Virus record (IMG/VR): IMGVR_UViG_3300021171_000007
Span: 15,612-79,611 of that record
Reading direction: 5' to 3' (one strand)
DNA length: 64,000 bases
Source: a virus
The translations under genes and the position numbers were made by a program. How positions within the stretch are numbered: position 1 is the stretch's first letter; the number at the start of each line of letters is the position of its first letter. The notes under the pieces were generated by a model. The model worked only from the letters and a program-made list of their open reading frames with translations. It made no database searches and was not told where the DNA came from. Below, piece by piece: positions 1-64,000 of this stretch.

Positions 1-321
1 TAGGCCCCAATTTCCCATAGCCGCGGTGTCGTGGTGATCGTATTCCGCCCGCACTCTGAGAAGATAGCTGGCAGTAGAGATCATCGACAGAGCAATGCTG
101 ACACTCGGCAGCTGATTATAAGCAGCCTGCCCAGCAGCCATACGCGTGCGAACGTCGAGACGCTTCATGTAAACATAAAGGTCTCCGTCACTCAATCTGA
201 CAAGAGGTTCTTCTCCGGCCAAAGTGCTAAAGGCCCCTGATGCCTGGACATAAGGGAGAATGATTCCGGGTTCAACGAACGACGGATTGACAATGGCATA
301 TGATGGATTGACGCTACCCAT
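1..321 (-). CDS. Probable major capsid protein, 5' part (runs off window)
   Basis: ATG at 321 after GAGGTGA SD; open frame MGSVNPSYAIVNPSFVEPGIILPYVQASG...; position after head maturation and decoration genes. Not in the ORF track. Confidence 0.6.
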   Translation of the reverse strand, partial: MGSVNPSYAIVNPSFVEPGIILPYVQASGAFSTLAGEEPLVRLSDGDLYVYMKRLDVRTRMAAGQAAYNQLPSVSIALSMISTASYLLRVRAEYDHHDTAAMGNWGL

Positions 322-377
322 TGTAAGTTCACCTCATATTTGGGAGGCGTGTAGCGCCTCAGTTGCACAAGTTCCGA

Positions 378-1019
378 TTAGATTTCAAGAAGGATTGTAT
401 CGCCAGAACGGTTCCAAGTAGCGAAACCAGTGACCGAATTGTAGACAACGGTCATCGAATTCCCGAGATTGTACCCGATGACATTCATACCTGCTGTTGG
501 CAGAGCAATTCCGCCAGCGGCAGTTGCAGTAACCCACTGGTTCGTAATATTGAAGAACAGTGGTGCCGGCGCCAATGCAACTGGAACTGGGTAGCCGGGA
601 GGCGCCAATTGCAGCAAAAGTGCCGGGTCCATCGCCATAGGAATACGCGCACGGCTTCCAAAGCGATAGAAGTTCACAAGCATTCCAGCATCCGCTTGCG
701 GAACTGGGCTCTGTGGACTGCTGATCATAGCATGATTTTGGTTGAACACGCTAATACCAGTAGGTGCAACAGTGGCACTCGCACGCGTGATAGAGTTCTG
801 CAACGCTGGATCCCAGAGACTTCCAGTAGGCGGAAGATGCTCAGAAATCGGAACGCCACCAAACATAGGCAGCGTTTCCGTGGGTGCCAATTGACCACCC
901 GTCAACTGGTATCTGATTGCAGGATCGTCCATTGCCATACCTTGCATCATCCCGTCAAGGGTGATTTTAAAGGTACCAGCAGCGTTGGTCGTAATAACGG
1001 GATTAAGCGAGATTGACAT
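378..1019 (-). CDS. Virion structural (capsid decoration/cement-like) protein
   Basis: 213 aa A/G/T/P-rich ORF between maturation protein and capsid gene; assignment from synteny. Confidence 0.55.
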   Translation of the reverse strand: MSISLNPVITTNAAGTFKITLDGMMQGMAMDDPAIRYQLTGGQLAPTETLPMFGGVPISEHLPPTGSLWDPALQNSITRASATVAPTGISVFNQNHAMISSPQSPVPQADAGMLVNFYRFGSRARIPMAMDPALLLQLAPPGYPVPVALAPAPLFFNITNQWVTATAAGGIALPTAGMNVIGYNLGNSMTVVYNSVTGFATWNRSGDTILLEI

Positions 1020-1059
1020 GACAGAAGTGCTCCTTAATGGTTACGGCCTATGAAGCGCC

Positions 1060-2859
1060 TCAGTTGCTGTTGTTTTTGATTCCAACAAGCATCCTCTTTG
1101 GCGCCGCAAATTGGTTCATCCACGCAGATGGTCGCCCGACGAACGTGGAAATTTTGCGACCAGTACTGTCTTCGGATTTGATTTCCCGCAAGAAATCCTC
1201 GCCCATATCTGCTGGATGTAGACCGGCTTGTTCAGCATCGGAATAGATCGTATTCTCGATGTTGGCGAAGGCTGCATCATCTGCAATGACCTTAAGGTCA
1301 ATGTCCTTCCAGGCCTTGGAGTGCTCCTTGAGGCCATTGGCAAGACGACGACGATACGCAATCAAAGTCTCCCCATCAAGCGCACGCGGAGCCTTGCTGC
1401 CATGCATCAAATAGATGCGGTCGGCGCGAACCTGCGAATCAGCCATTAAAGCATAATCCGCATCCGTCATTTGACGAGGCAGTTTGGCTGCAACGTCAGC
1501 AACGCTCTTACGGAGCGTTTCAAGTTCGGCGGCATCTGCCTTGGCTTTGGCATCGGCCTTTTCTTTTTCCTCGGCATCCGCCTTGGCTTTGGCTTCCGCG
1601 TCCGCCTTGGCCTTGGCTTCTGCATCAGCTTTTTCGCGCTCGGCGGCGTCCATTTTGGCACGGGCGTCAGCCTTCTCCTTCTCTTCGGCGTCAGCTTTTG
1701 CCTTGTCAGCTTTCTCCTTTTCCTTCTCGTCCCAGGCGTCGCTGACGGTTTTCTTTACTGAATCCTTAATCGCATCGGCAAATGACGCAAAATAAGAATC
1801 AAATCGGGCCTTGTCAGCCTTTTCCTTTTCTTCTGCGTCAGCCTTTGCCTTCGCCTCATCTGCCTTGCGAGCGGCTTCCAAAGCCGCAGCTTTATCGTCG
1901 TCTGCCATAACAAGTTCCTTTTCTGCGGTTATCACGCCACTCGGCGGTAGTCCTTTATCCCAAACACCCACAAAGCAAATAGCTATGTGGTCTAGTAGTC
2001 TTGGCTTACCTTCAATAAGTAATTTGTTACCATTCCTCAGCTTAATTTTTTGGTCTTCACCCGTAAGAACCACGCAAGGAGAAGTGCTTAATTGATTTTC
2101 TGCCATAAGTTTGGCAGCATTTTCATCCCATACTTTTACAATTGCCCAAACTTCATCACCCTTAATATATGGAATAAATACAGAACCAACATTTCTATCA
2201 ACGTATTCTTTGGTATTTAATGTTGCCCTACCAGGATGCTCAAAGATAACAGGAAGACCATTACAACGCTCAAGAAATTCTTGATTCAAATAAATCGACT
2301 TGTCGCGCCACACATGCTCTTTAATACCACTTCGATATGATAATCCAGTACCAGTTATTCTAATATCAAACAAAGTAAGATTGGCATAACGCTGCGGTGA
2401 GGTTAACTCACCATCTTTCATAAGTTTAGCAATACCTAATTCATCAGCAAATAGTTTCTTTATAGTCGTTACTACCCCAGGATGTAATGGCTGGGGAGGC
2501 ATTTCCAGTGGTGCCCACTTAAAGCCTGTATGTTCTTCATCTAATCTTGGAGGTACAAATTCGTCATCTACTTCTTGAATATAAGTAGTATAATCAACTA
2601 TGTATGTGGGTCTGTCTCCGTTTCCTTCATTAGTGGATATTCTACGAGAGAGTTCAAATAATTCTCCAGAAGGGTAGAATCCAATTTCTTCAGAACATTC
2701 TCTAATGGCTGCTTGGACTGATGTTTCACCGGCTTCCCGTTTTCCACCAGGTAGATCGTAAAATCCAGAATAATCTCCATATTCTGAACGCTTAAGAAAT
2801 AATGCCCTCTTGTCAGATGTGACAAAGAGGATGCCGGAAGCATTGATAGTCTCCGTCAT
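1060..2859 (-). CDS. NUDIX domain fused to DUF2213-type head maturation protein with scaffold-like tail
   Basis: Nudix box PGGKREAGETSVQAAIRECSEEIG; central NGLPVIFEHP...DHIAIC; (KAKADAE)n coiled coil. Confidence 0.75.
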   Translation of the reverse strand: MTETINASGILFVTSDKRALFLKRSEYGDYSGFYDLPGGKREAGETSVQAAIRECSEEIGFYPSGELFELSRRISTNEGNGDRPTYIVDYTTYIQEVDDEFVPPRLDEEHTGFKWAPLEMPPQPLHPGVVTTIKKLFADELGIAKLMKDGELTSPQRYANLTLFDIRITGTGLSYRSGIKEHVWRDKSIYLNQEFLERCNGLPVIFEHPGRATLNTKEYVDRNVGSVFIPYIKGDEVWAIVKVWDENAAKLMAENQLSTSPCVVLTGEDQKIKLRNGNKLLIEGKPRLLDHIAICFVGVWDKGLPPSGVITAEKELVMADDDKAAALEAARKADEAKAKADAEEKEKADKARFDSYFASFADAIKDSVKKTVSDAWDEKEKEKADKAKADAEEKEKADARAKMDAAEREKADAEAKAKADAEAKAKADAEEKEKADAKAKADAAELETLRKSVADVAAKLPRQMTDADYALMADSQVRADRIYLMHGSKAPRALDGETLIAYRRRLANGLKEHSKAWKDIDLKVIADDAAFANIENTIYSDAEQAGLHPADMGEDFLREIKSEDSTGRKISTFVGRPSAWMNQFAAPKRMLVGIKNNSN

Positions 2860-3038
2860 TCTTTCTTACTCAACGCGCCTGTACGCAATTCTTCACGTTC
2901 ATTATCCTTCTTTTTATCGGAAAATGGAGGACAATCCTTATTTGGAGGAGTTCCCATCACTGCTTGGTCTTTTTTGGGCGCAAACAGTGCATCCATCATA
3001 GAGTCCAGCTTCTTCATATGCTCAGATCCGCACGGCAT
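2856..3038 (-). CDS. Small hypothetical protein
   Basis: 60 aa ORF overlapping both neighbours. Confidence 0.5.
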   Translation of the reverse strand: MPCGSEHMKKLDSMMDALFAPKKDQAVMGTPPNKDCPPFSDKKKDNEREELRTGALSKKE

Positions 3039-4621
3039 TATTGAGCCTCCGTCGTCTGTTGAGCTGGTAAACGCTGTCTTGCTTTACGTGCTTCAACTTC
3101 TTGAAGATAATCTATTACGGCATCTTCAAGTGAATCCACACGCGTAGAGCCACTTCTGCTTAATTGTCCAAGCTTGTAATGTGGTTTTCCGGGCGCACCC
3201 GCGGCGCCACCAGCACCCTCCATGGGATCAGGCTTAAATTTAGCCATTTTCTCATAATCGAGCACAAGCGGAGATGGGAACATAGCCTTTAAATCATTAA
3301 AATTATCAGATGCCCATTCGTAAATAGTCGCTTTATTATCATCGTCAGCAAGTGGAAGAAGCAATTCAAGCATAGAAATGACGCTTCTTAGCTTGACATT
3401 CGCTACTTTTATCTTTTCAGAGTCAGGTTCAGTCAACAAAGATGGCCAGATCGCAATAAAGTGATCTGACCATTCAGTAAACGCCTGATTGTAGCTCTTT
3501 TTTCCGTACTCGTCTTTGAAATCGTTCTGTACTGTCTCGTAAAATTCCAAATTCCAAGCTCGATATTGCACTATTTGAGTGAAAAAATCATATAAAGGCT
3601 GCATCGACTCACGTAATTTGTCAATATAGCGTGCTATAGCTTTGGCGTCTTCCTCTCCTTCAGCAAAGGCAACCGCTAATGTTTCTGAATTTACTAATTT
3701 TGCTGGCATTCCAGCTGCTGCTGCTATATTTTCAAGTATGTTTTTTCGTGCTGTGCGTGATGAGTTGTCTATATTCTGTAGGTTTAAAGATTCAATACTC
3801 TCATCGATTGAAATATTCATTACGGAACCAGTCATCGCCTCCTTAAGCATACCGCGCTTAATTCCAGCGATCTGCTGCATCACATTATTTATGATGCTGC
3901 CTGGTGCTTTCAACTTTGCTACGATAATTCCAGCCTTTTTCGTGACTAAATCATCTGTAATCATCGACTGCAAAAATGATTTGAGTGGATACAATGCCCT
4001 TTGGTATACTGAGCGACCCACATAGCCCCAAGCGCTAGTAGTATAATCAAGATAAATTGGGTCTTCATTCTGATATATGCAGGTTCGAGTGAAATTGTAC
4101 GCTTGTCCTTGGACAGCGATGGTTAAAGGCTTCAAAAATGTTGGAGAATTTGGATTTTGGTTTAAAACCAAGCTTCCAGCAGTATTTAATGGATCAAAAA
4201 CATTAAAAGTCATCGGTTTTTTTGATAAAGTTGCAAAATCTAATGGTTTTGTCGGATCTTCTTTGGGAATCATACAAGCTACAGAGGCAATTCCATAAAT
4301 TCTAGCTAATCTTACCACATTTGCGATGATTCTATCTGCATCTATTCGTTGCCACTCATCTGTAAACGCTTTTCTTACACGATCTTCAGGCGATCCTGGG
4401 ATATTTATGTTGCGCCCCTGAGATTGTGCCAATTGAACCGGCACATCCACGAGCTTTGCCCCATAAGGATGGTAAGAATAGATAAGCTTGCATAACTCGT
4501 AGCTGGCTGACGAGCCAAGCTCGATGTTATCTGCCATCAATATTTTCATTAATGGAGTCCCTAGTGGGGAACCGCCAAACATTCCACCACTAGGGTTCTC
4601 GATTACTGCTTCAGATGCCAT
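3038..4621 (-). CDS. Portal protein (DUF1073-like)
   Basis: ARIYGIA, WGYVGRSVYQR and IAAAAGMPAKL motifs; size and position after terminase. Confidence 0.8.
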   Translation of the reverse strand: MASEAVIENPSGGMFGGSPLGTPLMKILMADNIELGSSASYELCKLIYSYHPYGAKLVDVPVQLAQSQGRNINIPGSPEDRVRKAFTDEWQRIDADRIIANVVRLARIYGIASVACMIPKEDPTKPLDFATLSKKPMTFNVFDPLNTAGSLVLNQNPNSPTFLKPLTIAVQGQAYNFTRTCIYQNEDPIYLDYTTSAWGYVGRSVYQRALYPLKSFLQSMITDDLVTKKAGIIVAKLKAPGSIINNVMQQIAGIKRGMLKEAMTGSVMNISIDESIESLNLQNIDNSSRTARKNILENIAAAAGMPAKLVNSETLAVAFAEGEEDAKAIARYIDKLRESMQPLYDFFTQIVQYRAWNLEFYETVQNDFKDEYGKKSYNQAFTEWSDHFIAIWPSLLTEPDSEKIKVANVKLRSVISMLELLLPLADDDNKATIYEWASDNFNDLKAMFPSPLVLDYEKMAKFKPDPMEGAGGAAGAPGKPHYKLGQLSRSGSTRVDSLEDAVIDYLQEVEARKARQRLPAQQTTEAQ

Positions 4622-4714
4622 TTTCTTCTTATCTAAAAGTGATTGCGGAGGAGGCTGTCAGTCCCCCTTGCCAGTTCACAGAGTGTTAATTCACCCCGCC
4701 GCAACCATCCCAGT

Positions 4715-5530
4715 TTAGCGCTTCGGTTGAGGAGTTGTCCCAGGCGCAATCGGCTGAGTTGGCTGGCCGGCGCCAACAGGAGGCCGCGGTAGTGGCTGTC
4801 CAGGACGAACCGGAGGCGTCACAGAGCCAGGAGGACGAGGCTGACCTGCAACAGGCGGTCGTCCAGGAAGTCCCTGATCGGGATGTGTTCCATCATCCGG
4901 AAGTTCCGGCGGTTCAGTCGTAGGCGGCTCATTCGGAAGGCCCTGATCAGGATGAACAGGAATATCCAAAACCGCGTAGCGATAGCCGACGCCGCTGATC
5001 AAAACGAGAACGAGTGTCTTTCCAGCAGGAACGCTTGGAGGAAGCGGCGGCCAAATTGTGCCAGGAGGCGGATCAGTTGGCGGAAGTTCTGGTTCGCCAG
5101 GCTGCGGCGGTGCAATCGGGTGAGACGGATCGACCGGCCAAGCAGGAATGTGTCCTTCATCCACACCATAGTCCGGATCCACCGGACGACCTCCACCTCC
5201 CCAACCGAAACCAGGGTCAATAGGGCGCCCAGGTCGTGAAGGAAGATGTCCAGGGTGTTCCGGGCGAAAACCAGGACGCCCGCCAGGAAGCCCCTGATCT
5301 GGATGTCCTCCTTCAACACCCCAACCCGGATCAACAGGACGACCAGGACGAACCGGACCTTGATCAGGACGACCAGGCCAAGAGCCTGGTGGACGATTTC
5401 CCACATGCGGAGGACGACCGCCAGGAACACCATAACCTGGATCAACAGGTTCGTCAATTCCATAGTCCGGATCAGTAGGACGCTGCGGTCGACCATTACG
5501 GTCGAGGAACTGAATATAAGCAAAAGGCAT
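4715..5530 (-). CDS. Proline-rich repeat protein
   Basis: Strong SD GAGGAG; five PxDPx(Y/W/F)G and three HPDQGLP repeats; GC-rich codons. Confidence 0.8.
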   Translation of the reverse strand: MPFAYIQFLDRNGRPQRPTDPDYGIDEPVDPGYGVPGGRPPHVGNRPPGSWPGRPDQGPVRPGRPVDPGWGVEGGHPDQGLPGGRPGFRPEHPGHLPSRPGRPIDPGFGWGGGGRPVDPDYGVDEGHIPAWPVDPSHPIAPPQPGEPELPPTDPPPGTIWPPLPPSVPAGKTLVLVLISGVGYRYAVLDIPVHPDQGLPNEPPTTEPPELPDDGTHPDQGLPGRPPVAGQPRPPGSVTPPVRPGQPLPRPPVGAGQPTQPIAPGTTPQPKR

Positions 5531-5694
5531 TATCTTCTCCTCACAGGTAAGTTTCTCTTGTTAGTCTGGCTCTTCAAACGCGTGGCGTCCCAGACAAAAG
5601 TGCAGGGTGGAATCACATCGACGGGAGGCCGAGACCGCTCAATTGCCGCTAGTTGGGAGGTACGCCGCGACAATTTCACCCCTGCTGAAGTTTA

Positions 5695-7206
5695 TTACCA
5701 AAGTTCTGAATCGCCCAGAGAAGAACATACTCCGTAGCAAAAGCAATCAACCAAATCGTCTTCTTGATCTGGCACGCCAACATTAAAACTGTGAACTTGT
5801 TTAATGAGATGATTAGCGTGTCTTTGTTTAAAATCCACAGTCTTGTTATAAGCTTGAACAGAATACTTTACCTTGCCAACGGAAACGTATCCACTAGCAT
5901 TGAGAGCACGCGGTTGTTTGCCAAGTTGTACCAACTTAGCGTCAACACCAGTTGCCAAAAGGTTGCGTCGATTACATTGTTGCAAAAGGACAATTCCAGA
6001 GCCCTTTTCTTCAATTACTGTACCAATCGACCCACGCCGCGCCCGACAAGCTCTGGCATATTCCTCAAGTTTTAAGTAAATGCCAGGTATCCAATCTATC
6101 AACAAATCAGCAGGAACTTGCAAAATATCATAATCTAAAATAGTAAGTGGCGCCGCAAAACGCTCGTTCAAAGCCCAATAGATTACTGCGGTGGCATCGT
6201 GTTTCGCATCAGCCTTAATGCCAGTATCAATAGTGGCAAAGACGCAATCAGTCCACTCAGGAAAGTTGACAGGCAATCCGTCAACAAGTAAGTCCTTTTC
6301 GAGGAAAAACGTACCACCAGGCGGCTGCGGATTTTGTTGATAGAGAGACTCAAAATCTCTAATCCCCAAGATAGTTCGCTTTCGCTCCAGAGCTTCTGCG
6401 TTTTCCCAACCAGGCCAAAGAGCCTCACCTACTTTACGTGGAGGATCAAGAGGATCATTAGCAGTTGCAAATGCTGGCAGATTTATAACAGTCCACTGAT
6501 CTCCGCCCTTATCCATTTCATTTAAAAGCATTCCACCTAAATCTTCTAAATGCCATCGTGTCTGGATAAGGATAATTCTAGCATCTGGCTTAAGACGTGT
6601 GACAAGATCTGATTTATACCATTCGTAAGTTTTTGTCCTAACGGTTTCTGATTCAGCATCCTCTCTGGATTTAACTGGATCATCAATAATTGCGAGATCA
6701 GCGCGTCTTCCAGTAATAGCGCCTCCCACACCTGCCGCGTAATATTCACCTCCGTTTGTGGTTTCCCATCGAGAAGCTGCTCTGTTTGATTCATCTAGCG
6801 AATAGCCTAAAATTGGTGACTTCAACAGTATCTTGTTACGCACCTTACGGCCAAAACGCTCAGCAAGCTCTCCTGTATGTGAACAACCAATTACAGAGGA
6901 ACGCGGAAACTTTTTAAACCAATACGGCGGTAACAATTCAGATGTATAAGTAGATTTGGCGCTCCCAGGAGGAGCAAATATCATTAAGCGATCAATTTCA
7001 CCTTTTATAACTTTTTCTAGGGCTTTGATAATGTGTCTATGATGCGGTGCTGGTTCAAAATTAAAATCATGTACGCACTCTTCACACCAAGAAAGTAAGT
7101 CGGTTTGACAAGAACGACGCCAAGCTTCAGCGCGATATTTAAGAATTTGACGCTTACGTATTGTCTCAAATTGGGATGGTTGTGAAGGCTCGAATCCCAT
7201 TGACAC
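5695..7206 (-). CDS. terL: Terminase large subunit
   Basis: Walker A APPGSAKS, Walker B IIDDP, IQTRWH, LYQQNP and C-terminal DDLVD nuclease motif. Confidence 0.95.
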   Translation of the reverse strand: MSMGFEPSQPSQFETIRKRQILKYRAEAWRRSCQTDLLSWCEECVHDFNFEPAPHHRHIIKALEKVIKGEIDRLMIFAPPGSAKSTYTSELLPPYWFKKFPRSSVIGCSHTGELAERFGRKVRNKILLKSPILGYSLDESNRAASRWETTNGGEYYAAGVGGAITGRRADLAIIDDPVKSREDAESETVRTKTYEWYKSDLVTRLKPDARIILIQTRWHLEDLGGMLLNEMDKGGDQWTVINLPAFATANDPLDPPRKVGEALWPGWENAEALERKRTILGIRDFESLYQQNPQPPGGTFFLEKDLLVDGLPVNFPEWTDCVFATIDTGIKADAKHDATAVIYWALNERFAAPLTILDYDILQVPADLLIDWIPGIYLKLEEYARACRARRGSIGTVIEEKGSGIVLLQQCNRRNLLATGVDAKLVQLGKQPRALNASGYVSVGKVKYSVQAYNKTVDFKQRHANHLIKQVHSFNVGVPDQEDDLVDCFCYGVCSSLGDSELW

Positions 7207-7225
7207 AGTTAGAAGCGCCCAAGTG

Positions 7226-7477
7226 TTAGACTATTCCAGGCTCAACACTTCCAATAGCCGCAGCAATAGCCGCTCGGTATTTCTCAAACTGCGCCTGTCT
7301 CTGGAACGAATTACCCAAATCAGCAGCAGGCAACATACCAATGGCTTGCGTGCCAATTGAATCAAGTGCGATCTGAATTTCCGGAGCATTGGGGAAGCGA
7401 GCAGCATATTCATTTAATGCTGAAAATTGCTCATCTGTGATTAGATAAATGCGAAGTCCGCGTCCAGCTTCAGCCAT
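7226..7477 (-). CDS. Hypothetical protein, first gene of late operon
   Basis: 83 aa ORF directly upstream of terL. Confidence 0.6.
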   Translation of the reverse strand: MAEAGRGLRIYLITDEQFSALNEYAARFPNAPEIQIALDSIGTQAIGMLPAADLGNSFQRQAQFEKYRAAIAAAIGSVEPGIV

Positions 7478-7519
7478 TTATTCAAAATCCTTTATAGAGA
7501 CACTTCGTCCAATCTCATT

Positions 7520-7720
7520 TTCAGAGTTTGGGCCCTTATTTTGGCCTCGTTCCCTGCCTTAGCAGGACTGACTTAACTGGCGCAGTAGGCCAAAACCTGG
7601 GCCCATCCGGGCTGGGGGGCTCTGTTAAAGAAGGGCCCAGGCATTAAATTCCAGCCTTAGGGGAAAGAGCTGGAGGCGGTCCCTCAATGAGCAGGAAACG
7701 CACTGAGAGCCCTTGAGCAT
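7520..7720 (-). ncRNA. Structured GC-rich leader of the late operon
   Basis: Stems 7539-47/7587-95, 7553-57/7562-66, and 7529-35/7599-605 or alternatively 7596-604/7633-41; no long ORF. Confidence 0.5.
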
Positions 7721-7762
7721 GGGTGGTAAATATGTCTTTTCTGCGGCTTTTACATTAACCCG

Positions 7763-7784
7763 AACATTAAATTTTCGTAATGTT
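7763..7784. promoter_or_regulatory. Palindromic operator AACATTA-N8-TAATGTT
   Basis: Perfect 7-bp arms; one-mismatch copies at 13332-13353 and 51411-51432. Confidence 0.5.
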
Positions 7785-7797
7785 TACACTGTCCCCG

Positions 7798-7826
7798 TAG
7801 ACTTCACAACCATTTTGTGCTATAGT
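7798..7826 (+). promoter_or_regulatory. Sigma70-type promoter for nusG-like gene
   Basis: TAGACT-17 nt (ending TGTGC)-TATAGT. Confidence 0.6.
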
Positions 7827-7859
7827 GTTTAGTAAGAAAAGCAAGTTTTGGAGGGCTCA

Positions 7860-8387
7860 ATGCAAGATCTATTTGCCACACAAACACAAAACGATTTCAA
7901 GTGGGTAGTGGCAGTCTTTGCAAATACTGGCGCAACAGAAGCCATTCGAAAAGCTAACGATGTACCATTGAAAACATTTTATCCAATACGATTTAATCAA
8001 AAAGGACTTCCAGTCCCTTTGTGGCGCCACTACTTATTCATTGAATTTCGCGACACGTTAACAGCTCAAGTATGTCGGAGCACTAAAAAATTCATTAAAG
8101 TAATTACTATGCGTGATGAAGAAGGAATAGAATATCCAGTAATGGTACGTAAAAACGCTATTAATGAACATCTAGGATTATTACTATCTGGTAGATTTAA
8201 TAGTAGATCAACAGTTAGACGTTATTACGGAAAAGGATCAATAGTTAGAGTATTGGAAGGTAATTTTATTGATAAGAAAGTACGATTGGAAACAGATGTA
8301 CCTCCAAGTATGCCTGGTAATAAGAAAGTACAAATTGACATAGGTGGATTCAAAGCAAGCATCGAGATTTGGAAGTTAGCACTATGA
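7860..8387 (+). CDS. NusG/RfaH-family transcription elongation factor
   Basis: NGN-like PLWRHYLFIEF and KOW-like GSIVRVLEGNF; start moved to ATG 7860 after GGAGG. Confidence 0.8.
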   Translation: MQDLFATQTQNDFKWVVAVFANTGATEAIRKANDVPLKTFYPIRFNQKGLPVPLWRHYLFIEFRDTLTAQVCRSTKKFIKVITMRDEEGIEYPVMVRKNAINEHLGLLLSGRFNSRSTVRRYYGKGSIVRVLEGNFIDKKVRLETDVPPSMPGNKKVQIDIGGFKASIEIWKLAL

Positions 8388-8553
8388 CAAATGAAGACGA
8401 AGAGGATCACTACAATGATTATGATGAAGGATATGAACCTCCATTTAGACATCCATGGAGAGAAATAATTACATTTATATTATTTGTCAGTATCATAATA
8501 GCAGGACTATGGTGGTTAACTTGGAAGATATATGACTGGATATGAGGTAGCAA

Positions 8554-8997
8554 ATGTGCATGGATTGGGAAGAATGGGAGAAGAATCGCTTCTTCATTTT
8601 AATGGGAAAAACACCAGTTCCATCTAATATGCAAGGATGGTCTGCATGGTTTGAAAAAGCCTATGGCACTAATGAAACTGTGGTAGCCTTTACCAAAACA
8701 GATCTAGTTGAAGTAAGCACTGTTTTTCTAGGAATTAATCATAACTTTAATTTTGGGCCTGATAGAGGCGCACCAGTATTATTTGAGACAATGGCATTTC
8801 ATAAGCTAGAAATGCCAAAAATAATTCTAGATCACGAAATAGATTGGGATGGCCAAGAAACCATGCGCTGCTGTACATGGGAAGAAGCTGAGTTACAACA
8901 TAAGATAATGGTAGCAGAAGTAATCAGTAAAGAATATCTGGGAACTCCAGAACAACTTAAGGCTATGGTAGAAGCAATCTTCAAGGAGCAGAAATGA
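8554..8997 (+). CDS. Hypothetical phage protein
   Basis: VSTVFLGINH...PVLFETM motif; SD present. Confidence 0.7.
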   Translation: MCMDWEEWEKNRFFILMGKTPVPSNMQGWSAWFEKAYGTNETVVAFTKTDLVEVSTVFLGINHNFNFGPDRGAPVLFETMAFHKLEMPKIILDHEIDWDGQETMRCCTWEEAELQHKIMVAEVISKEYLGTPEQLKAMVEAIFKEQK

Positions 8998-9224
8998 CAC
9001 AGTTCGGAGCAACAGGTGACTATCCACACGGCAAAATGAACGTAGAAGATGAGGGAGGAATCATATTAGGAATTGCTCATGATAAAGGAAATGTTATTAT
9101 TAATTTTGGTAAGCCATGTGCTTGGATAGGAATGCCACCGGAAGAAGCATTTGGGCTTGCTAGATTGATAGCAGAACATGCCCATAAAGCTATGAGAGAT
9201 ATAACGGAAAGTAACAATGGATGA
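8994..9224 (+). CDS. Hypothetical protein
   Basis: ATGA-coupled ORF with AGGAG SD. Confidence 0.65.
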   Translation: MTQFGATGDYPHGKMNVEDEGGIILGIAHDKGNVIINFGKPCAWIGMPPEEAFGLARLIAEHAHKAMRDITESNNG

Positions 9225-9453
9225 GACAGTAATAGCATGTATGAGGGTTTCTACAAAAGGCCCTCATACTGATAGTATCATCTCCAGTTGCAACAAATGC
9301 CTCCATCCTATATGGATTGCCAAAAGCACTCCAAATATTGATGGAGCGCGCTTTCTGTGCATTCAATGCGTTCCATGGAACGAAGTAGATGACATAGCAC
9401 CGCCGACGCTTGATCAAATGTCTGACGTTCTGAACTCCAAAAATAGAAGGTAG
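9217..9453 (+). CDS. Small Zn-ribbon protein
   Basis: CNKC...CIQC. Confidence 0.6.
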   Translation: MDETVIACMRVSTKGPHTDSIISSCNKCLHPIWIAKSTPNIDGARFLCIQCVPWNEVDDIAPPTLDQMSDVLNSKNRR

Positions 9454-9455
9454 CA

Positions 9456-9956
9456 ATGAGACTCAAAGATATCACTAGTGAAGGAGATGTCCGCGAATGG
9501 CTTCAAGAATGGATAGATGAATGTCAAGGGAGGTTAAAATTAGAATGGATTGAACCATCGATATACGGTAGCACTGTTGGCACTCCAGATTGCAAAGTCT
9601 CAAAGTCCGGAGTGCAATGGACTATTGGTGTAGAACTCAAATACCTTTTAACAACCAAAAAAGGAATCAAATGGGAGGTGCGCCCAGCACAACGGCGCTA
9701 TCATCACATGCACGCTAAGAGCGGTGGCAGGAGCGCACTAATGGCATATATCGCTGCCAACTCAGTTCTTGGATTAGTTCGTGGCGATCATATTCCGCTA
9801 CGAGACTATGCCAAAGATCCACAGAGCGGCATCCATGATGGTAAAGTTAAAATGTGGGATCTCAGTTATTTTAGCGTAGATACTGATCTTAATACAATAT
9901 TGAATTTGGAAAGAGCCTTGTTTGGAGAACTCTTTTGGGAGAAGCATCATGCGTAA
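9456..9956 (+). CDS. PD-(D/E)xK nuclease (VRR-NUC/resolvase-like)
   Basis: GTPDC...VELK...VRPAQRRYH. Confidence 0.7.
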   Translation: MRLKDITSEGDVREWLQEWIDECQGRLKLEWIEPSIYGSTVGTPDCKVSKSGVQWTIGVELKYLLTTKKGIKWEVRPAQRRYHHMHAKSGGRSALMAYIAANSVLGLVRGDHIPLRDYAKDPQSGIHDGKVKMWDLSYFSVDTDLNTILNLERALFGELFWEKHHA

Positions 9957-10088
9957 AATTGATCCTCTCTTTGTGTTAGCCATAATGTTTATGATTGCTT
10001 ATGGTGGACAAATTATCATCAACCTGCTAGGATTAAAATAATGGTAAAGATGGTACCACCTCAATATAAAAAAGGAGGATCACACGCT

Positions 10089-10283
10089 ATGCCAAGAGAG
10101 GACATTGCTCATCACTTTGTTGGACAAAAAGTCCAGAAACTAGATGGATATAAATACCCAGGTATCATTGTCTCTGTATTCAAAACTACGGAAGGAAAAG
10201 TCAGATATGTCGTTGAAGCTGATCATACTGATTTTCGTGGTATGCTTCATATTTTCTCTGATGCGCAGCTTGAGGAACGGTGA
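10089..10283 (+). CDS. DfrB (R67 DHFR)-like SH3-fold protein
   Basis: GQKVQKLDGYKYPGIIVSVF...YVVEADH...GMLHIFSDAQLE aligns by eye with the R67 core; AGGAGG SD before ATG 10089. Confidence 0.55.
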   Translation: MPREDIAHHFVGQKVQKLDGYKYPGIIVSVFKTTEGKVRYVVEADHTDFRGMLHIFSDAQLEER

Positions 10284-10691
10284 ATGAGGTGCCAAAACTG
10301 CCACGGTAACGGACACGCTTGGAATATGTTAACCCAAGAATATCTCCTTTGTATGGAATGTCATGGCAGCGGCATAACATCATGTTGCGAAGGGAACCCA
10401 AATATGACTGAAGATAAAAATCATCCATTCGTATCAACACCAAATAATGGACCATGCTCCAGCTGCGGAAAATTACGTAGTGATTCAATTCATCGTAGAA
10501 TGTTTGAATGTGATGCAGAAGTTTATACGTGCCCATATTGTATGAAAGCTGTTGTGGTATATGTAGAATTAGATGGTAGTGGAGTCATTTCACACGAGAG
10601 CTATGATTTAATTGCTAATTGGGTATATCATTCCAAATGCTGGGATGAACAAATGCGTAAATTTCCGCCAGGAGAGCCAAATGCAAAATGA
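10284..10691 (+). CDS. Multi-Zn-finger protein
   Basis: CQNCHGNG, CMECHGSG, CSSC and CPYC motifs. Confidence 0.65.
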   Translation: MRCQNCHGNGHAWNMLTQEYLLCMECHGSGITSCCEGNPNMTEDKNHPFVSTPNNGPCSSCGKLRSDSIHRRMFECDAEVYTCPYCMKAVVVYVELDGSGVISHESYDLIANWVYHSKCWDEQMRKFPPGEPNAK

Positions 10692-11004
10692 TCCACTTAA
10701 AGAAATCCAAGAGTTCAATAGAAAGCGTAATGAGCTATTTCGCAACCCAACATTGGAGGCGGCAACTGCACACCTAAAAGAAATGGGTATTACTGGATTT
10801 GAAAGAGAAGATGTGCCATTAGCAACAGTTCATAAAGCACGCCTACAATGGCTAGAAGCTACAAATCAAATGATTACAGAGTCCATCGCATGGCTAAAAG
10901 AACATGGCTACGAGACAACTTTTAAAGGAGCGCCACCACTCACGCCAGAGCAACGTGACTCAGACCGTATTGAGATCGGAAAGAAACCATTAGGAGAAGA
11001 ATGA
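10681..11004 (+). CDS. Hypothetical protein
   Basis: ATG 10681 after AGGAG. Confidence 0.65.
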   Translation: MQNDPLKEIQEFNRKRNELFRNPTLEAATAHLKEMGITGFEREDVPLATVHKARLQWLEATNQMITESIAWLKEHGYETTFKGAPPLTPEQRDSDRIEIGKKPLGEE

Positions 11005-11237
11005 TGTTGGAAAAAGAATTAAAAGAGTCAGATGAAGTGCTCTTCAAAATTGTAGCTGATAATCTCGAAGCTTCCATAGAAAATGAATATAATATGGATA
11101 GCTACACAGATGAAGAACTTGCTGGCGATCTATTGGCATATGCAGAAGATTGCTCAGAATATAGTATTGAATATCTAACAGCAGCAGTTCACAAATGGAG
11201 AAAGAAAAATGGGCGAAGCCAAAATAAAACGCCTTAA
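11001..11237 (+). CDS. Small acidic protein
   Basis: Coupled ORF, D/E-rich. Confidence 0.6.
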   Translation: MMLEKELKESDEVLFKIVADNLEASIENEYNMDSYTDEELAGDLLAYAEDCSEYSIEYLTAAVHKWRKKNGRSQNKTP

Positions 11238-11622
11238 AATAAAGGCCAGAAATATTCTAAATACGGAGTTCCAGACTACTAGACTCAGTAGTGGCTGTGA
11301 CTGCTTAAACTGCGGCATAGAAATTGATGCTGCTACCAGTGTTGGCCACAAAAACCTGCCACAAGAAGGTGCTATTGCCATCTGCATGATATGCTCTCAT
11401 ATTATGGCATACGACGAGAAAATTCATCTGCGAGAGATGACAGACGAAGAATGTCTGACAATTGCTGGTGATCCAGAAATTCTCTTTCTTATCAACGGCC
11501 TAGGCAGCGCCAAGAAACACTGGGAAGAAATACATGGTAAAGACACGTGGGGCGCCAAAGCGCGGGAAAGGCTCGCTAGGCTCAAAGCTCAACAAAACGA
11601 AGAGAAAGCTAAGGAAGAATGA
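11209..11622 (+). CDS. Zn-ribbon protein
   Basis: CLNC...CMIC. Confidence 0.6.
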   Translation: MGEAKIKRLKIKARNILNTEFQTTRLSSGCDCLNCGIEIDAATSVGHKNLPQEGAIAICMICSHIMAYDEKIHLREMTDEECLTIAGDPEILFLINGLGSAKKHWEEIHGKDTWGAKARERLARLKAQQNEEKAKEE

Positions 11623-11810
11623 ATATGAGTGCGCTGCCTGTCATGAGGTCTATGCCAAAGGAGTGTCTGATGAAGAGGCTTTGGCGGAAGCTGCGACGCT
11701 TTTTCCTACTGTTCCAATTGAGGATACTTCAATAGTCTGCGATGACTGCTTTCAGAAAATGATGGCAGACGTCAAAGCCCGCCCATGGGCATACCCACCC
11801 CTACCAGGAG

Positions 11811-12413
11811 ATGATGATGGTAAGTGATTTGTTTGACGAACACGGAAAACGAAAGATGCGCCCAGGTAGTGGAGTGATACCGAAGCCATTTGACAAAGTA
11901 GAACTTGAAATTGTGCGTGCTGATATGGCTGAATTAATAGCCAGAGAAAAAGAAAATGGCGATTGGGAAAAATGGCTTGAATCGCAGCGCCCAATTTCGC
12001 AACTGCGGTCGCTTGACCGCGATTTACTTACAATCTCAGTTACACTGACAGTTGATGGCCACGTCATTCCTACGCCTGTTGGTCTTCCAGACGCAATCAT
12101 GGAAGAGATAAATGACAGATACCGCAACCGTTCAACGCACCGTCTGGAGCGCCAAGAAATGCCCAGCCGCATCGTAGCAATGGAAGCTGATCGAGAAAGA
12201 TTGGAGAGAATTCGATTTTACACAGGTCAAATTACTGCTGAGATCTTCGCTCATTATGTAGGCCGCCCACCACAGAATGATGATCTTATGCGCGCCAATT
12301 GTAATCTAGCCGGCCAATTAGGACATTCCGCCTGCGGTTGGTGCGGAAGCTGCCAACGGCCCCGATTCATATGCAACCACCACGTGATATCACCCAATGG
12401 ACCAATGAGATGA
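11811..12413 (+). CDS. Hypothetical protein with C-terminal Cys/His cluster
   Basis: ANC...GHSACGWCGSCQRPRFIC. Confidence 0.65.
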   Translation: MMMVSDLFDEHGKRKMRPGSGVIPKPFDKVELEIVRADMAELIAREKENGDWEKWLESQRPISQLRSLDRDLLTISVTLTVDGHVIPTPVGLPDAIMEEINDRYRNRSTHRLERQEMPSRIVAMEADRERLERIRFYTGQITAEIFAHYVGRPPQNDDLMRANCNLAGQLGHSACGWCGSCQRPRFICNHHVISPNGPMR

Positions 12414-12730
12414 AAACCAAAAAATGGAAGAAGCATATGCTTCAACTCATGAGGATCGCCCTGATTCCAGGTCCACCAGGCCCTAGAGGCGCCACTGGGC
12501 CCCAAGGTCCACAAGGTGTTCCAGGTCAGCAAGGCCCCATCGATTCATCAAACTATGACCTTGCTGAGCAGATCGCTTGGTTGAAGAATGAACTAGCACA
12601 GTTGAAAATTGAAATTGACAGCTCAAGGAGGATTAGTGATGAAAATCAAAAACTATCAACCTCAAAACGAGGAAGAAGCCGTAGGATGGTTGATGGAAGA
12701 GTGCTGCGAGGTGGTAATATCAATCGGTAG
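12410..12730 (+). CDS. Short collagen-repeat/coiled-coil protein
   Basis: GPPGPRGATGPQGPQGVPGQQGP followed by heptads; ATGA overlap at 12410. Confidence 0.55.
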   Translation: MKTKKWKKHMLQLMRIALIPGPPGPRGATGPQGPQGVPGQQGPIDSSNYDLAEQIAWLKNELAQLKIEIDSSRRISDENQKLSTSKRGRSRRMVDGRVLRGGNINR

Positions 12731-12857
12731 GTGCATGAGGTTTGGAATTGAAACTGTCCACGAGGGCCGTACTAATCGCCAGATCCTACTCGATGAGCTT
12801 GATGATTTATCTAAAGCCTGGGCTGAATCACAACTATGGCTAAGGAAAGTCAAATGA
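12639..12857 (+). CDS. MazG-like all-alpha NTP pyrophosphatase
   Basis: LMEECCEV...RFG...LLDELDDL pattern; AGGAGG SD. Confidence 0.55.
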   Translation: MKIKNYQPQNEEEAVGWLMEECCEVVISIGRCMRFGIETVHEGRTNRQILLDELDDLSKAWAESQLWLRKVK

Positions 12858-13024
12858 TTAGATGCGCCCAGTGCAAGAAAGAGTTTGCTCCAAAATTTCC
12901 ACAACATAGATTTTGTTCAAAAGACTGTGGCACAAGATTCCATAGATACGCACGAATGATGAAACGCGATCGTAAATGGATTTTGATTAATGGGCCTAGA
13001 TCTGTTCAATCTGATTCTACGTGA
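12854..13024 (+). CDS. Small treble-clef Zn-finger protein
   Basis: CAQC...FCSKDC. Confidence 0.6.
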   Translation: MIRCAQCKKEFAPKFPQHRFCSKDCGTRFHRYARMMKRDRKWILINGPRSVQSDST

Positions 13025-13474
13025 ACGGATTGTAACTCATTATGATTCCACAGTGGGGGGTTGTAGAAATCAAGATGAGTGAAAATTTGATGCTAGTCCG
13101 GTGACGGTCACCACCAGTGGGTCGCGTGAAACAGGTAAAACAGAAGATCGACCCCGACCTTCGGCTGGCCAGAAAATCGACAGAGAAGGGCAAGAGATAG
13201 GGATAGGGTCTAGCGTTTTAGGCTATGTGCATAGCGGACGCATGTCCGAGGCCGCCTGTCAGCCTCCTAATGCGATTTAAACGCATATCGCGGACTAGGG
13301 CATAACGGACGCGAGAAACGAAACATTCGCGAACATTACAAAATGTTAATGTGTTCGCAATGTTTTGTAATGTTGCAAACGTCGTTTACGTGTATTGTTC
13401 CCTTTGCACCGCGCTTTTGCGGTGCGGGCGGACGCTACGTGCGCCGCTCTTGTCTAGCAAAAAGGACTAAACAA

Positions 13475-13972
13475 ATGTCGAACGAAAAGCCCGCAAAGGT
13501 TGCGGACGTTCTCGCGCAAGTTAGCGCGGATAATGCGGAAGTGCGCGCTAGCGTGCTTGCGCTAGTGCAGGCTATGCCGCAAGCGATTGCGGACGCGGTT
13601 AAGCAGGCGTTGCCTGTCCCGACCGTGCGCGCGCCGCGAACCGCTCGCGTTGCGGTGCAGATGTCTCCTGCGGACGCGGACGCCGCAATGTGCGGTTTTA
13701 ACAAGAAAGGTCCGCGCCGCGATTTCTTTCTTGCTGTGCGCGAATTGCCGAGCGGCACATATTCGCTTGCGGAAACGTTTCCGGGCGTTTCGCTTGCGGA
13801 GGCGGGCGTTGTTTATCGTCGCCTTAGCGGACAACGCACGGGCGGACGCGTTACGGAAAGCTTTTTCGAGCGGTTAGGCTTCGAAATCGCAATCGTTAAC
13901 GAAGTGCGCGGGAAGGCCGAAATCGGCATTACGCGTTACACGGACGCGAACAAGACGGGCGAAACCGCCTAA
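13475..13972 (+). CDS. Orphan protein in a GC-rich, YCA/TGR-free island (candidate immediate-early gene)
   Basis: AAGGA SD, ATG 13475, own terminator; no TCA, CCA, TGA or TGG anywhere in the gene. Confidence 0.8.
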   Translation: MSNEKPAKVADVLAQVSADNAEVRASVLALVQAMPQAIADAVKQALPVPTVRAPRTARVAVQMSPADADAAMCGFNKKGPRRDFFLAVRELPSGTYSLAETFPGVSLAEAGVVYRRLSGQRTGGRVTESFFERLGFEIAIVNEVRGKAEIGITRYTDANKTGETA

Positions 13973-13981
13973 CGCGCAATC

Positions 13982-14010
13982 GAGCGGACGCGACAAGCGT
14001 CCGCTCTTTT
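13982..14010 (+). terminator. Intrinsic terminator
   Basis: GAGCGGACGC-gacaa-GCGTCCGCTC-TTTT. Confidence 0.8.
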
Positions 14011-14135
14011 CTTGCCCTCTAACTTCAGGACCAACAAAACCATGTTTATCATCATCGCACATCGTGGCCTCAACTGGCGCTGCTTCCGTGGCCCCAAGCG
14101 GACGTACTTCCTCTGGATCCACGAAGGAAATTGAA

Positions 14136-14267
14136 ATGGCCAAGATCATTCCCGTCATTGGGCTGCTGATTGCCCTCGCGTTTGGCCTCATAGCTGTCGG
14201 CCACCACAACTACGTCACCCAGGTCAACGACTATCTGGACCATGGCACTCCTGCCACAAAACCATAA
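14136..14267 (+). CDS. Small membrane protein
   Basis: AAGGA SD; MAKIIPVIGLLIALAFGLIAVG hydrophobic segment. Confidence 0.6.
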   Translation: MAKIIPVIGLLIALAFGLIAVGHHNYVTQVNDYLDHGTPATKP

Positions 14268-14269
14268 TC

Positions 14270-14293
14270 AATGGGGCGCAAGCCCCATTTTTT
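14270..14293 (+). terminator. Intrinsic terminator
   Basis: AATGGGGC-gcaa-GCCCCATT-TTTT. Confidence 0.85.
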
Positions 14294-14612
14294 CATGTCC
14301 AGTTCGTTCATCCCATGAATTGAATCAATCTCATGAATTGAGTTTGGTGATGATGATATCATGACATTCATCCCATGAATTGAATATAGATCATAATTCA
14401 TTCATCATGGTCATTTTCATTCATTGGCTGGTAACTTCATGAGTGCCATTGGCTGATGGATGCGCACCAACGTGGATTGATGATGGTGACTTCATAGCAA
14501 TCATTGATTGATGGTTGCGCCCAGATCATGGGATGATACCAATCAACTACCATTACCACTCACCATTGACTGAATCATTACTGATGACTTACCATTGATT
14601 CATGGAGCGCCC
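14293..14612. repeat. Non-coding patch saturated with TCA/CCA/TGA/TGG
   Basis: 12 and 14 such triplets in the two 60-nt lines counted; 19-nt direct repeat at 14307-25 and 14367-85. Confidence 0.75.
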
Positions 14613-14614
14613 AG

Positions 14615-14870
14615 GGACTGTTACCAGTCCTGTTAGTCCTGTTATTTTTCATATAAAATAGGACAAAGAAAGTGCAACGATTACAAGGACTTACGGCGAC
14701 CAGTCCTGTTAGTCCTGTTTGTCCTATTGGTATTTCCATATGCGAGGCGTCGTTTTGCTACCTCTTCCCGACCACTGACCGGACAGCCTCCATGGCCGGC
14801 CTAACCCCTTGTAATCGTTAAGGAATTTCTGTCCTCCTTGTGGTTTTCAGAAAACAGGACAGGACAGAAC
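14615..14870. repeat. Iteron-like repeats, candidate replication origin
   Basis: Tandem GTCCTGTT at 14627-43 and 14703-19, inverted AACAGGACAGGAC at 14853-65, and a 13-bp inverted repeat AACGATTACAAGG/CCTTGTAATCGTT; lies just downstream of the helicase. Confidence 0.6.
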
Positions 14871-14903
14871 CACAGATCATTAATGTAGATTGTTACCATT
14901 GAC

Positions 14904-16388
14904 TCAAGCATCTGGCTTATACAAACTGAAATCAAAATCAGTATTGCCGCGTAAAACTGACCATTGACCATCTTCTGTTGACCATTGAACCTTACCACCC
15001 AACTTACTTTCCAATGATCTTCTGACATCGGGACATAATGGAACTTCATATCCATTGCGTCTATTATCACGACTGTCTCTAATCTTGATATTCTCAACTA
15101 CCATATCAGGTATCAAATCTGCTAATTGGCGACCAAATTTTCTTTCTGATAACTGGTGGCGCTTCCCAGCTGGAGAATGATTATAGTCATTCAATAGCAG
15201 AGCTTTGATTACTTGCACTTTGCCATCCATCAATTCACCATAAGGCATTTCTTTGGAGTCTACAATACTATATAGCCATTCTTGGACTCCATTCATACTC
15301 TGTTGTTTCTGGAATATTAATTCTTCAGTAACAGGAGCTATTCTGAGATCAATATCATATTTATGATTGAGGAAATAATGCATGAGCGCGGCATTGCCGC
15401 CATTTTTAAACCAATTGTCAAGTTGGGCAAAGTATTTAGTATCACGTCTCTTATCTTCTGATGCATGAAGTGCGAATATGCGCCTAGCTTTGAATCCAGC
15501 GCTGACTAGCCATTCTGGATTACCAGTTATAAATAAATGAAGATGATTTGGAACTTCGTAAACTGGCACATATTTATCATTAATAGGTAATGTGGGACCA
15601 GATATGATATCTTTTAATAATGATTCATCTTTCTTACTACCAGCCCAAACTGCCTCTTCCAAATGGAGTAATATACAGTTCTTCAATTGCCCGTTATGAT
15701 CGCCAAATATGTATGCTGGATTTGATGTTTTAAATGTATATGGGCGCATCAATTCAGATAATTTCTCCACAAAGAATGATTTGCCTACACCCTCATCTCC
15801 ACGTATTACTACGGCTATGGCTGGTTTCAAATGAGGCTCTTGGAACATTTGGGAAATGAGTGCAATTAGATAATTGAAATTGTCTACATTTCCACAACAA
15901 ATGATATTATTCATTAAATCTAAGAATGGTATGACATCGCCCTCTTTTGATTCAATTCTATATCCTTTCCATAAATTATATTTATCATTTCTATTACCTA
16001 AATATGATGGATCGAAATCAAATCCGTATTTATAATGGCGACGTTCTGAACTGGCGAACCATACATCCGTAATTGGCACATATTTTGGATCACCACCTTC
16101 GGTTGGCATTATCATAATACGTCTATCTGAATAACCAGCAACCAAATCTTTCTTATCCATTATTTCTAATGTGCCATCTGGATTCTCTCTGACTACTTTG
16201 AATCGCCCATTTAAATATATTGTAAAATGATCTTCATTTAATTCTAATATGGCATCTTTCTTTGGATCGCCAGTTCTGGTATATTCTCGTCTGGGCGCAC
16301 CATGTTGATTTTGTTGATATCTTGGATCCTCAGTAAGTTTCTTAATACGTTCCAAATCTGGATATAGGTCGTCATCATCGTCAGCCAT
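14904..16388 (-). CDS. SF3 (D5/NrS-1-type, DUF5906-like) helicase without a primase domain
   Basis: GDEGVGKS Walker A, LHLEEA Walker B, FITGN motif C, ARRIF arginine finger. Confidence 0.85.
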   Translation of the reverse strand: MADDDDDLYPDLERIKKLTEDPRYQQNQHGAPRREYTRTGDPKKDAILELNEDHFTIYLNGRFKVVRENPDGTLEIMDKKDLVAGYSDRRIMIMPTEGGDPKYVPITDVWFASSERRHYKYGFDFDPSYLGNRNDKYNLWKGYRIESKEGDVIPFLDLMNNIICCGNVDNFNYLIALISQMFQEPHLKPAIAVVIRGDEGVGKSFFVEKLSELMRPYTFKTSNPAYIFGDHNGQLKNCILLHLEEAVWAGSKKDESLLKDIISGPTLPINDKYVPVYEVPNHLHLFITGNPEWLVSAGFKARRIFALHASEDKRRDTKYFAQLDNWFKNGGNAALMHYFLNHKYDIDLRIAPVTEELIFQKQQSMNGVQEWLYSIVDSKEMPYGELMDGKVQVIKALLLNDYNHSPAGKRHQLSERKFGRQLADLIPDMVVENIKIRDSRDNRRNGYEVPLCPDVRRSLESKLGGKVQWSTEDGQWSVLRGNTDFDFSLYKPDA

Positions 16389-16412
16389 AGTGCGCCCGTC
16401 CCAAATGTTATA

Positions 16413-16607
16413 TTATGGAAGTAACGATTTGAATTCTACTTCAAAATCCTCCTGTGATATTTTACTGTTAGTTCTATGTATGAAATATTCATACATAACA
16501 TCCTTATCTATGACAATACTTCCGTCATCATTTTTCTTTTGAAATGGTAATTCACCTTCATTTAGGACATCGAACCAAAACTGTTCTACTTCTGATAAAT
16601 GACGCAT
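16413..16607 (-). CDS. Stand-alone paralogue of the helicase C-terminal domain
   Basis: VEQFWFDVLNEGELPF...ISQEDFEVEFKSLLP versus VQEWLYSIVDSKEMPY...LSERKFGRQLADLIP. Confidence 0.55.
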   Translation of the reverse strand: MRHLSEVEQFWFDVLNEGELPFQKKNDDGSIVIDKDVMYEYFIHRTNSKISQEDFEVEFKSLLP

Positions 16608-16622
16608 TGCTACCTCCCATTA

Positions 16623-16811
16623 TCATGCCGCGAATAGATCACGCTTTTTGGGCTTCTCAGCCTCTATTTTGGCTTTCTTATTCTTCCAATAGTGGCGCCC
16701 ACGACACAGATCTGAGCAGAACTTCTGCATGGGTTGAACTTTAGCGAATTCTTTTTCGCACTCAACGCATTTAACGATGAGTTTACTTAGGTCGATTTCT
16801 GGCATCATCAT
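16623..16811 (-). CDS. Treble-clef Zn-finger protein ending RDLFAA
   Basis: CVEC...FCSDLC; AGGAG SD. Confidence 0.7.
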   Translation of the reverse strand: MMMPEIDLSKLIVKCVECEKEFAKVQPMQKFCSDLCRGRHYWKNKKAKIEAEKPKKRDLFAA

Positions 16812-16834
16812 CTCCTGCTACCGAACGAACGATA

Positions 16835-16863
16835 AGAATAGCACGCAAACGCGCGTTTGTAAA
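16835..16863 (-). promoter_or_regulatory. Sigma70-type promoter for helicase operon
   Basis: TTTACA-17 nt (ending TGC)-TATTCT on the minus strand. Confidence 0.65.
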
Positions 16864-16893
16864 GCAAAATCATTCTACTGATCAATTTTGTAC

Positions 16894-16922
16894 TTTACAC
16901 GGCGCTCGATTTGTGCTACACT
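16894..16922 (+). promoter_or_regulatory. Sigma70-type promoter for terS operon
   Basis: TTTACA-17 nt (ending TGTGC)-TACACT; ATG at 16928 suggests a leaderless mRNA. Confidence 0.65.
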
Positions 16923-16927
16923 TGATC

Positions 16928-17221
16928 ATGCCTGAAGATTCACCTGAAACTGCCAGACAGCGCGCCACAAGGATCTGGCGGAATGCTTGGATTCAAGGAC
17001 AATCAGAACTTCAAAATCAGGAACAACCTATAGCCACAATCCAAGAACAGGAACGCTTACTCAATCAGGAACGGACTAAATTGATAGCTGCTGTTAATAA
17101 AATATTTGAAGAACAAAAGCATACATTCAATTTGGCATATTATAAGTTGGTAATCAGTAGACGGAGACGTAGGTTACTGGAAGAAAAACTGAGGCGGTTG
17201 GAGTCACAGCAACATGACTGA
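16928..17221 (+). CDS. Coiled-coil protein
   Basis: Q/E/R-rich ORF overlapping the terS start. Confidence 0.6.
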   Translation: MPEDSPETARQRATRIWRNAWIQGQSELQNQEQPIATIQEQERLLNQERTKLIAAVNKIFEEQKHTFNLAYYKLVISRRRRRLLEEKLRRLESQQHD

Positions 17222-17858
17222 TCCAGTACACAATATCGACCCTGGCCCCACTGTTATGTGGGAAGAGGATTATGAGCGCCTCAAAAAGCAACAGCGATTG
17301 GATGCTGAGATTGAGCGCGTCAGGAAGGCCAAGGAAGATGAGATCAATCGTGAGCGCTTCAAAGAGAATCAAAAGATCAAAGATAAAATTGAATACACAG
17401 AAGAATTGGCAACAGAGATTTGTGAGAGGATCAGTGCTGGTGAGCTATTGATCAACGTGTGCAAAGATAGTCATATGCCAACTGTGCGCCGCTGTTCAGC
17501 ATGGCTGAAGTCAGAAGCTGACTTCCAAGCACTGTATAATATGGCCATTGCAGACCGATTGACTATATTTGAGGAAGAAGTGATCTCAATTGCTGATGAT
17601 GCAACAAGAGATATGAGGGAAATTATTAAGAGTGGTAAAACCATTAAAGTCCAAGATGCTGAAGTCATTGCGCGAGCCAAACTCAGAGTTGAGGTGCGCT
17701 TCAGGCATTTGAAGGCTGGACGTCCTGGTAAATGGGGTGACAGCACTACTCTCATCACTAAATCAGAAGATGAAAATATTGCTGAGATGCCATTGTCTGA
17801 GCTGGAAAAGAAGATCGCTGAGTTGGAACATAAAGATCGGGTGGTGAAAGCAGTTTGA
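17214..17858 (+). CDS. terS: Terminase small subunit (Sf6 gp1-like) with N-terminal extension
   Basis: YTEELATEICERISAGE...MPT...WL...IADD...ARAKLRVEVR...PGKWGD. Confidence 0.8.
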   Translation: MTDPVHNIDPGPTVMWEEDYERLKKQQRLDAEIERVRKAKEDEINRERFKENQKIKDKIEYTEELATEICERISAGELLINVCKDSHMPTVRRCSAWLKSEADFQALYNMAIADRLTIFEEEVISIADDATRDMREIIKSGKTIKVQDAEVIARAKLRVEVRFRHLKAGRPGKWGDSTTLITKSEDENIAEMPLSELEKKIAELEHKDRVVKAV

Positions 17859-17867
17859 TTCATCATT

Positions 17868-17893
17868 CGTTACGCAGTTACGCAGTTACGTAG
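17868..17893. repeat. Tandem GTTACG(C/T)A x3
   Basis: 8-nt period; AGTTACGTAG is the exact inverse of 19154-19163. Confidence 0.7.
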
Positions 17894-17976
17894 CCTATCC
17901 CGCTCGTTTATTTCTGACACAATAGGATCAATCATTGGCTGATTGATCCATGTCATAGTCATCATTATTATGTGAC

Positions 17977-18005
17977 TTGCATCATCAATAGAACTGTGCT
18001 ATAAT
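17977..18005 (+). promoter_or_regulatory. Sigma70-type promoter
   Basis: TTGCAT-17 nt (ending TGTGC)-TATAAT. Confidence 0.7.
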
Positions 18006-18119
18006 AGGCTCTAGGCGGTTAGATCCACTGCCTAGGGCTATTTGACATTGTGAATACTGGACACTGTGACATGTAACTCTGTTCCGTGTAGATTAGCCAT
18101 CTCACAGAGGAGAATAATC

Positions 18120-19151
18120 ATGTCATTGCTAATGTCACTAATACAAAACGGCTCAAATCAAGAAGATCCCAGGACAAATCTTCTTGAGTACACTGCTGGT
18201 ACCATCGCTAAGCATATTGATGCGCCAGCGCACTACCTGGTTGGATTAGCTCTATGGGCGCTACATACCCATGTGTATTCCACCTATAGCAAGACTCCAA
18301 GATTAGCTATCTTGAGCCCAGTTCCTAACTGTGGCAAGAGTACAGTTTTGGAGATACTAGCTGCAATGGCTTGGAATCCTAAACGAGTAATAGACCCAAC
18401 TGAAGCCGCTCTATTTCGTTTGGCAAGCAATCATACAATGCTGCTAGATGAAGTAGATAACATGTCAATATCAAGAGGCATGAAGTCTGTCTTAAATGAA
18501 GGAGACAGATTGGGTGGTAGTGTTATAAGAACTGGAAAGGACGGTGAAGTTATATCCTATCCAGTTTTTGCTCCTCTTGCACTTGCTGGTATTGGTAGGT
18601 TGCCAGCAACTCTTATGACTCGGTCAATAGTTATAAGACTCCATCGCTCAGATAAAGCAATGGATAGATTCTCAGCAAGAGAGCAGCACTTTGCACCACA
18701 TTTCTATAATTGGGGTGATCAGGTAGTTCTTAATTCTGATCCACAAATGCCGCCTCAGTTAGTAGGTCGTGACGCAGATAAATGGAGATCGCTCGTAGCT
18801 ATTGGAGACTCGTTTGGTCGAGGCGAGATAGCGAGAGAGGTGGCGCTCAAGTTCGTAACTGAGAGCGTTAATCCAGATGTCAAGGAGCTAATACTGCGTG
18901 ATACACAGAGAGTGTTCAATAGAGCTAAAGTCACTAAGATCTCTGTGAAGAGAATGTACGAGAAGCTTATTGAGGACAAAGAAGGTGAACACGAAGTAGA
19001 TTATGACGGCCAAAAAATAACAAAAAGAAAAGTTGGAGACACATTACGTGATTTCCAAATATACAGTCGTATCGAAAGGCCAGAAAAAGGCGAGCCAGTT
19101 AGGTATTGGCTCAGAGACGATTTTGAAGAAATGTGGAAAAGGTATGCCTAG
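18120..19151 (+). CDS. DUF3631-type P-loop ATPase/helicase-like replication protein
   Basis: PRLAILSPVPNCGKST, TEAALFR, LLDEVD, LALAGIG and TRSIVIRL; GAGGAG SD. Confidence 0.75.
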   Translation: MSLLMSLIQNGSNQEDPRTNLLEYTAGTIAKHIDAPAHYLVGLALWALHTHVYSTYSKTPRLAILSPVPNCGKSTVLEILAAMAWNPKRVIDPTEAALFRLASNHTMLLDEVDNMSISRGMKSVLNEGDRLGGSVIRTGKDGEVISYPVFAPLALAGIGRLPATLMTRSIVIRLHRSDKAMDRFSAREQHFAPHFYNWGDQVVLNSDPQMPPQLVGRDADKWRSLVAIGDSFGRGEIAREVALKFVTESVNPDVKELILRDTQRVFNRAKVTKISVKRMYEKLIEDKEGEHEVDYDGQKITKRKVGDTLRDFQIYSRIERPEKGEPVRYWLRDDFEEMWKRYA

Positions 19152-19153
19152 CA

Positions 19154-19180
19154 CTACGTAACTACGTTACAGCGTTACAG
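19154..19180. repeat. GTAAC/GTTAC repeats downstream of DUF3631 gene
   Basis: CTACGTAACTACGTTACAGCGTTACAG. Confidence 0.6.
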
Positions 19181-19366
19181 TGAGTCCCAATAAAGATGGG
19201 TGCGCCTCATTTTATCGAGTTATTTCAGCTTATGACAATCAATCGCCAATCAGTGAATGAATAATGGCTGAATTATGTAGTGAATTCAATATTTGAAGTT
19301 TCATGGGTCAGTGATTATCATGGTATTTTCTCTGTATGTTCCCTTTTTACCCCCTATTTGTTCCCC

Positions 19367-19395
19367 TTGCTTTCCTTCCGCGAACGTGCTACGGT
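19367..19395 (+). promoter_or_regulatory. Sigma70-type promoter of the ribozyme-containing early operon
   Basis: TTGCTT-17 nt (ending TGC)-TACGGT. Confidence 0.7.
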
Positions 19396-19399
19396 TCTT

Positions 19400-19640
19400 C
19401 TCCCGCAGAGGAAACTGCGGCGCAGCCTGAGACTTGGCGAAGAGCGAAATAAACCCGGCAAAATGACTCGCCGAGCGGTTAAGTAAGTGGTTAGGCAGTC
19501 TCTCCTCAAAGGGCAAAAAGCACCAGGGAGAAAAACCTGCCATTTGCGTCGTTTCGGCGGACGGAAATATCCGCCTGAAATAACAACACAGAGCACAGCG
19601 TTCTGAGAAGGATGCTGTGCTCGCTGGTGTTATTTCTAGC
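19400..19640 (+). ncRNA. Structured 5' leader RNA
   Basis: Stems 19403-08/19415-20, 19434-40/19468-74, and a 14-bp hairpin 19591-622 with GAGA loop extended by 19577-85/19628-36. Confidence 0.55.
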
Positions 19641-19650
19641 AAGGAAAAGT

Positions 19651-20034
19651 ATGATGTCTAGTAAAAAACGCGCATTGATAAGGCATATGAAAGCAAATCC
19701 CGTAGATAGTGTGAGATCTGCACATAAAAATATGAATATCACTCCTTTGCGTTTAACCTACAGGATTGATCCAAATAAAGAATTGAAAGAACGAGATGTA
19801 AAGCCTATGACGGAATTAGCAATTGATCAAAATTACGACATTTTGAAGAGAAAAGAGACATTTCTTGTAAGAACTGGTAAGAGAGTTATAAAATATGTGA
19901 AGAATAATCCGCCTGGAAAGCGGTATTATCCTCGATCTGAGTCAAAAATAGCAAGAGGTGATACATTAAACGGAAAGACTTTGAGTTACACTACGCTTTC
20001 TGATTACAATAGTAAGCGTAAAAATGAGGAGTAA
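19651..20034 (+). CDS. Basic hypothetical protein
   Basis: AAGGA SD before ATG 19651. Confidence 0.6.
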   Translation: MMSSKKRALIRHMKANPVDSVRSAHKNMNITPLRLTYRIDPNKELKERDVKPMTELAIDQNYDILKRKETFLVRTGKRVIKYVKNNPPGKRYYPRSESKIARGDTLNGKTLSYTTLSDYNSKRKNEE

Positions 20035-20203
20035 GCGTTATGACAGAGCGTAAACTTGTTGACAGGAGTATTTTCAGAAAACAACCAAAAATGCCACCAC
20101 TACAGCGATTGTTTGTCAGCGTAGCAACTGGACATGCCAATCGCAGCAAAAGACAAAAAGTCTCAGTTGCACCTATGCAATTCACCAAACAGGAGAAGCA
20201 AAA

Positions 20204-20596
20204 ATGAAAGTGTTCAATAAAGAAATGCATGACAATCTATTAGCTCTGGGATATGAGCATACTCGATATGTCTCCAAAAAATATCGAACCAGATTCGATA
20301 TGTATGATCACCCAGATAACGACGACTGGTTTGAGATAGACGAGAAAGGACATATTGATCCAGCTGATCTTTGCGGCTTTACGGAAGGATCTACCAGAGG
20401 GCACCAAATATATGAGGATTGGAAAGCAGCAGGGAAACAAGGTTTTCTGAACTTCAAAAATAAACCATTACCGACAGAATTGGTAATACACAGAATAGGG
20501 TGTGATATTAAGGATAGATTAGTCAAAAAGAACATGCCATTCGAGTTAGAACTCACGGAAGAAAAATTTCAACTGAAAAGGCTTACTGAGCATTAA
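20204..20596 (+). CDS. Hypothetical protein
   Basis: AGGAG SD; stop codon abuts ribozyme 1; N-terminus resembles the ORF ending at 30688 (LHTFLLKKGYRY...RYDRYDH). Confidence 0.7.
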   Translation: MKVFNKEMHDNLLALGYEHTRYVSKKYRTRFDMYDHPDNDDWFEIDEKGHIDPADLCGFTEGSTRGHQIYEDWKAAGKQGFLNFKNKPLPTELVIHRIGCDIKDRLVKKNMPFELELTEEKFQLKRLTEH

Positions 20597-20659
20597 GACC
20601 GAAACTGGGGCGCCACAAAAGCTCTCCAGTCCTAGCGTAAGGCGCTAGCTGACGAGGTC
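20597..20659 (+). ncRNA. Hammerhead ribozyme type II, copy 1 (cleavage after C20631)
   Basis: GACC-GAAA-CTGG..CCAG-TC-CTAGCG taagg CGCTAG-CTGACGA-GGTC. Confidence 0.93.
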
Positions 20660-20678
20660 AGTAACAGGAGTTGTACTA

Positions 20679-21095
20679 ATGAAACTAGATCTTAATATTC
20701 ACATAAACTCTTGGTTGCATCGTAATGACGATGTAATCGACCCTATTCTCATTCAATTGAAGGGGAATAGCGAACGGATGATTGTAGATACTTCTGAGTA
20801 TATTTTTATCAGTTTCGAGTATCCTCTTTCACAAGGACTCGATCTGCCGTTTAATGGCAAGAAGCCTTGGAGATTGTGCGATCTTATTGATGCGATCTGC
20901 CAGGGATATGTGAAGATTTACGACGAGGAAGATGAGACCAGAACGCTTCCTGCTCAGTCCCCATTAGATTCTGTTCTGGTTAATCGTCCTAAGACTGACG
21001 GCAAGCATGGCATTTGGGGACACGATCTCAATGACCTTTATATTGAAGGCGTACATAAAGAAGAAGGAATTTGGCATCTCGATATTGGATCATAA
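20679..21095 (+). CDS. Hypothetical protein
   Basis: AGGAG SD after ribozyme; GKHGIWGHDLNDLYIEG. Confidence 0.75.
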   Translation: MKLDLNIHINSWLHRNDDVIDPILIQLKGNSERMIVDTSEYIFISFEYPLSQGLDLPFNGKKPWRLCDLIDAICQGYVKIYDEEDETRTLPAQSPLDSVLVNRPKTDGKHGIWGHDLNDLYIEGVHKEEGIWHLDIGS

Positions 21096-21107
21096 TGGGA
21101 GGGAGCA

Positions 21108-21326
21108 ATGGGATATAGAATGAGGCGTTGTGACAAATGTAAGGATTTGATAAACGGAAATGATGTTGCATTCAATATACATTTTAAATGGTGCGGACAT
21201 AATACTGGACTAAACTATATGAGTGAGAAAGATCTTAAAGTGCTGGAAGCTAAATTGGCGCAACCAAGGAAAGATTCACCAGAAGCGGCTTGGAATAAAA
21301 TGCACAATTGGTCAGGAAAACAGTAG
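21108..21326 (+). CDS. Small Zn-finger-like protein
   Basis: CDKC...HFKWC; TAG overlaps ribozyme 2. Confidence 0.65.
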   Translation: MGYRMRRCDKCKDLINGNDVAFNIHFKWCGHNTGLNYMSEKDLKVLEAKLAQPRKDSPEAAWNKMHNWSGKQ

Positions 21327-21386
21327 ACCGAAACTGGAGTGCCACAAGCTCTCCAGTCGCAGCGTTCCTCGCTGCCTGACGAGGTC
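21326..21386 (+). ncRNA. Hammerhead ribozyme type II, copy 2 (cleavage after C21358)
   Basis: GACC-GAAA-CTGGAG..CTCCAG-TC-GCAGCG ttcct CGCTGC-CTGACGA-GGTC. Confidence 0.95.
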
Positions 21387-21404
21387 AGTAATAGGAGAAT
21401 GAAA

Positions 21405-21629
21405 ATGGCACGAGTAATTGTTCAAATTAAAACTGTCACATATTTAAATGGAGCTACTACTGAAATCGAAGATGAGTTACTTCGTGAATTTACAGTAGTA
21501 ACAAAAGGTCGTGGTGCAGTGAACATGCATTCAATGGCATCAATTATACAAGGTACGATCGAATCTGCTGAGGAAAGATTTAGGGTTGAAAAGACCAAAA
21601 CATATTCAACAAATCGTAATATTGGTTAA
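21405..21629 (+). CDS. Hypothetical protein
   Basis: AGGAG at 21393-97; start 21405 (or 21399). Confidence 0.65.
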   Translation: MARVIVQIKTVTYLNGATTEIEDELLREFTVVTKGRGAVNMHSMASIIQGTIESAEERFRVEKTKTYSTNRNIG

Positions 21630-21632
21630 TTA

Positions 21633-21691
21633 GACCGAAACTGGCAGGTGCGATCTGCCAGTCGCAGCGTTTCTCGCTGCCTGACGAGGTC
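21633..21691 (+). ncRNA. Hammerhead ribozyme type II, copy 3 (cleavage after C21663)
   Basis: GACC-GAAA-CTGGCAG..CTGCCAG-TC-GCAGCG tttct CGCTGC-CTGACGA-GGTC. Confidence 0.95.
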
Positions 21692-21710
21692 AGTAACCAG
21701 GAGAACTAAA

Positions 21711-21992
21711 ATGAAACTTCCTCCAATAGAAGATGTTAAACTTACTGTCATAGGGCCGGATGATCCGCTTCCAGCGGGCTTCGAGCCCATCACCATTGTC
21801 GTCAAGGACGTATCATGTCCAAAATGCGGTGCTGGAGAGATGCACCCGGATGGCAAGCATGTCCTAATTCGTGGATTCAAAGTCTGCGATGCAAAAGGAC
21901 ATTGGTGGAGTCAATGTCTTGTCTGTGCCGGTGGGTACGACGCAGATTTGAACCCCGTTAAGGAGTTTGATCGCAACAAGGGATGGTTCTAA
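21711..21992 (+). CDS. Zn-ribbon protein
   Basis: CPKC...CLVC; AGGAG SD. Confidence 0.7.
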   Translation: MKLPPIEDVKLTVIGPDDPLPAGFEPITIVVKDVSCPKCGAGEMHPDGKHVLIRGFKVCDAKGHWWSQCLVCAGGYDADLNPVKEFDRNKGWF

Positions 21993-22231
21993 TGCCAACC
22001 ATAACAGTTGAACTCGAAGTAGCAATGGCTCAAGAGCTTGCCTCAGTAGCGCGTGGCAAAGCTAAGGGCATCGACTGGGTTCTGGAGAATAAACCTCCAG
22101 TTCCCAAGAAGGCGTTGGAGCTTGACGAGCGAGCCAAAATTCTCGTTCAAGCTGCCACACTAATCGAGACTGCTCTTCACCAAAGAGCACTCGGCAACGT
22201 CGTAAAGATGGGAGATAAAAATGTCCGATAA
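21983..22231 (+). CDS. Hypothetical protein
   Basis: Coupled ORF; true start may be ATG 21992. Confidence 0.6.
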   Translation: MVLMPTITVELEVAMAQELASVARGKAKGIDWVLENKPPVPKKALELDERAKILVQAATLIETALHQRALGNVVKMGDKNVR

Positions 22232-22520
22232 GGACCCATGGATCGTCTGCCCCGTGTGTGATGGGGAAGGCAAGACAGTCAATCCTAATATTGATGCGAA
22301 CGGATTGACTCGCGAAGACTTCGATGAAGACCCAGACTTCAGAGAAGATTATATGAGCGGCATGTATGATATTACGTGCGCCGCTTGTTCTGGGAAGCGC
22401 GTTGTGAAACAAGCACGCATCACGGAATTAGAGCAGAATGCTGAAGATCGTCGGCTTGCTGCTCGTGAAAACGGCGACTATGAATCATACAGTGTCGCAG
22501 GCGATTGGAGATACGGATGA
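22221..22520 (+). CDS. DnaJ-type Zn-finger protein
   Basis: CPVCDGEG...CAACSGKR. Confidence 0.7.
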   Translation: MSDKDPWIVCPVCDGEGKTVNPNIDANGLTREDFDEDPDFREDYMSGMYDITCAACSGKRVVKQARITELEQNAEDRRLAARENGDYESYSVAGDWRYG

Positions 22521-22759
22521 AACTGGATAAACAACGCGAAAACCGAGCCAAGTACCCTTTCATTTGTGCTTGGGGCGCTAGACTTGGTTCTTTTCAATAT
22601 TACATCGACGGTGAAGTTGCAAGAGCCATCGAAGATGGCGCTCCTGACCGTGCCATTTATAAGAGTGGCGACGGCAAGTGGCGCACCATCGATGACTGCC
22701 AAAACGAAATGGCCAAAGAAGAATGTATAGCTTGGGTGGCCAAAAACTTTAAGAAATAG
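22505..22759 (+). CDS. Hypothetical protein
   Basis: TAG overlaps ribozyme 4; true start probably ATG 22517. Confidence 0.65.
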   Translation: MEIRMKLDKQRENRAKYPFICAWGARLGSFQYYIDGEVARAIEDGAPDRAIYKSGDGKWRTIDDCQNEMAKEECIAWVAKNFKK

Positions 22760-22817
22760 ACCGAAACTGGTAGGTGCGATCTACCAGTCACAGCGTAAGG
22801 CGCTGTCTGACGAGGTC
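22759..22817 (+). ncRNA. Hammerhead ribozyme type II, copy 4 (cleavage after C22789)
   Basis: GACC-GAAA-CTGGTAG..CTACCAG-TC-ACAGCG taagg CGCTGT-CTGACGA-GGTC. Confidence 0.95.
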
Positions 22818-22835
22818 AGTAATAGGAGTTGTATA

Positions 22836-23330
22836 ATGAAACAGGTTTCTGATTACTACAAGAAGTTCCTTCATAACGACGGAATTTCCAAAGAAATGTA
22901 TAATGAAAACATCGAGCTTATTTACGATGTTGACGCAGAAATGTGGTATGCTTTTAATTACATATCACCAACGCATTACTACGAAGAATTTGAAGATCTC
23001 ATCGACGCGCTCGATTCAAATTCTGTTCTTTGGTGGCACGACTTGTCCGGCGACAATGATAAAGTTACGGACAGGAAGCAGATATTGGTAATTAAATTCC
23101 TCGATGACGAGGAAGACGAATGGACCATGTTCTACCATCACGGTATAATGGACGGCAAAGATGTAACAACATCTTGGGCTGCTCCATCTTCAGGAGAATT
23201 TCCTACTCCTGAATGCATTGTACGTCAGAAAGTATCTGTGGTGCAATGTGCTGTTGATGCCGCACAATTTATTTTTGATCAACCACATATAAATAAGCCA
23301 CGTAATCCATCACTTCGTTACGTCAAATAG
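22836..23330 (+). CDS. Acidic hypothetical protein
   Basis: Single gene bracketed by ribozymes 4 and 5; D/E- and aromatic-rich. Confidence 0.75.
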   Translation: MKQVSDYYKKFLHNDGISKEMYNENIELIYDVDAEMWYAFNYISPTHYYEEFEDLIDALDSNSVLWWHDLSGDNDKVTDRKQILVIKFLDDEEDEWTMFYHHGIMDGKDVTTSWAAPSSGEFPTPECIVRQKVSVVQCAVDAAQFIFDQPHINKPRNPSLRYVK

Positions 23331-23396
23331 ATCGAAACTATGGGGCGCCACAGGAGCGTTCCATAGTCGCAGCGTAACTCGCTGCCTGACGAGATC
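23330..23396 (+). ncRNA. Hammerhead ribozyme type II, copy 5 (cleavage after C23368)
   Basis: GATC-GAAA-CTATGG..CCATAG-TC-GCAGCG taact CGCTGC-CTGACGA-GATC; compensatory change in stem II. Confidence 0.95.
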
Positions 23397-23414
23397 AGAA
23401 AAGGAGTAGGTAGC

Positions 23415-23624
23415 ATGACGAAAGTAGATCCAAAATCTGCCTTTGAAGGGGACACCATTACTCCCGTTGAGAAGCCTAAGTCAAGGGCGCAGAAGGTTGC
23501 TGAGTACAGAGTAGCTCATCGAGCAGAGTACGAGCGAACTTGCCATGATGCACAATGCACTTGCACGCCAACTCGCGCGCAGATGTTGATTATGGATAAC
23601 TACCAAAGCCCACCAATCGACTAA
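23415..23624 (+). CDS. Hypothetical protein
   Basis: AGGAG SD after ribozyme 5. Confidence 0.65.
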   Translation: MTKVDPKSAFEGDTITPVEKPKSRAQKVAEYRVAHRAEYERTCHDAQCTCTPTRAQMLIMDNYQSPPID

Positions 23625-23861
23625 TTATAAACCTTACCATTGAACTTTGGAGCGCAGCAATGCGCTCCACTTTTAGGCAATTTTGCCACTACCAGGATAA
23701 GTAAAATGTCAAGAATAAAATCAGCTTTACGAGGTGTTGTCATAGTACCGGCTTGGGTCGTTATGCTGGCAACAGCCAGTTTTATCGTCGGAACTGGTAT
23801 CTGGACTACACTGCTGATGAGCCGCTGTTCGATCTAACCAACCTAAACCAGGAGAATAAAA

Positions 23862-24179
23862 ATGACACCTCAAGAGAGCAGGAAGAATTGGCTCGATAAG
23901 CAGCCAGTGCGCGAGAATCTTACTACTGAGCACGGATGGCCGATGCGAAATGATCATATTCTGCATCTGTTCGGTTTGCCATCAAATCATCCTATTCCGC
24001 CGGATTATGAAGATATCAAACTAATCGGTAATGTTTGGGTTCGGATTTATCCACGCGGACAGGCGCACATTGGTAGACGTGTTGTGGCAGAATGTCCAAA
24101 ATGTGAAAGATTGGTTTGTGCTGGCCATTTAATGCAACATATGAAGGTACATAATGATCGAGGAGCAAGCAAAATTTGA
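23862..24179 (+). CDS. C2H2 Zn-finger protein
   Basis: CPKC...HLMQHMKVH. Confidence 0.65.
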   Translation: MTPQESRKNWLDKQPVRENLTTEHGWPMRNDHILHLFGLPSNHPIPPDYEDIKLIGNVWVRIYPRGQAHIGRRVVAECPKCERLVCAGHLMQHMKVHNDRGASKI

Positions 24180-24337
24180 GAGATGGAAGTCCAGAGTAGA
24201 CGTTTACCTGGAGCAGATGGTAAAGAAACTAAGTGGAGATTTTAAATATGATTATCTCCACGACTTCCAAAATAAGGTTCCACCCAGCATAACAGCTACT
24301 CGCGTTGTAAAACGCCAGTACAGAAATGGAGTAGAAA

Positions 24338-24586
24338 ATGGTAGCAACAGCATACGGAGTCAAGGCAAATGGCAAAAAACTCCTCGATGAATATCGAGGA
24401 GACCGCATATATGGAGATTGTTTCATCATTCTTAAGGATGGAAAGGAAACATATGAGGTTGTTCTTTCCACTATCGGTGATATGTGCAATTGCAAAGCTG
24501 GCGAACATGGTCATCAATGCAAACATGTTAAGATGGCACTAGAATATCATCACAAAATTAACGAAGCGATTGAGGCAGTCAAATAG
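24338..24586 (+). CDS. SWIM Zn-finger protein
   Basis: CNC...CKH; TAG overlaps ribozyme 6. Confidence 0.7.
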   Translation: MVATAYGVKANGKKLLDEYRGDRIYGDCFIILKDGKETYEVVLSTIGDMCNCKAGEHGHQCKHVKMALEYHHKINEAIEAVK

Positions 24587-24649
24587 ACCGAAACTTGGGG
24601 CGCCACAAGGCGTTCCAAGTCGTGCTGTAAGGCAGCACCTGACGAGGTC
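24586..24649 (+). ncRNA. Hammerhead ribozyme type II, copy 6 (cleavage after C24621)
   Basis: GACC-GAAA-CTTGG..CCAAG-TC-GTGCTG taagg CAGCAC-CTGACGA-GGTC. Confidence 0.95.
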
Positions 24650-24673
24650 AGAAATGCCAAGGAGGTAGCACGT

Positions 24674-24808
24674 ATGGGTGACCCAGAAGAGCATAAAGAC
24701 GAAGAGTTGAGCCTTGAGAAAGAGACTCAAAAAGAGCCCAAAGAAGAGGCAAAAGAGCCAGTAAAAGAAGGTGATCCTCAACCAGAGGAAGATCCCAAAG
24801 TAGCGTAA
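24674..24808 (+). CDS. Very small E/K/P-rich protein
   Basis: AAGGAGG SD; MGDPEEHKDEELSLEK...; below the ORF-track cutoff. Confidence 0.55.
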   Translation: MGDPEEHKDEELSLEKETQKEPKEEAKEPVKEGDPQPEEDPKVA

Positions 24809-24824
24809 ATATAACGTCAACTTT

Positions 24825-24857
24825 CCGCTCCCATTTGGGAGGGTGGGAGCGGTTTTT
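24825..24857 (+). terminator. Intrinsic terminator closing the ribozyme operon
   Basis: CCGCTCCCAT..GTGGGAGCGG-TTTTT. Confidence 0.7.
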
Positions 24858-25249
24858 AGCTAGGGATGGAAAATGAAAAACATAAAAGAAATCACGTCTA
24901 TGAAAGAGTTTGCTATCATTAGACGTGCTTTGGAATTATATGTTGCTACTCTAAGTGAAGAGTATGACAACAAACCAATGCGTGCCAAACTTATAAAACT
25001 TGAAGAGGCGCAAGCCTGTTTGAGAGATTTCAACAAACTAGGAGAACAAAATGGCAAATCTAAAGAGTTACCCACCACTAAAACCTTGCCATTGCGGCAG
25101 CGGTATGGAAAGAGAAGCGAGATATGATGCTCGCGGTATTTTTCTCACGTATGTATGTGAGAAATGTGAGAAAGAAAAGTTATCACATTATCGACCAGAC
25201 GTTCTTACTGATTCAAATTATTGGCACGACGAGCCAATTGACGATTAAG

Positions 25250-25445
25250 ACGCGGTAAACAGCGTTAATGCCCAACACACGATTGGCAGCGTAATGGGCA
25301 GACTTGCCATCTAAACCAACCCCCGTAAGATGGCTTTTTATTAATTTAGCGAATCACCTGGTTTTGCTTCAACTGCCCCCCAGTTGCTAAAAGCCAGGTG
25401 TAGACTTGCCGCCCACAGTCCCACAACTGTGGGCGGTCTTTTAGG
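25250..25445 (+). ncRNA. Cluster of intergenic hairpins with C-rich loops
   Basis: TGCCCA/TGGGCA, GCCATCT/AGATGGC-T5, CACCTGG..CCAGGTG and CCGCCCACAGT/ACTGTGGGCGG. Confidence 0.5.
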
Positions 25446-25477
25446 CAATTTAGCCAACAACCAGGATTTAAAATGTC

Positions 25478-26491
25478 ATGTACCTTATGGACAGCATCGT
25501 AGAAACAGTTCATGAAGCTAAGAAACGAAAATTGATACAACATCCTGTCATACAAATCTTCCCAATACTAGAAGAGAAATTGAAAGGATGTCCTCGGTTC
25601 TTGTTTGACGATACTGCGATCAGAACGGCTGTGGAGCTTACTCTGGGGCGCCCCAAGGTGCTTAGGGAAGCCATGGCACACCTTACCATTCCATATCCTA
25701 AGATATGGGTAGAATGGCCAGAAGCAGGAAGAGAAAAATTGAGACAGACGTTCTCAATAGACTCTTACGAGTATCCTAATCGACCACTACCAACTCGTCT
25801 TGGCTTTCTGCTAGAGACAGATGAGTCTGGTAGGAAAGGTCAGGTAACTTGGGTTTGGAGTAATCATTTCATTAAGAAAGGTGAACCTCCGAATGTTGGT
25901 CCAATATCTGCGTTCTTCGATTTGGATTTCAACTACAGCAAGTTGGTAAGTCCGACTTTTGTCAATAGTTTCTTGGATGCTAACTTAGCGCATATTTGGA
26001 AGGACAACAAAATCCAATTGGAGGCGCTCCTTAGCATCTGGGACACAGCTTACCATCAACCGTCCGAATGGGGTGCAAGATTTCTGAGAATTCCTTCTCC
26101 AGATTCTCCGTATGGAAGCGTAGATTCTCGCGTAGCCAATTTCTATGCGGACGTTTATGGCGAATACATTATGGTTTGGTCATGCTTGTTATTGTTGACA
26201 TCTTCCAGAAAGATAGTTGAATTGGAAGAAGTTGATATGTCTCAACTAAATAAAATACGCAGAAGAATGGATAAACCTCAAAGGTTAGACCATACCACAG
26301 TTAGTCTCTATATCAATAGAGATAATGTGATACACAAACAAGGTGTACCACTAGGATTTGAACGAAAGAGTCCGCGTATCCATATGGTTGGGTCATATCT
26401 TAATAGACGTGGCGATAAACATTGGATAGTCCAGCCTTTCTGGCGCGGCGAAGGTGAGGTTATCAGTCGTCATGTAAAAGTGAAAGGATAG
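25478..26491 (+). CDS. Hypothetical phage protein
   Basis: 337 aa; C-terminal RKSPRIHMV...PFWRG. Confidence 0.75.
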   Translation: MYLMDSIVETVHEAKKRKLIQHPVIQIFPILEEKLKGCPRFLFDDTAIRTAVELTLGRPKVLREAMAHLTIPYPKIWVEWPEAGREKLRQTFSIDSYEYPNRPLPTRLGFLLETDESGRKGQVTWVWSNHFIKKGEPPNVGPISAFFDLDFNYSKLVSPTFVNSFLDANLAHIWKDNKIQLEALLSIWDTAYHQPSEWGARFLRIPSPDSPYGSVDSRVANFYADVYGEYIMVWSCLLLLTSSRKIVELEEVDMSQLNKIRRRMDKPQRLDHTTVSLYINRDNVIHKQGVPLGFERKSPRIHMVGSYLNRRGDKHWIVQPFWRGEGEVISRHVKVKG

Positions 26492-26494
26492 AAA

Positions 26495-29275
26495 ATGGCA
26501 TCTTACTATTACTCAATGCTTGGAATGGTAAGAGTTAGGCAAAATAAAAACTATATAGTTGAAGTAAGCTATAAAGATGAAACTGTCTATGTTGGACAGT
26601 ACAGAGAAGAACATAAATGGCATTATATAGGTGAATATGCCAATGTTGATGAGTTAAATGACGTCATTCTAACTTTATGCAAAGAGGAGACCAAACGTGA
26701 AATCCAGCCTAATCATACTGACACTCCTGATATCGAGTAGTGCCAGAGCAGAGATGTGTGATATGCAGAAACACTGTTATCCAGAGCAGCCATATTACGA
26801 CATACATGGGAACAGGGTTCCTCCACCAGCACCGCAATATCCACAACCAAAACCATTACCAGTACCAAATAACATAACAGTACAGCCAACAATTAATTCA
26901 AACATTTGCAAATTGGCTAGGATCAGGGTTGCTCCTGAGGCGCCACAAACTATAATTGAAATCTGCACCATGTCAAATGAAGAAGAAAGAATGTATCGTC
27001 AACGACAAAGACTAAATCAAGCATCAATTCCGCAAATGTACCTACCAAACGGAGACTATTAATGGAACATTCATCTGGACGTATAGGGCAAACAGAAGGT
27101 GAATTCTCTGTTTGTCAATTTTTTGAAAACGAATTTTATGAATATACGCGCCGTTATGTTGGTCCTGAAGAAGCAGTATTAGCATTCAAACATTATACTA
27201 CCAGTGTAGCAGCGCAAATGGGTATCGTAAGGCGTGTAATCATTACTGATGGCGGAGATTTTACTACAATGGAATGGCAATACGGTAAAGGTATAACTTT
27301 CCCAACAAAAGAGGAACTCCAGAATGCCAGAGCACAAGAACCAAAAGAGGACTAAATTTGAATTTCCGCAGGTGCCACCTACTGGCAGTTATATGTATAT
27401 CATAAAGCCTACTGATACTACATATGCTGAAGGTAAAGTGCTCACAACATTACCAACACTCGATATGTTGGTTTTTGGTGTAGAAGGTCACATAGAACTT
27501 GTGCCACGCTTTACCAAATTCGGTGGACGTTCATGCGTTGCCTTCTGTAATGAAGAAGGCAAAATGCAAGGCAAACAACCAAATCATCTTGCTCACATTC
27601 TATGGGAAGAGAATGTGGGGCGCCTCATAACTGAGGACTATCTAGTTGGTAATATAGTAATCATCGTTGCTGATGCTAGTTTCCTAGCGAGGATGTGATG
27701 AAGACTCTCTCAGTCGTAGCACTAACCATAGGCATGATAAATGCAGCAGATGCTCATTGCTATTCTCGCTGGTATTATCCGTATCCACAGAAATGTGGAG
27801 GAATTTATACTCGTCAAAGTAACAGACCTCCAATTATATCTCGCGCTAATTTCAGTCCTCCTCTTTCTCCTGATGCTCCAATTATACCGCTTCCTGATAT
27901 GAGCGGTATATGGATTAATTCGACAGAAACTCCAGAACAATTAGAATTAATGGAAGCAATGGATCGTCTCAAAGCAATTAGATCGTTATCAAATAATTAA
28001 TTAGGCATTTTGCCAAGGAGACTGTTATGAAAAAAGAGCACCTTAAGATCATCAAGGCTGCTATTGACAATCTTACTGAGCAGGACAGAAAGTTTGATGA
28101 TCTTGTAGCCAGCGCTATAGGAGAAATTGACAAAGAAGTAGAAAATCTTGGTAATCTGAAAGATACACTCGAAGGAGAATTTGAGGAGCTTTCTGAGAGT
28201 CAGCAAGAAGGTGACAAAGGCACAGCTCTTCAAGAAGCTATCGACGCAATTGAGGAGGCAAAGACAGATCTTGAAGGTATCAAAGATGATCTCGATGATG
28301 CACCATTCGACGATATCATTAACAAACTAGGAGAACTGTCACCCAAGTAAAAATTTTGGGGCGCTGCTCGTGTGGCGCCCCAATCACTAGGAGAGTAAAA
28401 TGGCAAGAGAAATATCAGTAGATACACATTCTTGGGATTTAGCAGAATTCTTTTTGGAAGAAGAACCTATCAAAGATGAAGATAGGAAACGAATCACAGA
28501 TATGTTGGCACAAGAAATTCAACAATGTGTTGAAGATTTTATCTATTTAACTATGCCTCATCTGGGAGTGCTTAAAAATGATTCCATGTGATGTAAGAGA
28601 AGCAACACACGTTCAAATAAATGATAAAATTAAAAAGATACTTTTCAAATATGGCATTACAGAAGGTACTGGAGTTTTGTTAAAACCATCAGAAGGCGGC
28701 TTTGGTGTCATTACTGAAGATAACCAGACTGTAACTATGTGGGAAGCTCAAAGATACTTCAAGGAAGAGAAAGATGACATACAGACTTGAAGATGCAGAA
28801 ATGATCAGGCAAATTTCTTCTCACGCCTTTAAAGCAGAATATTCAGCATTAACCGAAAAAACTCGTATTTATGAGGAACGTCTACATAATATGACTAATG
28901 CTCAATTTGATCAAGCTGTAATTGAATATGCAGAGAAACTCATCAAGGAGCATAGCGATGTCAATAGGTCCAGGTAACTATGATGAAGAAGCCACGTGGG
29001 TACAGCAGCGAACACAAGCGCATGGTGTACTACTAATGATAGTAGCTGGTAATAAGGGTAATGGTTTTTCAATAGCTAGTTTTGATATCCAAGCAACTCT
29101 TGAAATTACATTATCACTACCGAAATTATTAAGGGAAATGGCAAATCAAGTAGAAGTTGACATAAAGGAGCAAGGTTTAATTCCAAGCGCACAACATCAT
29201 TTAGATGAACTCAATAAGACTAGGGTTGCTCAAGGTAAAAAGCCTTGGACACATGACTATAAAGGTGAAGACTAA
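26495..29275 (+). other. Run of about ten small coupled hypothetical genes
   Basis: Head-to-tail ORFs with SDs; two have signal peptides (26697-27062, 27695-28000) and one is an acidic coiled coil (28027-28350). Confidence 0.7.
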
Positions 29276-29700
29276 TGAGTAATATCTTTAGTTTCGTAGG
29301 TGATGACGGAACGAACATTCATGTAAACGCAGAAAAACTGCGTTTATGGTGTATAGAGAATAAGCCAGAAATTTTCCTATTGCCATTAAGATATGAATTA
29401 CTTAACAATTTTAAGCGTGATAACGTAGTTAATCCAGAAAGAGTTTTGGAACTTGCTTCCAGAAAAGATCTTGCGCCAATTATAATGGTAAAAGACGGAA
29501 CAATAGGTGGAAATGGATATCCTAACGCAATACTTGTCGATGGTCATCATCGTTATGCATTGGCTTGTCTTAGAGGCCAAAAATATATCGATGGATATTT
29601 TCTGGAAGAAGCGCAATGGAGACCATTCCAAATACATTGGTTGCGCGACTTAACTGCTGAAGAGTTAAGAGCTAGACCAGTAACTAAGCGCGATTATTAG
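29275..29700 (+). CDS. ParB/Srx N-terminal-like domain protein
   Basis: PIIM...LVDGHHRY. Confidence 0.65.
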   Translation: MSNIFSFVGDDGTNIHVNAEKLRLWCIENKPEIFLLPLRYELLNNFKRDNVVNPERVLELASRKDLAPIIMVKDGTIGGNGYPNAILVDGHHRYALACLRGQKYIDGYFLEEAQWRPFQIHWLRDLTAEELRARPVTKRDY

Positions 29701-29704
29701 TTTG

Positions 29705-29830
29705 TCTGACATACCAGCCTGCGGCTATCGCAAACCCCCAACAGGAACTGGCGTTGATATAGCACAGTCAACGAAAGTCAGATGAAGAGTGGGAGGAGGT
29801 CAGAAATTTTGCCTTCCGTTCCTCCTCCCA
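29705..29830 (+). ncRNA. Three-way-junction RNA with possible kissing loops, plus following hairpin
   Basis: TCTGAC/GTCAGA closes CCAGCCTG/CAGG..CTGG and CGTTGA/TCAACG; loops GCTAT and ATAGC are complementary. Confidence 0.5.
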
Positions 29831-29852
29831 TTTCCTCCAACTAGGAATAGAA

Positions 29853-31857
29853 ATGAAAAAGCCACATAAAGAGCAAACTGAAGAAGAGCATGTGAAGACA
29901 TGCTTTCGTTGCAGACTTCACGCACTAATGGTTGAATTGTATCCAACAGGAATTACAGATATGGAAGAAGGACAATTCATTTTAGTAGCCCTAGCTGAAG
30001 CAGCAGGTCAAATGTTAGCAGATTATGAAGAACAAGATTTTCATACTTTTTTGAAAGCTGTAATAAGATTTCATAATGCAAGAGTTCAAGAAGATGATGA
30101 AGAGACTAAACACTAACCAGGAGAGGTAGCACTCATGGAATTCTCAGAACAACAACTCGAAGAGGCGCTCAATAGAAAACTCATACCGTTGCGTATGCAC
30201 GGTGGCATTATAAGATGGATCTTAATAGGTCAAATGCCAGGAAGCTTTCTAAGTGCGATCATTAAAAATGATCTACGAGACTCAATTGGTTATGCAGATG
30301 ACGAAAATATTACAAGATTATCAGCTTATATCCAATTCTTCTATCATCACGCTCCAACAGGATGTTGGGGATCGAAAGAAAAAGTCCTACAATGGGAACA
30401 AGATGGAGGATTGAGAAAAGTAAAATCAGTTCCTCTAAGATTAGTAGATGGAGATGTGTACGACGACGGAGAATAAAAATGAAAACTACTCCGTTAAATG
30501 ATAAGCTTCATACATTTCTGTTGAAGAAAGGTTACAGATATTCTGAGCATGTACGCTATGATAGGTATGACCATGAAGAGCAAGGGGTAACAGTTTTTTA
30601 CTACATCAATAGCTATATAATGATATTGGACAGAAATGGGGAACCTGCGTCAACACGTGTTACTCGTGAAATCGAGAAAGCACTTTAGGAGAACCAAATG
30701 CCACGTATGACAATAAACATCAATCAACCGAATGTTGAAGTTCTCGAATATTCGGCTGAAGACATTAATAAATTCATCGAAAGAGAAATCTTTCAAGATG
30801 AGATCCAAACTAAATTGGAACATGCGCTAGATGAGGCGCAAGCAGATGCGCTCAACGGTGGCGGAGATATCCAATATGTCGTTATAAAAATCAGTAAATA
30901 GGGGCGCTCCATGTATGTTGTGATAACATTCGTAGGCGACTTTCCTGTGGAAGGTCAACCTGAATGGACAACAGACTATTCAACAATAATCGACGCTATT
31001 GGTGCTGCCAAAAGGCAGCACCAGTTACTCAAAGAAGCAGAGAATGATCAACATTACACTGTAATTATGGATGAAGATCCTAATATAGAAGATGATGTAA
31101 AATGGATCATTTATCAGGATAAAGAAACGGTAGGTGAGGAAGCGCAAGTGCTAGCTGACAAGTTAGCATATGGAGAAATACCATGAAAACTCTAATGCTA
31201 CTAGTCACTTTAGTCGGTTATAATGGTGACGATTATCAACGCCCAGATGTTCGTGAGCGCCGCCTAGAACGTCAAGAAGATCAAAGATGGCAAAGCGAAA
31301 AATGGCAAAGACAACAGGAAAAATATAAGGATTGGTTAAATGAAAGAAGATTTTGAATATTATCCACACCAGATCGACGAAGATCATTGGGTAGTATTCA
31401 AAGTCAATACTTATCATTACAAAGAACCTGAGAAAGTGTATGTAATAAAACGTTGGGGAGGTGAGATGCACTGTGATTGCCCAGCAGGTGGGCGCTGCAA
31501 GCATTTAAGTATGATACAACCAAAGAAAGAACTATTCTAATGTCTGACAATGTAATACCATTCCCAGAACATAGGATATGCAGAGACCAAAATGGAAATA
31601 TACCAAAATCATGTGTCAATTATAGTAGCTGCAAAAATTTTGAAGCAGAAGTTTATTCTATTCAATATGAAGAATTTGGATATCATAATAATCGTAAACC
31701 TGGAGAAAAATATTATGTTGGAGCTTTAACATATCAAGATCCAGATTTTGAAGGAGGCTTAATAGCGATTCATTTTAGTGAAATGACATGTGGATATCAA
31801 ATGTCAAAAGAAGAAGCAATTAAATTGGCAAATTTACTTTTGGAGTTAACTAAATGA
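29853..31857 (+). other. Run of small hypothetical genes, including a second SWIM protein (31340-31540)
   Basis: Coupled ORFs with SDs; CDCPAGGRCKH. Confidence 0.7.
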
Positions 31858-32363
31858 CTCGCGAATGTGGTGAATGCACTTTATGCTGCAAGTTATTGCC
31901 AGTTTTAGAATTGGATAAACCTGCTAATATACGTTGTAAGCATCAACGTCAAATAAAGGGATGTCTTGTTTATCATACTAACAAAATGCCCTTATCATGC
32001 CATGTTTGGAATTGTCGGTGGCTTGTTAGTGATGATACGCACGATTTGGCGCGCCCAGATAGATCTCATTATGTCATTGATATTACGCCAGATTTTGTTA
32101 TAGCTGTTGATAGAGGCGAGAATATTAAGATTCAAGTAGTACAAATTTGGTGCGATGCAAATTATCCAGATGCTTGGAAAGATCCTAGACTCAAAGCCTA
32201 CATGATGCGTCGTGGTGCAGAAGGTATTGCGAGTATGATTCGTTACGATTCTTGGAGGGCTATAATTGTTATTCCACCTAATATGACTATTGAAAAGCAA
32301 TGGGTTGTAAGAACAGGTGATATGAAAGAGAAAGAAGATCTCATTAAGATATTAAATGAGTAA
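31854..32363 (+). CDS. CxxCxxCC (YkgJ-like) cysteine-cluster protein
   Basis: CGECTLCC...CKH...CLVY...CHVWNC. Confidence 0.7.
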   Translation: MTRECGECTLCCKLLPVLELDKPANIRCKHQRQIKGCLVYHTNKMPLSCHVWNCRWLVSDDTHDLARPDRSHYVIDITPDFVIAVDRGENIKIQVVQIWCDANYPDAWKDPRLKAYMMRRGAEGIASMIRYDSWRAIIVIPPNMTIEKQWVVRTGDMKEKEDLIKILNE

Positions 32364-32631
32364 GTGCGGAGGTTCTAATGAATGTTGGCGAGCGTGAGAA
32401 GCGTATTTGGGATATTGCAGAAAAATTAAATCTTTATATGTCAGATTTAGATGAATGGCCTAATCCTGTATCTGAAGGATATTGCGCCTCATTCAGTACA
32501 TTAGACGTAACAGGAAATGGAGAGACTCCAGAATTAGCTCTTGAAGATTTAATTGTCAAATTGGAACAGAGGAATTAGTGGTGTTGCCCCTCGCCACTAA
32601 TAAAACTCTCACAGGGGCCTTGGAGTACACA

Positions 32632-33030
32632 ATGGAAAGCACTGAGCTTACCTGGCACTTGCCGAGGGTACTGCCCGAGGTGAGTAATCCACGGAGTTTT
32701 CTGGATCATGTTCACTCGATCTTGAAGAAACTGTGGTCAAGCGACGAATTTTATCAGTACATCGACGGCGTGACTAACAAGTTGTCGGTTACTGGTAACT
32801 TTCTCGTTGATCGAGGATTTGCTGCAAGGCAGATCCAAGATGTTGCCAAGGAGGATGGCATTGCTGATGTTGCGACATGCAAATTGTCGAAGATCATGCG
32901 TGCCATTGAGACCATCCTGCGTCGTCCCGAGTATGCTATGGGTCGCAAAGAGCGCCTCGCTAACCTCAAGTTGTTGGAGGCGCAAGCGGCGCAGCAGGAG
33001 ACGCAAGAAGCTCAAGTTGCTGCTGAGTAA
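32632..33030 (+). CDS. Hypothetical protein with host-like codon use
   Basis: GGAG SD before ATG; ends QVAAE; followed by a GC hairpin. Confidence 0.65.
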   Translation: MESTELTWHLPRVLPEVSNPRSFLDHVHSILKKLWSSDEFYQYIDGVTNKLSVTGNFLVDRGFAARQIQDVAKEDGIADVATCKLSKIMRAIETILRRPEYAMGRKERLANLKLLEAQAAQQETQEAQVAAE

Positions 33031-33088
33031 AGCGTAGCGTAAACGGGGGCCAGGGTAAAACCTGGTCCCCACTAACCAGGAGAGTAAA

Positions 33089-33619
33089 ATGGATGTAACT
33101 GTTGTGGAAAAGAACACAAACGTGAAGATTTATGATGCACTTATATTTATTCAAGTTTACGAAGCTGACAAAAAAGAATTACCTACAATTAATCAAATAA
33201 CTAAAGCTGTAGGTTGTTCCAAAAGTACAGCTTCAGAAGCATTACATGAGAATAAGAGTTTGCAAGCTGGATTGTTAGGTCCAGTAAAAATAAGTAAGGC
33301 GCAAGAATACCATATTAATGCTATGATAATTAGAAGGAAAAGAGAAATTGAAGCAGAATTTGATGAGCGTGTTAGGCTTAAAATGCTCGAACATAATGAA
33401 GCATATCGAGCTGGATTAGAAAAGCTCAAAACAGAGGCGCAAAAGAAATTTGATCTATACGAGAAATTGCTTAACAAACATAGGCCATTATTTACGGAAG
33501 ATGAGTTCCGTACTATAATGGCATGTTTACATCCAGATAATTCTGCCTCAAAAGAAAAGCGTGAGATAGCGTTTACTAAATTTATTGAAAAGAAACTCCA
33601 ACTAACTGGAGCCAAATAG
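33089..33619 (+). CDS. HTH and coiled-coil protein
   Basis: PTINQITKAVGCSKSTAS HTH; C-terminal LHPD (J-domain-like). Confidence 0.6.
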   Translation: MDVTVVEKNTNVKIYDALIFIQVYEADKKELPTINQITKAVGCSKSTASEALHENKSLQAGLLGPVKISKAQEYHINAMIIRRKREIEAEFDERVRLKMLEHNEAYRAGLEKLKTEAQKKFDLYEKLLNKHRPLFTEDEFRTIMACLHPDNSASKEKREIAFTKFIEKKLQLTGAK

Positions 33620-34846
33620 ATCCTTATCGGCGTGAGAGATGACAGGTCTGTTTCTCTCCGCCTCCTCCATCATTCTGTTATAATCTTCTTCCCACATGAC
33701 TTCGCCTATCCACGGCGGCTTAAATCCATTCTCCTTTGCTGCCCATATAAGACCTCCAAGACTTTTAGTCCCATTTCTAGGAAATTCTGGGCGATGCGAT
33801 TTCCATTGCCGCATAAAGTAACCTTGGCCGCGCCCCATTACACCGTATCTGGCGCCGCCGCTTACAGCTTCAAGAAACAATTCTGTTGCCTCATCAATTG
33901 TTAGTTGATTTGCTTCATTTTCGTCATGTATCGCTCCTATTAATGGTAGCATTACATGAAGTGTGTACCATTCGTTTGTGTCTGCCAATCCTTCGTCTCG
34001 AATGAACTCTATACATGCCAACGCTTTCTTGTATGCTGTCCATTTGGAATCTTTGCGAGGTATAAATGGTTGTCTCTGCGACTGTGCGCGAATTGGCGTT
34101 ATATTTGGCACTTTTAATCTCAATTCATCAATGCTATGTTTATAACAATAATTTCTGGCTATGTGTGCTAACGCTACTTGCTGGCCTTTGGTTTGCTTCT
34201 CTAATTTTGGATAATTTACCGTTCCTGGAAGACGCATCACTCGGTCTACGTTGGACATATTATCAACTTTGACTGGAAGATGTGCTACTTTGGAACGTAA
34301 GAACGTCTCAAAATCATGCCCAAGATTAGTAACGAATGAGCGCATTTTAATTGATCCTAAATTAGCAGCTTTTTTCTGCTCAGTATCTGCTGGATTAAAT
34401 AATTTGACACCTTCTCTCCTATTGAGAAGATAGATAAGGTGAAAGCCGCCGCCAGTATTAATAACTAGCGATGGTTTTAATTCAAGTTCCTTATCTATAA
34501 AATCCAAAACCTTTTGTTGATCTCTTTCAAAAGAAGTAAAATCTATATCAAATGCTAAGGCTCTGATACCTATGATATCATCTATATTATTTTTGCCACC
34601 CTTGCCTTGTCTATCAAAAATCTTACATGGTATGTTAACACTGTAATAAACATTGGACTTACGAGCTTGGCGCTTCTTAATGTCTGCAATCAATAATTCT
34701 CTTTGTTCCTTTTCAAAGGTGCGCCCAGCTTCCCAGACTGGGCCGTTATCAGGTCCGCCAAATGGCGCTTCAGAAGCTATTGTATGGCGCCCATTAGGCT
34801 CTAGGATGTCAAGAAATTGAAGAGCTTGCTCGATATTGAGTTCCAT
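33602..34846 (-). CDS. RepB-like (AEP) DNA primase
   Basis: NVYYSVN, AFDID, PSLVINTGGGFHLIY and RVMRLPGTVN; PriCT-like C-terminal part. Confidence 0.85.
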   Translation of the reverse strand: MELNIEQALQFLDILEPNGRHTIASEAPFGGPDNGPVWEAGRTFEKEQRELLIADIKKRQARKSNVYYSVNIPCKIFDRQGKGGKNNIDDIIGIRALAFDIDFTSFERDQQKVLDFIDKELELKPSLVINTGGGFHLIYLLNRREGVKLFNPADTEQKKAANLGSIKMRSFVTNLGHDFETFLRSKVAHLPVKVDNMSNVDRVMRLPGTVNYPKLEKQTKGQQVALAHIARNYCYKHSIDELRLKVPNITPIRAQSQRQPFIPRKDSKWTAYKKALACIEFIRDEGLADTNEWYTLHVMLPLIGAIHDENEANQLTIDEATELFLEAVSGGARYGVMGRGQGYFMRQWKSHRPEFPRNGTKSLGGLIWAAKENGFKPPWIGEVMWEEDYNRMMEEAERNRPVISHADKDLFGSS

Positions 34847-34847
34847 C

Positions 34848-35081
34848 TTACTCTCCCTTTTTCACAGCTTTAATTTGTATTGATCTTAAATTCTTGGCTG
34901 TTTTAATTGTCTTAGATTGTTGAGCACTAAATTCTTTATATGTCTCAGTAAGTTCTTCATAATTATGTTTTAATAAAATATAAATAGCGTCATAAAGTCT
35001 TAATGATTCATCGTAATTAGCCTTGGCTTTTTCCCAATTCTTTTTTGCACGATCGTATTCATCTGTAAACAGATCTGGCAT
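34848..35081 (-). CDS. Small coiled-coil protein
   Basis: AAGGAG SD; begins MPDLF. Confidence 0.6.
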   Translation of the reverse strand: MPDLFTDEYDRAKKNWEKAKANYDESLRLYDAIYILLKHNYEELTETYKEFSAQQSKTIKTAKNLRSIQIKAVKKGE

Positions 35082-35110
35082 AATTTCTATTTCTCCTTAT
35101 TGCCTAAATT

Positions 35111-35139
35111 AGAGTAGCATAAACCGAAAAAGAAAGCAA
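35111..35139 (-). promoter_or_regulatory. Sigma70-type promoter for primase operon
   Basis: TTGCTT-17 nt (ending TGC)-TACTCT. Confidence 0.7.
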
Positions 35140-35188
35140 GACCTTTCTTAAACTGTAAAACTTCAAATCAACCCCAGAAGGAAAGAAA

Positions 35189-35530
35189 ATGGCGACTTTC
35201 ACCTATAAATCCTACAATTTTGTGGATAAAGATCCTATAATTGATGAAATCCGAACTGTCTATCAAGACAGCGGTGTCAACTATAAATGGATAGAAGATA
35301 ATAGTGGCGTAGGCGCAAAAACACTATCAAATTGGTTTAACGGCAAAACTAAGAAGCCACAAGCCGCAACCATAAATGCTGTACTTAGATCATTAGGTTA
35401 CAAGCTAGGCATTGTTGAGTTTGGTAAACAAGTTAAAGTATTTCCAGTAATGGAACAACCTAAGCCAGTTAAAACATCTATACGGCATGTTGTTCAAATG
35501 AGCAAGTACAAGAAAAAATCAAAAAGATAA
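35189..35530 (+). CDS. XRE-type HTH regulator
   Basis: SGVGAKTLSNWFNGKTKKPQAATINAV. Confidence 0.75.
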   Translation: MATFTYKSYNFVDKDPIIDEIRTVYQDSGVNYKWIEDNSGVGAKTLSNWFNGKTKKPQAATINAVLRSLGYKLGIVEFGKQVKVFPVMEQPKPVKTSIRHVVQMSKYKKKSKR

Positions 35531-35753
35531 CCGGAACCCCACCGAGGATACAACCCCAGCATCGGAAGTGTGACTACCGGCTAGTGATGGACTCTTTAGT
35601 AAATGGCCTGCGCTGTACCCCGCGGCTATATTGAGGAAGAGTTTTGGCACTACAAGACTTGGTTCAGGTCCTCGCGTGGGCCTAGACATTGCCTGTGAAA
35701 CCAAGTAACGTCGCATATTGAGGCTGTCGCCGGAATGGGCCGGTGGCAGCCTC
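35531..35753 (+). ncRNA. Structured intergenic RNA
   Basis: Stems 35582-96/35637-52, 35657-64/35699-706 and a 14-bp hairpin 35720-53. Confidence 0.5.
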
Positions 35754-35779
35754 TCTTACCATCAAACAGGAGAAGTAAA

Positions 35780-36199
35780 ATGAAATATAAAGTAGAGTTT
35801 TCAGGTAATGCAGAGATCATGTTTGCTATGATGGCAAAACTATTGCCAGATGAACTTAATGTTCATGTTGAAGAGTTACCTGAACCAAAAGCGGAACATT
35901 TCTCTAAAGTGGCGCAACTGGTTAATAGCCACCAGAAGTTGGTAGCGCCACCAAAGGGAAAGGGGCAACGCCATTATAAAGATCCATCAGGCAAAACATG
36001 CCAAGATCATACCTTTGAATTTCTAAAGAGTCGTCCATCAGCAACATGGGCAGAAATGAGCCATCATATTGTAACATTAGGTTACAATAAAAGCTCAATT
36101 AATAATGCCGTTGTTAGATTGGTGCATAAGAAGTTGATTGAGAAAGTGACAACAGGTGTATATAGAGTCATTAAGAAATCACATGATCGGACTGTGTAA
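35780..36199 (+). CDS. Winged-helix DNA-binding protein
   Basis: SSINNAVVRLVHKKLIEKVTTGVY; AGGAG SD. Confidence 0.65.
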   Translation: MKYKVEFSGNAEIMFAMMAKLLPDELNVHVEELPEPKAEHFSKVAQLVNSHQKLVAPPKGKGQRHYKDPSGKTCQDHTFEFLKSRPSATWAEMSHHIVTLGYNKSSINNAVVRLVHKKLIEKVTTGVYRVIKKSHDRTV

Positions 36200-36208
36200 A
36201 TTTTTCGG

Positions 36209-36237
36209 TTGCTTTCCTCGCGCAACTATGCTATGTT
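36209..36237 (+). promoter_or_regulatory. Sigma70-type promoter for replication operon
   Basis: TTGCTT-17 nt (ending TGC)-TATGTT. Confidence 0.7.
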
Positions 36238-36258
36238 AAGAGAGAAGGATGGGTTCTG

Positions 36259-37404
36259 ATGTTTCTGGATAAGATCTATAAAAAGGACGTTTCTGGCAAT
36301 ATAAGAGTTTGGCAAGCCGAAGTGGGGGAAGGTGAATGGGAAGGTTGCTGGAGATCGCATCACGGTACTTTAAATGGGCAAATCCAAACAACACAATGGA
36401 CAGAAGTAGAATTAAAATCACAATCATCTATAATGGAGCAAGCTATATTTTATGCCAATGCAGAAATGAAAAAGAAATTGAAAATAGATTACAAACTCAA
36501 TATCGAAGATATAAATGAGTCTCGAATGAGTTTTATTAAACCGATGTTAGCTCATACATATGTAGGATGGGAGCGCCCATGTTTTGCTCAACCTAAGCTA
36601 GATGGCGTTCGATGCTTGGCAAATGTAGATGGGCTTTGGACGCGCACCAATAAGCAGATCATTTCTACACCTCATATCGAGGGAGAATTGAAGGCATTTT
36701 TTGAAGATCATCCAGAAATTATTTTAGATGGAGAATTATATAATCACGACCTGCATGATAACTTCAATAAGATAATTTCTTTGGCTCGAAAGACTAAGCC
36801 TGAGTTTGCGGACTTAGAAGAGTCAGCAGAGCTTATAGAATATTGGATATATGATATGTTTAATCTAGAAAATTCTGACTCTATATTTGAAGAGAGATGG
36901 GATTATATACATGACAATTTATTTAATCTAGATCATAATATAAATATGATAAAAGCAGTTCCAACTCGGTTTGTTACAACGGAAGATGAGTTGGATATAT
37001 ACAATCAAGAACTCTTATTGGACGGATATGAAGGACAAATTGTGCGCCACAATGTTGCATATCAACAGAAGCGCACAGATAAACTTCTCAAACGAAAAGA
37101 GTTCGTTGACGAAGAATATGAACTAAAATCAATTGAAGAAGGAGCAGGGCAATGGAGCGGCTATGCAAAAATAGCTGTTTGCCAATTACCAGATGGCAGA
37201 GAATTTAGAGCAGGTATATCTGGAACACAAGAATTCACATTACAACTTTTGGAGGAAAGAGAGAAGTATCATTCTGTTACGGTGAAATATCAAGCATTAA
37301 CTCCAGATGGAATTCCTCGCTTTCCAATAGCTATAAAGTTTTGGGAAGAAATGTTTGATAGACTAGACGAAGTTCTCAAACCGAAACGTGATCTTTTCGC
37401 ATAG
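36259..37404 (+). CDS. ATP-dependent DNA ligase
   Basis: KPMLA, QPKLDGVR, LDGELY, YEGQIVR, LLKRK and PRFP. Confidence 0.92.
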   Translation: MFLDKIYKKDVSGNIRVWQAEVGEGEWEGCWRSHHGTLNGQIQTTQWTEVELKSQSSIMEQAIFYANAEMKKKLKIDYKLNIEDINESRMSFIKPMLAHTYVGWERPCFAQPKLDGVRCLANVDGLWTRTNKQIISTPHIEGELKAFFEDHPEIILDGELYNHDLHDNFNKIISLARKTKPEFADLEESAELIEYWIYDMFNLENSDSIFEERWDYIHDNLFNLDHNINMIKAVPTRFVTTEDELDIYNQELLLDGYEGQIVRHNVAYQQKRTDKLLKRKEFVDEEYELKSIEEGAGQWSGYAKIAVCQLPDGREFRAGISGTQEFTLQLLEEREKYHSVTVKYQALTPDGIPRFPIAIKFWEEMFDRLDEVLKPKRDLFA

Positions 37405-37414
37405 GAGTTTGGTA

Positions 37415-38230
37415 ATGAACGAAGTGCAAACAACGACCCAAGGTCAACTAGCTTTAGATGATGAACTCTTATCGCTAGGAGGGATGGGAACTGAGAATGT
37501 AAAGTCCAAAGACGTTCTTATTCCACGCCTAGTCATTCTGCAAGCACTGTCTCCTCAATTGAACAAAAAGAAAGCAGAATACATTGAGGGTGCAGAGATC
37601 GGTGATTTCTGCAATGTGGCAACTGGTGACATTTACAAGGAATCAGTTCTCGTTGTTCCTTGCCATTTTACTACGGATTATATTGAATGGACAAAGAACC
37701 GCGGTGGCTTAGCAGCAAACCACGGAGACGATGCTTCAATTTTGAAGCACACTGTCAAGAACGACAAGAACGAGAACGTATTGACGAATGGTAACATTGT
37801 CCAAGAAACGGCACAATGGTATTGCCTTCTGCAAGATGGCGCCTCATGGTCAAGAATTTTCTTTCCGCTTAAGGCAACCAACCTAAAGCACTCAAGAAAA
37901 TGGCTTACATTATGCAGAGCAGAAGTGGTACAACTTCCGAATAACGAACTTTGGAAGCCGCCCCTTTTTTGGCGATCTTGGAAGTTGGATATTATCAGTG
38001 ATGGAAACGACCAAGGTGATTGGTACACATTTAGGCCAGTTAAGGGCGAATTAATAATGGATCTTGATCCAAGTAAGCAACTCATTAGACTGTGCAAGTC
38101 ATTTTACGAAGATATTCGTACCAACGTTGTTCGTCCTGATATTGAAACAACTCAAGACGAAACTGGTCCTATTATTGAAGGGAGAGCAAATCCAAAAACA
38201 GATCCAACCGAAAAGGATATACCATTCTAA
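37415..38230 (+). CDS. Putative ssDNA-binding/recombination protein
   Basis: DVLIPRLVILQALSPQ; SSB-like C-terminal DIPF. Confidence 0.55.
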   Translation: MNEVQTTTQGQLALDDELLSLGGMGTENVKSKDVLIPRLVILQALSPQLNKKKAEYIEGAEIGDFCNVATGDIYKESVLVVPCHFTTDYIEWTKNRGGLAANHGDDASILKHTVKNDKNENVLTNGNIVQETAQWYCLLQDGASWSRIFFPLKATNLKHSRKWLTLCRAEVVQLPNNELWKPPLFWRSWKLDIISDGNDQGDWYTFRPVKGELIMDLDPSKQLIRLCKSFYEDIRTNVVRPDIETTQDETGPIIEGRANPKTDPTEKDIPF

Positions 38231-38300
38231 GGAGGTGCTGGTGCGAGATATTGGGGTTACGCCTATATATCTGAGGGTTCGATTCCCTCTACCTCTTCCA
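38231..38300 (+). ncRNA. D-arm-less tRNA-like RNA
   Basis: Acceptor GGAGGTG/TACCTCT plus T-CCA; T arm GAGGG-TTCGATT-CCCTC; 8-nt linker in place of a D arm. Confidence 0.75.
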
Positions 38301-38316
38301 ATAGTGAGGAGATGAA

Positions 38317-38763
38317 ATGAGCCTTATTGAACACGATGTAGGTGAACACGCAACCCGAGCAATTGAAGAGAGACTTCTTGGTGTAGAAAGACCAAGATTA
38401 TTGAGAACACTTTCGACCAAACCAGAACCGGTGGTTGAGGAGCCACCGGCACCGGAACCTGAATCTATGCCAACACCTGTTAAAATAGACCATACATTAA
38501 TTCCGATCGACGCTCTTGAAGAAGTGTCACGAGCACTTATGTATGGTAAAGAGAAACATGGCGCTTGGGGATGGATAGAACATCCAAAGAGCTATACTGA
38601 GCTTCTCGCGAAAGCGCAGCGCCACATTTTTGAGTTTCAACGCGGTGTGACAATTGATCCAGCAACTCAATTGTCACATATAGCATGTGCGATCTGTGAT
38701 CTCATGTTTCTGCAATCCAATATTATAAAGGGTCGTGGAACAGATGACAGGTTCAAAGATTAA
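38317..38763 (+). CDS. dATP/dGTP diphosphohydrolase-like (DUF5664) protein
   Basis: LMYGKEKHGAWGW...RHI...SHIACAICDLMFL. Confidence 0.75.
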   Translation: MSLIEHDVGEHATRAIEERLLGVERPRLLRTLSTKPEPVVEEPPAPEPESMPTPVKIDHTLIPIDALEEVSRALMYGKEKHGAWGWIEHPKSYTELLAKAQRHIFEFQRGVTIDPATQLSHIACAICDLMFLQSNIIKGRGTDDRFKD

Positions 38764-38769
38764 GGAGCA

Positions 38770-39030
38770 TGGGAAGGCTAGGTTCGGTAGAAGTCCGATT
38801 GAAGTCCCTTCAATGAGCAACGCCTAGCATAGCAATGGACTGATCGCGCCTAATCGGAATGGAGGTAGACATGTCCTGAAGGGCATACTGAGGACCGGGG
38901 ACATACGAGGTCCATGAGAGATTGAGAACACCGTGGAAATAATCCGTAGTAGCGAAAGCTAGTGTAACTCAAACCAGGCCGTTTTGCCGCTATACCAATG
39001 CGGAGTGCTGTAAACAGCAATTAGGCCAAA
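38770..39030 (+). ncRNA. Multi-domain structured RNA
   Basis: Four consecutive closed junctions: 38777-828, 38835-915, 38922-72 and 38977-39027. Confidence 0.5.
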
Positions 39031-39040
39031 TGAGGGAGAT

Positions 39041-39391
39041 ATGGGAATAAGATTAACATATCTCCCTCTCACTAATATAGAAAAGCTAGAACGATGGCTT
39101 AAATTGGAGGTTGTAGTGGACTATAAAGAATTTGATTGCATAGATTGTAATTGCCATGTATATACATGGGCAGATGATGACAGAGAACGATGTGCAGTTT
39201 GCACATGGATTAATCAATTGCCTGATCTAACGCAAAACGAAATTGATGAGATACGTGTTATGACTGCAACTCCTATACTTCCCAAATATAGAGATGATAA
39301 TTTTCCTGAAAGAAATTGCGACTATTGTGGCAATTTATATAAAGGCCCAGCAGTTTATTGCAGCCATGCATGTGCAATGAAGGACGCTTAA
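39041..39391 (+). CDS. Zn-finger protein
   Basis: CIDC, CAVC and CDYC...YCSHAC. Confidence 0.6.
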   Translation: MGIRLTYLPLTNIEKLERWLKLEVVVDYKEFDCIDCNCHVYTWADDDRERCAVCTWINQLPDLTQNEIDEIRVMTATPILPKYRDDNFPERNCDYCGNLYKGPAVYCSHACAMKDA

Positions 39392-39392
39392 C

Positions 39393-39947
39393 ATGAACGA
39401 CGATATTCGTGATCTTTTCGGATTTGTTGCGCCATCTCAAGAGCAGTTGACGTCCATATCGAAATGGGCGAGTAAGGCTTTAGAGCTACAAGCTGAGATT
39501 GAGCAAGTTGAGGCGCACCTAAAAGAATTGAATAGAGAATTAGCCCAAATCGAAGAAGTAGATTTGCCCAGAGCAATGATGTCTGCTGGCTCGGAAGAAT
39601 TTACTATGACAGGAGGCGGCAAGATTTCCATAGACGATGTTATTCAGGGCAGTCTAGCTAAAGGTGAAGAAAAGCGGGAATATGCGATCCAGTGGGTGGC
39701 AGAAAATGACGGCCAAGAAATTATAAAAAGACATTTCGAGATAGATTACACCAGAGGCCAGCATTCCTATGCGATGGCATTACGTAAACTGCTCGAAGAA
39801 AATCAGGTACATTTTGACGAGTTTGAGAGCATTCACACTAGCACCTTCAAAGCATTTCTGCGTGAGAAGTTAAGAAAGAATATCATGCCACCCTTCGATA
39901 AGATGGGTTTTCGCTTTTTTAAAAAAGCTATTATCAAACCAAAGTAA
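39393..39947 (+). CDS. Replication-module protein of unknown function
   Basis: Coiled coil followed by LPRAM...IHTSTFKAFLRE. Confidence 0.65.
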   Translation: MNDDIRDLFGFVAPSQEQLTSISKWASKALELQAEIEQVEAHLKELNRELAQIEEVDLPRAMMSAGSEEFTMTGGGKISIDDVIQGSLAKGEEKREYAIQWVAENDGQEIIKRHFEIDYTRGQHSYAMALRKLLEENQVHFDEFESIHTSTFKAFLREKLRKNIMPPFDKMGFRFFKKAIIKPK

Positions 39948-40015
39948 GAAAATGGCAGGACACGATTGGTTTGAGGCGTTAACGTATTGTACGATTATCG
40001 TTTGGTTTTTATACG

Positions 40016-40915
40016 ATGTATGGAAGCGGCGTAATGACTGATATCCATATTATTGGAGCAGGTATGTCTGGCTTGTTGGCAGCTAATATGCTGCGGCGCC
40101 ACAGAGTAACTGTGTTTGAAAAACAAGAGCAACTTCCAAATAACCATCATGCAGTCTTACGTTTTAGAACTCCAGAAATAGGCAATATTTTGGGTATTCC
40201 TTTTAAAAAAGTTAATATGATTAAAACTTACGAGCCATATATGAATGTGGTAGCAGATAGTTTGTCATATTCCAGGAAATGCACTGGTAAATATCTATCA
40301 GATAGATCCATTATTACTGGAACTATTCAATCTGAGCGTTACATTGCGCCTCAAAATCTAGTAGAACAAATGGCAGAAAATGTTAATGTCTGCTATGGCA
40401 CAGGATTTGATCCATTAAAAAACAAAGCAAACATACCAGTTAAAGCTATTTCTACGTTGCCAATGCCTGTGCTAATGGCATTATTAGAATACGAACATGA
40501 TATTAATTTTGATAGTATCCCAGGTTGGGTCTTCACAGGCAGAATATTGGATTGCGATGCCTATGTCTCAATTTTATACCCAGGTCCACAAGTATATAGT
40601 CGCGCCACTATTACGGGAGATCAAATTATTGTGGAATTCCCCAACCTTGGAGAAATTCCTGATATTGTTGATCTTGCTAATGTTTATAACTCCCTTGGTT
40701 TATATGATTGTGTGGTACTTGATGCCGAATTTAAGAGACAGCCATATTTCAAAATAACAGAGATAGATGAAGCAGAACGCAAGGCGTTTATGCGTTGGGC
40801 AACTGTCACATATGGTATCTATTCTCTGGGGCGCTACGCAACCTGGAGACCAAAACTGCTACTTGACGACCTAATCCACGATGTCCGCAAAATAGAAGGA
40901 TGGATCTGCAAATGA
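40016..40915 (+). CDS. FAD/NAD(P)-binding oxidoreductase
   Basis: IIGAGMSGL, VFEK and C-terminal LGRYATW; true start probably ATG 40034. Confidence 0.8.
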   Translation: MYGSGVMTDIHIIGAGMSGLLAANMLRRHRVTVFEKQEQLPNNHHAVLRFRTPEIGNILGIPFKKVNMIKTYEPYMNVVADSLSYSRKCTGKYLSDRSIITGTIQSERYIAPQNLVEQMAENVNVCYGTGFDPLKNKANIPVKAISTLPMPVLMALLEYEHDINFDSIPGWVFTGRILDCDAYVSILYPGPQVYSRATITGDQIIVEFPNLGEIPDIVDLANVYNSLGLYDCVVLDAEFKRQPYFKITEIDEAERKAFMRWATVTYGIYSLGRYATWRPKLLLDDLIHDVRKIEGWICK

Positions 40916-41403
40916 CATTCGAGCAACTTCTCAAAAAGGCTGCTGAAGAAGCCAACGAACATGAGCTAGTAACTATTACTATTTCAGAAATAAGGAGCTA
41001 TCTTGACAGCATAGAAAATCAATTAGAGGAACTCGATGGTGCTTTAGATTGGGCGCAAGGTGCAGTCCATTCTGGAGAAAGTAAAGAAGCTTGGGTTCTT
41101 ATTAAGGTAGTATCATAGGAGGATGCGAATGAAAAAGCTACCTCCTTTAGGTGATCAAGCTATACAACCGGAATACAAAGAAAAGATGATAGCATTAGCT
41201 CAAGCTATTGATGAACTATTTAATGGAGAAGCCAAAGGTAAAGATAAAAAAGTTGGTTTTGTATTAATGGTATTTCCATTTGGTAACGAAGATGGGCGTT
41301 GCAATTATATCAGCAACGGTGCTGATAGAAAAGATATTGTTGTTATGATGAAAGAACAGATTAAACGATTTGAAGGCCAAAAAGAAGAAGTTGGGAGAGC
41401 ATA

Positions 41404-42138
41404 ATGAAAGTAACGCTTATTGACGGAACAGGATTTGGTTCTCCAAATCCAAGTCGCTATGCTGCAAATATGATTGCATACACTAGATCAACAAGACTCA
41501 ATATGTCTCCAGGATTACTTGCTGAAATCCAAGCAAAAGAAGATTTTGAAGTTCTTAAAGAAGTGCAATTGGCAGCAGGTACAATTCCATCTAGCTGGGA
41601 GTTCGTTCAATTCACATTTGTTATAGAGAAAGTGACACGAGCATTTACCCACCAATTGGTGCGCACCAGACACGCCTCATATGCTCAACAAGCTATGCGT
41701 ATTGTTGAGATGACAGATTTTGAATACGCTAGAGGTCCGTCTGTTGGAGAACAAGGATTATACGATGATACTATGGCAATGATTGCCAAAAATTATAAGA
41801 TATTAATTGATTCAGGTGCAACGACTGAGGATGCGAGAGGCATATTGCCAACGAATATTCTCACCAATATTTGTATGCATATCAACATGCGTAACTTTGT
41901 TAATTTGACAAGGAAACGCGTCAGTAGACGTGTGCAAAATGAGTACAGAAATGTACTTGATGCAGCAATAATTGAAGTCGAGAAAACATATCCATGGTTC
42001 TATCTTTTCTATAAAAATGATGCATTTAAGGCCAGAAAAGATCTGCAAGATATGATCTATGAAAATAAGCACCTGCTACCTGAAGAAAAGGTAGACATGG
42101 TTAAGAAATTGGATATTATAGGAGGGCAAGAGTTATGA
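41404..42138 (+). CDS. thyX: Divergent FAD-dependent thymidylate synthase
   Basis: SSWEF, TRAFTHQLVRTRHASYAQQAMR and EDARGILP. Confidence 0.8.
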   Translation: MKVTLIDGTGFGSPNPSRYAANMIAYTRSTRLNMSPGLLAEIQAKEDFEVLKEVQLAAGTIPSSWEFVQFTFVIEKVTRAFTHQLVRTRHASYAQQAMRIVEMTDFEYARGPSVGEQGLYDDTMAMIAKNYKILIDSGATTEDARGILPTNILTNICMHINMRNFVNLTRKRVSRRVQNEYRNVLDAAIIEVEKTYPWFYLFYKNDAFKARKDLQDMIYENKHLLPEEKVDMVKKLDIIGGQEL

Positions 42139-42310
42139 AATTAAATTGGGCAGAAGAACTTGCCCTAGATGTATCAATGTGTTATCAGCAAGGAAAGGTG
42201 GCGCGACAAAAGAATGAAAGCAGGTTCGACAATCCATATATGCAAAAGAAATTCACATACGAAAAAGCATGGGATCAAGGTTGGGTAGATGAGGACGGTC
42301 TTATAAATCA

Positions 42311-42757
42311 ATGATAGTTGTTGTTGATCTCGATCATACTGTGTCTGACGCGTTTTGGCGCGACAGTATGATAGGTGTCAATCCTTGGGATGAATATTAC
42401 GAAAACGCTAAGTACGATAAGCCATTCAAGAACGTAGCTAATTTAATCAATTCTCTTTCTGCTATGAACTACGAGATTATAGCATTTACTGGAAGACCAG
42501 AAAAATTTAGAACTCTAACAGTCAGTTGGTTAGTTCGTAATAGAATTGACATAGATACTATCTTGATGCGCCCAGACGAGGATTATACCAAAAATAGCGA
42601 GTTGAAACTTAGATTAATCAAAGAACATTTTAAGGATAGATTTTATCAAATACATTTTATTATTGACGATAATGAGGAATCAGTATTAGAATTTTACAAA
42701 TTGGGGATACCTACACTTCAAATAAGAAACGTAAGACCAAAGGATCTCTTCGCGTGA
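42311..42757 (+). CDS. HAD phosphatase (PNKP phosphatase-like)
   Basis: DLDHT, FTGR, LMRP and IIDD. Confidence 0.8.
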   Translation: MIVVVDLDHTVSDAFWRDSMIGVNPWDEYYENAKYDKPFKNVANLINSLSAMNYEIIAFTGRPEKFRTLTVSWLVRNRIDIDTILMRPDEDYTKNSELKLRLIKEHFKDRFYQIHFIIDDNEESVLEFYKLGIPTLQIRNVRPKDLFA

Positions 42758-43047
42758 CAGAACTATCAGAAACAGAACAAGCCATAGGACTTATGAATGA
42801 ATTAATAAAGACTATGAAGGAGCGTGAAGCAGAGTATGGTAGTAATGAACACAAAACTGCCCAGATATTGATGATATTATTTCCAGAAGGAATACATGTC
42901 AACTCTTTTGAAGCAGCAGTCAGAATTAAATTCTTGATCTATATAATAGATAAACTCAGTAGATATTCAAAAAAAGGGAATAAAGATAGTTTGATAGATT
43001 TGGCAGGATATGCGTTGCGTTTGGCAGTATTCGATCCAAAGGAGTAG
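42754..43047 (+). CDS. DUF6378/Nmad-like all-alpha domain protein
   Basis: REAEYG...KLSRY...DSLIDLAGYA. Confidence 0.65.
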   Translation: MTELSETEQAIGLMNELIKTMKEREAEYGSNEHKTAQILMILFPEGIHVNSFEAAVRIKFLIYIIDKLSRYSKKGNKDSLIDLAGYALRLAVFDPKE

Positions 43048-43053
43048 GTAGCA

Positions 43054-43566
43054 ATGGGTAATGAGCCATATACTGAACAAGAATACAAAAGGGCATGGAA
43101 AGGAAATAACAGGTCAGTTCGTGATCTAATAGAAGAATGGCCTAAGAGCAGATGGCCAGCAGTAATTAAAGATGAATTAATTAATCAATCAAAAATAGCA
43201 AACCCTAATGTTGGATTTACTCAATACATTGCCAATGGGTTAAATGGAGTAACTAATCAAACTAATTCTAAACCAATATTTACTCAACCAACAACAATTC
43301 CAAAAGACATAAAGGAATTGAGTATATTGAATTGGGCTAGATGGATATATTGGCATCAAGATGAATGGAAATATTCAGGCTGTAAATATCCAGAAAAGAG
43401 CCGTGAATGGGTAACTGCAAAAGACAGAGATTCTGGGAGGGATATTGATAATCAAAAACTGTTACGCGAGTATGAATGGACAGAATTATCTGATAACCAA
43501 CTTTGGCTTGTTAGAGGAACTATCAACGCATTCATAATCTATCTAAGATCAATAGGTTTTAAATGA
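43054..43566 (+). CDS. Hypothetical protein
   Basis: 170 aa coupled ORF. Confidence 0.6.
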   Translation: MGNEPYTEQEYKRAWKGNNRSVRDLIEEWPKSRWPAVIKDELINQSKIANPNVGFTQYIANGLNGVTNQTNSKPIFTQPTTIPKDIKELSILNWARWIYWHQDEWKYSGCKYPEKSREWVTAKDRDSGRDIDNQKLLREYEWTELSDNQLWLVRGTINAFIIYLRSIGFK

Positions 43567-44096
43567 TCGCTACAGTATTTGACACAGAAACAACTGGGTT
43601 AATCATTAACCCAGCTCGTAAATTGGATACACAGCCTGAGATCATATCTCTGGCAATGCAATCATTAATTGTGCCTAGTGGTGAATTACAAGTATCATAT
43701 TATAAAGTATTTAAACCAAAGAAACCTATCCCAGAAGAGATCACAAAGATAACTGGATTTACTAATGACTCTGTCTCTGGTGCGCCACCAATTAAAGATC
43801 ATTTGGAAGATATAATTGTTTTCTTAGAAACATCAGAATTAATCATAGGTCAAAATCTAGGTTTCGATATGAGTATGATAGAGTTAGAATGCCAAAGAGA
43901 CAATAGACGAATTAAATGGCCAAAGAAACTTGATCTTGTTGCCAGCACAATACACCTTAAAGGCTATCGTTTGAGTCTTAAAAACCTTCATACAGAATTG
44001 TTTGGAGTTGCATTTGAAGATTCACATACCGCAGATGCAGACGTTGCAGCAACCGTGAGATGCACTGTTGAATTATATAAGCGCGGCTTGTTATGA
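43563..44096 (+). CDS. dnaQ: DEDDh 3'-5' exonuclease (Pol III epsilon-like)
   Basis: FDTETTG, QNLGFD and HTADAD. Confidence 0.85.
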   Translation: MIATVFDTETTGLIINPARKLDTQPEIISLAMQSLIVPSGELQVSYYKVFKPKKPIPEEITKITGFTNDSVSGAPPIKDHLEDIIVFLETSELIIGQNLGFDMSMIELECQRDNRRIKWPKKLDLVASTIHLKGYRLSLKNLHTELFGVAFEDSHTADADVAATVRCTVELYKRGLL

Positions 44097-44355
44097 AGAA
44101 GGTAAAGTATTACGTGTCCAGATACAACAGACATGAGGCAGAAATCCCAGAAACGTGGGAAGAGGCACGAAATATGTTAGAACATGTTATGAAGAATTAT
44201 AATAGCCATCGTGGCGGCAATAATGAGCGTCTCTCAGTTGCATGTCGCGTTGCTTTTGGTATGTTCAATAAAGATAATTTGATACCTGATCCAACACATG
44301 CCTTGATGTTTTTAATGATGAAAATTTGTGAGCGCAAAGGAGCAGGGCTTGACAA

Positions 44356-47247
44356 ATGAGAATCAAGTCAGAATATAGTTTTCGTCACGCATACGGAAAA
44401 ATTGAAGATGTTCATAATAGAGTGCTACAGTGTGACTGGTTAGCAGCGCCCATTTCAGATCGTTTGTCTACATTCGGATTTACAGATTGGGATAAACTAT
44501 GTGATGAAGTTAAAGTAAAACCCGTGTTTGGTGTAGAGCTTGGAGTGACTCCACTTCTAGGCCAGAAGAAACCGCCAGTATCTTACTGGACCTTTTTCGC
44601 CACAAGCAAGCTCCGCACCATTAATGAATTAGTTCTAAAGGCAACATCCAAAACAGGATATTATCCAGTCTTATCTTATGAAGAAGCTATTCTTACAGAA
44701 GAAGTAATCAAGATTGCTGATAATAAATTGTTGCTGTCTGAAATCTATCCTCATGAGTATTTTTTTATTGCCTTGTCTCCATCCACTCCTATTGGCTTAT
44801 TCAGAGAAGCAAAGGCTAAAGGATTTCAATTTATAGCTAGTAGTGATAATGTTTTTACATATCCAGAAGATAAATTGCCATATCATACCTTAATAGGTAA
44901 GAACTCAGAAACATCTCTATTTCCACAGTACATTATGACAGATGAAGAATGGCGAGCGGCGCTCCCATATTGTGTAACAGATATTGACGCACAATGTGCG
45001 ATAATCAATAGAGACTTTGCATTGGATATTTGTAATGCCAAATTGCTTAAGGCTGACATTTTCCGACCTTCTCATAATTATTCATTAAGACAGATGTGCG
45101 AAGATGGCGCATCAAAGTTGGGAATAGATTTAAATGATCCAATTTATGCAGAACGATTGGATCGAGAAATACAATTAATTGAGGAAAAGAACTTCCAAGA
45201 CTATTTCTATATCGTAGCAGATTTGGTTGCTTATGCCAAAGAACACATGATCGTAGGACCGGGCCGTGGCTCATCTTCTGGTAGTCTGCTCTGTTATCTT
45301 TGTGGTATTACAAACGTCAATCCTATTAAATTTGGCCTTCTCTTCGAGAGATTTATCGACGTCACGAGGGCAGATCTTCCTGACATTGATCTTGATTTTA
45401 GCGACGCTAAACGGCATTTGGTTTTTGACTATATTAAAGACAAGTATGGAGTTGAACATGTGGCGCGGCTAGGCTCAGTTATGAGCTATAAGCCAAGATC
45501 AATTCTCAATACAGCAGGACAATCTTTGGGTATACCAAAGTGGCTGTGCGACAAGGTAGCTGACACACTTATCGAGCGATCATCAAAAGATTCCCGTGCG
45601 CTCCAATCATTTGAGGAGACTTTCTCTGACACAGAAATCGGAAGGAAACTACTCACGGAATATCCAGAAATTTCAGCAGTATTTGAAGCTGAAGATCATG
45701 CAACTAATGCTGGCCAGCACGCAGCCGGTATCGCCATTACTAGTGGTGAAGTATTGGACTATGTTGCTATTGATGGTCGGACTGGCGGAATCATGGCAGA
45801 TAAATATGATGCAGAAGTTCTCAACATTCTTAAAATTGATATTTTGGGTCTATCTCAATTATCCGTTTTTGAACGAGCTTTAGAACTAATAGGTGAACAG
45901 CCAAAGAACGGTTTCCTTGAGGCGCTCCCGTTAGATGATCAAAAAGCGTTCGACGTATTGAATAAGAAACAGTTCTCAGGTATATTTCAAGCAAATGGAA
46001 AGAGTTTGCAAATTTTGTTTCAATCTATTCATACGGATAGATTAGGAGATTTGGTAGCTATCACTTCTTTGTCGCGCCCAGGGCCAGTTGCTGCTGGTGG
46101 AGCAGTCCGTTGGACACGTAAAAGAATGGGGACAGAACCTGCTACATATCATCATCCTATGCTAATTCCATATTTGGAAGTTACATATGGAGAGGTAGTT
46201 TATCAAGAGCAGGTGATGTCTATCTGTCGCGATGTTGGCAAAATGGACTTTCGCGGCGTTACTAAGATCAGAAAGGCTATGTCCAAATCTTTGGGCGTAG
46301 AAGAAATGAAGACGTTAGGTGAGCCATTTAAGAAAGGCGCGTTTGAGAATGGATTAGATGAAAAGACGATAGACACTATTTGGGCAGAACTAATCCAAAT
46401 GGGTGCTTGGTCGTTTAATCTGTCACATGCACTTTCGTATTCTTTGATAACGTATTGGTGTTGTTGGCTTAAAGCGTATCATCCTGTAGAATTTGCAGCA
46501 GCCACATTAGACAATGAGTACGAGCCTATGAAGCAACTCAGATTGCTTCGTGAGCTAGATATGGAAGGTATCAAATACAAACCGTTAGATATTGAGAAGT
46601 CTACAGAGCGATGGAATATCAAAGAAGAGGATGGTAAGAAAATCCTCGTTGGTCCTCTTACGAATATCAAGGGTGTCGGTCCAGTTACGGTGCGTAAGAT
46701 ATTGGAGTCACGCAAACCTGGTGGCGCACCATTAACTCCTGCCATAATGGCAAAACTGCAAACTGCATCAACAAAGATAGACTCACTCACTCCTATTAGA
46801 GATGCAATCAACAAAATACATCCAGATTTAAGTAAGATCAATATTATATCAGAGCCTACGCCTATATGTGATCTCTATGCAGGATTGAATGATCAATACA
46901 CAATTCTTGGGCTTGTCAAAAAGATACAGCCTCGGGATGAAAATGATCTTCATTCATTAGCAAAGAGAGATGGCAGAAGAATTGAGGGTCCATCTTGGAG
47001 TCTTAATCTGTTCGTGCATGACGATACTGATGAGATTTTGTGCAAGATTGATAGATATGACTATTCTACTTCAGGTAAGAAAATTGAAGAAATAGCTGGT
47101 GCAGGTGATTCTTTGTATGCCATTAGAGGACGCATACCAAGAGGCTTTAGAATGATCTTAATTTCAAATATTAGGTATCTTGGTAAGATGTCTGATCTAG
47201 AAATTAAGATGCAGCCGAAGATGAAAGGTCCAGATCTTTTCGCATGA
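44356..47247 (+). CDS. dnaE: DNA polymerase III alpha subunit
   Basis: GPGRGSSSGS, LLFERF, PDIDLDF, HAAG, KIDILGL, YQEQVM and FNLSHA. Confidence 0.95.
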   Translation: MRIKSEYSFRHAYGKIEDVHNRVLQCDWLAAPISDRLSTFGFTDWDKLCDEVKVKPVFGVELGVTPLLGQKKPPVSYWTFFATSKLRTINELVLKATSKTGYYPVLSYEEAILTEEVIKIADNKLLLSEIYPHEYFFIALSPSTPIGLFREAKAKGFQFIASSDNVFTYPEDKLPYHTLIGKNSETSLFPQYIMTDEEWRAALPYCVTDIDAQCAIINRDFALDICNAKLLKADIFRPSHNYSLRQMCEDGASKLGIDLNDPIYAERLDREIQLIEEKNFQDYFYIVADLVAYAKEHMIVGPGRGSSSGSLLCYLCGITNVNPIKFGLLFERFIDVTRADLPDIDLDFSDAKRHLVFDYIKDKYGVEHVARLGSVMSYKPRSILNTAGQSLGIPKWLCDKVADTLIERSSKDSRALQSFEETFSDTEIGRKLLTEYPEISAVFEAEDHATNAGQHAAGIAITSGEVLDYVAIDGRTGGIMADKYDAEVLNILKIDILGLSQLSVFERALELIGEQPKNGFLEALPLDDQKAFDVLNKKQFSGIFQANGKSLQILFQSIHTDRLGDLVAITSLSRPGPVAAGGAVRWTRKRMGTEPATYHHPMLIPYLEVTYGEVVYQEQVMSICRDVGKMDFRGVTKIRKAMSKSLGVEEMKTLGEPFKKGAFENGLDEKTIDTIWAELIQMGAWSFNLSHALSYSLITYWCCWLKAYHPVEFAAATLDNEYEPMKQLRLLRELDMEGIKYKPLDIEKSTERWNIKEEDGKKILVGPLTNIKGVGPVTVRKILESRKPGGAPLTPAIMAKLQTASTKIDSLTPIRDAINKIHPDLSKINIISEPTPICDLYAGLNDQYTILGLVKKIQPRDENDLHSLAKRDGRRIEGPSWSLNLFVHDDTDEILCKIDRYDYSTSGKKIEEIAGAGDSLYAIRGRIPRGFRMILISNIRYLGKMSDLEIKMQPKMKGPDLFA

Positions 47248-48983
47248 TAAGAGTAATCACAGAAGCAAACTATTTGATGATTCACGGGCCGTTCCCGCTT
47301 GAGTTCTTAAGAATACTTTCACGTCTGTCTGGACCAAAAATACGCTATTCATCTAAATCCATTAGATATGATATGTCTAATTGGAATGTTAAGGTTCTCA
47401 AAGAGAGCGGATTTGAAATCGAATGGGAAGATTCTACTGAAGAATTAAAACAAATAGATGAAATTCAATCTATTAAAGAGATGATGGATGATATTAAACC
47501 TATCAAATTCAATTATCATCCGAAGTACGAGCTTAAAGATCATCAAATAGAAGGACTTAATCTCAGCACATATCGCAAAGCGTTTGCTTGGTTCTTAGAG
47601 ATGGGACTAGGCAAGACAGCCTTGGCTATTGCCAATTTCTGTATTCTATTTATGGAAAAGAAAATTGATGCTGTTCTTGTTTTGTCACCAAAAGGCGTGC
47701 ATAAACAATGGATAGCAGAAGAAATTCCAAAGCATATAGATCCATCTATTCCTTTAAATATGACTCTATGGAATCGTCATGGTAAAGGGAAAGGTGCTTA
47801 TGAATCTACTGATTTAAGACAGCAAGGTTTACTCAACATATTTTCTTTGAATATAGACTCAGTTAATACTAAGGATGGCTACTTTGCCATTACTCAATTT
47901 TTCCGTTTATTTGGTGCACAATTTGATGTACGATATACCAAGAAAGGAAATAGAATATATGAAAATATAAGGCGTAAAGCTAAGATAATGATGATTATTG
48001 ACGAGTCTCATCAAATAGGAAATTATACATCTGGTAGAACACAAGAAACTATAGATTTTGGCAAATTAGTTGAGTATCGTAGAATATTAACAGGAACTCC
48101 TATTGCCACTAGCCTACTTAATATTTGGTGTCAATTTATGTTTCTCGATCCTAAGATTATTGGATATAACTATGTGACTCCATTTAAAGCACATTTCTGT
48201 GAGCTTGGAGGATATTCTGGACAAGAGGTTGTTGGCAGCAAAAATGTTGAAGAGTTCTATAGTATCATTGCGCCACATTGCTTTAGAAAAACCAAAAAGG
48301 AATGTCTCGATCTTCCTGATAAGATTTACGCCAAACGAACTTATATGCTAGGCAATGAGACACGTTGGCATTATGAAAATATCAAACATGCATTTATGAC
48401 AGAATTGACATCAGGTAACATAGTCGCGCCCAAGAATGCTTTGGCCGCTCTGGTGCGCCTCCAGCAGATCTGCTCTGGATTCTTACCTGACGATGATGAG
48501 AATGAGACTGCAAGTAAGAGAGATTATGAAATCTTCTCTTACGAACGTGCCCAAATTGCTTTAGACATGGTAAAGCAAATCGAGGGGCAGGTCATAATCT
48601 GGGCGCGCTTCATCCCAGATATCAAATGTATTCAACATACATTTAAAAAGGATTTTGGTAAAGACATTGCATTAATGAGCGGAGTAGAACAATTTAAGAA
48701 TGGCAAACAAAAGATATTATTATCAAATCAAGCTAAGGGAATTGGAGGTAATCTGCAAGAGTCAGGTTGTACGTCTATGATATATTACAACAACTCATAT
48801 AATCTAATCCATAGATTGCAATCAGAAGATCGTGTCCATAGAATGGGTATGCGTGGTGCGCTAACTATTTGGGACATAGTTGCTGATAAGACAGTTGACA
48901 AAGGCATTGCTGAGAACTTAAAAGCCAAGAAAGATTTAGCACAATTCGCATTAGATGACATAAGGCAGTTAATTGAAGATTGA
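47244..48983 (+). CDS. SNF2-like SF2 helicase
   Basis: EMGLGKT, IIDESH, LTGTP and QSEDRVHRMG. Confidence 0.9.
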   Translation: MIRVITEANYLMIHGPFPLEFLRILSRLSGPKIRYSSKSIRYDMSNWNVKVLKESGFEIEWEDSTEELKQIDEIQSIKEMMDDIKPIKFNYHPKYELKDHQIEGLNLSTYRKAFAWFLEMGLGKTALAIANFCILFMEKKIDAVLVLSPKGVHKQWIAEEIPKHIDPSIPLNMTLWNRHGKGKGAYESTDLRQQGLLNIFSLNIDSVNTKDGYFAITQFFRLFGAQFDVRYTKKGNRIYENIRRKAKIMMIIDESHQIGNYTSGRTQETIDFGKLVEYRRILTGTPIATSLLNIWCQFMFLDPKIIGYNYVTPFKAHFCELGGYSGQEVVGSKNVEEFYSIIAPHCFRKTKKECLDLPDKIYAKRTYMLGNETRWHYENIKHAFMTELTSGNIVAPKNALAALVRLQQICSGFLPDDDENETASKRDYEIFSYERAQIALDMVKQIEGQVIIWARFIPDIKCIQHTFKKDFGKDIALMSGVEQFKNGKQKILLSNQAKGIGGNLQESGCTSMIYYNNSYNLIHRLQSEDRVHRMGMRGALTIWDIVADKTVDKGIAENLKAKKDLAQFALDDIRQLIED

Positions 48984-49035
48984 TAATTACATGCTTGATC
49001 AGCTAAATAAAAAGCAAGTTTATTTCTTTTTTCGC

Positions 49036-49064
49036 TTGCAATGCGAGCGGAAATGTGCTACTCT
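49036..49064 (+). promoter_or_regulatory. Sigma70-type promoter
   Basis: TTGCAA-17 nt (ending TGTGC)-TACTCT. Confidence 0.7.
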
Positions 49065-49104
49065 GTACCAGGCGCTAAATCCAGCGCCAGCAAGGAGAGC
49101 ACGT

Positions 49105-49929
49105 ATGTCAAAACATTACCAGGTGCGTTATACGGTTGGGGATAAGACTGTAGCGCATGAGCATTATACCGAGAAAGGCGCCAAGATTGATGCCAAGGCA
49201 CTTTCCAAAGCTGTCGGCAACGCCGTTATTGGCGAGATCGAAACCAACGACGAAGATCAATCGCAGGCGCTCGTGCGAGTTTGGGAGTTTTCTGGCGGAG
49301 AAAGCGGCAAACCCATCAAGAAGGATGGGGCGCCACCGTCTGCTGTTGAGATCCTCAAGACGGCAGATGAGACGAGGCTTCAGGAAACCGTGAAGGAGAA
49401 GAAGCCCAAGGCTCCGAAGATGACTGACGAGGAGAAGATCGCCAAAATCGCTGCTGAGGCGCAATCTCGGCTTGATGCAATCGCTGCTGGAACCTACGTT
49501 CTTCCCACTCGCGGTCGCAAGGCAGCCACCGACGAAACGGGCGAACCCAAGAAGAAGAAGGCAGAAGTCAATAAGGTCGATAAGATCGTGGAGACTTTGG
49601 GTTGCTCGGAACACGCGGCCGAAATTCTCAACGAAATTGGAACGACGGCGGTTTCCCGTCGCGCCAAGGTTGCAGCGTTCATTATCGACGGCAATGGACC
49701 TGTAGCTGCATCAGCTATCGTCGAGAAGCTCAACGCAGATCCTGACGAGGAAGACATCACGATCAAGAAGGTCGTGTCTGCTGCCAATTTCGATAACTAT
49801 CTCTTCTCCAAGCACGAGCAGCCTTGGAGGTTTACGATCAAGGCCAAGGGCGAGGATACGATCTTCAACTTCGTTCCGGTCAAGATCGAATACCAGGGCG
49901 AACCTGAAGAGCAGCAAGCTGCTGAGTAA
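49105..49929 (+). CDS. K/E/A-rich protein with host-like codons, possibly DNA-binding
   Basis: AAGGAG SD; own promoter and terminator; ends QQAAE. Confidence 0.75.
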   Translation: MSKHYQVRYTVGDKTVAHEHYTEKGAKIDAKALSKAVGNAVIGEIETNDEDQSQALVRVWEFSGGESGKPIKKDGAPPSAVEILKTADETRLQETVKEKKPKAPKMTDEEKIAKIAAEAQSRLDAIAAGTYVLPTRGRKAATDETGEPKKKKAEVNKVDKIVETLGCSEHAAEILNEIGTTAVSRRAKVAAFIIDGNGPVAASAIVEKLNADPDEEDITIKKVVSAANFDNYLFSKHEQPWRFTIKAKGEDTIFNFVPVKIEYQGEPEEQQAAE

Positions 49930-49935
49930 ATAAAT

Positions 49936-49965
49936 AGGGCGCTCTCAGGAGCGCCCTTTCTCTTT
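49936..49965 (+). terminator. Intrinsic terminator
   Basis: AGGGCGCTC-tcag-GAGCGCCCT-TTCTCTTT. Confidence 0.75.
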
Positions 49966-49979
49966 GTGGGTATCGCGAT

Positions 49980-50297
49980 ATGATGAAACATTCGGATCGA
50001 ATCATTGAAATGATAGATCAAGTTTCAGTGCCAAAGAAAAAAGTAAAGATTGGGTATTCTCCGCTAGAACAGAGAATTTTGGATAACATTCCAATAGACG
50101 GAAGATATATCAATACCCTAGAACTGGCGAATAGAGCTTACCCTGCTGGTGAGGCGCCACGAAACGCGCGTCAATCAGTTCTTCATGCTGCCAACTCTCT
50201 TATCGCCAAGAGCGATGAGAATGAAGAAGAATGGGAAATCTTTAAGTCAAATAGTAGCCCAGTTTACTTCTGGCGAAAACCACGAGGGTCGGAATAA
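49980..50297 (+). CDS. Possible winged-helix protein
   Basis: YSPLEQRILD...INTLELA. Confidence 0.5.
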   Translation: MMKHSDRIIEMIDQVSVPKKKVKIGYSPLEQRILDNIPIDGRYINTLELANRAYPAGEAPRNARQSVLHAANSLIAKSDENEEEWEIFKSNSSPVYFWRKPRGSE

Positions 50298-50355
50298 CAA
50301 TTACCTGAGAAGCTCTGTGGAAATCCGCGGTCGCCGGAGCCGAAGTGGCCTATTC

Positions 50356-50476
50356 TTTACGCCTATTTTACGCTTTATTTACGCCCTCTTTACGCTTCAA
50401 GGGGCTGTTAGCTATGCGTCTAGCCTCCGTTTTTTCTTTACGCATGTTATACATTTTGTCGTAAAAAAGCCGTAAA
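50356..50476. repeat. 11-bp-phased TTTACGC repeats
   Basis: Copies at 50356, 50367, 50378, 50389 and 50437; inverted CGTAAA at 50460 and 50471. Confidence 0.75.
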
Positions 50477-50496
50477 GATGGAGTACAATCAAAACC

Positions 50497-50679
50497 ATGC
50501 AAAGGACGATAAAGTGTCTTGAATGCGACAAGCCATTAAAAACTTGGCGTAAAGATCATAAGTTTTGTTCAACTAACTGTCGTGTTAAAAATTGGCAACA
50601 TAAAAAGCTAAATGATACAGATCAATTGGACTTGTTTAAACAGGAGGTAGCAAATGAAACAACCAAAGATAAGAACTGA
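50497..50679 (+). CDS. Treble-clef Zn finger with QLDLF motif
   Basis: CLEC...FCSTNC...DQLDLF. Confidence 0.65.
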   Translation: MQRTIKCLECDKPLKTWRKDHKFCSTNCRVKNWQHKKLNDTDQLDLFKQEVANETTKDKN

Positions 50680-50911
50680 AGCAATGCCACAAACTCGTGT
50701 TTGTTGGAATTGTTCTAAGCCAATTGCAATAGACTCGAACTATCAATTTTGTGGAACAATGTGTAAAATTAAATGGGAGGATAAACAGCCATTAGCAAAT
50801 AGAAAAGTATGTTTGAATTGCAGAGAAGAATTTTTTGAATCAAATCTTACTACCAATCTATGTAGCCGTAACTGCAAAATGGAATATTATAAAGCAACAA
50901 TGACTTGGTAG
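50654..50911 (+). CDS. Double treble-clef Zn-finger protein
   Basis: CWNC..FCGTMC and CLNC..LCSRNC. Confidence 0.6.
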   Translation: MKQPKIRTEAMPQTRVCWNCSKPIAIDSNYQFCGTMCKIKWEDKQPLANRKVCLNCREEFFESNLTTNLCSRNCKMEYYKATMTW

Positions 50912-51196
50912 CTAAATCTGATAATCAGGTTCATCAAAACTATCAGGTCCAACAATCTTAAAATCTAAAATCTGTAGCCAAGCCATAAATGTATCGGAGT
51001 TTGGAAGATGATGTTTATTCTCCCAACGATGTATTTCGTTTGTATGTACACCAATTAATATTGCCAATGTTTGTTGAGTCCAACCTTTACGAATACGCGC
51101 CGCTCTTAATTGATGAATTAATTGATCGCTATGTGATGGTTCGTGCCGAGAGTTGATTTCTATCATACGCTCGAACATTGGCAGTTTCCATGACAA
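50912..51196 (-). CDS. XRE-family HTH regulator
   Basis: LRAARIRKGWTQQTLAILIGVHTNEIHRWEN. Confidence 0.8.
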   Translation of the reverse strand: MSWKLPMFERMIEINSRHEPSHSDQLIHQLRAARIRKGWTQQTLAILIGVHTNEIHRWENKHHLPNSDTFMAWLQILDFKIVGPDSFDEPDYQI

Positions 51197-51386
51197 AAGG
51201 TCCCAGCAGATTGTTTCTAGGAATGTTCATTTTAATTCTATCGCTCATTCTGTATAATTTGACAGGTAATGCTTTAGGTTGGGAAGTTCTGTTTATACCA
51301 GGATCTGTGATTATGCTTAATGGACTTTATTTAATTTTCATTAAAGGCGAGTGATTTTCACATAAAATATTTGTACCTAAACCGTC

Positions 51387-51415
51387 TTGCTTTTGTTGCA
51401 TTGCGGTGCTAAGAT
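51387..51415 (+). promoter_or_regulatory. Sigma70-type promoter for PEP-CTERM gene
   Basis: TTGCTT-17 nt (ending TGC)-TAAGAT; overlaps the palindrome at 51411-32. Confidence 0.7.
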
Positions 51416-51511
51416 TAACTTTCCGTAATGTTTCATGAATAATTGGGAGTGCGTGTACAGCTCTCAGTTATGCGGCGTACAGTGCGTCCACCCAGATCTG
51501 GAGAGCAACAA

Positions 51512-52165
51512 ATGAAAGCTATGCTACTTGCTGGAGCAGCCATTCTTGGGCTTATCGCTCCGGCTTATGCCACGCTGCAAATCGAAGTGTTCGACAATGG
51601 GACGTTGATCGACAACATCACAGGCATTACAACTGGCGCCGCGTCGCTCACTACCAATGATGCGAACTTCGCCAATATCACGATCAACGCCCAGGGCGCT
51701 CCAATCCTGCCGAACGCCGATCTGTCAAGCGTCACTCTAGACGCCACAGCAGCGTTAGGCTTTACTGGCTCGCACACGTTGACGTTCGATGTTCTACAAA
51801 GTGCCATCAGCGGACTCGGCAACACGCTCTCAACCTTCACGGTCAACGGCCTTACCAACGATCCTGGCCCGACGACTGAGAGCACGTTCGCAGATGGTGC
51901 GCTGCTCGCCACGCACACGTTTCCAGTGGCGCTACTCGACGGGTCTTTTGGACCTGTCTCATCGGCAACAGGTCCGTTCACCTCGGATGAAGTTCAATTC
52001 GCTGTGGACTTCACTGCACCGCGCCAATCGTTCGGCGGGTCAGTCCAGTTGACGACCAATGTTCCTGAGCCTTCGACTTGGGCTATGCTTGTCGCCGGCT
52101 TTGGCCTTCTCGCGTTTCTGGGCGTGCGTCGGCAGCGCAAGGATCGGCTCAGCGTAGCGATCTGA
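51512..52165 (+). CDS. Secreted PEP-CTERM (PEPxxWA) exosortase-target protein
   Basis: Signal peptide MKAMLLAGAAILGLIAPAYA; C-terminal VPEPSTWAMLVAGFGLLAFLGVRRQRK. Confidence 0.9.
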   Translation: MKAMLLAGAAILGLIAPAYATLQIEVFDNGTLIDNITGITTGAASLTTNDANFANITINAQGAPILPNADLSSVTLDATAALGFTGSHTLTFDVLQSAISGLGNTLSTFTVNGLTNDPGPTTESTFADGALLATHTFPVALLDGSFGPVSSATGPFTSDEVQFAVDFTAPRQSFGGSVQLTTNVPEPSTWAMLVAGFGLLAFLGVRRQRKDRLSVAI

Positions 52166-52178
52166 GGCGCCACAAAGA

Positions 52179-52200
52179 GGTGGGGGCGAAAGCCCCCATC
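52179..52200. terminator. Hairpin between convergent genes
   Basis: GGTGGGGGC-gaaa-GCCCCCATC. Confidence 0.6.
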
Positions 52201-52452
52201 TTACATACTTGCCATAAATACTTTTATTGCTGCTAATACACCAACTATAAGACCTGCAAATTCCAATAATGTTCTAGCTAAATCTGTATTACTACAAACT
52301 GGTGGTATTTTTTCTACTTTTAAAATGAAAAATTGAACACATTCATATTCTGTGTAAAAACCCATTCCTAATATACCATATAATAAACCAAATACAGCAA
52401 TTACCGCTATAATGGTAACTATAGTGAATGTCTTTTTATCCTCATTACTCAC
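52201..52452 (-). CDS. Two-TM membrane protein (holin/antiholin candidate)
   Basis: Two hydrophobic helices around a Cys-containing loop; paralogous layout to 52449-52682. Confidence 0.5.
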   Translation of the reverse strand: MSNEDKKTFTIVTIIAVIAVFGLLYGILGMGFYTEYECVQFFILKVEKIPPVCSNTDLARTLLEFAGLIVGVLAAIKVFMASM

Positions 52453-52682
52453 TTCCCCAGCACCTTTGCTACACCATACACGCCGTATAACCCGATTGCC
52501 ATACCGCCTATTTCAAGTGCAGTTCTGAAGATATGTTCTGGTGCACAAAGATCAGTTGTAGCGAGGCCACTATGGGCTAGAGAAAAACATTGTGATACGG
52601 CATAGAAATCCATTAGGGCAAAGATAGTGAGAATAAAGATTGCGCCACAAAGAGCGATAACACTAATGAGAGTTTGGTTCAC
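52449..52682 (-). CDS. Two-TM membrane protein (holin candidate)
   Basis: Directly downstream of the endolysin. Confidence 0.5.
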   Translation of the reverse strand: MNQTLISVIALCGAIFILTIFALMDFYAVSQCFSLAHSGLATTDLCAPEHIFRTALEIGGMAIGLYGVYGVAKVLGK

Positions 52683-53359
52683 CCTTCTTTAACTGTTGCA
52701 GGATCAGGCATAGCTGGCGCTTCAGGAAGGCCAGGCAATTCTGCCTCAACTTCTACTGGAGTTTGGGCTTTAGGAATTTGTTTCAAAGCAGCTTTAAATT
52801 TCCAATAGTATCCTGCAATAAGATCCATCTTATCTGTGCCATTGACGATGCGGCGCGCGTTTCGTGGATCTTCAACAGTCGCATTAAAATATTTGGGTAG
52901 ACCTACGCCAGTAAACCAGCCATAGATCATACCGTCATAAGAGATAAGCGCAGATGTTTCATCATGCAACATCTTGTGCGCTTCAGAATAGATAGTTGTA
53001 TGGACACCATATCTGTCCTTAAGAAATTTCTCTCCATTCTTATAGTTCGTTTCCCAAGTCAACTGTACATGGCCGCGCCCATAATATTTTTGATTATGTG
53101 GACCGGTTGATTGACCATAGGATTTGCCATAACCTTTCCCATATTCTTCGATGGGAATCATAGTTTCAGCAGTCTCGTGAAAGAACGTGGCTAGAGCATA
53201 TGCTAACCATTTTGTTCCATCACGAGGATTTGGCTCTTCGAAGTGGCGCTCCCAGATACCCAATAAATACTCTTGACCATCAACTTGTTTTTGTGTCAAA
53301 GTACCGCGGAAGAGGTCTCTTCTGACAGTATCAAAATAGAACTTACGATCATACGGCAT
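52679..53359 (-). CDS. Endolysin, GH19-like
   Basis: YALATFFHET, YYGRGHVQLTWETNY and ARRIVNG. Confidence 0.85.
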   Translation of the reverse strand: MPYDRKFYFDTVRRDLFRGTLTQKQVDGQEYLLGIWERHFEEPNPRDGTKWLAYALATFFHETAETMIPIEEYGKGYGKSYGQSTGPHNQKYYGRGHVQLTWETNYKNGEKFLKDRYGVHTTIYSEAHKMLHDETSALISYDGMIYGWFTGVGLPKYFNATVEDPRNARRIVNGTDKMDLIAGYYWKFKAALKQIPKAQTPVEVEAELPGLPEAPAMPDPATVKEG

Positions 53360-53368
53360 TGCTATCTC

Positions 53369-53554
53369 CTAGAATGGGTGATATCCTGATAAGAGCATGA
53401 TAATAAGAACAATCAAAAGAATGCCAATTATGCCTATGCCTCCGTTGCCAAAGCCGTAGCCATAGCGAATTCCTGGATTAATATTTGGACCAGCAATACC
53501 TCCAAGAAGAACGATAACAAGAATAACGATAAGGATGATTCCTAGAGGGCTCAT
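53369..53554 (-). CDS. DUF3309-like small membrane protein
   Basis: LGIILIVILVIVLLGG...YGYG...GIIGILLIVLII. Confidence 0.7.
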   Translation of the reverse strand: MSPLGIILIVILVIVLLGGIAGPNINPGIRYGYGFGNGGIGIIGILLIVLIIMLLSGYHPF

Positions 53555-53555
53555 A

Positions 53556-54917
53556 TTATAACTCCGCTGCCAACATAAGAGGAACCGATGCACCCCATCC
53601 AAGACCTGCTGCTGTAACTGTAACTTGTAATCTTAATCCATCTGATGTTATTACATTAGTTACCAATGCTGTTGAATTAGAATAAGTTACAGTACCAAAA
53701 GTAACGGTTGGAGTTGCTCTCATCATAACAGGTAATAAATATTGACTAATGGCTGGGCCTCCAGCTGCACCATAACCAACTGCCATTATATTTATTGGCT
53801 GTTGATAATATCTTTGGCAATCTGCTAATCTCTTTGTTAATGAATCATAATTAAATGGTGTTGCTACAGAGCCGATTTCTAGCTTAACGCCGGTCACATA
53901 GAAGGTCGCGCCGTTGGTCGCGACGACACTCACTGCGCCAGTAGCGCCGACGAAAATACCATTTAGCCACGCTCCGGCAGCAGCGCGATAGGTTGATCCA
54001 GAACCAAGGTCAAAACGGAGATAGATCGAACCGCCGTTGCCGCTCATCACCCATGTTCCGGCGATGTCACCAGGGACGGTAATGACGATCTTCGTCCATG
54101 TGCTCGCAGTTGGGATCGAGAAGGTGAACGGGTAGCAACGAGTGCCAGCGTAATTGGCGACAGAGCCGCTAAACGTTCCGGTCAAACTCGAATAAACCCA
54201 AAACGACAGCGTTACTGGCTGCGCGTTTGGTGTTCCCCAAGCGAAGTCGCTAACCATGTCAGCTTCGATCGGTTGGAAAAGTTGAAAAATGTCACTAGCA
54301 GCCGAAACATAGGCTGACGTTGATGCAGCCCCTAAACAGTAGGGAAACCCAAGAGGTCCAGGTTGCCCACTTCCGCCGCCGTTTCGACCCAAAGTAAAAT
54401 GACCAGCTAAACTTGAATTATAAGCCCATCGATCCACGATGTATAAAAGCGACGCTGCCCCAGCGACATTCGCACCATTGTTGCGCTGGTCGATCCGCAT
54501 ATCTCCATTAATAATACGATTGCTATTTAATGGATAATTCTTAGGAATTATGTTTGGTGCTATATCAACATATTCTTTGGTTGCAGCGCCCAGAGCAACT
54601 GTTGGATCAGCTGCAAGAATAAGTGGACCTGTTAGAGTACCTCCAGAAAGAGGTAGATACAAACCACCGAAGCCTTGGTTTATTGCTGTTACCCATTGGG
54701 CTGAATTGCCATCATTATAATAGATGTATAATTGACCGCCAGTGCTATCCCACCAGAGCGATCCTATAATTGGATTAGTTGGCGGTGTAGCACTGATAAT
54801 AATATATTGGCCAGCAGCAACAGAATTTACATTCCATTTCTGTCCATCCCAAACCCAAGTTACACCAGCAGCCGTAAACGACTGACCTGTAGTTGGGTTT
54901 GCAGGAAAATCAATCAT
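53556..54917 (-). CDS. Tail fibre/receptor-binding protein, paralogue 1
   Basis: IDFPANP..WVWDG head; NRIINGDMRIDQRN...CQRYY...LAAEL. Confidence 0.75.
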   Translation of the reverse strand: MIDFPANPTTGQSFTAAGVTWVWDGQKWNVNSVAAGQYIIISATPPTNPIIGSLWWDSTGGQLYIYYNDGNSAQWVTAINQGFGGLYLPLSGGTLTGPLILAADPTVALGAATKEYVDIAPNIIPKNYPLNSNRIINGDMRIDQRNNGANVAGAASLLYIVDRWAYNSSLAGHFTLGRNGGGSGQPGPLGFPYCLGAASTSAYVSAASDIFQLFQPIEADMVSDFAWGTPNAQPVTLSFWVYSSLTGTFSGSVANYAGTRCYPFTFSIPTASTWTKIVITVPGDIAGTWVMSGNGGSIYLRFDLGSGSTYRAAAGAWLNGIFVGATGAVSVVATNGATFYVTGVKLEIGSVATPFNYDSLTKRLADCQRYYQQPINIMAVGYGAAGGPAISQYLLPVMMRATPTVTFGTVTYSNSTALVTNVITSDGLRLQVTVTAAGLGWGASVPLMLAAEL

Positions 54918-54926
54918 TTGTTAATC

Positions 54927-55148
54927 TCAAAATTTTGGAGCAGTTTTTTGCGTTTGTACTGGTTCTTCTTGCTGCACAGGTGGCGCCTCACAGCCTTTAG
55001 GCTGATTACCTTTGCCTATCCATTTCTTGTATTCTACATAGTCCATATTAGCATCATCAAACGGGATAAATGCGCCATCCTCGTCGCGTTGGATAATACT
55101 GTCGTGTGGTTGATTTTTCATATGGTCCCAAACTTGTGTATATGACAT
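54927..55148 (-). CDS. Small tail-fibre-associated protein
   Basis: DGAFIPFDDANMDYVEYKKW. Confidence 0.6.
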   Translation of the reverse strand: MSYTQVWDHMKNQPHDSIIQRDEDGAFIPFDDANMDYVEYKKWIGKGNQPKGCEAPPVQQEEPVQTQKTAPKF

Positions 55149-55150
55149 GT

Positions 55151-56392
55151 TTATAGCTCCGCTGTCAGAATTGCACTATTAGCTGAAAAAACTGCTTGCC
55201 CTGCTGCTGTTGCATTTGCATAAATACCAACTGATCCCTGAGATGGACCACTAGCAATGGCTATACCACTTGCATTAACATAGGTTAGTCCAGCAAATGT
55301 AATAGTAGGTGGTGCTCGCATTCGTGCTGGAAATATTATAGATTGACCAAAACTCTGGCTTGCATTGGAATAAGCACCAAACCATAGTATCGTACTATTA
55401 GAAAAATATCGTTGACAATCTAACATAATTTTGGATAAAGTTTGTTGATTAAATGGAGTTGCTACAGAACCAATTTCCAATTTGACACCAGTAATAAAAA
55501 AGTTATTTGGAGCTGAAAATACATTAACTGTACCATTTGCACCATTATAAGTTGCACTTGCCCAAGCATTTGCTGGACCTCGTTGACCTGATCCAGAACC
55601 CATATCAAAAATAACATACATAGCGCCAACTGTACCATTTATTGGCCATACTGCTGAACCACCGGTATCGCCAGGTATAGTGATACTAATTTTTGTCCAT
55701 GTTTGCGCTGTTGGAATAGAGAAAGTGAATGGATAAGAACGATAAGGAGTAGCATAGCTTTGTAAGCAACCTCCAAATGTCCCTATTACAGGATTTGAAT
55801 AAACCCAAAAAGATAACGTGACTGGCTTTGCACCAGGTGTACCAAAAGCAAAATCAGAAATTAAATCAGCTTCGATAGGTTGTCCAAAACCATATGTTTC
55901 TGTAGCTGGAATTGTATAAGCTGCTAGGGAAGTATATCTAAAACAATATCCAAAACCAGTTGCTGCCAAATCAGATGCAGCACTAAGCGCACGTCCAGCT
56001 GTAGCTTTGCCAGTTGTAGATGCCCAAGTATTCCATCTATCAATAATATACCCACCAACTACAGCAACACTTCCACCATTATTTCTTTGGTCAACACTCA
56101 TAGCTCCATTAATAATTCTATTATCATTCATCGCTACTGGCAAAGCAGCTACAGCATTGTTTTGAAGTACATTTTGTGTATCAACGTAATTTTTGGTTGC
56201 TGCGCCCATAAGAACTGCTGGGTCGGCAGCAAGAATTAATGGACCTGTTAATGTGCCACCAGATATTGGCAAAAATGGGCCGCTGAGAGTTGCGCTCATT
56301 TGCCATTTGGCACCGTCCCATACCCAGGTTAAATTACCAACGGTATAGGTTTGACCAACAGTAGGTGATGCAGGAAAATCAAGCATTGCCAT
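55151..56392 (-). CDS. Tail fibre/receptor-binding protein, paralogue 2
   Basis: Same modules; ends LTAEL. Confidence 0.75.
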   Translation of the reverse strand: MAMLDFPASPTVGQTYTVGNLTWVWDGAKWQMSATLSGPFLPISGGTLTGPLILAADPAVLMGAATKNYVDTQNVLQNNAVAALPVAMNDNRIINGAMSVDQRNNGGSVAVVGGYIIDRWNTWASTTGKATAGRALSAASDLAATGFGYCFRYTSLAAYTIPATETYGFGQPIEADLISDFAFGTPGAKPVTLSFWVYSNPVIGTFGGCLQSYATPYRSYPFTFSIPTAQTWTKISITIPGDTGGSAVWPINGTVGAMYVIFDMGSGSGQRGPANAWASATYNGANGTVNVFSAPNNFFITGVKLEIGSVATPFNQQTLSKIMLDCQRYFSNSTILWFGAYSNASQSFGQSIIFPARMRAPPTITFAGLTYVNASGIAIASGPSQGSVGIYANATAAGQAVFSANSAILTAEL

Positions 56393-56420
56393 TATCGCGC
56401 TGCCTTTAAAAATCTATACA

Positions 56421-56867
56421 TTATGTTGATGAACCAAGATCCTCAAGAACTGCTTGCCAAGCATACTTTGATTCTGTACCATTTACTCCGCACAACGTAT
56501 AATCTGGAGAAGCACCTGGAGGTGGACTAGGATATGGAGTAAATAGAACTACCAATTCTTGATGTCCACCAAGGATACTGGCAACGATTTCAATTGAACC
56601 GCTAGGTGAAAATATAGAATTTAATCCTTGTACCTTGCCAAAATTAGGCACAGGAACAATAAGACCAAGTGCCTTAATTGAGGCATTAATGCTAATACCA
56701 GTGTTGGTAGTATCCTGTATAATACTACCAGTTACACTAAGTCTAACCAGACGAGGTCCTGGATCTAAACTGGCTGGAAATTTAAAAAGTTCTGTATCCA
56801 CATTATTAGGAGCGAATAGATCATTGGGTAACCTGATCCATGCTACAGTTTTAATTGTACCTGGCAT
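56421..56867 (-). CDS. Hypothetical protein in the tail module
   Basis: AAGGAG SD; beta-rich. Confidence 0.6.
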   Translation of the reverse strand: MPGTIKTVAWIRLPNDLFAPNNVDTELFKFPASLDPGPRLVRLSVTGSIIQDTTNTGISINASIKALGLIVPVPNFGKVQGLNSIFSPSGSIEIVASILGGHQELVVLFTPYPSPPPGASPDYTLCGVNGTESKYAWQAVLEDLGSST

Positions 56868-56879
56868 TTTTGTTCTCCT

Positions 56880-58445
56880 TTATCTTGCTTCGAGTTCAGA
56901 AACGCGCGCTGCTAATTCCTTAACAGCATTAATGAGAGCAAAAGTTAAATCTGACGCATTTAAATGGCGAAAATCATTCACTTCTACACCATCGATAAAA
57001 CCAGATTTTTTACTTATTATACCAGGAAAAGATATTTCTGCTTCTTGAGCGACTAATCCAACAAAGGATCGTCTTTCCTTAGCAAAATGATAATGCATTG
57101 AGGTTGGATAAGGTGCTTCTGTCACTAATTTTTCAGCAGGAATAGGCGCATCCGGATTTTCTGGATCAATATCTTCAACGCGAAGTGCACTCTTATTCGC
57201 GGTTGGCGTATCATTACCTTTATAGATATAGTTCACAGGTCTAAGTTGAATAATTTCCTCAAGTCCAATTGTGTAATCACTTTCAATTGTTTTAATGCGA
57301 TCATCGGATAATATAGTCCAAGTAGTTAAACCGGCTTGATAGCCATGTCCAACTTGAAGAAGCATATTAGCCCCGCTTTGAGGGCTGAGGCTAATATTGG
57401 CACCAACGCCTATGTTGGAACTGTAAGGTGGACAAGTGAGGTAAGAGTATGATCCACCATCCCAATAAACTTGACCACCACCATTTCCAAATGATCCAAC
57501 ACCACCCCAAGTAAAAGCACCAGTAACACTAGCACTTTGGCCAACACCAAGTGTGCCATTAATAGTTGCATAGCTAATAGTTGCAGTACCAGATATAGTT
57601 GCATTGCTAGTGACACTAAGACTTCCACTAACAGTAACTGGTTGACTACTCGTAGGATTAAGATTAATTCCACCACCAACTAATAATCCAATATTAGAAC
57701 CACTATATTGATCAGATAAAGTTGTAGCACCAGTAGAAACATTAAAATAAAATGCTGTACGATTGGTAGAACCATCTGTAAGCCAAATAACTGGATTAGG
57801 TCCACCTGCCGCGCCAGGAGAAATAACAATTTGTCCACCAGGAATACTTACAGCACCATTTAGAGAAAGTGCTCCGGTTACTGTGCCACCTGCTAATGGC
57901 AAATAACTAGCAAGTGATGTTTGTGCCGCTCGTGATGTGTCTGTTGGATGTCTATGATCTGCTCGTGCCCAAGTTGTTCCTGTACCAATAGCCGCTGTTC
58001 CATCCATTAGCGGCGTTGTAGATGATGCAACAGGAACGCTGGTAGTTAACGCATAAGGCGCAAGTGAAGTTGTCCAATCCGTAATATCTGTATGAGTAAG
58101 ATGTACCCAACCTCCAGTATTGCGGCCATAAGTGGAACTATCTTGTGGCGCATCACCAATTCCTGCACCAGCATTAACTACAACAACCCATTGAGATGAA
58201 TTACCATCATTATAATAAACATAAAGTTGTCCAACAGCACTATTAAACCATAATGCTCCGGCTACTGGATTAATGGGAGGATTATCACTAACTGTGATTG
58301 AGGCACCACCTCCACCAGGAGTGCCTCCACCTCCACCAGTAAGAGCAGACATATACCATTTAACACCGTCCCAAACCCAAGTCACGCCAGCGGCTGTGAA
58401 GGACGAACCTACGACCGGATTTGAAGGAAAATCAATAGCGGCCAA
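56880..58445 (-). CDS. Tail fibre with C-terminal intramolecular chaperone (peptidase S74-like)
   Basis: SDDRIKT...LRPVNY...GLVAQE...LINAVKEL. Confidence 0.85.
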   Translation of the reverse strand: MAAIDFPSNPVVGSSFTAAGVTWVWDGVKWYMSALTGGGGGTPGGGGASITVSDNPPINPVAGALWFNSAVGQLYVYYNDGNSSQWVVVVNAGAGIGDAPQDSSTYGRNTGGWVHLTHTDITDWTTSLAPYALTTSVPVASSTTPLMDGTAAIGTGTTWARADHRHPTDTSRAAQTSLASYLPLAGGTVTGALSLNGAVSIPGGQIVISPGAAGGPNPVIWLTDGSTNRTAFYFNVSTGATTLSDQYSGSNIGLLVGGGINLNPTSSQPVTVSGSLSVTSNATISGTATISYATINGTLGVGQSASVTGAFTWGGVGSFGNGGGQVYWDGGSYSYLTCPPYSSNIGVGANISLSPQSGANMLLQVGHGYQAGLTTWTILSDDRIKTIESDYTIGLEEIIQLRPVNYIYKGNDTPTANKSALRVEDIDPENPDAPIPAEKLVTEAPYPTSMHYHFAKERRSFVGLVAQEAEISFPGIISKKSGFIDGVEVNDFRHLNASDLTFALINAVKELAARVSELEAR

Positions 58446-58447
58446 GA

Positions 58448-60160
58448 TTATAACTCCGCATTCAAAAGAATACTGCCTTGTCCAAAACCATAACCTGCCG
58501 CAGTTATGACGGATCCCATTTGTAATCCATTAACTGATTGAGGAGTAATGGAAAATCCACTCGCATTATTATAACTTATACCAGAAGGAGTTGCTGTTGG
58601 AACGGCTCGCATGGGTACTAAAAATGGTGACCAAGCCCAAACATTTTGGCCAGCAGTATTATATCCTGCTACAACTACTCCTTGAAGTGTACTGTAATAT
58701 CTTTGACAATCGGCTATATTCTTTTGTATAGATTGTCTTTGAAATTGTGTAGCAGTATTGCCAATTTCTAGCTTAACACCAGTAACATAGAAATTGGCTG
58801 CATTAACTGAAACAATACTAACTGTTCCTGTAGCACCAGTATAATTGGCTGATGCCCAATTATTAGGAGGACCACGATAATTTGCACCGGAACCTAGATC
58901 AAAAGTTACTACTAATGAACCAGCAACACCTGTCATTACCCAAGTACCAGCTGTGTCGCCTGGAATTACAATAGTAATTTTAGTCCAAATATTTGCAACT
59001 AACGCATAAGAAAATGGATATGATCTTGTACCAGCATAGTTACGAATGGTTCCACCATAAGTTCCAGATATACTTCCAAAAGCCCAAAAAGATAATGTTG
59101 CAGGTTGAGCTTGAGCTGTACCCCAAGCAAAATCATTAACCATATATCCTTCAATAGATTGATAAAAACCAAACCAATCAGTAGCTAATAATGCGTATGC
59201 AGATGATGAAGTAAAAGCAAGAGAATAATAAAATTGAGTTAACGCAGTTCCACTAGCAGTTTGTCCCCATGTACCTTTAGTCAATTGTGTACCACTATAA
59301 GCCCATCTATCAACAGTATAACCTGAAGCAGTACCACTAGAACCGTTATGACGTTGATCAATAGTCATATCACCATTAATAATGCGATTTGCAGCAACTA
59401 CAGATTTATTATCAACATACTCCTTTGTTGCAGCTTGAAATGGTGTAGTCGGATCAGCAGCAAGCGCAAGTGGTGTGCTAAGTGTTATAGCACCAGTTGC
59501 ACGATTAATATTCAATATTTGCTTTGCTACACCTGTATCACCATATGCAATTATATTGAAATTAGATCCTGCATCAGAACCACTTTCGGCAGTTCCATCG
59601 CCAAGTTGCAATTGCCAACGTGGCGCCGCAAGTGTATTTCCAAAATAACCACGTACTGTACCTGCTGCGCCACTGATTGCTAATGCACCAGTTAATGTAC
59701 CGCCTGTTAATGATAAATAAGTTCCTCCAAAACCTTGATTAACAACTGTAACCCATTGTGCTGAATTACCATCATTATACCAAACATAAAGTTGACCTCC
59801 TACATCATCCCACCATAGTGCTCCTTGCACTGGACTAGGAGGTGGAGTAGTGCCAACGGAAATTCCTACACTTCCTGCGGATGATGAAGAAATTACACCA
59901 TTAGTTATAGTGATACTTACTCCATCAACTTTAACGCCACCAAGTATAGTTGTTGATGCAACTGGTAGCTGATAAGGAGAAAATGCTACACCATTAATAT
60001 AAAAACCACTTGTATTAATAGTTCCAGGACCAGTATCGCCTCCTGGTACATTTGCTGGAACTAGAACACAGCCACTATAAGAAATGGTTCCACCAATAGA
60101 GACCCAAGGCGTTTGTGGACCGCCAGGACCGCCAGCAAATTCAGAAGTAATGTCCATCAA
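58448..60160 (-). CDS. Tail fibre/receptor-binding protein, paralogue 3
   Basis: LGGVKVDG, GALWWD..GQLYV and NRIING...CQRYY...LNAEL. Confidence 0.75.
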   Translation of the reverse strand: MMDITSEFAGGPGGPQTPWVSIGGTISYSGCVLVPANVPGGDTGPGTINTSGFYINGVAFSPYQLPVASTTILGGVKVDGVSITITNGVISSSSAGSVGISVGTTPPPSPVQGALWWDDVGGQLYVWYNDGNSAQWVTVVNQGFGGTYLSLTGGTLTGALAISGAAGTVRGYFGNTLAAPRWQLQLGDGTAESGSDAGSNFNIIAYGDTGVAKQILNINRATGAITLSTPLALAADPTTPFQAATKEYVDNKSVVAANRIINGDMTIDQRHNGSSGTASGYTVDRWAYSGTQLTKGTWGQTASGTALTQFYYSLAFTSSSAYALLATDWFGFYQSIEGYMVNDFAWGTAQAQPATLSFWAFGSISGTYGGTIRNYAGTRSYPFSYALVANIWTKITIVIPGDTAGTWVMTGVAGSLVVTFDLGSGANYRGPPNNWASANYTGATGTVSIVSVNAANFYVTGVKLEIGNTATQFQRQSIQKNIADCQRYYSTLQGVVVAGYNTAGQNVWAWSPFLVPMRAVPTATPSGISYNNASGFSITPQSVNGLQMGSVITAAGYGFGQGSILLNAEL

Positions 60161-60167
60161 TTAACCC

Positions 60168-60452
60168 CTATACCCATTGTACAGAAACAAATTGATGACT
60201 AGGAAATGTACTTGCTACTGATACTGGCAAAGTAGATCCAGGTATAGCATAAAAAGGTTGACCAGGAGCAAGTGCTAATGTTGTACCATTAGCACTTATC
60301 GAAGCTGGACCTGTCGGATCAACAAATAAATTTCCAGGAGCACTAGCTGGATTTAATATATAACCACCTGACAAATTTGCAGCAAGTGCATTGACAGGAT
60401 TACCAGGAGTAGCCGGAGTTTGTTTAGCTAAACCAGCTGTAGGAGTTGCCAT
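60168..60452 (-). CDS. Small structural protein
   Basis: Paralogous to the N-terminus of 61727-62854. Confidence 0.6.
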   Translation of the reverse strand: MATPTAGLAKQTPATPGNPVNALAANLSGGYILNPASAPGNLFVDPTGPASISANGTTLALAPGQPFYAIPGSTLPVSVASTFPSHQFVSVQWV

Positions 60453-60460
60453 TTTCTATC

Positions 60461-60691
60461 CTAATACATGTCTAATGGATCGTATTCTCGTATCTTGCCA
60501 TAAGCTCCAGAAATGGCTTTGGCATAGGCTATTCTGCCATATAGTTTCTTATCATATGGACTAGCAAAAAATGGTATAAATTCATTTTCAATTATCCCTG
60601 TTAATTTAATAGCTCCAGTATGTTCTGGATTGCAATAACGAGGATTATGAAGAGTTGCTATCATTTCTTTTATTTGAGATTCAACTAGCAT
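60461..60691 (-). CDS. Tail fibre assembly-like protein
   Basis: NPRY...IPFFASPYD...GAYGKI. Confidence 0.6.
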   Translation of the reverse strand: MLVESQIKEMIATLHNPRYCNPEHTGAIKLTGIIENEFIPFFASPYDKKLYGRIAYAKAISGAYGKIREYDPLDMY

Positions 60692-61722
60692 TATGCTACT
60701 CTTTGATAATATTGGAGTAGAGTATTACTACCTGGTACAGGATCAAATGAAACAGTTTGACCTACCATCAACCAAGAACCGCCATAATCTGCCATTTGTC
60801 TACCAGTAAAGGAGGCTGTACCTTGGCCTGCTTGACCACCAGGAATTACAAGATACCAAGATCCTGGTTGTCCATAGGCACTAAATATACCAGCCGGTCC
60901 CTGTGGGCCAGGAGGGCCTGGAGGGCCACCCGGGCCTTGTGGACCAGGAGAGCCTTGTGGACCGGCAGGCCCAGGAGGGCCTCCACCACCTACTGGACCT
61001 GCTATACCTTGAGTTCCTTGCGGTCCTTGAGGACCACCCGGACCCATAGGACCAACCGGACCTGTTAAACCTTCTGGTCCAGACGGGCCAGAAGGACCGG
61101 CTGGACCACCACCTGCCGTAGGATGAATAGGAATCAAGAAAGAGTTATTTGAATATATAAACTGCATCACCAGACCTTCAATTAAGGTCCCTGGTGCAAG
61201 TGCTGATCCATCAAGATTATAAACTGGATGTTGTCCATAACCATCAAAATTAGCAACACAAGTACCATTATTTGTGTTAGCAATCATAATATCATATTGC
61301 GCACCTTGAACATAAGATAATGGTTGTGGAAATGTACTAGCAACAATAGAATTAACAGTTCCAGTATCATTTCCGTTATGAATTAAACTAGCATCATTCA
61401 ATTCTGATGATTGCATCATTGCTGACATTGCACCAGCAGTATGCAAATGAGCAAATATATCTCCTGTATTCCAACTTAATGGCTGTGTTCCTTCTTGAGC
61501 ACGAACTATAGTTGCTGTATCATTTGTAATGTTTGTAACATGAACAATCTCTCTTACTGTTCCAGTTAGTTGATCTATCATAGTTGCAATAAATTGTTGA
61601 TTATTAGCAGGTTGAGGAAATAGTACACCTGATCCTTGCGCTAGGTTGACTGTATTGCTAGTTGGAGTAATAGCCCCAGCCAGAGTTGAACTTACATTAT
61701 TTCCAAAGATTAAGGTTGTCAT
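60691..61722 (-). CDS. Baseplate-proximal tail fibre with collagen repeats
   Basis: EIVHVT...VRAQEGT; long Gly-X-Y run. Confidence 0.75.
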
Positions 61723-61726
61723 ATTT

Positions 61727-62854
61727 TTATCCTATTACCACTTTCCAAGTAAATTGGAAGGGTAGTTCGAGCACGCCAGAAGCAACACATTGAGAAAATT
61801 CTAACATATTTGGTAATCTAGGCAAAGACTGATATGTTGAATCTAACTCATTATATCGCATAGTATTATATTTGAAGTTATTAGCGTTATATAAAGTACC
61901 ACCTGTTACAGTTCTAATACCCAAAACAAATCTAATTGTAACTTCATAATTAGGACCAAATGTAACACTTATTTGATATGTTTGGTCTATGTTAGGCTGA
62001 GTACCATTTTCACCATATAAAAATTTAGCTACTCTCTTTTTAAGCCACGGAATAGTGAAATATTTTCCTTCCCGTTTAGAAATATGCCATGTCAATATAC
62101 GTCTAAAGATATCATCATTAGTCTTTGCAATTTGATCCGGAAATAATAAATCCCAATATTCATATTCTTGAGTATTATACATCCCAGTATTATATGGACC
62201 TAATGTTTTGTACTCCCCAGATATAAGACTGGGGCGCGACATACCATAAAGACCTTGCGCTACCCAATCTAGCAGCGCACCAGAAACAGGATCTTTGGTA
62301 TAAATCGGTAAATTAAGACCATTAAATGTGTCAGTTATATCCTGCTGCATTGAATTATATGCAGCAACAAACGCTTGTAGATCATCATCATCCGAGTATT
62401 CTTGATATAAATAAGATTGAATAGAAACTAATACGCCAGTAGGACCAACAGGTGGAAATGTACCAAGTTTATAAGCTGCATCCAATCTTTCTTGAGAAGG
62501 TGGAGCAAGCCCTTCTTGATAAAGTTGAACTGCTGTAAATTTATGTCCAGATGCTTTAGAATTTACCCAAATACCAGTAGGTACATTCGGTGGTAAAGAA
62601 TAAAAACCTCCAGGTGGAATTGCTACAGTTGTTGCAGTTTCAAAAGTCTTTGCTGGACCTGTTGGATCAACATAAAGAGTATGAAGTTTCGTTAAACCCT
62701 GATCTTGAACACTGTATGGATTAATAATATAACCACCAATAGCATCAGCGCCAGCAACTGTAATACTTTGCCCAGCAACTGCAACTATCGTGTTGAGACC
62801 ACGTATCGGTATAACGGGCGCTATTGGCCCTAATATTGGTTGCCATTGCTTCAT
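61727..62854 (-). CDS. Baseplate wedge protein (DUF2612-like)
   Basis: [29 protein letters not shown] and [10 protein letters not shown]. Confidence 0.7.
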
Positions 62855-64000
62855 GGTGTTAATTGATTCACAAATACATTACTAGCAGTGGTATAGAAAT
62901 AGCTATTCGGATCTCCATAAATAACACCAGTACCTGGCACTGGCTCTTGAGTAGCATTATTCCAAGATACAGTAAAATTAATCACGGTTAAATTTTCGGA
63001 TGGAAGAATATCAGCTATAGCATCTACGAATATGGCTTGCATATCATATATATTAATTGGTGTTATTCCAACATAAAGACTATTCACATAATTAATTAGC
63101 GCAGGAACAGCAGCTTGTGAAATAGCAGAAGAAGATACATAATTTGGAGAATCAGTATCCCAAACTAGAACTATAGTAACCAATTGTTGAGCCGGTAATA
63201 GAAATGGAATAAGATAGCTGTCTGGAAAGCTATTCAAATAAATCTCTTGAAGAATAGGATTTGGAGTAATTATGCCATTACCGCCATATAGCGGCATAGG
63301 TATTCCGTTTACTGGATTAGAGAAAACTGGAGGAGGGGTAGGAACCCCAGGAATAGGTTCACTGATAACACAATTATTATATATAGCAAGAGTTCTTGGA
63401 TCAAGAACGTCAACATAATATTTTTGTTCATTTAATATTGACATACCGCCTGTAATACCAGAAATTGTTTCCTGCATACCAGCAACCAAATTATGATTTG
63501 CTACTGTACTTATCAAAATAGGATTAGTATTTGTCATATTAAAAATTTGGATAGGTGTACGTTCTAATGTTTGAATATCAAATAAAGCATAATAAATAGC
63601 CCAAGCTACTTGATAAGGATCTCCGCCACCACAAAGAACTATCCAACGTCCTGTATCAAGATTTTGTCGAACTGATACGAGGCGCTGCACCACTCCGGGA
63701 ATATTCCAAAGCAACGTCTTTAAGTAACGATCCATTCCAGTTGTTGCAGCAAGACCTGCTGTCAACGTTCTTGTTCTAAATGAAGTTACATCTTCTGTTC
63801 CAATAGAAGGAATACCATCAGTAGGATTAATAACCGATAAACCAATATTTGGAGGAACAGATGTGACTATAGTATTTACGCTACCAGCAGGAACAGCCCA
63901 AGTTCCAGATAAAGTAGCAACAGCATGAATAGGAAGTGATTGGCCACTAACTCCTATCACACCTCCATCTATACAGATATATTGATAACTTTGATCACTT
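62851..64000 (-). CDS. Baseplate J-like protein (5' end outside window)
   Basis: GTWAVPAGSVNTIVTS, EDVTSFRTR and GGGDPYQVA. Confidence 0.75.
   Translation of the reverse strand, partial: SDQSYQYICIDGGVIGVSGQSLPIHAVATLSGTWAVPAGSVNTIVTSVPPNIGLSVINPTDGIPSIGTEDVTSFRTRTLTAGLAATTGMDRYLKTLLWNIPGVVQRLVSVRQNLDTGRWIVLCGGGDPYQVAWAIYYALFDIQTLERTPIQIFNMTNTNPILISTVANHNLVAGMQETISGITGGMSILNEQKYYVDVLDPRTLAIYNNCVISEPIPGVPTPPPVFSNPVNGIPMPLYGGNGIITPNPILQEIYLNSFPDSYLIPFLLPAQQLVTIVLVWDTDSPNYVSSSAISQAAVPALINYVNSLYVGITPINIYDMQAIFVDAIADILPSENLTVINFTVSWNNATQEPVPGTGVIYGDPNSYFYTTASNVFVNQLTP

Follow-up and report, generated by a model that had tools for sequence, protein, structure and literature searches.

Promoters of one sigma-70-type family in an uncultured soil phage are exempt from a spacing rule that governs the rest of its genome. 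The word set YCA/TGR (TCA, CCA, TGA and TGG) is held at near-uniform spacing in double-stranded DNA, in either orientation, along the whole chromosome of the phage clade. Around the promoter family, stretches of about 60-110 bp escape this rule and actively exclude the word; the surroundings of operator and iteron repeats and one small regulator-like gene are likewise exempt. The promoter exemption is the new element described here. It confirms the original prediction that host-type promoters sit in windows free of these triplets, and the pattern is stronger than had been supposed. We analyzed a 64,000-nt window of the 79.6-kb phage sequence (IMG/VR record IMGVR_UViG_3300021171_000007, positions 15,612-79,611), and all coordinates are positions within this window. 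The source DNA consisted of assembled contigs from two soil metagenomes.

The YCA/TGR sites have a mean spacing of about 13 bp, gaps larger than about 35 bp are nearly absent, and the spacing is much more even than expected by chance. Under an order-2 Markov model, 166±10 gaps of at least 40 nt are expected and 22 are observed; when synonymous codons are shuffled, 147±7.5 such gaps are expected compared to 6 observed. Selection for spacing works on synonymous and non-coding positions alike. The observed/expected ratio of long gaps (0.095) is an extreme outlier among 496 control triplet sets, for which the next-lowest ratio is 0.60 and the median 1.14. All four triplets are required, as YCA or TGR alone gives ratios of 0.63-0.67, whereas the bases flanking the triplets are irrelevant and TCA serves as well as CCA. 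The per-nucleotide chance of meeting the next site climbs from 0.06 to 0.2 as a gap grows, with gap-filling setting in at about 12-20 bp. No helical periodicity of 10-11 bp or any other length was found in the site spacing. In each of approximately 25 clade contigs, YCA/TGR ranks first of the 496 sets (ratios 0-0.21), compared to ratios of 0.47-0.88 in outgroups. Host-like DNA adjoining a related element (L070) showed no even YCA/TGR spacing.

All eight stretches originally listed as free of the word contain no TCA, CCA, TGA or TGG. Seven of them carry a -35/-10 pair, as predicted from sequence, and each pair has a 17-bp spacer and a TGC extended -10. The eighth stretch, 7728-7803, was searched for such a pair and has none, but holds an inverted repeat instead. 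The -35 boxes had been quoted correctly (TTGCTT, TTGCAA, TTGCAT, TTTACA, TAGACT). Two exception promoters with YCA sites in the spacer are likewise real. The maximal free extents, the -35 starts and the exceptions are as follows:

7725 to 7805 (feature to 7826), plus strand: free run of 81 nt with the inverted repeat AACATTA..TAATGTT at 7763 and 7778
7798 to 7826, plus strand: exception promoter adjoining the run above, TAGACT-TCACAACCATTTTG-TGC-TATAGT, with TCA and CCA directly past the -35
16809 to 16871, minus strand: free run of 63 nt, TTTACA-N14-TGC-TATTCT from 16863 down to 16835; the operon downstream holds a DUF5906/VapE-type primase-helicase gene (14904-16388)
16883 to 16924, plus strand: free run of 42 nt, TTTACA-N14-TGC-TACACT at 16894-16922, diverging from the 16863 promoter and leading to a small terminase gene (17214-17858)
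17977 to 18005, plus strand: exception promoter, TTGCAT-CATCAATAGAACTG-TGC-TATAAT, with two TCA directly past the -35 (TCATCA), ahead of a DUF3631 gene (18066-19151)
19322 to 19429, plus strand: free run of 108 nt, TTGCTT-N14-TGC-TACGGT at 19367-19395, heading a long plus-strand operon of small early genes
35077 to 35164, minus strand: free run of 88 nt, TTGCTT-N14-TGC-TACTCT from 35139 down to 35111, predicted to drive 34848-35081 and a gene for a 414-aa primase-like protein (33602-34846)
36185 to 36251, plus strand: free run of 67 nt, TTGCTT-N14-TGC-TATGTT at 36209-36237, heading a replication operon (ligase, ThyX, DnaQ, DnaE, SNF2 helicase)
49000 to 49069, plus strand: free run of 70 nt, TTGCAA-N14-TGC-TACTCT at 49036-49064, directly past the helicase gene
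51359 to 51434, plus strand: free run of 76 nt, TTGCTT-N14-TGC-TAAGAT at 51387-51415, followed by a CGTAATGTT box and sitting ahead of a PEP-CTERM protein gene (51443-52165)

The DNA between the two divergent promoters (16871-16883) carries sites. An ATG lies 6 nt past the -10 of the 16894 promoter, so its transcript may be leaderless.

These windows are supported as selected exemptions by several statistics. Under a neutral order-2 Markov model, a 29-mer promoter core is free with a probability of 0.25, while seven of the eight are free (P=3e-4). Given a free core, the neutral mean run length is 50 nt compared to 73 nt observed (P=1.5e-4). Only ten gaps of at least 60 nt exist in the 79.6 kb; six carry the promoter family, and the others comprise operator/iteron repeats and one gene island. 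The 42-nt window at 16883-16924 falls below this length class. Other AT-rich intergenic DNA is not equally free: 23 promoter-less non-coding segments of at least 60 nt, some with 32-37% GC, stay filled, with longest free runs of 11-35 nt. Terminator hairpins do not coincide with free windows, and the one conserved leader-like non-coding block compared was not matched to a free window. Relatives keep free windows at the same junctions although the spacers have diverged; the 19367 promoter, for example, has orthologues with diverged spacers in G001, G002 and G003.

Four further regions with free runs were absent from the original list. They are given here with a neighboring tract in which the word is saturated:

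13170 to 14026, plus strand: island of 767 nt and the 91-nt run next to it; together they hold one site, which lies outside the 767 nt
14290 to 14640, no strand assigned: saturated non-coding tract of 351 nt containing 68 sites, adjacent to island and iterons
14650 to 14842, no strand assigned: free runs of 52, 37 and 49 nt around GTCCTGT iterons (14627-14712, 14854-14859)
17864 to 17916, no strand assigned: free run of 53 nt with three GTTACG(C/T)A repeats (17869, 17877, 17885)
50347 to 50480, no strand assigned: two adjoining free runs of 52 and 83 nt with five direct TTTACGC repeats (50356, 50367, 50378, 50389, 50437) and inverted CGTAAA copies

Judged from its sequence, 50347-50480 is a regulator-binding array and not a family promoter; G001 and G002 have a site-free run of different sequence at the matching place. 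The 14650-14842 region adjoins the primase-helicase gene and looks like an origin region. The island spans a gene (13475-13972), its terminator and an upstream region with TAATGTT/AACATTA boxes; the C-terminal half of the encoded protein is weakly similar to OmpR/PhoB winged-helix DNA-binding domains. CATTGGCTG occurs both in the saturated tract and in another dense patch at 17933.

The promoter family has the form CTTGCTT-N13-RTGCTAnnnT, a sigma-70-type promoter with an extended -10 that heads early and replication operons; the clade consensus is g-C-TTGCTT..RTG-CTAYnCT. In 33 distinct clade promoters, the mean free run is 77 nt and the free window extends at the median from -60 to +13. This is roughly the footprint of RNA polymerase, which fits something borne by YCA/TGR that disturbs protein binding. 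The family resembles the rhizobial housekeeping sigma-70 consensus CTTGAC-N17-CTATAT (PMC2873474): both have a C ahead of TTG, a 17-bp spacer and a C ahead of the -10 TA. They differ where the rhizobial A would create TGA, the phage -35 having C in its place; in addition, CA becomes TT or AA, and the phage promoters have gained an invariant TG extended -10. The host is probably, if tentatively, an alphaproteobacterium. The original prediction also held that these promoters avoid TTGACA. This is sound insofar as any TTGNCA necessarily contains one of the four triplets, but avoidance does not explain the invariant C. The fourth -35 base is C rather than A in 27 of 31 promoters, the remaining four being TTTACA, and TTGC (27/27) and TGC (31/31) are invariant whereas TTGT and TGT, which would be just as free of sites, do not occur. 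The C is thus a consensus base and more than a product of avoidance; that of the -10 TGC is probably the host's own (CTATAT).

Sites are tolerated at certain positions. Several promoters have them directly beside the -10 (at -6, -3 and +1) or 5-8 bp ahead of the -35; fixed windows from -60 to +20 of the eight promoters contain 8, 7, 0, 3, 3, 2, 0 and 3 sites (genome mean 6.0). In the clade's four exception promoters, all spacer sites fall in the upstream half and none in the hexamers. They are retained in relatives: the TCATCA of the 17977 promoter is conserved in G003, and both YCA sites of the 7798 promoter in G001, where CCA becomes TCA. Base-by-base reading by RNA polymerase does not extend to this half of the spacer, where the sites may simply be tolerated.

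A plausible, if tentative, explanation is that every word bears a base modification, a small and point-like covalent mark, which is kept out of sites read by proteins. The mark would be set after replication by an enzyme of 3-bp specificity, encoded by phage or host, and its dense, even distribution would shield the DNA. Where sigma, the alpha C-terminal domains or regulators read the DNA grooves, it would spoil recognition, and such sites would hence have evolved without the word. The promoter would then be the nearest word-free spelling of the host consensus (CTTGAC to CTTGC--, TGn to TGC), and the tolerated sites, between -6 and +1 or in the spacer half nearer the -35, would occupy positions not read by RNA polymerase as duplex bases. 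Short specificity is typical of DNA-modifying enzymes. The original proposal that marked YCA/TGR hinders RNA polymerase binding is borne out to the extent that the windows coincide with sigma-70-type promoters and other protein-binding DNA, but the analysis revealed no mark and neither a writer nor a reader. Six-frame searches for DNA methyltransferases (Pfam N6_N4, Dam, C5), TGT/DpdA, Tet_JBP and ParB gave no match, and a scan of about 80 ORFs revealed nothing suggestive of a writer. A gene cluster encoding ThyX, HAD and FAD proteins is also present in outgroups that lack the rule. Neither the saturated tracts nor the word-free whole gene has an obvious explanation under a shield, which counts against a covalent mark. 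The invariant C in TTGC and the 6-mer palindromes containing the word, which are not clearly exempt from palindrome avoidance, are further points against it.

Known systems resemble this one in part. In Dam-type promoters (IS10 pIN, pap), a mark inside the promoter changes the binding of RNA polymerase or regulators in a replication-timed manner. This was the basis for the original view that the exception promoters may fire only on unmarked DNA. In those systems, however, the word acts as a switch within the promoter, whereas here nearly all promoters exclude it, the few sites that remain are found in the spacer and not in the hexamers, and no methyltransferase is encoded. Pseudomonas phage iggy carries dPreQ0 at GA (GA and GGC in CAjan), written by DpdA, in 16.5% of its G, which protects against restriction enzymes and Cas9 in vitro (PMC10484667). 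Similarly, a 2-3-bp word would choose the marked bases here, about 18% of G falling within TGR, or one in six as in iggy, but the present phage has no DpdA/TGT or 7-deazaguanine genes and its mark is only inferred. In iggy, the motif-directed case with the best documentation, the GA/TC sites lack uniform spacing (ratio 0.85, longest gap 171 nt), so modification alone does not predict the spacing rule. The text of PMC10484667 contains neither 'promoter' nor 'transcription' and hence reports no word-free promoters. Phage thymine dioxygenases (5mYOX) also act post-replicatively, oxidizing thymine in a short sequence context with a preference for NTG or NTC (PMC13229309). NTG overlaps TGR, but the third base (R) matters here and the six-frame searches revealed no Tet_JBP or ParB homologue.

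Alternatively, a phage protein that is packaged or made very early could bind YCA/TGR non-covalently and polymerize along the DNA, which we consider unlikely. It would nucleate on saturated tracts, need an anchor word at least every 35 bp and be broken by the 60-110 bp free windows, giving RNA polymerase and regulators access to promoters, operators and origin; the word-free gene would be permanently uncoated. Such a coat requires no modifying enzyme, consistent with the six-frame searches, and accounts for the exemption of a whole gene. The saturated tracts (14290-14640 and the CATTGGCTG patch at 17933) look like nucleation centers, the onset of gap-filling fits a binder of fixed footprint, and the free windows match the entire RNA polymerase footprint, beyond the contacted bases. 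A model exists in protein p6 of Bacillus phage phi29, an early protein whose array along the genome governs how accessible the early promoters and the origin are. However, p6 recognizes bendability with a 24-bp period and not a word, whereas there is no periodicity here, and neither a p6-like gene nor another candidate protein was found. A degenerate 3-bp word in either orientation also represents very low specificity for a DNA-binding protein, and strong general avoidance of 6-mer palindromes suggests DNA exposed to restriction enzymes. Protein bound at the sites adjoining the boxes would clash with polymerase; these sites favor a point-like mark over a bulky binder.

It is improbable that the writer is instead a host system, such as phosphorothioation or methylation with a restriction arm attacking DNA that lacks nearby marks, against which the phage evolved evenly spaced target words kept out of control regions. 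In the SspABCD system, CCA, one of the two forms of YCA, receives phosphorothioates on a single strand, and the partner SspE acts on DNA that lacks the mark, whether or not the motif is present. The lack of a phage writer gene and the orientation-independence of the rule in double-stranded DNA agree with a host writer, but TCA equals CCA here whereas the known Ssp motif is CCA alone, the host-like DNA by L070 is not evenly spaced, fast-replicating phage DNA is usually modified incompletely by the host, and the host is only tentatively assigned. It is more doubtful still that nothing interferes and that the windows merely reflect conserved promoter, operator and iteron sequences that happen to be word-less, flanked by neutral DNA in which selection to fill gaps is missing locally. 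Fifteen bases of the promoter core are fixed and free of the word, repeated iterons give free runs automatically, and some promoters do have sites between -60 and +20. Against this stand the excess of free spacers and their persistence despite divergence, the lengths of the runs in this phage and across the clade, the filling of other non-coding DNA within 35 nt and the empty 767-nt island. Least credible is a rule acting only on RNA or transcribed DNA, from which promoter windows escape as untranscribed. The genome is mostly transcribed and the windows start upstream of presumed start sites, but they reach to about +13, and those at 36185 and 49000 lie within read-through DNA between same-strand genes. 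Moreover, YCA and TGR are both needed on one strand, sites are present in 16871-16883 and in the likely untranscribed saturated tract, and the island is free though transcribed.

The exemption of promoters leads us to infer that YCA/TGR is read or marked in this phage clade by something that must stay off control regions.

The triplets TCA, CCA, TGA and TGG (collectively YCA/TGR) occur 6,089 times in the phage genome, or once per 13 nt, and long gaps between them are rare. Compared with an order-2 Markov model, 140 gaps of at least 30 nt were observed against 445±17 expected, and 22 gaps of at least 40 nt against 166±10. The observed/expected ratio of long gaps was computed for all 496 sets of four triplets closed under reverse complementation: it is 0.095 for YCA/TGR, 0.60 for the next set and 1.14 for the median. 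All four triplets are required, evenness being far lower in any subset. Flanking bases are irrelevant, and removal of any triplet or flank class has the same effect as random thinning. YCA/TGR is an exact short recognition word with no dependence on wider context, and no wider motif was found around the sites. Shuffling of synonymous codons in 97 genes raised the number of gaps of at least 40 nt from the 6 observed to 147±7.5. The probability of meeting the next site increases threefold beyond a gap of 12-20 nt, and the index of dispersion of site spacing is 0.45. There is no 10-11 or 24-bp helical period; the pair correlation contains only the 3-nt codon period. Together, the triplet-set, shuffle and spacing results indicate that the rule acts on double-stranded DNA, on either strand, and is kept by selection. 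Primase recognition sites were rejected as its cause because the evenness belongs to both orientations jointly rather than to one strand. Likewise, a by-product of codon usage or coding was rejected on the basis of the synonymous and codon shuffles and the filled non-coding DNA. Searching the literature for phages whose modification word is evenly spaced returned nothing relevant.

The 79,611-bp IMG/VR record carrying this rule was judged complete, and the window spans its bases 15612-79611. Encoded in the window are a large and a small terminase, portal, tail fibres, a DnaE-type polymerase with DnaQ, an SNF2 helicase, a ligase, ThyX and a DUF5906/VapE primase-helicase. The closest isolated phages are Serratia phage MyoSmar and the Burkholderia BcepF1 group, with polymerase identity of only about 35%. 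The phage DNA was found as contigs in two soil metagenome DNA runs and in none of the RNA runs among the sequencing runs searched. Within the head gene region, a gene flanked by the portal gene and its neighbours (1060-2859, minus strand) encodes a 599-aa protein whose N-terminal NUDIX domain is fused to phrog_6216, a phage family with no assigned function. No Rfam family matched at the gathering threshold anywhere in the window, including 20597-24649.

Only ten gaps of at least 60 nt exist in the whole genome, all of them within the window. One promoter family, with the pattern TT(GC--/TACA)-N14-TGC-TAnnnT and a 17-bp spacer, is present in six of these gaps and in one 42-nt run. The original prediction had placed host-type promoters in stretches devoid of the four triplets, and every stretch it named is indeed free of them. 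It had also reported YCA in the spacers of two promoters; these exceptions are real and, as described below, conserved in relatives.

Candidate promoters in the window.
16894, plus strand: site-free, family pattern
16863, minus strand: site-free, family pattern
19367, plus strand: site-free, family pattern
35139, minus strand: site-free, family pattern
36209, plus strand: site-free, family pattern
49036, plus strand: site-free, family pattern
51387, plus strand: site-free, family pattern
17977: exception, eighth family member, TCATCA directly after the -35 box
7798: exception, TCA and CCA directly after the -35 box

When a TAnnnT -10 box and a spacing of 17±1 bp were required, the spacing was exactly 17 bp in the eight window instances. 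All eight family promoters lie upstream of the first gene in a same-strand run and face it. Six have a ribosome-binding site and start codon 20-45 nt from the presumed +1, and at 19367 the leader preceding gene 19612 is about 200 nt long. By their hexamers, TG and position, these are putative sigma-70-type promoters with an extended -10. At the promoter at 16894, an ATG lies just 6 nt past the -10 box (16922-16930), and its transcript may be leaderless. A scan with the generic sigma-70 consensus was dropped as uninformative, its matches being no more frequent than in shuffled sequence.

The association between these promoters and word-free DNA is confirmed and statistically strong. Under a neutral order-2 Markov model, the 29-mer core from -35 through -10 is free with a probability of 0.25, so that freedom in seven of eight promoters has P=3e-4. 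Given a free core, the run extends over 73 nt compared with a neutral average of 50 nt (P=1.5e-4). Equal freedom of AT-rich intergenic DNA would have spoken against the original prediction, and it is not seen: in 23 promoter-less non-coding segments of at least 60 nt, some of only 32-37% GC, the longest free runs measure 11-35 nt. In a fixed window from -60 to +20, the promoters contain 8, 7, 0, 3, 3, 2, 0 and 3 sites (genome mean 6.0), indicating that the protected zone differs between promoters.

The rule and its gaps extend to a clade of related viruses. Eight contigs with polymerases 84-94% identical to that of this phage all rank 1/496, with ratios of 0-0.17, as do twenty contigs with a 56-91% identical homologue of a 414-aa protein (ratios 0.03-0.21). 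These two sets overlap, several members being stretches of the same contigs, and together comprise about 25 distinct ones. Outgroup ratios are 0.47-0.88, including 0.67 for MyoSmar. In three whole or nearly whole relatives and at further loci, long free runs recur at the same gene junctions, with the same promoter motif and diverged spacers. In the relative G001, the family pattern occurs seven times compared with once for a reversed control. Across the clade, 31 of 35 distinct strict promoter matches are site-free; the sites of the other four occupy positions 5-12 of the 29-mer, where the -35 ends or immediately beyond it, and none of the four has a site in the -10. The exception at 7798 keeps its sites in G001, with CCA changed to TCA, and the TCATCA of 17977 is identical in another relative, G003. 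Measured over 33 distinct site-free promoters, the free run is bounded upstream by a site whose end has a median position of -60 (quartiles -63 to -52) and downstream by one whose start has a median position of +13 (quartiles +7 to +25), and it averages 77 nt. An extent of -60 to +13 is approximately the footprint of RNA polymerase holoenzyme.

The rule is also reflected in promoter spelling. Any TTGNCA necessarily contains TGA, CCA, TGG or TCA, and the -35 of this family is TTGC-- or TTTACA. The proposal that -35 boxes avoid TTGACA and TGA holds insofar as TTGA is never used, but avoidance alone does not explain the boxes: site-free members have TTGC and TGC throughout, TTGT and TGT being absent though just as permissible, and TGC is invariant in 31 of 31 site-free clade promoters. 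The Sinorhizobium sigma-70 consensus is CTTGAC-N17-CTATAT (PMC2873474). The phage consensus, g-C-TTGCTT..RTG-CTAYnCT, shares its C before TTG, its spacing and its C before TA, and parts from it at the A that would make TGA. This comparison fits a description of the family as host-type promoters that avoid the word, with the host itself only tentatively assigned.

A further hint of an alphaproteobacterial host, also tentative, comes from L070, a locus on an Alphaproteobacteria MAG contig (CAVPEE010000003.1). Its bases 8000-21239 form a 46-51% GC element beside 59-65% GC host-like DNA and encode homologues of the phage small terminase (56%), 414-aa primase-like protein (54%) and helicase (26%). 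The MAG lacks a large terminase, and the element looks like an integrated satellite or remnant that has taken components from this phage lineage. Remote homologues of the 414-aa protein come chiefly from Alphaproteobacteria; a few are from Gammaproteobacteria, Planctomycetota and Dehalococcoidia. Separately, the protein of gene 51443-52165 (plus strand), which has its own word-free candidate promoter, has a PEP-CTERM sorting motif at its end (Pfam E=1e-7), which would imply a Gram-negative host with an exosortase.

Long gaps lacking the promoter family hold other DNA predicted to bind proteins.

Other exempt DNA.
50347-50480: five TTTACGC repeats in free runs, missed by the original prediction
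7725-805: AACATTA..TAATGTT inverted repeat in a long gap
13170-14026: island with a 767-nt gap, among the ten of at least 60 nt
17864-17916: GTTACGCA repeats, free run within the 37-53 nt class
14650-14842: GTCCTGT iterons beside the primase-helicase gene, free runs within the 37-53 nt class

The island is conserved in the relatives. The 165-aa product of its gene (13475-13972, plus strand) has a long helix at the N-terminus and a C-terminal half weakly resembling OmpR/PhoB winged-helix domains (Z about 5, many consistent matches). This resemblance suggests the protein as a candidate early regulator. TAATGTT/AACATTA boxes are found upstream of this gene, at 7763-7784 inside a free window and, at 51426, just beyond the end of another free window. 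Sites are present in terminator hairpins and in a block of about 130 nt at 7463-7593. This non-coding block, where they are regularly spaced, is identical in this phage and G001, while the flanking genes are just 67-93% identical. On the minus strand the block precedes gene 7226-7477, where the late, structural gene direction starts, and it may be a late promoter, leader or structured RNA.

These patterns are best read as interference of the word's reader, whatever it is, with DNA-binding proteins. The original interpretation, in which a mark on YCA/TGR disturbs polymerase binding, is partly supported: promoters and binding sites are word-free as it would require, but neither mark nor writer was found. 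The existence of a mark and of its writer, and how the exceptions behave, are inferred. A point-like covalent mark at each word is nonetheless favoured, because DNA-modifying enzymes typically have such short, degenerate (3-bp) specificity, sites are tolerated right against the -10 and 5-8 bp from the -35, and retained sites fall in the part of the spacer that polymerase does not read. Comparable specificities are known, such as dPreQ0 at GA in phages iggy and CAjan (PMC10484667) and T-dioxygenases preferring NTG or NTC (PMC13229309). Two comparisons gave the mark model no support: GA is not evenly spaced in iggy, taken as a positive control, and it is not clear that word-containing palindromes are spared from general 6-mer palindrome avoidance (observed/expected 0.65-0.84 for the four with the word compared with 0.63-0.74 for the rest). 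A protein coating the words instead is a serious rival, as it better accounts for saturated tracts and for free windows the size of a footprint. An array like that of phi29 p6 needs helically phased sites, whereas here only the codon period is present. A Dam-type switch has its word within a -35/-10 hexamer or operator, unlike the clade's four site-bearing promoters. We consider it rather unlikely that the word is unmarked and serves as a chromosome-wide bar code, with a machine needing YCA/TGR every 35 bp or so to tell phage from host DNA. Candidates for such a machine include a phage nuclease or helicase, a host defence disarmed by the phage and a new kind of DNA-tracking protein; only promoters, operators, origin iterons and one immediate-early regulator gene would be exempt. 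If so, the sequence at synonymous sites would encode a further, uninterrupted level of information, whose gaps would spell out the transcription programme.

Two observations concern sequence avoidance more generally. In Pseudomonas phage Iggy (MN029011), where dPreQ0 replaces the G of GA, three intragenic stretches of 157-171 nt (42700-42870, 27694-27854 and 39300-39456) lack GA/TC. These far exceed chance length and may be low-complexity coding repeats or modification-free patches. In this phage and G001, 6-bp palindromes are strongly avoided (median observed/expected 0.5-0.65), and CTCGAG, CTGCAG and GCATGC are absent where 9-15 occurrences are expected, as is classically seen in DNA exposed to type II restriction enzymes.

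The search for a writer or reader covered several known families. No six-frame match at E<=1 was obtained for the writer profiles PF01555, PF02086, PF00145, PF01702, PF12851 and PF02195; six-frame searching detected no genes for DNA methyltransferases (N6/N4, Dam, C5), DpdA/TGT, TET/JBP or ParB; and scanning of about 80 ORFs yielded no writer candidate. Any writer may be of an unrecognised kind, or host-encoded. The ThyX/FAD/HAD cluster is an unlikely cause, being present in outgroups without the rule. The 414-aa hallmark protein of the clade (33602-34846, minus strand) has more than 200 homologues at 50-91% identity, many on contigs of about 65-81 kb. Every fetched viral contig with a homologue of at least 56% identity also follows the rule, and L070, with its 54% identical homologue, shows the rule in weak form only. 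This protein has no Pfam or PDB sequence match. It was rejected as the writer because its motifs (AFDIDF, GGGFQLIY and DRVMRLPGTxN), which resemble those of archaeo-eukaryotic-type primases (AEPs), and a weak profile match to the RepB-like primase of MyoSmar (E=0.003) make it look like an AEP primase. The family of a conserved early protein of 337 aa (25478-26491, plus strand) numbers at least 166 members, 44-100% identical among the 120 listed. The protein has no Pfam domain, and a Foldseek search with its model (pLDDT 73) found nothing; the best VIA match of the model is the anti-CRISPR AcrVA2, which is weak (Z 6.2, 165 residues aligned). Among the small ORFs, many of them lacking a family match, no gene for an early DNA-binding protein was identified beyond weak HTH matches at 35189 and 35735.

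What this analysis contributes in particular is the association of the exemption with promoters and other binding sites, together with the size of the exempt zone, the logic of -35 spelling, the conserved exceptions and the host clue. Gaps in the rule provide a sequence-only means of finding promoters, operators and origins in uncultured phages. In addition, the rule predicts YCA/TGR specificity for a putative enzyme or binder. If the words are marked, the whole genome would be shaped at synonymous sites to spread modification evenly, with promoters spelled from the sub-alphabet left unmarked; to our knowledge, no such phage has been described. If there is no mark, about 80 kb of DNA in a large group of soil phages would carry an unexplained second code. 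It also becomes testable whether the places where the host polymerase lands must stay clear of a dense DNA shield, and whether the phage times its genes in this way.

Follow-up and report, generated by a model that had tools for sequence, protein, structure and literature searches.

An evenly spaced three-base-pair word, absent from one gene, in the genome of an uncultured soil phage

The p6 protein of phi29 is an abundant, early, histone-like protein, which is bound at regular intervals over all of the viral DNA, starting from particular nucleation regions, and affects both the initiation of replication and the use of promoters; to our knowledge, neither a p6-free gene nor a genome-wide tiling by a word has been described for it. 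Short words that are densely marked for protection are found in the cases of Mom, of DpdA 7-deazaguanine, of partial thymidine hypermodification and of the chlorella-virus methylases and nickases, and we know of no modification system for which a selected even spacing or an exempt gene has been described. Furthermore, in the cases of MazF (ACA) and MqsR (GCU), one gene has lost all copies of a 3-nt word and so stays functional while all other transcripts are hit. Finally, phages T5 and BF23 escape restriction-modification, CRISPR and Ssp systems if their first-step-transfer region is free of targets, and a repeat-rich non-coding tract follows that region (PMC10644984).

The DNA analysed here, called the window throughout, is a stretch of 64,000 nt from an uncultured soil phage (bases 15612-79611 of a 79,611-bp IMG/VR record, 100% complete according to CheckV). 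A short word, YCA with its complement TGR (TCA, CCA, TGA and TGG), is tiled along this genome and yet purged from one gene, so that something must read the word on duplex DNA. Literature searches gave no description of such a pattern, and we know of no described restriction, modification, CRISPR, nucleoid-protein or primase system which predicts both an even spacing and a single exempt gene. The features involved, in window positions, are the following.

1 to 64000, no strand: genome-wide tiling, with one YCA/TGR site per 13 bp outside the island
13005 to 13124, no strand: left-flank patch rich in sites (16 per 120 nt; mean 9.2), also conserved among relatives
13260 to 14024, no strand: YCA/TGR-free island, GC 56%, CpG O/E 1.85
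13332 to 13374, plus strand: putative promoter/operator with a perfect 12-nt inverted repeat, AACATTACAAAA / TTTTGTAATGTT
13406 to 13425, plus strand: GC-rich leader hairpin, GCACCGC-loop-GCGGTGC, the stem conserved and the loop variable among relatives
13475 to 13972, plus strand: gene (open reading frame) for a 165-aa Trp-free protein, with a predicted helix at residues 9-45 and a winged-helix-like part at 64-156
13982 to 14016, plus strand: intrinsic terminator, a 10-bp stem GAGCGGACGC/GCGTCCGCTC followed by a T-tract
14293 to 14612, no strand: YCA/TGR-saturated non-coding tract, with 27 and 26 sites per 120 nt
14626 to 14730, no strand: site-free iterons, GTCCTGTT repeats flanking AACAGGAC
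14904 to 16388, minus strand: divergent DUF5906 / VapE-like primase-helicase gene, which bounds the control region

All four triplets are absent from both strands of the island, that is, from 765 nt by site count, and the void is delimited by a TCA at 13259 and another at 14025 (a gap of 766 nt), with further sites following at 14031 and 14040. The next largest gap in the window is 107 nt, and elsewhere in it the sites number 77 per kb. An earlier note, made from the letters of this stretch, had reported that the triplets were missing from 13262 to 14024, with one TCA alone between 13172 and 14024 and about 48 sites expected at uniform frequency. The counts agree: the void in fact starts at 13260, the lone TCA is the one at 13259, and the expectation is correct (763 x 4/64). 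The same holds for the description of the island as an upstream region, a Trp-less gene and its terminator, with the triplets back directly afterwards.

The island is CpG-rich, with GCG and CGC about threefold above expectation, and its GC content compares with 41.8% for the genome. These values, far from those of the genome, would suit a foreign GC-rich acquisition without function, the odd composition of which happens to miss the triplets; such an accident has a negligible probability and was rejected as an explanation. Shuffles preserving the dinucleotides of the island contained 24.4 +/- 3.6 sites (minimum 13 in 3000 shuffles), synonymous-codon permutation of the island gene left 15.3 sites (minimum 5 in 20000 permutations), and 27.8 sites would be expected in this gene under the codon usage of the phage. 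The 213-nt non-coding leader, for which 8.2 sites are expected, was empty in none of 3000 shuffles. Codon and dinucleotide bias cannot account for the void, the means of the shuffles being 15-28 sites and no count falling below 5. Moreover, an accident would explain neither the constraint on the amino-acid sequences of the gene family nor the fact that the identical word set independently governs the remaining genome.

Conservation among relatives weighs against it as well. Homologues of the 165-aa protein exist at 60-74% identity; their DNA comes from ten soil loci, three of them viral and seven metagenomic, and the void is present in all these loci (0-4 sites per about 690 nt). Seven non-identical relatives retain it despite about 180 substitutions; when the window is aligned with L002, 179 of 682 island positions differ and the two sequences hold 0 and 1 sites, while random substitution at this divergence would make 17-26. 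In a first-order Markov test with the seven relatives pooled, the O/E in the island was 0.01 for CCA/TGG (1 observed vs 78 expected) and 0.18 for TCA/TGA, every other triplet pair lying between 0.56 and 1.6. Judging from these alignments, the void is kept up by selection. An exhaustive profile search added three remote family members at 29-36% identity, and viral contigs scanned with one protein at a time gave no match to the remote homologues P0010, P0011 and P0013. The forced minimum is zero sites in 12 of 12 family proteins, the members at 29-36% identity included, whereas among background chunks of 150 aa (mean 6.6-6.8 sites) only 1 of 92 and 0 of 231 reach zero; since no family member is obliged to contain a site, the prohibition of the word dates back to the origin of the family. 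None of the bacterial genomes and none of the cultured phages searched encodes the island protein, and a near-identity DNA search of phage records returned no match to the island.

Outside the island, the gap CV of YCA/TGR is 0.586, the lowest among 496 word sets made of two reverse-complement pairs each (mean of the sets 1.04, sd 0.13; the runner-up has 0.77). When synonymous codons are permuted within genes, the CV becomes 0.784 +/- 0.008, which places the observed value at a z of about -21, and under the same permutation gaps of more than 30 nt number 111 vs 416 expected and those of more than 40 nt 19 vs 167; the number of sites is 5% above the null. The spacing z is -1 to -2 for single words, -4 to -7 for pairs and -21 for the four-word union. 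With TGA and TGG as the start, the best two added words among 1891 pairs are TCA and CCA, and the reverse search agrees, while the spacing gets worse with any word added or dropped or with a flanking base fixed. Since an unbiased search returns all four words and no flanks, the word is exactly 3 bp long and, since both orientations count alike, the result points to a reader of duplex DNA. The reading of YCA/TGR as one strand-symmetric word on the duplex phage DNA is thus supported. The earlier note had proposed that these triplets were modified or protein-bound, and the part of this proposal by which they are read as one word is supported by the even spacing; for modification, the analysis yielded no positive evidence. 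DNA bendability, hot spots of UV or oxidation damage, PAM avoidance, Chi-like sites and stop-codon recoding were also considered and set aside, for under none of them do the four words form one class, and the even spacing is left unexplained.

The symmetry of the word bears on two further readings, both of them very unlikely. The first places the selection on RNA: an endoribonuclease, encoded by the host as a toxin or by the phage for shut-off, would cut at the triplets and leave the island mRNA as the one survivor. MazF-type enzymes with 3-nt sites exist, one cut kills an mRNA, which would explain a near-absolute local purge, and the void coincides with a single transcription unit, which it spans from near the -35 region as far as the terminator. 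However, the MazF and MqsR cases concern the sense strand only, whereas the island is free on both strands and in non-transcribed upstream DNA, the void in this window beginning about 70 nt before the conserved promoter box. Unlike the sites of those toxins, the island word set is closed under reverse complement, which for a reader of RNA would be a 1-in-1891 coincidence; furthermore, the tiling is equal on genes of both orientations and the untranscribed promoter gaps are free.

The second, equally improbable, takes YCA as the template trinucleotide of a primase, with the saturated tract as an origin priming hot zone and the island left unprimed. Reading of one strand predicts independent orientations, but the union is more regular (ratio of CV to null 0.72) than each orientation alone (0.86-0.88); in addition, no use is known for priming every 13 nt, and nothing would explain a gene exempt from priming. 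That the densest tract abuts the DUF5906 primase-helicase gene would suit this reading, as would the fact that primases read 3-nt words, such as 5'-GTC-3' in the case of T7 (PMC2910064) and CCC-type words in that of Aquifex (PMC2532735).

The tiling is uniform across gene classes and strands, and 3-kb bins contain 196-296 sites each (215-240 in 21 of 26 bins). Pairs of sites are too few at 3-10 bp apart and too many at 13-21 bp. Over 62 kb of coding DNA, the largest gap is 43 nt, except for one mis-called ORF start, which is the single coding gap of at least 45 nt (89 expected). Outside the island, every gap of at least 50 nt is intergenic, has a length of 51-107 nt, comparable to the footprint of an RNA polymerase, and carries iterons or promoter-like elements (TGTGCTAnnnT extended -10 boxes and GTAATGTT boxes). 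The scarcity of closely spaced sites, a coverage limit near 40 bp and the footprint-sized promoter gaps fit steric occupancy by a bound protein better than a small chemical mark.

Such a mark is the main rival of a coat, and a rather unlikely one. A base in YCA/TGR would be modified by an unrecognised phage enzyme or by a host enzyme, the even spacing placing a shielded base in every protospacer- or nuclease-sized window; the island would be left unmarked, for the host RNA polymerase to read it from incoming DNA, and its product would then license the marked genome for expression or replication. The earlier note had put forward this idea, in which the gene would have to be expressed first. Sites are missing from just 1.1% of 32-bp windows (99% contain one), the uniformity over gene classes and strands is as expected of a property of virion DNA, and a near-absolute purge suits a deterministic mark. 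The -35 and -10 regions of promoters avoid the word too, although under the mark there is no reason for the free DNA to extend over 51-107 nt instead of the hexamers alone, nor does a small mark predict the short-range deficit. Three independent leaks in the coding sequences of relatives are all sense-strand TGR, which would suit a mark that does harm on the template strand only; this excess is not significant.

The search for enzymes bears on the same question. The complete genome contains no match to PF01702 (TGT/DpdA) at E<=1, none to PF01555, PF00145 or PF02086 (N6/N4, C5 and D12 methyltransferases) and, in the complete record, none at E<=1 to PF01507 (PAPS-reductase-like, of DndC/SspD type), for which 14 of 14 control genomes gave matches; hence none of the enzyme families that define the phage hypermodification systems is encoded here. 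Pfam scans of the other ORFs of the window of at least about 60 aa likewise gave no modification enzyme, and the families recognised among them by Pfam and PHROG belong to replication, nucleotide metabolism and virion structure only. Among the nucleotide-metabolism genes, a MazZ-N-like dGTP_diPhyd_N protein, ThyX, a HAD phosphatase, a NUDIX protein and an FAD/NAD-binding protein offer some hint in favour of a mark, and a modification enzyme may be present among the many unannotated ORFs. A 337-aa ORF (AcrVA2-like according to the ESM Atlas) and a 318-aa ORF (without a result there) were not retained as candidate readers. Targeting by Ssp phosphorothioation, which the earlier note had brought up for CCA, was not borne out: the Ssp/Dnd motif (CpsCA) comprises CCA alone, whereas here TCA/TGA belongs fully to the word set, weighs as much as CCA/TGG and is purged from the island too, and the phage is without a PAPS-reductase-like gene, although a host could encode such a system.

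The layout of the locus supports the view that the island is probably one self-contained transcription unit. Upstream of the gene lies a box, ACATTACAAAAnnTTAATG, which is invariant in the aligned relatives, and the region also carries TGTTN/GTAATGTT repeats, which are not TGR; the GTAATGTT box recurs at 7777 and 51425, inside other site-free intergenic gaps. The leader folds with a z of -3.7; behind its conserved hairpin come another hairpin, a run rich in T and, at 13462-13466, the ribosome-binding site AAGGA. The void ends 9 nt past the terminator. No Rfam family was found in or around the island, nor at gathering score anywhere in the window, in which tRNA genes were not found either.

About 300 nt downstream, with the island on one side and the divergent primase-helicase gene on the other, the saturated tract includes the two densest 120-nt windows of the 64 kb (at 14331-14586, with 27 and 26 sites, the mean being 9.2 and the sd 2.45). 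The tract consists of site-rich iterons with words such as YCATTGRYTGR, CATGAATTGA and TGATGATGA, and in L002, L003, L006 and L008 the densest tract occupies the identical position. From their arrangement, the site-free GTCCTGTT iterons appear to share with it one intergenic control or origin-like region. As with ParB and parS, the gene adjoins a cluster of presumed binding sites, from which binding could perhaps spread; nevertheless, there is no ParB homology here and, while ParB slides from a single site, spreading in this genome would depend on a cognate site every 13 bp.

The order of the locus, in which repeat-rich non-coding DNA (14293-14730) comes after a cassette devoid of sites, recalls the target-free first-step-transfer region of T5 and BF23 and the repeat tract behind it (PMC10644984). 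By analogy, the island would be a cassette which enters or is expressed first and lacks the target of a host 3-bp nuclease or nickase until its product neutralises the enzyme, the repeats acting as a stop of injection or expression. This is decidedly improbable. The region of T5 spans about 10 kb inside a terminal repeat, whereas the island measures 0.77 kb and is internal to the contig, 28.9 kb from the end of a linear record in which no terminal repeats were found. Moreover, T5 avoids ordinary restriction or CRISPR targets of 4-8 bp, and here a 3-bp word is tiled across the remaining genome; avoidance of an enzyme gives no reason to space its target evenly, the sites are in excess of the null rather than depleted, and a 3-bp cutter would destroy the host too.

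The island gene encodes the only one of the 82 phage proteins of at least 100 aa which can be encoded with zero sites. In the structural model, a long N-terminal helix (residues 9-45) is joined by a low-confidence linker to a C-terminal domain (residues 64-156), which reaches a pLDDT of 83 when modelled alone. Almost all structural matches of this domain are DNA-binding winged helices (Z 5.0-5.4, rmsd 2.9-4.0 A over 73-80 residues), the best being of the OmpR/PhoB type, followed by the winged helices of Fur, MarR, ScpB and RepE; the matches are mutually consistent, with middling scores, as in those of 1kgs_A (the top one; Z 5.4, rmsd 4.0 A, 78 residues aligned) and 8hml_B (Z 5.2, rmsd 2.9 A, 73 residues aligned). 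No Pfam family, Trans_reg_C included, and no PHROG was matched at E<=0.01, and the protein has no sequence relative in the PDB. On the strength of the model, the island product looks like a DNA-binding protein.

This protein is the only DNA-binding candidate tied to the word, and a coat exempting its own gene is therefore favoured. We infer that the reader is a protein, not a chemical mark, and that it is the island protein. That a coiled-coil and winged-helix protein from the island would coat the genome, its own gene being kept free of its sites, is a tentative reading, possible rather than probable. It can be extended, with similar reservations, to a viral 'chromatin code', by which the genome would be written, mostly via synonymous codons, for a dedicated reader to tile the DNA; the simplest such reader would perhaps be the island protein, with promoters, iterons and the gene of the reader as the word-free windows.

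According to this coat model, a factor reading YCA/TGR in either orientation would tile the whole phage chromosome, as a DNA-binding protein that takes up roughly 10-12 bp per site and so coats the DNA. The coiled-coil N-terminus would serve self-association and, through a flexible linker, would be connected to the winged-helix domain. With one site about every 13 bp, and neighbours almost never more than 40 bp apart, coverage would be continuous. Promoters and iterons, site-free over about the footprint of an RNA polymerase, would remain readable by other proteins, and the product could neither block the promoter of its own gene nor roadblock its transcription, the whole unit of the coat gene being site-free. 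The saturated tract beside the primase gene would be a high-affinity loading site and may form part of the origin. The purpose of the coat is presumably the shielding of DNA or the organisation of replication and transcription.

In favour of the coat we count the lack of any known modification enzyme among the encoded proteins, the position of the gene beside the densest cluster of sites, which is the usual layout of a DNA-binding protein and its loading site, and the fact that gene and spacing rule travel together. An abundant early phage protein distributed along the whole viral DNA would also be akin to p6 of phi29 and TF1 of SPO1. The likeness is partial: p6 reads a bendability pattern in a 24-bp repeat and not a 3-bp word, it binds along the genome, whereas here only a regular spacing of candidate sites is seen, and the island protein, which gave no Pfam or PHROG hit, does not resemble p6 or the HU-like TF1 in sequence.

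Several points speak against the coat. The fold matches behind it are middling (Z about 5), the net charge, only slightly positive, is unusual for an abundant coat protein, and winged helices usually read more than 3 bp. The other genes, late ones included, carry sites yet need to be transcribed, so the coat would be no hard roadblock. The near-absolute purge of the island, best seen in the ratio for CCA/TGG, implies a large cost per site, which fits an irreversible event, such as cleavage or a covalent mark, better than a coat. This tension, between site-bearing genes that are still transcribed and a nearly absolute purge of the island, is the main weakness of the model.

The evidence for a reader of duplex DNA applies equally if the reader is encoded elsewhere, in the phage or in the host, and the island protein is a controller, either an anti-coat or release factor or a regulator of the adjacent control region, the gene of which must stay expressible. 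The TGTTN/GTAATGTT repeats upstream could then be the real binding sites of the protein, direct repeats of this kind being typical targets of OmpR/PhoB-type winged helices. We regard this arrangement as unlikely, given that no other candidate reader was found and that the encodability of the family without sites, down to 29% identity, ties the island gene closely to the word.

If the coat or any such reader is real, selection on a 5-bit word of 3 bp has left its imprint on almost all synonymous sites of a virus of 80 kb and, in one protein family, on the amino-acid sequence as well. The identity of the reader would then reveal either a new way in which phages shield their genome or organise it like chromatin, or a new DNA mark that is dense and directed by sequence, and would supply a natural protein or enzyme with 3-bp specificity. 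The ranking of reverse-complement-closed word sets by gap CV, together with the search for void cassettes, can be used on any genome.

Its application to other phages separates relatives from controls. The gap CV of YCA/TGR is 0.589 in G006, 0.68 in G007, 0.61 in L013 and 0.65 in L014, in each case first among the 496 sets, compared with 0.83 in lambda (7.3% of 32-bp windows empty) and 0.83-0.84 in two complete phages of 88-90 kb with equal GC, which have only the DUF5906 primase in common with this one (11.5% empty). Every even-spaced genome covering the region (G000, G006, G007, G008 and L005-L009) carries the island gene, while four complete phages that share the primase only (CheckV 98-100%; two assayed in full and two as loci of 19-21 kb) lack both the gene and the spacing rule. 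The comparison is thus between one clade and unrelated controls and, because the phages without rule and gene share only the primase with the clade, the co-occurrence is weak evidence. For the same reason, a subtractive gene comparison with the non-tiled G001 and G003, which have the DUF5906 primase alone in common with this clade, was uninformative.

Two minor observations concern the coding sequence of the island. Besides the lack of Trp, each Met in the protein precedes a codon starting with C or T. Finally, GCGGAC(G) is over-represented, with 9 of its 17 genome copies inside the island; it was rejected as a motif, since the excess arises because Ala-Asp codon pairs are forced to GCG-GAC, and non-coding copies are not conserved. 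Where the window has GCG-GAC, L003 uses GCA-GAT for the same pair of residues.

Gaps free of the YCA/TGR words (TCA, CCA, TGA, TGG) hold promoter-like elements elsewhere in the window, in the form of candidate promoters with an extended -10 box, TGTGCTAnnnT, which lie inside such gaps at the following positions:

7816, plus strand
16912, plus strand
17995, plus strand
49054, plus strand

This motif occurs in 5 copies against 2.5 expected, a count that by itself does not reach significance. A second box, GTAATGTT, is enriched (9 copies against 2.5 expected) and is found at the island, the YCA/TGR-free stretch around the gene for the winged-helix-like protein, as well as at 51425 and where the early operon begins (7777). 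Moreover, other intergenic, site-free gaps contain clusters of iterons, probably either pac/ori elements or sites to which other regulators of the phage bind:

17863-17915, three copies of GTTACGCA, 3' of a gene resembling the Sf6-type small terminase
19134-19181, repeats of CGTTACAG
50346-50397, four copies of TTTACGC

In the unrelated complete phages which share only the DUF5906 primase with this genome (G001-G004, loci L015-L022, 11300-12200 in each locus), GCG, CGC, GCA and TGC are missing for 450-850 nt directly downstream of the primase gene; this stretch is AT-rich and probably origin-like, and the YCA/TGR signal is absent from it. As regards the phage's own 79.6-kb genome, the palindromes CGTACG, CTCGAG, CTGCAG and GCATGC do not occur at all, several further GC-rich 6-mers have just 1-3 copies each, and CATG is scarce (212 copies), a pattern that looks like ordinary restriction-site avoidance superimposed on the YCA/TGR rule.

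Several genes, three of them near that of a 148-aa protein matching PF18909, may together form a nucleotide-pool or base-replacement pathway:

38317-38763, plus strand, 148-aa protein, dATP/dGTP diphosphohydrolase N-terminal domain (E 3e-20), the match being limited to this domain and the MazG domain absent
40016-40915, FAD/NAD-binding protein
41404-42138, ThyX
42311-42757, PNKP-type HAD phosphatase

Rfam searches of the whole window at gathering score, and of 20400-24800 at E<=1, detected neither a hammerhead ribozyme nor a member of another family. Three further protein-coding ORFs are of note:

25478-26491, plus strand, conserved 337-aa ORF without Pfam match
48973-49929, plus strand, 318-aa ORF with a doubtful annotated start
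51443-52165, plus strand, 240-aa phage-encoded protein with a PEP-CTERM sorting motif at its C-terminus (E 1e-7)

For the 318-aa ORF the called start is probably wrong, since the protein in the ESM Atlas begins only at residue 45 and a site-free, promoter-like gap (48999-49068) falls within the first 100 nt or so of the ORF as called. The sorting motif of the 240-aa protein hints that the host has an exosortase system. Finally, the 337-aa ORF is similar to ESM Atlas clusters of AcrVA2-like proteins (score 0.97), and 15-29% of the members of the matching clusters carry the AcrVA2-like family.

What the first reader, a model, noticed from the sequence alone, without database searches (positions are those of the whole stretch)
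14293..14612. Non-coding patches saturated with the same YCA/TGR triplets
Seen: 12-14 triplets per 60 nt here (about 4 expected), with a 19-nt direct repeat. Smaller dense patches lie at about 13020-13130, 17855-17990 and 19230-19323, i.e. flanking the depleted island, iteron clusters and promoters. Inference: the motif is positively selected here, for example as hyper-modified blocks, insulators, or DNA-ejection or packaging signals. Avoidance of a host defence alone would not explain enrichment.
Basis: partly seen in the sequence, partly recalled or inferred. Interest (0 to 1): 0.75.

Follow-up and report, generated by a model that had tools for sequence, protein, structure and literature searches.

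The report
Triplet-saturated DNA block beside phage origin
A 320-base non-coding stretch of an uncultured soil phage is packed with the triplet YCA/TGR, and it matters because this clade spaces that triplet evenly across its whole genome, removes it from one neighbouring gene cassette and piles it up here, which points to an undescribed DNA mark or DNA-coating system.

Summary
Window 14293-14612 carries 66-67 YCA/TGR triplets (12.6 per 60 nt; genome mean 4.6). This is the densest stretch of the complete 79.6-kb phage genome (z about 9), and it stays above dinucleotide-preserving shuffles (z about 7). It is non-coding, not a tandem repeat and not a structured RNA. It lies between a terminator and an iteron/inverted-repeat core next to an SF3 helicase gene, which is a probable origin.

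Two of the three "smaller patches" are marginal. The one at 19230-19323 is real and is conserved in a relative.

A new context emerged. YCA/TGR is under genome-wide DNA-level selection for even spacing. Gaps of 39 nt or more number 26, against 273 expected by chance and 209±10 after synonymous-codon shuffling. This makes it the extreme outlier among 496 triplet-pair classes, in five related contigs. Unrelated phages, M6 and MyoSmar do not show it.

In three diverged relatives the triplet-free island and the saturated patch are again adjacent, and they are again the genome-wide minimum and maximum. Patch density persists although the sequence has diverged by 26-50%.

Best reading: a selected high-avidity array of the clade's recognition triplet beside the origin, analogous to the GATC clusters of oriC or P1 pac. 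Earlier notes of this scan flagged the same stretch on this genome only.

The parts
14293..14612 (.). Main YCA/TGR-saturated non-coding patch
   Evidence: 66-67 sites in 320 nt, z about 9 against genome windows, z about 7 against dinucleotide shuffles. 90% of its CA/TG steps are YCA/TGR, against 55% genome-wide. All frames are closed. No Rfam hit and fold z -0.09.
14270..14289 (+). Intrinsic terminator forming the left border of the patch; conserved in relatives
   Evidence: Terminator scan. The same hairpin is found in L002, L003 and L107.
14307..14394 (+). Direct repeat family D4 (TTCATCCCATGAATTGAAT at 14307 and 14367, 60 nt apart)
   Evidence: the repeat finder.
14313..14573 (+). Five same-strand copies of the 11-mer YCATKRANTGA (14313, 14331, 14373, 14501, 14563)
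   Evidence: 5 of the 6 matches in the 64-kb window lie here. L002 has about 3-4 copies in its patch (3 by regex; a fourth read by eye). L107 has none in its patch.
14429..14520 (+). Direct repeat family D3 (37 nt, two copies 55 nt apart, each ending in TGCGC)
   Evidence: the repeat finder.
14560..14988 (+). Five direct copies of TNACCATTGA (14560, 14589 | 14893, 14958, 14979) bracketing the iteron core
   Evidence: the repeat finder families D2/D5.
14612..14880 (.). Triplet-poor iteron/inverted-repeat core, a probable origin. It holds AGTCCTGTT iterons (14623-14643, 14699-14728), inverted copies at 14852-14865, and 27-nt inverted arms at 14676-14702 and 14793-14819 that carry the conserved ACGATTACAAGGACTTA
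   Evidence: The 17-mer is kept in L002, L107, L006 and L081, and as a variant in L004.
14904..16388 (-). SF3 (DUF5906 / D5-P4-like) helicase gene, convergent on the patch
   Evidence: PHROG primase families and Pfam DUF5906.
13262..14024 (+). YCA/TGR-free island: a self-contained cassette (upstream region, gene 13475-13972, terminator 13982-14006)
   Evidence: 0 sites in 766 nt. Relatives have 623-nt and 396+175+117-nt gaps. The protein's C-terminal half resembles a winged helix, weakly.
14137..14267 (+). Small variable ORF (43-aa hydrophobic peptide) between island and patch; this slot holds different ORFs in relatives
   Evidence: Sequence reading.
19189..19427 (.). Secondary dense patch (19189-19323) abutting a 107-nt triplet-free, promoter-like gap (19324-19427), next to inverted GTTACG-type iterons (19137-19180)
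   Evidence: z 5.0. Gap list. The homologous peak plus 107-nt gap is found in G004 at 37604-37830.
17866..17990 (.). GTTACGCAG iterons (17866-17914, triplet-free), then a short stretch with the patch vocabulary (17915-17990), upstream of the DUF3631 gene
   Evidence: Marginal as a density peak (z 2.2 for 17855-17990).

Best explanation
The patch is a selectively maintained, non-coding, high-density array of this phage clade's genome-wide recognition triplet YCA/TGR. It sits between the one transcription unit that is kept free of the triplet and the iteron/inverted-repeat core of the probable replication origin.

It most likely acts as a high-avidity cis site for the still unidentified factor that reads or writes the triplet, either a covalent DNA mark or a DNA-coating protein. 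This one stretch would then be marked or bound several times more heavily than the rest of the genome. The expected consequence is control at the origin, or a boundary there: initiation coupled to the marked state, as the GATC clusters of oriC, P1 oriR and P1 pac do, and/or a barrier between the freely transcribed island and the origin with its convergent helicase operon.

Shown: the density, its excess over chance, non-coding status, location, conservation of density through sequence turnover, and the genome-wide selection on the same triplet.

Inferred: that a modification or coat exists, that the patch binds more of it, and what follows from that.
For: (1) Extreme density. The patch is the genome-wide maximum in the complete genome G000 (27 per 120 nt against 9.2 +/- 2.3) and again in the 94%-complete relative G004 (29 per 120 nt, z 8.4).

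(2) The excess is specific to the YCA/TGR class. TCA/TGA z is 4.6-8.2 and CCA/TGG z is 1.9-2.4, while RCA/TGY is depleted (7 against 17-22) in three lineages.

(3) Selection.
- Density is retained at 26-50% sequence divergence, where neutral decay predicts 38 +/- 4 or about 25 sites against 57 and 61 observed.
- Site nucleotides are 28 percentage points more conserved than the rest of the patch.
- That conservation excess ranks 1st of 158 and 4th of 147 triplet-pair classes in comparisons with the window.

(4) The triplet is a real functional word of the clade.
- Gaps of 39 nt or more number 26, against 273 expected. This is rank 1 of 496 triplet-pair classes, and the next class is at 0.60.
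- Synonymous-codon shuffles give 209 +/- 9.7.
- The signal is repeated in G001 (0.068), G002 (0.17), G003 (0.077) and G004 (0.098).
- It is absent from 57 unrelated contigs (median 0.78), L006 (0.65), G005 (0.56), M6 (0.79) and MyoSmar (0.66).
- All flanking contexts count and both strands count together.

(5) Long triplet-free gaps coincide with promoters, iterons and the island, meaning places where other proteins must read the DNA.

(6) Other intergenic regions have ordinary density of about 3-12 per 100 nt (most 5-8), against 20 for the patch, so it is not a default state of non-coding DNA.

(7) The patch tracks the trait and the island, not the helicase allele. L002 keeps the island and the patch with a 37%-identical helicase. 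L006 has a 55%-identical helicase and the conserved origin 17-mer, but no trait, no island and no patch.

(8) Precedent for clustered modification motifs in cis sites: P1 pac has seven TGATCA/G hexamers carrying Dam sites (PMC10028697, PMC6449724).
Against: No writer or reader was found. TGT/DpdA, N6_N4 methyltransferase, 5-HMUDK and AADT are absent from G000-G002, and most genes are ORFans.

No direct evidence of any modification exists. The reads available were assembled contigs only.

The patch also contains discrete direct-repeat families and an 11-mer found almost only here. These are what an ordinary sequence-specific binding array would look like.

TCA/TGA drives most of the signal, and the CCA/TGG enrichment is modest. 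In the L107-L002 comparison the site-conservation excess is small (+0.11, rank 35), and alignment bias inflates such measures.

The trait-positive fragment G003 carries the conserved origin 17-mer without an adjacent patch, although only 25% of that genome is held.

The patch is not AT-rich (40% GC), so it is not a classical unwinding element.
Confidence: 0.45

Rival explanations
1. The patch is an ordinary array of sequence-specific binding sites. A single DNA-binding protein would recognise its direct repeats (YCATKRANTGA, TNACCATTGA, the 19-nt and 37-nt repeats). Candidates are the winged-helix-like product of the adjacent island gene, in a gene-plus-downstream-site layout like sopB-sopC or parB-parS, or the replication initiator. 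On this view the triplet richness is a by-product of those words.
For: Five of the window's six 11-mers lie here, all on one strand. Five direct TNACCATTGA copies bracket the iteron core. A YCA-N5-TGR spacing peak is seen (26 against about 8 expected). The island protein's C-terminal domain resembles OmpR/PhoB-type winged helices, which bind direct repeats (Z 5.3, rmsd 3.3 A over 74 residues). Island gene and patch co-occur in three lineages.
Against: The 11-mer is absent from the L107 patch and the repeat families differ between lineages, yet density is kept. Several unrelated word families are all built from the same triplet class, while RCA/TGY is depleted. The same triplet is independently under genome-wide selection. 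This model also does not explain why the neighbouring gene avoids a 3-nt word completely. The fold match is weak (Z < 8).
Confidence: 0.25
2. The patch is purely a transcription or replication barrier (insulator). Each marked or bound triplet slows host RNA polymerase, and a saturated block behind two terminators stops read-through from the island and upstream operon into the origin and the convergent helicase gene.
For: The patch starts directly after a terminator and lies between convergent units. Promoters and one whole transcription unit exclude the triplet. The -35 boxes read TTTACA rather than TTGACA.
Against: Nothing shows that the triplet impedes polymerase, and all other genes carry it every 13 nt on average and must still be transcribed. 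Two terminators already precede the patch. Other convergent junctions in the genome have no such block.
Confidence: 0.1
3. The patch is a packaging (pac) or ejection signal of the P1-pac type. Clustered modification motifs would be bound by the small terminase, and cutting would depend on the modification state.
For: P1 pac is 161 bp with seven TGATCA/G hexamers, which themselves contain TGA and TCA (PMC10028697). An Sf6-type TerS-like gene lies 2.6 kb away, displaced from TerL. A short stretch with the same vocabulary follows that gene directly.
Against: The patch is neither inside nor beside the terS-like gene or terL. The contig has no terminal repeats. No read-end data could be obtained. 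The immediately adjacent conserved iteron/IR core and helicase gene point to replication rather than packaging.
Confidence: 0.08
4. The patch is compensatory filler. Selection acts on regional triplet number, and the patch, with a milder excess upstream, makes up the island's deficit.
For: The cumulative excess falls by about 56 across the island and rises by about 48 across the patch in the window. In L002 the figures are -60 and +38. Both also show about +30 upstream. For 13000-14700 the count is 123 observed against 130 expected.
Against: There is no general regional homeostasis. Window-count variance at 0.5-3 kb exceeds every gap-order shuffle in three genomes. Most other long gaps have ordinary flanks. 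The even-spacing pressure acts at 15-35 nt, a scale at which a distant cluster cannot compensate.
Confidence: 0.07
5. The patch has no function: chance low-complexity sequence, a decayed gene, or a host-regulator sponge such as a Fur-box cluster.
For: The vocabulary (ATGA/TCAT, GAT, AAT) superficially resembles Fur boxes. Short ORFs of 40-56 codons exist.
Against: Density is conserved in three to four lineages against neutral decay. There is no tandem repeat. No frame is conserved or open. Fur-consensus matches are no better than in dinucleotide shuffles (maximum 12-13 of 19).
Confidence: 0.03

Closest known systems
GATC (Dam) clusters in E. coli oriC and in P1 oriR, read by SeqA (textbook knowledge, not tested here)
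   Same: A short word that occurs genome-wide as a modification site is concentrated several-fold in a few hundred bp next to initiator-binding repeats of an origin. The cluster works through avidity for a protein that reads the modification state.
   Different: Here the word is a degenerate, non-palindromic triplet at 1 per 13 nt, not a 4-mer at 1 per 250 nt. It is under genome-wide even-spacing selection and is excluded from one whole gene cassette. No methyltransferase or SeqA-like gene was found, and modification is unproven.
Bacteriophage P1 pac site (seven TGATCA/G hexamers with Dam sites; PMC10028697, PMC6449724)
   Same: A 160-bp phage cis site built from repeated short words that carry a modification motif. 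The hexamers even contain TGA and TCA. Function depends on modification state.
   Different: P1 pac lies inside pacA. This patch is intergenic, next to a helicase gene and iterons and 2.6 kb from the TerS-like gene. It is twice as long and carries about 66 sites, not 7.
Partial, context-dependent thymidine hypermodification (M6, ViI, phiW-14; TG/TC context; PMC6449724, PMC8989533)
   Same: Phage DNA in which only bases in a short sequence context are hypermodified after replication. TG is one such context, and TGR would be a subset of it. A ThyX, a phosphatase and a nucleotide pyrophosphohydrolase gene sit beside the polymerase.
   Different: The defining enzymes 5-HMUDK and AADT are absent. 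M6 shows no even-spacing signal for any triplet class.
phi29 protein p6 nucleoprotein coat with nucleation sites near the origins (own knowledge, not tested here)
   Same: A phage protein that covers the whole genome at regular intervals, nucleates at preferred sites next to replication origins, and affects both initiation and early promoters.
   Different: p6 recognises bendability, not a sequence word. No p6 homologue was identified here.
Centromere arrays downstream of their binding-protein gene (sopB-sopC, parB-parS) (own knowledge, not tested here)
   Same: A gene for a DNA-binding protein followed by a non-coding array of its sites. Binding can spread from the array.
   Different: No ParA-type ATPase lies nearby. 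The repeats here are heterogeneous and turn over between relatives. Centromere systems do not purge a 3-nt word from the protein's own gene.

Membership tests
Thymidine hypermodification pathway (5-HMUDK/AADT type) | 5-hmdU DNA kinase gene (Pfam PF18748) | tested here: not met
   No match at E <= 0.1 in G000 (100% complete), G001 or G002. Positive control: M6 gp54 hits PF18748 at 7.7e-18.
Thymidine hypermodification pathway (5-HMUDK/AADT type) | Amino acid:DNA transferase / aGPT-Pplase gene (PF18724) | tested here: not met
   No match in G000-G002. M6 gp51 hits at 1.4e-46.
7-deazaguanine DNA modification (DpdA) | TGT-family transglycosylase gene (PF01702) | tested here: not met
   No match in G000-G002; the family rings in 14 of 14 control genomes.
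Methylation-motif cluster (Dam/SeqA type) | Phage- or host-encoded DNA methyltransferase for the word | tested here: inconclusive
   PF01555 is absent. Other MTase families (PF02086, PF00145, PF05869) were not searched, the host is unknown, and many ORFs have no family.
Methylation-motif cluster (Dam/SeqA type) | Several-fold local excess of a genome-wide word beside origin repeats | tested here: met
   2.7-fold excess, the genome-wide maximum, abutting the iteron/IR core.
Iteron-type replication origin (P4 alpha / plasmid type) | Direct and inverted repeats next to the initiator/helicase gene, conserved among relatives | tested here: met
   This applies to the core at 14612-14880, not to the patch. 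AGTCCTGTT iterons and 27-nt inverted arms. The 17-mer is conserved down to relatives with 55% helicase identity.
Iteron-type replication origin (P4 alpha / plasmid type) | AT-rich unwinding element | tested here: not met
   The patch is 40% GC, equal to the genome average.
P1-type pac site | Site within or adjacent to the small-terminase gene; genome ends or headful start at the site | tested here: inconclusive
   The patch is 2.6 kb from the TerS-like gene and 7 kb from terL. Ends cannot be mapped because only assembled contigs were available. The contig has no terminal repeat.
Fur-box (or similar operator) cluster | Matches to the 19-bp Fur consensus beyond compositional expectation | tested here: not met
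   Maximum 12-13 of 19 matches. The counts were not judged a meaningful excess over dinucleotide shuffles in the three lineages.
Structured non-coding RNA | Rfam match or folding energy beyond shuffles | tested here: not met
   Only a sub-threshold chance hit (22.8 bits against 45). Fold z -0.09.
Protein-coding region | Open, conserved reading frame | tested here: not met
   4-13 stops in every frame in three lineages; the longest open stretches are not homologous.

The most novel reading that the evidence does not exclude
A clade of uncultured soil phages carries a previously undescribed genome-wide DNA mark or protein coat keyed to the degenerate triplet YCA/TGR. Selection at synonymous sites forces a site at least every 30 nt or so on either strand. 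Promoters, iterons and one complete early gene cassette are kept free of it so that host or phage proteins can read them. A saturated block beside the origin serves as the nucleation, sensing or barrier element of the system.
Probability: 0.45. Interest if true: 0.9.

Novelty: new variant of a known kind. Interest (0 to 1): 0.8.

Why it matters
If the triplet marks a modification or a coat, this clade would offer an unusually legible example of how a phage lays out such a system. The layout would have even coverage enforced through synonymous sites, clean windows where proteins must bind, one gene kept entirely unmarked, and one hyper-marked control block at the origin.

It would also supply a purely computational signature, the even-spacing outlier test, for finding sequence-specific DNA marks in uncultured viruses without chemistry. 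And it would flag an enzyme or binding protein with a 3-nt specificity that is not in current family libraries.

Tried and rejected
**Searches that found nothing**
- Nucleotide search of 7 kb against 50,697 phage records: no match.
- tblastn of the island protein against phages: no match.
- Scan of IMG/VR with the conserved origin 17-mer: 86 hits, nearly all chance. Only L022/L053 (the known relatives) and L081 were real.
- Scan with the terminator word: one unrelated phage, L139, without a patch.
- ESM Atlas for the island protein: no informative neighbour.
- Foldseek against PDB: nothing at E <= 0.001.

The contigs of six further island-protein homologues (P0002-P0009) could therefore not be inspected.
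- Sequencing runs: two soil DNA runs, both held as assembled contigs. No RNA holder is listed. Neither ends nor depth are informative, and one run is probably the source sample.

**Ideas tested and dropped**
- Fur-box sponge: rejected.
- Structured RNA or ssDNA: rejected.
- Coding region: rejected.
- Tandem repeat: rejected.
- "Non-coding DNA defaults to high density": rejected, because other intergenic regions have ordinary density.
- Regional density homeostasis as a general rule: rejected.
- Primase-site model: disfavoured, because the spacing constraint holds for the union of both strands (0.095) and not per strand (0.63-0.69).
- Promoter-gap claim taken alone: long gaps are rarer than chance overall, so their existence is not significant in itself. 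Only their location on promoters and iterons is informative.
- L110 looked trait-positive on 14 kb (0.25), but its whole 90-kb contig is not (0.56).
- The TerS-like protein is not related to M6 gp54, the 5-HMUDK that RefSeq labels "terminase small subunit".

Full report
**What the window is**

The window is bases 15612-79611 of a single 79,611-bp virus contig, which CheckV rates 100% complete. Genes identified:
- Head and tail genes: TerL, portal, tail fibres.
- A DnaE-type polymerase, DnaQ, an SNF2 helicase and an ATP-dependent ligase.
- ThyX, a MazZ-like dNTP diphosphohydrolase and a HAD phosphatase.

The contig has no nucleotide match among 50,697 phage records. Its DnaE is at most 35% identical to cultured phages such as Serratia phage MyoSmar. 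It comes from a soil metagenome.

**The observation**

YCA+TGR occurs 6,089 times in the genome, or 0.0765 per nt.
- Window 14293-14612 holds 66-67 sites in 320 nt, which is 12.6 per 60 nt against a mean of 4.6. This gives z of about 9, and essentially no other genome window reaches it.
- The excess survives mononucleotide shuffling (19 +/- 3.6) and dinucleotide-preserving shuffling (47 +/- 2.7, maximum 56).
- Both members of the class are enriched: TCA/TGA 44 against 12, and CCA/TGG 22 against 12. The sister class RCA/TGY is depleted (7 against 20). As a result, 90% of the CA/TG steps in the patch are YCA/TGR, against 55% genome-wide.
- The 19-nt repeat exists.
- Every frame is closed.
- TRF finds no tandem array, Rfam gives nothing, and the strand does not fold better than shuffles (z -0.09).

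Of the three smaller patches, 19230-19323 is significant (z 5.0), while 13020-13130 and 17855-17990 are marginal (z 3.0 and 2.2). The neighbouring island has no site in 766 nt.

**Anatomy and setting**

The left border of the patch is an intrinsic terminator at 14270-14289. This follows a 43-codon ORF, which itself follows the island's own terminator.

The patch holds several direct-repeat families:
- the 19-nt repeat;
- a 37-nt pair;
- five same-strand copies of YCATKRANTGA, which account for 5 of the 6 in the window;
- two of five TNACCATTGA copies.

It also holds 8 of the genome's 40 YCATGR palindromes.

On the right it abuts a triplet-poor core at 14612-14880. This core has AGTCCTGTT iterons and 27-nt inverted arms carrying ACGATTACAAGGACTTA. 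That 17-mer is conserved even in relatives whose helicase is only 55% identical. The 3' end of a convergent SF3/DUF5906 helicase gene follows. I read the core as the probable origin by analogy with P4-type and plasmid origins; that reading is an inference.

**The triplet is a genome-wide functional word (new here)**

YCA/TGR sites are far more evenly spaced than chance.
- Gaps of 39 nt or more number 26, against 273 expected (ratio 0.095).
- Among all 496 unions of two reverse-complement triplet pairs, this class is the extreme outlier, and the next is at 0.60.
- Shuffling synonymous codons within 128 ORFs, which keeps proteins and codon usage, gives 209 +/- 9.7 such gaps, and 476 +/- 15 gaps of 30 nt or more against 140 observed. 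The constraint is therefore at the DNA level.
- It applies to the union of both strands and of TCA and CCA. Per-strand ratios are 0.63-0.69 and single triplets give 0.84-1.1.
- Every flanking context contributes.
- The per-nucleotide chance of meeting the next site rises from 0.06 to 0.20 between 3 and 27 nt. In unrelated contigs it stays flat at 0.07-0.08.

The signature recurs in relatives: G001 (0.068), G002 (0.17), G003 (0.077) and G004 (0.098), each ranking 1 of 496.

It is absent from:
- 57 unrelated IMG/VR contigs (median 0.78, minimum 0.54);
- the more distant relative L006 (0.65) and G005 (0.56);
- the T-hypermodified phage M6 (0.79, rank 47);
- MyoSmar (0.66).

The few remaining long gaps sit mostly on promoters (extended -10 TGCTAnnnT, and -35 TTTACA rather than TTGACA), on iteron arrays and on the island. 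Other intergenic regions carry ordinary density.

**Comparative evidence on the patch**

Three further lineages carry it.
- L002=L003 (island protein 71% identical): a depleted island followed by a patch of up to 26 sites per 120 nt.
- L107/G004 (TerS-like 89% identical): a 623-nt gap, then 29 per 120 nt. These are the minimum and maximum of that 75-kb genome.
- L004: a truncated patch of 25 per 120 nt.

The patch is 74% (L107) and 59% (L002) identical to the window and includes large indels. Even so, it keeps 57 and 61 sites where neutral substitution predicts about 38 and about 25. Site nucleotides are conserved at 85% against 57%, and at 70% against 41%. That contrast ranks 1st and 4th among triplet classes in comparisons with the window, but only 35th for L107 against L002. 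Alignment bias is a caveat for these measures.

The patch follows the trait and the island rather than the helicase. L002 has a 37%-identical helicase allele but keeps both. L006 has the helicase and the origin 17-mer but lacks the trait, the island and the patch.

**Mechanism**

The data fit a factor with 3-nt specificity that acts on duplex DNA in either orientation. It would be wanted everywhere at short intervals, unwanted where other proteins must read the DNA, and deliberately concentrated in this block.

A covalent modification or a coating protein both fit, and I cannot tell them apart. The known writers are absent: DpdA/TGT, N6/N4 methyltransferase, 5-HMUDK and AADT.

Context-limited T hypermodification at TG/TC is a precedent (PMC6449724, PMC8989533). 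Clustered modification words in cis sites are known from P1 pac (PMC10028697) and, from textbook knowledge, from oriC and P1 oriR.

The main rival is an ordinary binding-site array, possibly for the island protein. That protein's C-terminal half resembles OmpR/PhoB-type winged helices, but only weakly (pLDDT 70; Z 5.3).

Other readings fared as follows:
- The insulator and pac readings remain open.
- Compensation for the island's deficit is numerically tempting but is not a general rule.
- The Fur-box, RNA, coding and low-complexity readings are rejected.

**Limits**
- No chemistry was available and no raw reads could be used.
- The patch-bearing lineages are related to one another, so co-occurrence of island and patch reflects maintenance of an inherited arrangement, not independent origin.

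**Verdict**

The patch is real, unique in its genome, non-coding and maintained by selection. It forms one corner of a three-part sequence landscape: even spacing, a triplet-free island and a saturated block. I could not find this landscape described in three literature searches.

Noticed in passing
whole genome G000 (window 1-64000 and the 15.6 kb before it); also G001, G002, G003, G004: YCA/TGR sites are spaced far more evenly than chance. Gaps of 39 nt or more: 26 observed, 273 expected, 209 +/- 10 after synonymous-codon shuffling. This is rank 1 of 496 triplet-pair classes in five related contigs and is absent in controls.
   Followed up: yes
window 14676-14692 and 14803-14819 (inverted); L006 6611-6632; L081 (reverse strand) 2212-2228; L002 about 7193-7210: A 17-nt element, ACGATTACAAGGACTTA, is conserved in the non-coding region beside the helicase gene, even in relatives with 55% helicase identity and in a trait-positive fragment with no detectable helicase homologue. 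It is probably the core origin or operator site.
   Followed up: partly
L002 7395-8960; L001 2776-4203 and 6031-7416: Modular exchange in the replication module. L002 keeps TerS-like (86%) and DUF3631 (79%) proteins but has a helicase only 37% identical to the window's. L001/G001 carries two SF3 helicase paralogues (83% and 40%).
   Followed up: no
window 14137-14267; L002 6560-6771; L107 3780-4055: The slot between the island terminator and the patch terminator holds a different small ORF in each lineage (a 43-aa hydrophobic peptide here). It behaves as a variable moron-like slot.
   Followed up: no
window 17866-17914 and 19137-19180: GTTACGCAG-type iterons flank the DUF3631 gene in inverted orientation. 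Each set is triplet-free and lies next to a triplet-rich stretch and a promoter-like gap. The downstream pair is conserved in G004.
   Followed up: partly
window 13475-13972: The island protein has no Trp, is rich in CG-containing codons, and has at least eight homologues at 60-74% identity in soil metagenomes. The model shows a long N-terminal helix plus a winged-helix-like C-terminal domain (weak match). Several divergent alleles co-occur in the same soil runs.
   Followed up: partly
L137 (Pseudomonas phage M6, NC_007809) 41685-42248: RefSeq labels M6 gp54 "terminase small subunit", but it is the experimentally shown 5-hmdU DNA kinase (PF18748; PMC8989533). It is unrelated to this phage's TerS-like protein.
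   Followed up: yes
window 51443-52165: A phage ORF ends in a PEP-CTERM motif (Pfam 1.1e-07). This hints at a Gram-negative host with an exosortase system.
   Followed up: no
window 14464-14471, 14507-14516, 14606-14614: Three GCGC(A/C)CCA words punctuate the patch at similar relative positions in the window, L107 and L002. GCGC is generally frequent in this genome (324 copies).
   Followed up: no

Follow-up and report, generated by a model that had tools for sequence, protein, structure and literature searches.

Six type II hammerhead ribozymes in one phage operon

The genome of an uncultured soil phage (79,611 bp) contains exactly six type II hammerhead motifs, all on the plus strand and within one operon of small genes. 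The six hammerheads are genuine and, to judge from their sequence, probably divide a long message into seven hairpin-capped pieces; we put the probability that they are active ribozymes splitting the plus-strand operon RNA, a form of host-independent mRNA processing, at about 75%. A rule-based scan of both strands of the whole genome (stem II of at least 3 bp, GAAA, stem III hairpin, U-H, stem I hairpin, CUGANGA) recovered every element that a first-pass annotation had reported in the window (the 64,000-nt stretch of DNA analyzed here, whose coordinates are used throughout) and returned the same predicted cut sites. The full descriptor matched 6 times, against a mean of 0.11 and a maximum of 1 in 100 dinucleotide shuffles (ca. 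50-fold over chance), which rules out chance as the source of the motifs; the partial pattern gave 5 matches versus 0.02 expected. The ribozymes span 4.05 kb, and every copy is intergenic and on the coding strand. They are listed here with the upstream stop codon and the segment that can form a self-masking hairpin (see below).

HH1, 20597-20659 plus tail AGUAA (to 20664), plus strand; predicted cut after 20631; stop codon TAA 20594-20596, adjoining stem II; self-masking hairpin option 20649-20661
HH2, 21326-21386 plus tail AGUAA (to 21391), plus strand; predicted cut after 21358; stop codon TAG 21324-21326, its G common to stop and stem II; self-masking hairpin option 21376-21388
HH3, 21633-21691 plus tail AGUAA (to 21696), plus strand; predicted cut after 21663; stop codon TAA 21627-21629, 3 nt upstream of stem II; self-masking hairpin option 21681-21693
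HH4, 22759-22817 plus tail AGUAA (to 22822), plus strand; predicted cut after 22789; stop codon TAG 22757-22759, G common to stop and stem II; self-masking hairpin option 22807-22819
HH5, 23330-23396 plus tail AGAAA (to 23401), plus strand; predicted cut after 23368; stop codon TAG 23328-23330, G common to stop and stem II; self-masking hairpin 23386-23398, 4 bp, the sole copy with a C7/A10.2 mismatch
HH6, 24586-24649 plus tail AGAAA (to 24654), plus strand; predicted cut after 24621; stop codon TAG 24584-24586, G common to stop and stem II; self-masking hairpin option 24639-24651

Internal units of 727, 305, 1126, 579 and 1253 nt, the sizes given earlier, follow from the predicted cut positions.

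Elements were classified with the acceptance rules of Perreault et al. (2011) for type II hammerhead ribozymes. Each runs from the 5′ strand of stem II through GAAA, the stem III hairpin, UC, the stem I hairpin and CUGACGA to the 3′ strand of stem II, so that the topology is that of type II, with stem II open and stems I and III closed by loops. The complete catalytic core claimed for every copy is present, since all six are canonical at C3 U4 G5 A6 N7 G8 A9, G12 A13 A14, A15.1-U16.1, C17 and G10.1-C11.1, and the core is also invariant across 103 distinct relatives from viral contigs. The core-adjacent pairs of the three helices (10.1-11.1, 1.1-2.1 and 15.1-16.1) are intact, and the helices are backed by covariation: among the six copies 98% of cells are paired, with double changes in 8 of 17 pairs (a value reached by 0 of 500 shuffles), while 18 distinct sequences have 98.4% of cells paired and the 103 relatives 99.5%, with double changes in 15 of 17 pairs.

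The stem versions are as first described. Five copies have GACC/GGUC as stem II and HH5 alone has GAUC/GAUC, there are four versions of stem I, and the stem IIIs differ, with a compensated C-G to U-A change between HH3 and HH4. Orthologous copies in related phages also differ through compensated changes. Overall, stems I and III vary freely, whereas hardly any change is seen in stem II or the tail "AG"; the median length of the stem III hairpin is 25 nt in this phage family and 16 nt in other members. These elements belong to a subfamily, widespread among phages, in which stem II has 4 bp (GAYC/GRUC) and is directly preceded by an A, stem I has 6 bp with an unpaired U1.7 behind it, and the A-rich tail reads AGWAA.

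A putative U1.7-A contact in place of a pseudoknot

The annotation had linked the 6-bp stem I and the U behind it to a known U1.7-A tertiary contact, and the comparison agrees. U1.7, unpaired and directly after stem I, is invariant (103/103 relatives), as is the A directly 5′ of stem II at the loop II end (5′ of G11.4 and within the stop codon; 103/103), and an A occupies tail positions 4 and 5 in 85 to 88% of the 103 relatives. As noted before, every element here ends in AGUAA or AGAAA and is followed by an AGGAG Shine-Dalgarno sequence. The pattern of invariant U1.7 and A residues is what the A(L2.4):U1.7 Hoogsteen contact described in PMC11875169 would lead one to expect, and it agrees with the fast "A-class" loops (AGUA, AAUA and AAAA on a 4-bp stem II) of that paper; the invariance suggests a putative contact of this kind in these elements. 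The pseudoknot between loop I and the 3′ tail (at least 4 bp, with the nucleotides just 3′ of stem II) is absent in the six copies: the loop I sequences UAAGG, UUCCU, UUUCU and UAACU lack a consistent complement in the tails AGUAA and AGAAA, and only in HH2 and HH3 could loop I pair with the AGGAG further downstream. Because this stabilizing pseudoknot is absent, fast cleavage at physiological Mg2+ would depend on the putative U1.7-A contact.

Architecture of the operon

The other features of the region are listed below.

19293-19321, plus strand: candidate promoter TTGAAG-17-TATCAT, 9/12 in the sigma-70 consensus scan
19367-19395, plus strand: candidate promoter TTGCTT-17-(TGc)TACGGT, 6/12 to the sigma-70 consensus, missed by the scan
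19577..19636, plus strand: imperfect leader hairpin of ~25 bp, ending 14 nt before the start codon of the first gene
19651..24808, plus strand: block of ~17 small ORFs of 43 to 164 aa (from ORF list, translations and Shine-Dalgarno sites)
23648..23669, plus strand: GC-rich 9-bp hairpin, then ACUUUUAGG; -22.2 kcal/mol, z = -3.86
24825..24857, plus strand: intrinsic terminator, 12-bp stem then UUUUU; fold of -20.7 kcal/mol

The ribozymes had been said to punctuate the operon gene by gene, which was overstated, since six of them divide ~17 ORFs into seven units that hold 3, 2, 1, 4, 1, 5 and 1 genes. Within units, genes overlap or sit no more than 24 nt apart, and each gap longer than 25 nt carries a ribozyme or a stable hairpin. 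The genes of this putatively early operon are ORFans located before the replication genes; PHROG and Pfam searches found no function for them, weak zinc-finger hints aside, and their homologues in relatives have 31 to 94% amino acid identity.

The terminator ending at 24857 held up as the best terminator-like site of the region in the scan. The proposed promoter at 19367 fared less well, as a weak match that the consensus scan does not report, yet its block is conserved. Both candidate promoters lie in blocks shared with the related contig L125, where the second reads TTGCTT...TGcTAGCCT, so that the conserved 19367 block reads TTG...TGnTAnnnT. Downstream, the leader folds strongly (-49.9 kcal/mol for 19536-19650, z = -6.45, equaled by 0 of 200 shuffles); its hairpin has no Rfam match and is possibly a 5′ stabilizer or an RNase III site for the first unit. 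The hairpin at 23648-23669 occupies the g12-g13 gap, the sole other intergenic gap above 25 nt, inside the 1253-nt HH5-HH6 unit. It falls short of the U-tract rule of the terminator scan and is possibly a partial terminator or a 3′ stabilizer, in which former case it may terminate part of the transcripts ahead of HH6.

Proposed processing of the transcript

From the motifs, conservation and covariation observed here we infer cleavage in vivo, protection of the RNA ends and a benefit to the phage. During transcription of the plus strand each ribozyme would fold and cut itself after C17, so that one polycistronic RNA would yield seven pieces of 1 to 5 translationally coupled genes. The anatomy suggested earlier for the products, a 5′-OH hairpin at the start and a hairpin at the 3′ end, is supported by sequence and comparison. 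The upstream piece would keep its stop codon and end in the unusually long stem III hairpin plus a C17 with a 2′,3′-cyclic phosphate, an end that should block 3′ exonucleases and polyadenylation. The downstream piece would open directly with the stem I hairpin, whose first base would bear the 5′-OH, the freed core strand could refold as a second small hairpin (CUGAN-GAG-N′UCAG), and a strong Shine-Dalgarno sequence would follow 5 to 10 nt further on. A stem II of 4 bp would let the products separate, and the masking hairpin would prevent reversal of the cut. With no host factor needed, each unit would become insulated from its neighbors in both stability and translation. The fate of the 5′-OH and cyclic-phosphate ends would depend on the host; in Bacillus, RNase J1 degrades glmS products that bear a 5′-OH, as cited in PMC6765202, a review that calls the purpose of such ribozymes undefined.

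Stop codons and the self-masking hairpin

The upstream stop codons adjoin or overlap stem II in the six copies (0 to 3 nt, within the 4 nt first given). In a set of 149 phage type II hammerheads, an ORF ends between -8 and +3 nt from stem II in 81%, versus 4.7% of random positions. Position N7 covaries with position 10.2 (CG 41, UA 37, UG 15, other 10; n = 103), although N7 is unpaired in the active hammerhead, and the association persists when the sequences are grouped into 48 clusters (Fisher p = 8e-5). This covariation implies the self-masking hairpin. Between HH6 and its orthologue in L125 (at 8931 there), three positions, 11.2, 7 and 10.2, have changed in concert. According to nearest-neighbor energies, the active and self-masked folds are within 0.1 to 0.7 kcal/mol of each other in all six copies, so part of the RNA may sit inactive.

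Cutting might then be gated rather than constitutive, with folding kinetics or translation of the gene upstream setting its timing or holding it back. A terminating ribosome would unwind the ribozyme, the stop codon being built into stem II, and the hairpin could hide C3-N7 together with the 3′ strand of stem II. The N7/10.2 covariation, the triple change, the isoenergetic folds and the excess of stop codons at stem II all fit such gating, as does a stem II and tail "AG" held nearly fixed beside free stems I and III. However, four of the five hairpin pairs are set by the core and the search pattern, which leaves a single informative pair, and HH5 is mismatched precisely there. A post-cleavage lock explains the hairpin equally well, and the stop codons may lie where they do simply because an A is required at that position or because the genome is economical. 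We hold gating to be a tentative and rather unlikely addition, one that would refine the best explanation, ribozymes that split the operon message, without excluding it.

Related phages and gene content

In five contigs from related phage records the corresponding gene block has 6, 3, 3, 5 and 3 copies, and relatives retain the ribozyme slots that precede g4, g12 and g17. Hammerheads flank genes or short blocks likewise in the unrelated contigs L024, L071, L027 and L079. Relatives differ in gene content at the ribozyme-bounded slots: between HH4 and HH5 the window has g11 and L185 an unrelated sequence, and L125 lacks this slot; the HH2-HH3 slot holds g6, which is without homologue in relatives; L185 has an extra 1.6-kb ribozyme-bounded cassette ahead of g17; and in L125 a ribozyme separates g8 from g9, two genes that overlap in the window. 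These exchanges would be expected if the elements worked chiefly as DNA linkers, conserved for the exchange of gene cassettes between related phages, with RNA cleavage secondary. We find this improbable, since a linker does not need the selection on RNA pairing seen in the compensated stems and invariant catalytic bases, the identical stretches common to the copies are short, and new genes may simply need an insulator of their own.

Cleavage of the operon RNA would also leave each internal unit with two hammerhead halves that have a common stem II, and the units could be circularized or rejoined by reverse ligation or RtcB. Ends with a 5′-OH and a 2′,3′-cyclic phosphate suit both RtcB and hammerhead ligation, and the GACC/GGUC stem in five of the six copies would let the ends of one unit pair. 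Nevertheless, just 4 bp would have to hold ends 300 to 1250 nt apart, one of the strands needed is also claimed by the self-masking hairpin, no use for a circular mRNA is evident here, and a search by Perreault et al. for circular or spliced RNAs from such arrays was negative (PMC3088659), all of which makes this reading very improbable.

The type II model of Rfam had been recommended as a confirming search, but when run RF02276 (Hammerhead_II) gave no match in the whole genome even at E ≤ 10, and none in the window at the gathering threshold (37 bits). All other Rfam hammerhead models were below threshold, with just weak, mis-registered Hammerhead_3 matches of 14 to 20 bits; HH1 scores 92.5 bits against our own model R1. 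Because the class-defining features of type II hammerheads are present, the miss probably reflects a blind spot of RF02276 for a subfamily with a long stem III and no pseudoknot tail. The Rfam result, and cleavage that is predicted only, would also suit noncatalytic intergenic repeats (e.g., protein or RNase sites) with a mere look of hammerheads, the least credible reading of all given catalytic positions invariant in the 103 relatives, covarying helices, a descriptor so far above chance, and tested canonical-core phage hammerheads that have always cleaved (PMC3088659, PMC8782182).

Comparison with known systems

The novelty first attached to the arrangement was overstated, since Perreault et al. 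(2011) already described clustered prophage hammerheads that flank single genes or short gene blocks, proposed that processing of long phage transcripts gives mRNAs the length of a gene or an operon, and showed that triple arrays cleave both in vitro and in E. coli (PMC3088659). In Desulfovibrio vulgaris, cleavage was likewise seen for three type II hammerheads close to phage genes (PMC8782182). The present operon has the same features as those clusters, namely, several coding-strand, intergenic hammerheads, often type II, in one phage operon, flanking single genes or short blocks of variable identity (here six, with units of 1 to 5 genes), and the same proposed role. It differs in having six copies, while the arrays tested there were triple, and in a genome that looks virulent (own DNA polymerase, primase, helicase and ligase) rather than a prophage. 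Unlike the majority form in that study, its ribozymes have no loop I/3′-tail pseudoknot and instead have the invariant U1.7 and A residues, together with a long stem III, a covarying self-masking hairpin and no detection by the Rfam type II model.

As presented in PMC11875169, the minimal hammerheads of O'Rourke et al. (2015) likewise combine 4 bp in stem II with 6 bp in stem I, an unpaired U behind stem I and an A at the end of loop II; the loop II starts found here (AGUA, AGAA or AAUA) are the fastest loop sequences of that study, and structures with the A(L2.4):U1.7 contact listed alongside include sTRSV (2QUS) and Schistosoma (3ZP8). The difference is that loop II is open here, as type II topology demands, and the "loop" consists of the 5′ leader with its stop codon and the 3′ tail.

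The likeness to RNase III processing of T7 early mRNA is an analogy and not membership. The early RNA of T7, which is polycistronic, is split at intergenic hairpins into discrete mRNAs, and its upstream products end in a protective hairpin, as they would here. However, T7 relies on a host protein enzyme that acts on double-stranded RNA and leaves 5′-phosphate and 3′-OH ends, whereas here the RNA would cut itself, with 5′-OH and 2′,3′-cyclic phosphate ends and no host factor. The synthetic ribozyme insulator RiboJ (the sTRSV hammerhead plus a downstream hairpin) also places a hammerhead just upstream of the Shine-Dalgarno sequence, where it removes upstream context, with an extra hairpin between ribozyme and ribosome-binding site; the elements described here are natural, type II and serial in one operon, and their extra hairpin would come from the core strand of the ribozyme itself. 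The layout has thus been known in phages since 2011, and the six-copy operon is a clean, well-supported new example of it rather than a new type of system.

Six type II hammerhead ribozymes in one operon

A rule-based descriptor (stem II, GAAA, stem III hairpin, U-H, stem I hairpin, CUGANGA, stem II) was run over both strands of the whole genome and found exactly six elements, all on the + strand. These reproduce the six positions and predicted cut sites of the first-pass annotation to the nucleotide.

Hammerhead elements of the operon
20597-20659, + strand, HH1, cut predicted after 20631
21326-21386, + strand, HH2, cut predicted after 21358
21633-21691, + strand, HH3, cut predicted after 21663
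22759-22817, + strand, HH4, cut predicted after 22789
23330-23396, + strand, HH5, cut predicted after 23368
24586-24649, + strand, HH6, cut predicted after 24621

In 100 dinucleotide shuffles of the genome the same descriptor matched 0.11 times on average and never more than once, and a partial pattern gave 5 matches against 0.02 expected. All six copies have canonical catalytic positions with GUC as the cleavage triplet. Among them, 98% of the alignment cells pair and 8 of 17 pairs have double-sided changes, which none of 500 shuffles reached. With a canonical core and covarying stems, the elements carry the class-defining features of the type II hammerhead, the identity already claimed for them, and self-cleavage is predicted.

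The Rfam check that the same annotation had proposed did not recover them. The type II model Hammerhead_II (RF02276), run directly, gave no match even at an E value of ≤10, a scan at the gathering threshold returned no family, and E-value scans found only weak matches to Hammerhead_3 (type III). The latter are spurious, as they borrow GAAAC from the AUGAAAC of the next gene; this start, with which three of the six genes downstream of a ribozyme begin (20679, 21711, and 22836), offers the type III model a second GAAAC and is most likely only a common Met-Lys start. We read the RF02276 miss as a blind spot of the model, which would not cover a subfamily whose stem III is long and whose pseudoknot tail is missing, rather than as counter-evidence.

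Conservation among related phages

A covariance model built from the six copies was run on six related contigs, reached via the protein of the gene after HH1 (71 to 75% identity), and found 3 to 6 further copies in each. Pairing was 98.4% over 18 distinct sequences, including those of the related contigs, with 12 of 17 pairs doubly changed. In a wider set of 103 distinct members from ~95 viral contigs it was 99.5%, with 15 of 17 pairs doubly changed and a core without variation. Orthologous copies differ by compensated substitutions, such as GACC/GGUC in stem II of HH6 versus GAUC/GAUC in its counterpart in the related contig L125.

Outside the core, stem I always has 6 bp and is followed by an unpaired U (U1.7, 103/103 relatives), stem II is immediately preceded by an A (103/103), and positions 4 and 5 of the tail are A in 85 to 88% of the relatives; none of this constancy was imposed by the search patterns. 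Among ribozymes with an unpaired U1.7 and a 4-bp stem II, the fastest have the loops AGUA, AAUA, AUUA, and AAAA (PMC11875169); the tails here are AGUA, AGAA, or AAUA. The invariant U1.7 and A's fit the Hoogsteen contact that natural hammerheads form between A(L2.4) and U1.7. Of the earlier remark on a U1.7-A contact, the bases are thus borne out, while the contact itself is what we infer from them. The invariant A also belongs to the upstream stop codon, as its second or third base, and four of the six copies begin stem II with the G of a UAG stop. Stem III has a median of 25 nt in this phage family versus 16 nt in the other members. Most type II hammerheads are stabilized by a pseudoknot between loop I and the 3' tail (PMC3088659), but here the loop I sequences have no consistent complement and the pseudoknot is absent. 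A pseudoknot between loop I and the Shine-Dalgarno site (UUCCU or UUUCU with AGGAG) was also considered and rejected, as the other four loops cannot pair.

The phage and its ribozyme operon

The source record (79,611 bp, rated complete in IMG/VR), whose bases 15,612 to 79,611 make up the window, encodes a tailed phage with terminase, portal, and tail fibers as well as its own DNA polymerase, helicase, primase, and ligase, a gene content that suggests a virulent-type phage. No tRNA genes were found. Megablast gave no close relative among GenBank phages, and the best identities of TerL to cultured phages were 28 to 42%, a distance at which the host is not assignable. The runs listed with this stretch are two soil-metagenome DNA runs and no RNA run. 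Between the small terminase subunit and the ribozyme operon lies the gene of a 361-amino-acid protein with a C-terminal DUF3631 (18066-19151; E = 2.6e-19), inverted in the relatives L126 and L128. Adjoining the portal gene on the - strand, a 598-amino-acid protein (1060-2859) gives a full-length match to PHROG 6216 (E = 1e-145) and carries a NUDIX hydrolase region at its N terminus.

Other features of the operon
19293-19321, promoter candidate with a better score than that at 19367
19367, promoter candidate of the extended -10 type
19577-19636, long imperfect leader hairpin (~25 bp, z = -6.45), ending 14 nt before the first start codon
19651-24808, + strand, ~17 small ORFs with Shine-Dalgarno sites (g1 to g17, in order)
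23648-23669, GC-rich 9-bp hairpin, then ACUUUUAGG, in the g12-g13 gap
24825-24852, strong terminator

The operon genes have no function by PHROG and Pfam, and most have homologues in the relatives. The ribozymes split the ORFs into units of 3, 2, 1, 4, 1, 5, and 1 genes, so that the punctuation "gene by gene" described in the first-pass annotation was overstated. Within units, genes overlap or lie ≤24 nt apart, and every longer gap holds a ribozyme except that between g12 and g13, where a GC-rich hairpin is followed by ACUUUU. This hairpin thus occupies the kind of slot filled by ribozymes elsewhere, and may be a weak terminator ending some transcripts before HH6 or a 3' stabilizer. The promoter candidate at 19367 matches the consensus poorly, and the promoter scan missed it; the block around it is conserved with L125. 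"Early" expression of the operon is plausible from its position. The leader hairpin has no Rfam match and may act as a 5' stabilizer or an RNase III site; L125 has a longer, different insert at this place.

The variable units are the single-gene ones with a ribozyme on both sides, g6 (21405-21629) and g11 (22836-23330). IMG/VR holds no relative of the g11 protein, and the g11 slot contains unrelated sequence in the relative L185 and is missing in L125. Before g17, L185 also carries an additional ribozyme-bounded cassette of 1.6 kb, and gene order is shuffled in L126 and L128.

A competing fold that would mask the core

The core strand and the 3' strand of stem II (CUGA-N7-GAG-N10.2-UCAG) can together fold locally into a 5-bp hairpin whose triloop is GAG. 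Position N7, which has no pairing partner in the active ribozyme, nevertheless covaries with 10.2 (CG 41, UA 37, UG 15, other 10; n = 103), an association also found at the level of 48 clusters (Fisher p = 8e-5), and HH6 orthologues show coordinated change at 11.2, 7, and 10.2. For every copy, nearest-neighbor energies place the hammerhead and the masked fold only 0.1 to 0.7 kcal/mol apart, and four of the six 3' products are predicted to fold with the hairpin. Such a hairpin would account for the near-invariance of stem II and the tail "AG" beside freely varying stems I and III. As only one of its five pairs is informative, we take the hairpin as likely rather than established; it may be either an off state before cleavage or a lock after it. 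A scan of bacterial genomes with the subfamily pattern gave almost only chance matches (2 of 120 loci fold as hammerheads), with neither a hint of the host nor a replication of the N7-10.2 test. None of the papers on type II hammerheads that a library search returned describes such a hairpin. In the contigs L027 and L064 the core finds its complement in the 3' tail (GACGA-GGC-UCGUC; a 7-bp CUGACGA/UCGUCAG hairpin), giving other versions of a self-masking fold.

Proposed mechanism and alternatives

Most likely, the transcript cleaves itself co-transcriptionally into seven pieces. Each upstream product would retain its stop codon and end in stem III and C17 with a cyclic phosphate, and the unusually long stem III of this phage family would be well suited to a role as 3' protector. 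The downstream product would begin with a 5'-OH flush against stem I; its freed core could fold into the small hairpin, with AGGAG 5 to 10 nt later, and a 4-bp stem II would permit the products to separate. This anatomy of the ends agrees with that put forward in the first-pass annotation. Effects on stability and insulation are expected from general knowledge of bacterial mRNA decay and would depend on the host.

That cleavage is gated is a refinement of this reading, possible but tentative. A more elaborate version, which we find rather doubtful, is a two-state ribozyme whose cut is timed by upstream translation termination or by co-transcriptional folding, and whose slots serve as units of gene gain and swap. 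The upstream stop codon would then be part of stem II and the source of the tertiary-contact A, and the core would be hidden by the covarying hairpin with the 3' strand of stem II; if true, the hammerhead would combine insulator, switch, and cassette boundary. A role at the DNA level, with the ribozyme sequences as cassette linkers, draws some support from the gene flux at ribozyme-bounded slots, but the visible selection acts on RNA pairing, making it improbable. Circularization of the units is chemically possible but has not been seen in comparable arrays (PMC3088659) and is opposed by the masking hairpin, so we give it very little credence. Least likely is a non-catalytic repeat, very unlikely because the core is invariant.

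Comparison with known hammerhead arrays

Four features merit experiment: the built-in stop codon, the long 3' hairpins, the covariation of N7 with 10.2, and the invariant U1.7 and A's. At ~65 nt, the elements are also compact insulator parts of natural origin. Their value is limited in that the phage is known from soil metagenomes only and the arrangement has been known since 2011 (PMC3088659), which also tempers the novelty first ascribed to it. Among 149 distinct phage type II hammerheads, 81% have the end of an ORF of at least 50 codons at -8 to +3 nt of stem II (random positions, 4.7%), and 90% have a Shine-Dalgarno site and start codon within 60 nt downstream. The succession of stop codon, ribozyme, and ribosome-binding site is thus common across the class, and this operon is not exceptional in having it. 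In our samples of IMG/VR, arrays of three to five type II hammerheads occur in unrelated contigs (L024, which is IMGVR_UViG_3300048837_000975, L071, L027, L079, and L209), with five in 4.4 kb in L024 and four in 1 kb in L071.

Prophages often have several hammerheads around a single gene or a short gene block, for which processing of long phage transcripts was proposed, and triple arrays cleave in vitro and in Escherichia coli (Perreault et al. 2011; PMC3088659). Cleavage is also reported for type II hammerheads located near phage genes in Desulfovibrio vulgaris (PMC8782182), and a 2019 review still considered the purpose of bacterial and phage hammerheads undefined (PMC6765202). To these clustered phage hammerheads the present locus, in which identity, predicted cut sites, and end anatomy hold at the sequence level, adds a compact, well-conserved example in which a virulent-type phage has six canonical ribozymes in a single operon and its relatives carry 3 to 6 copies.
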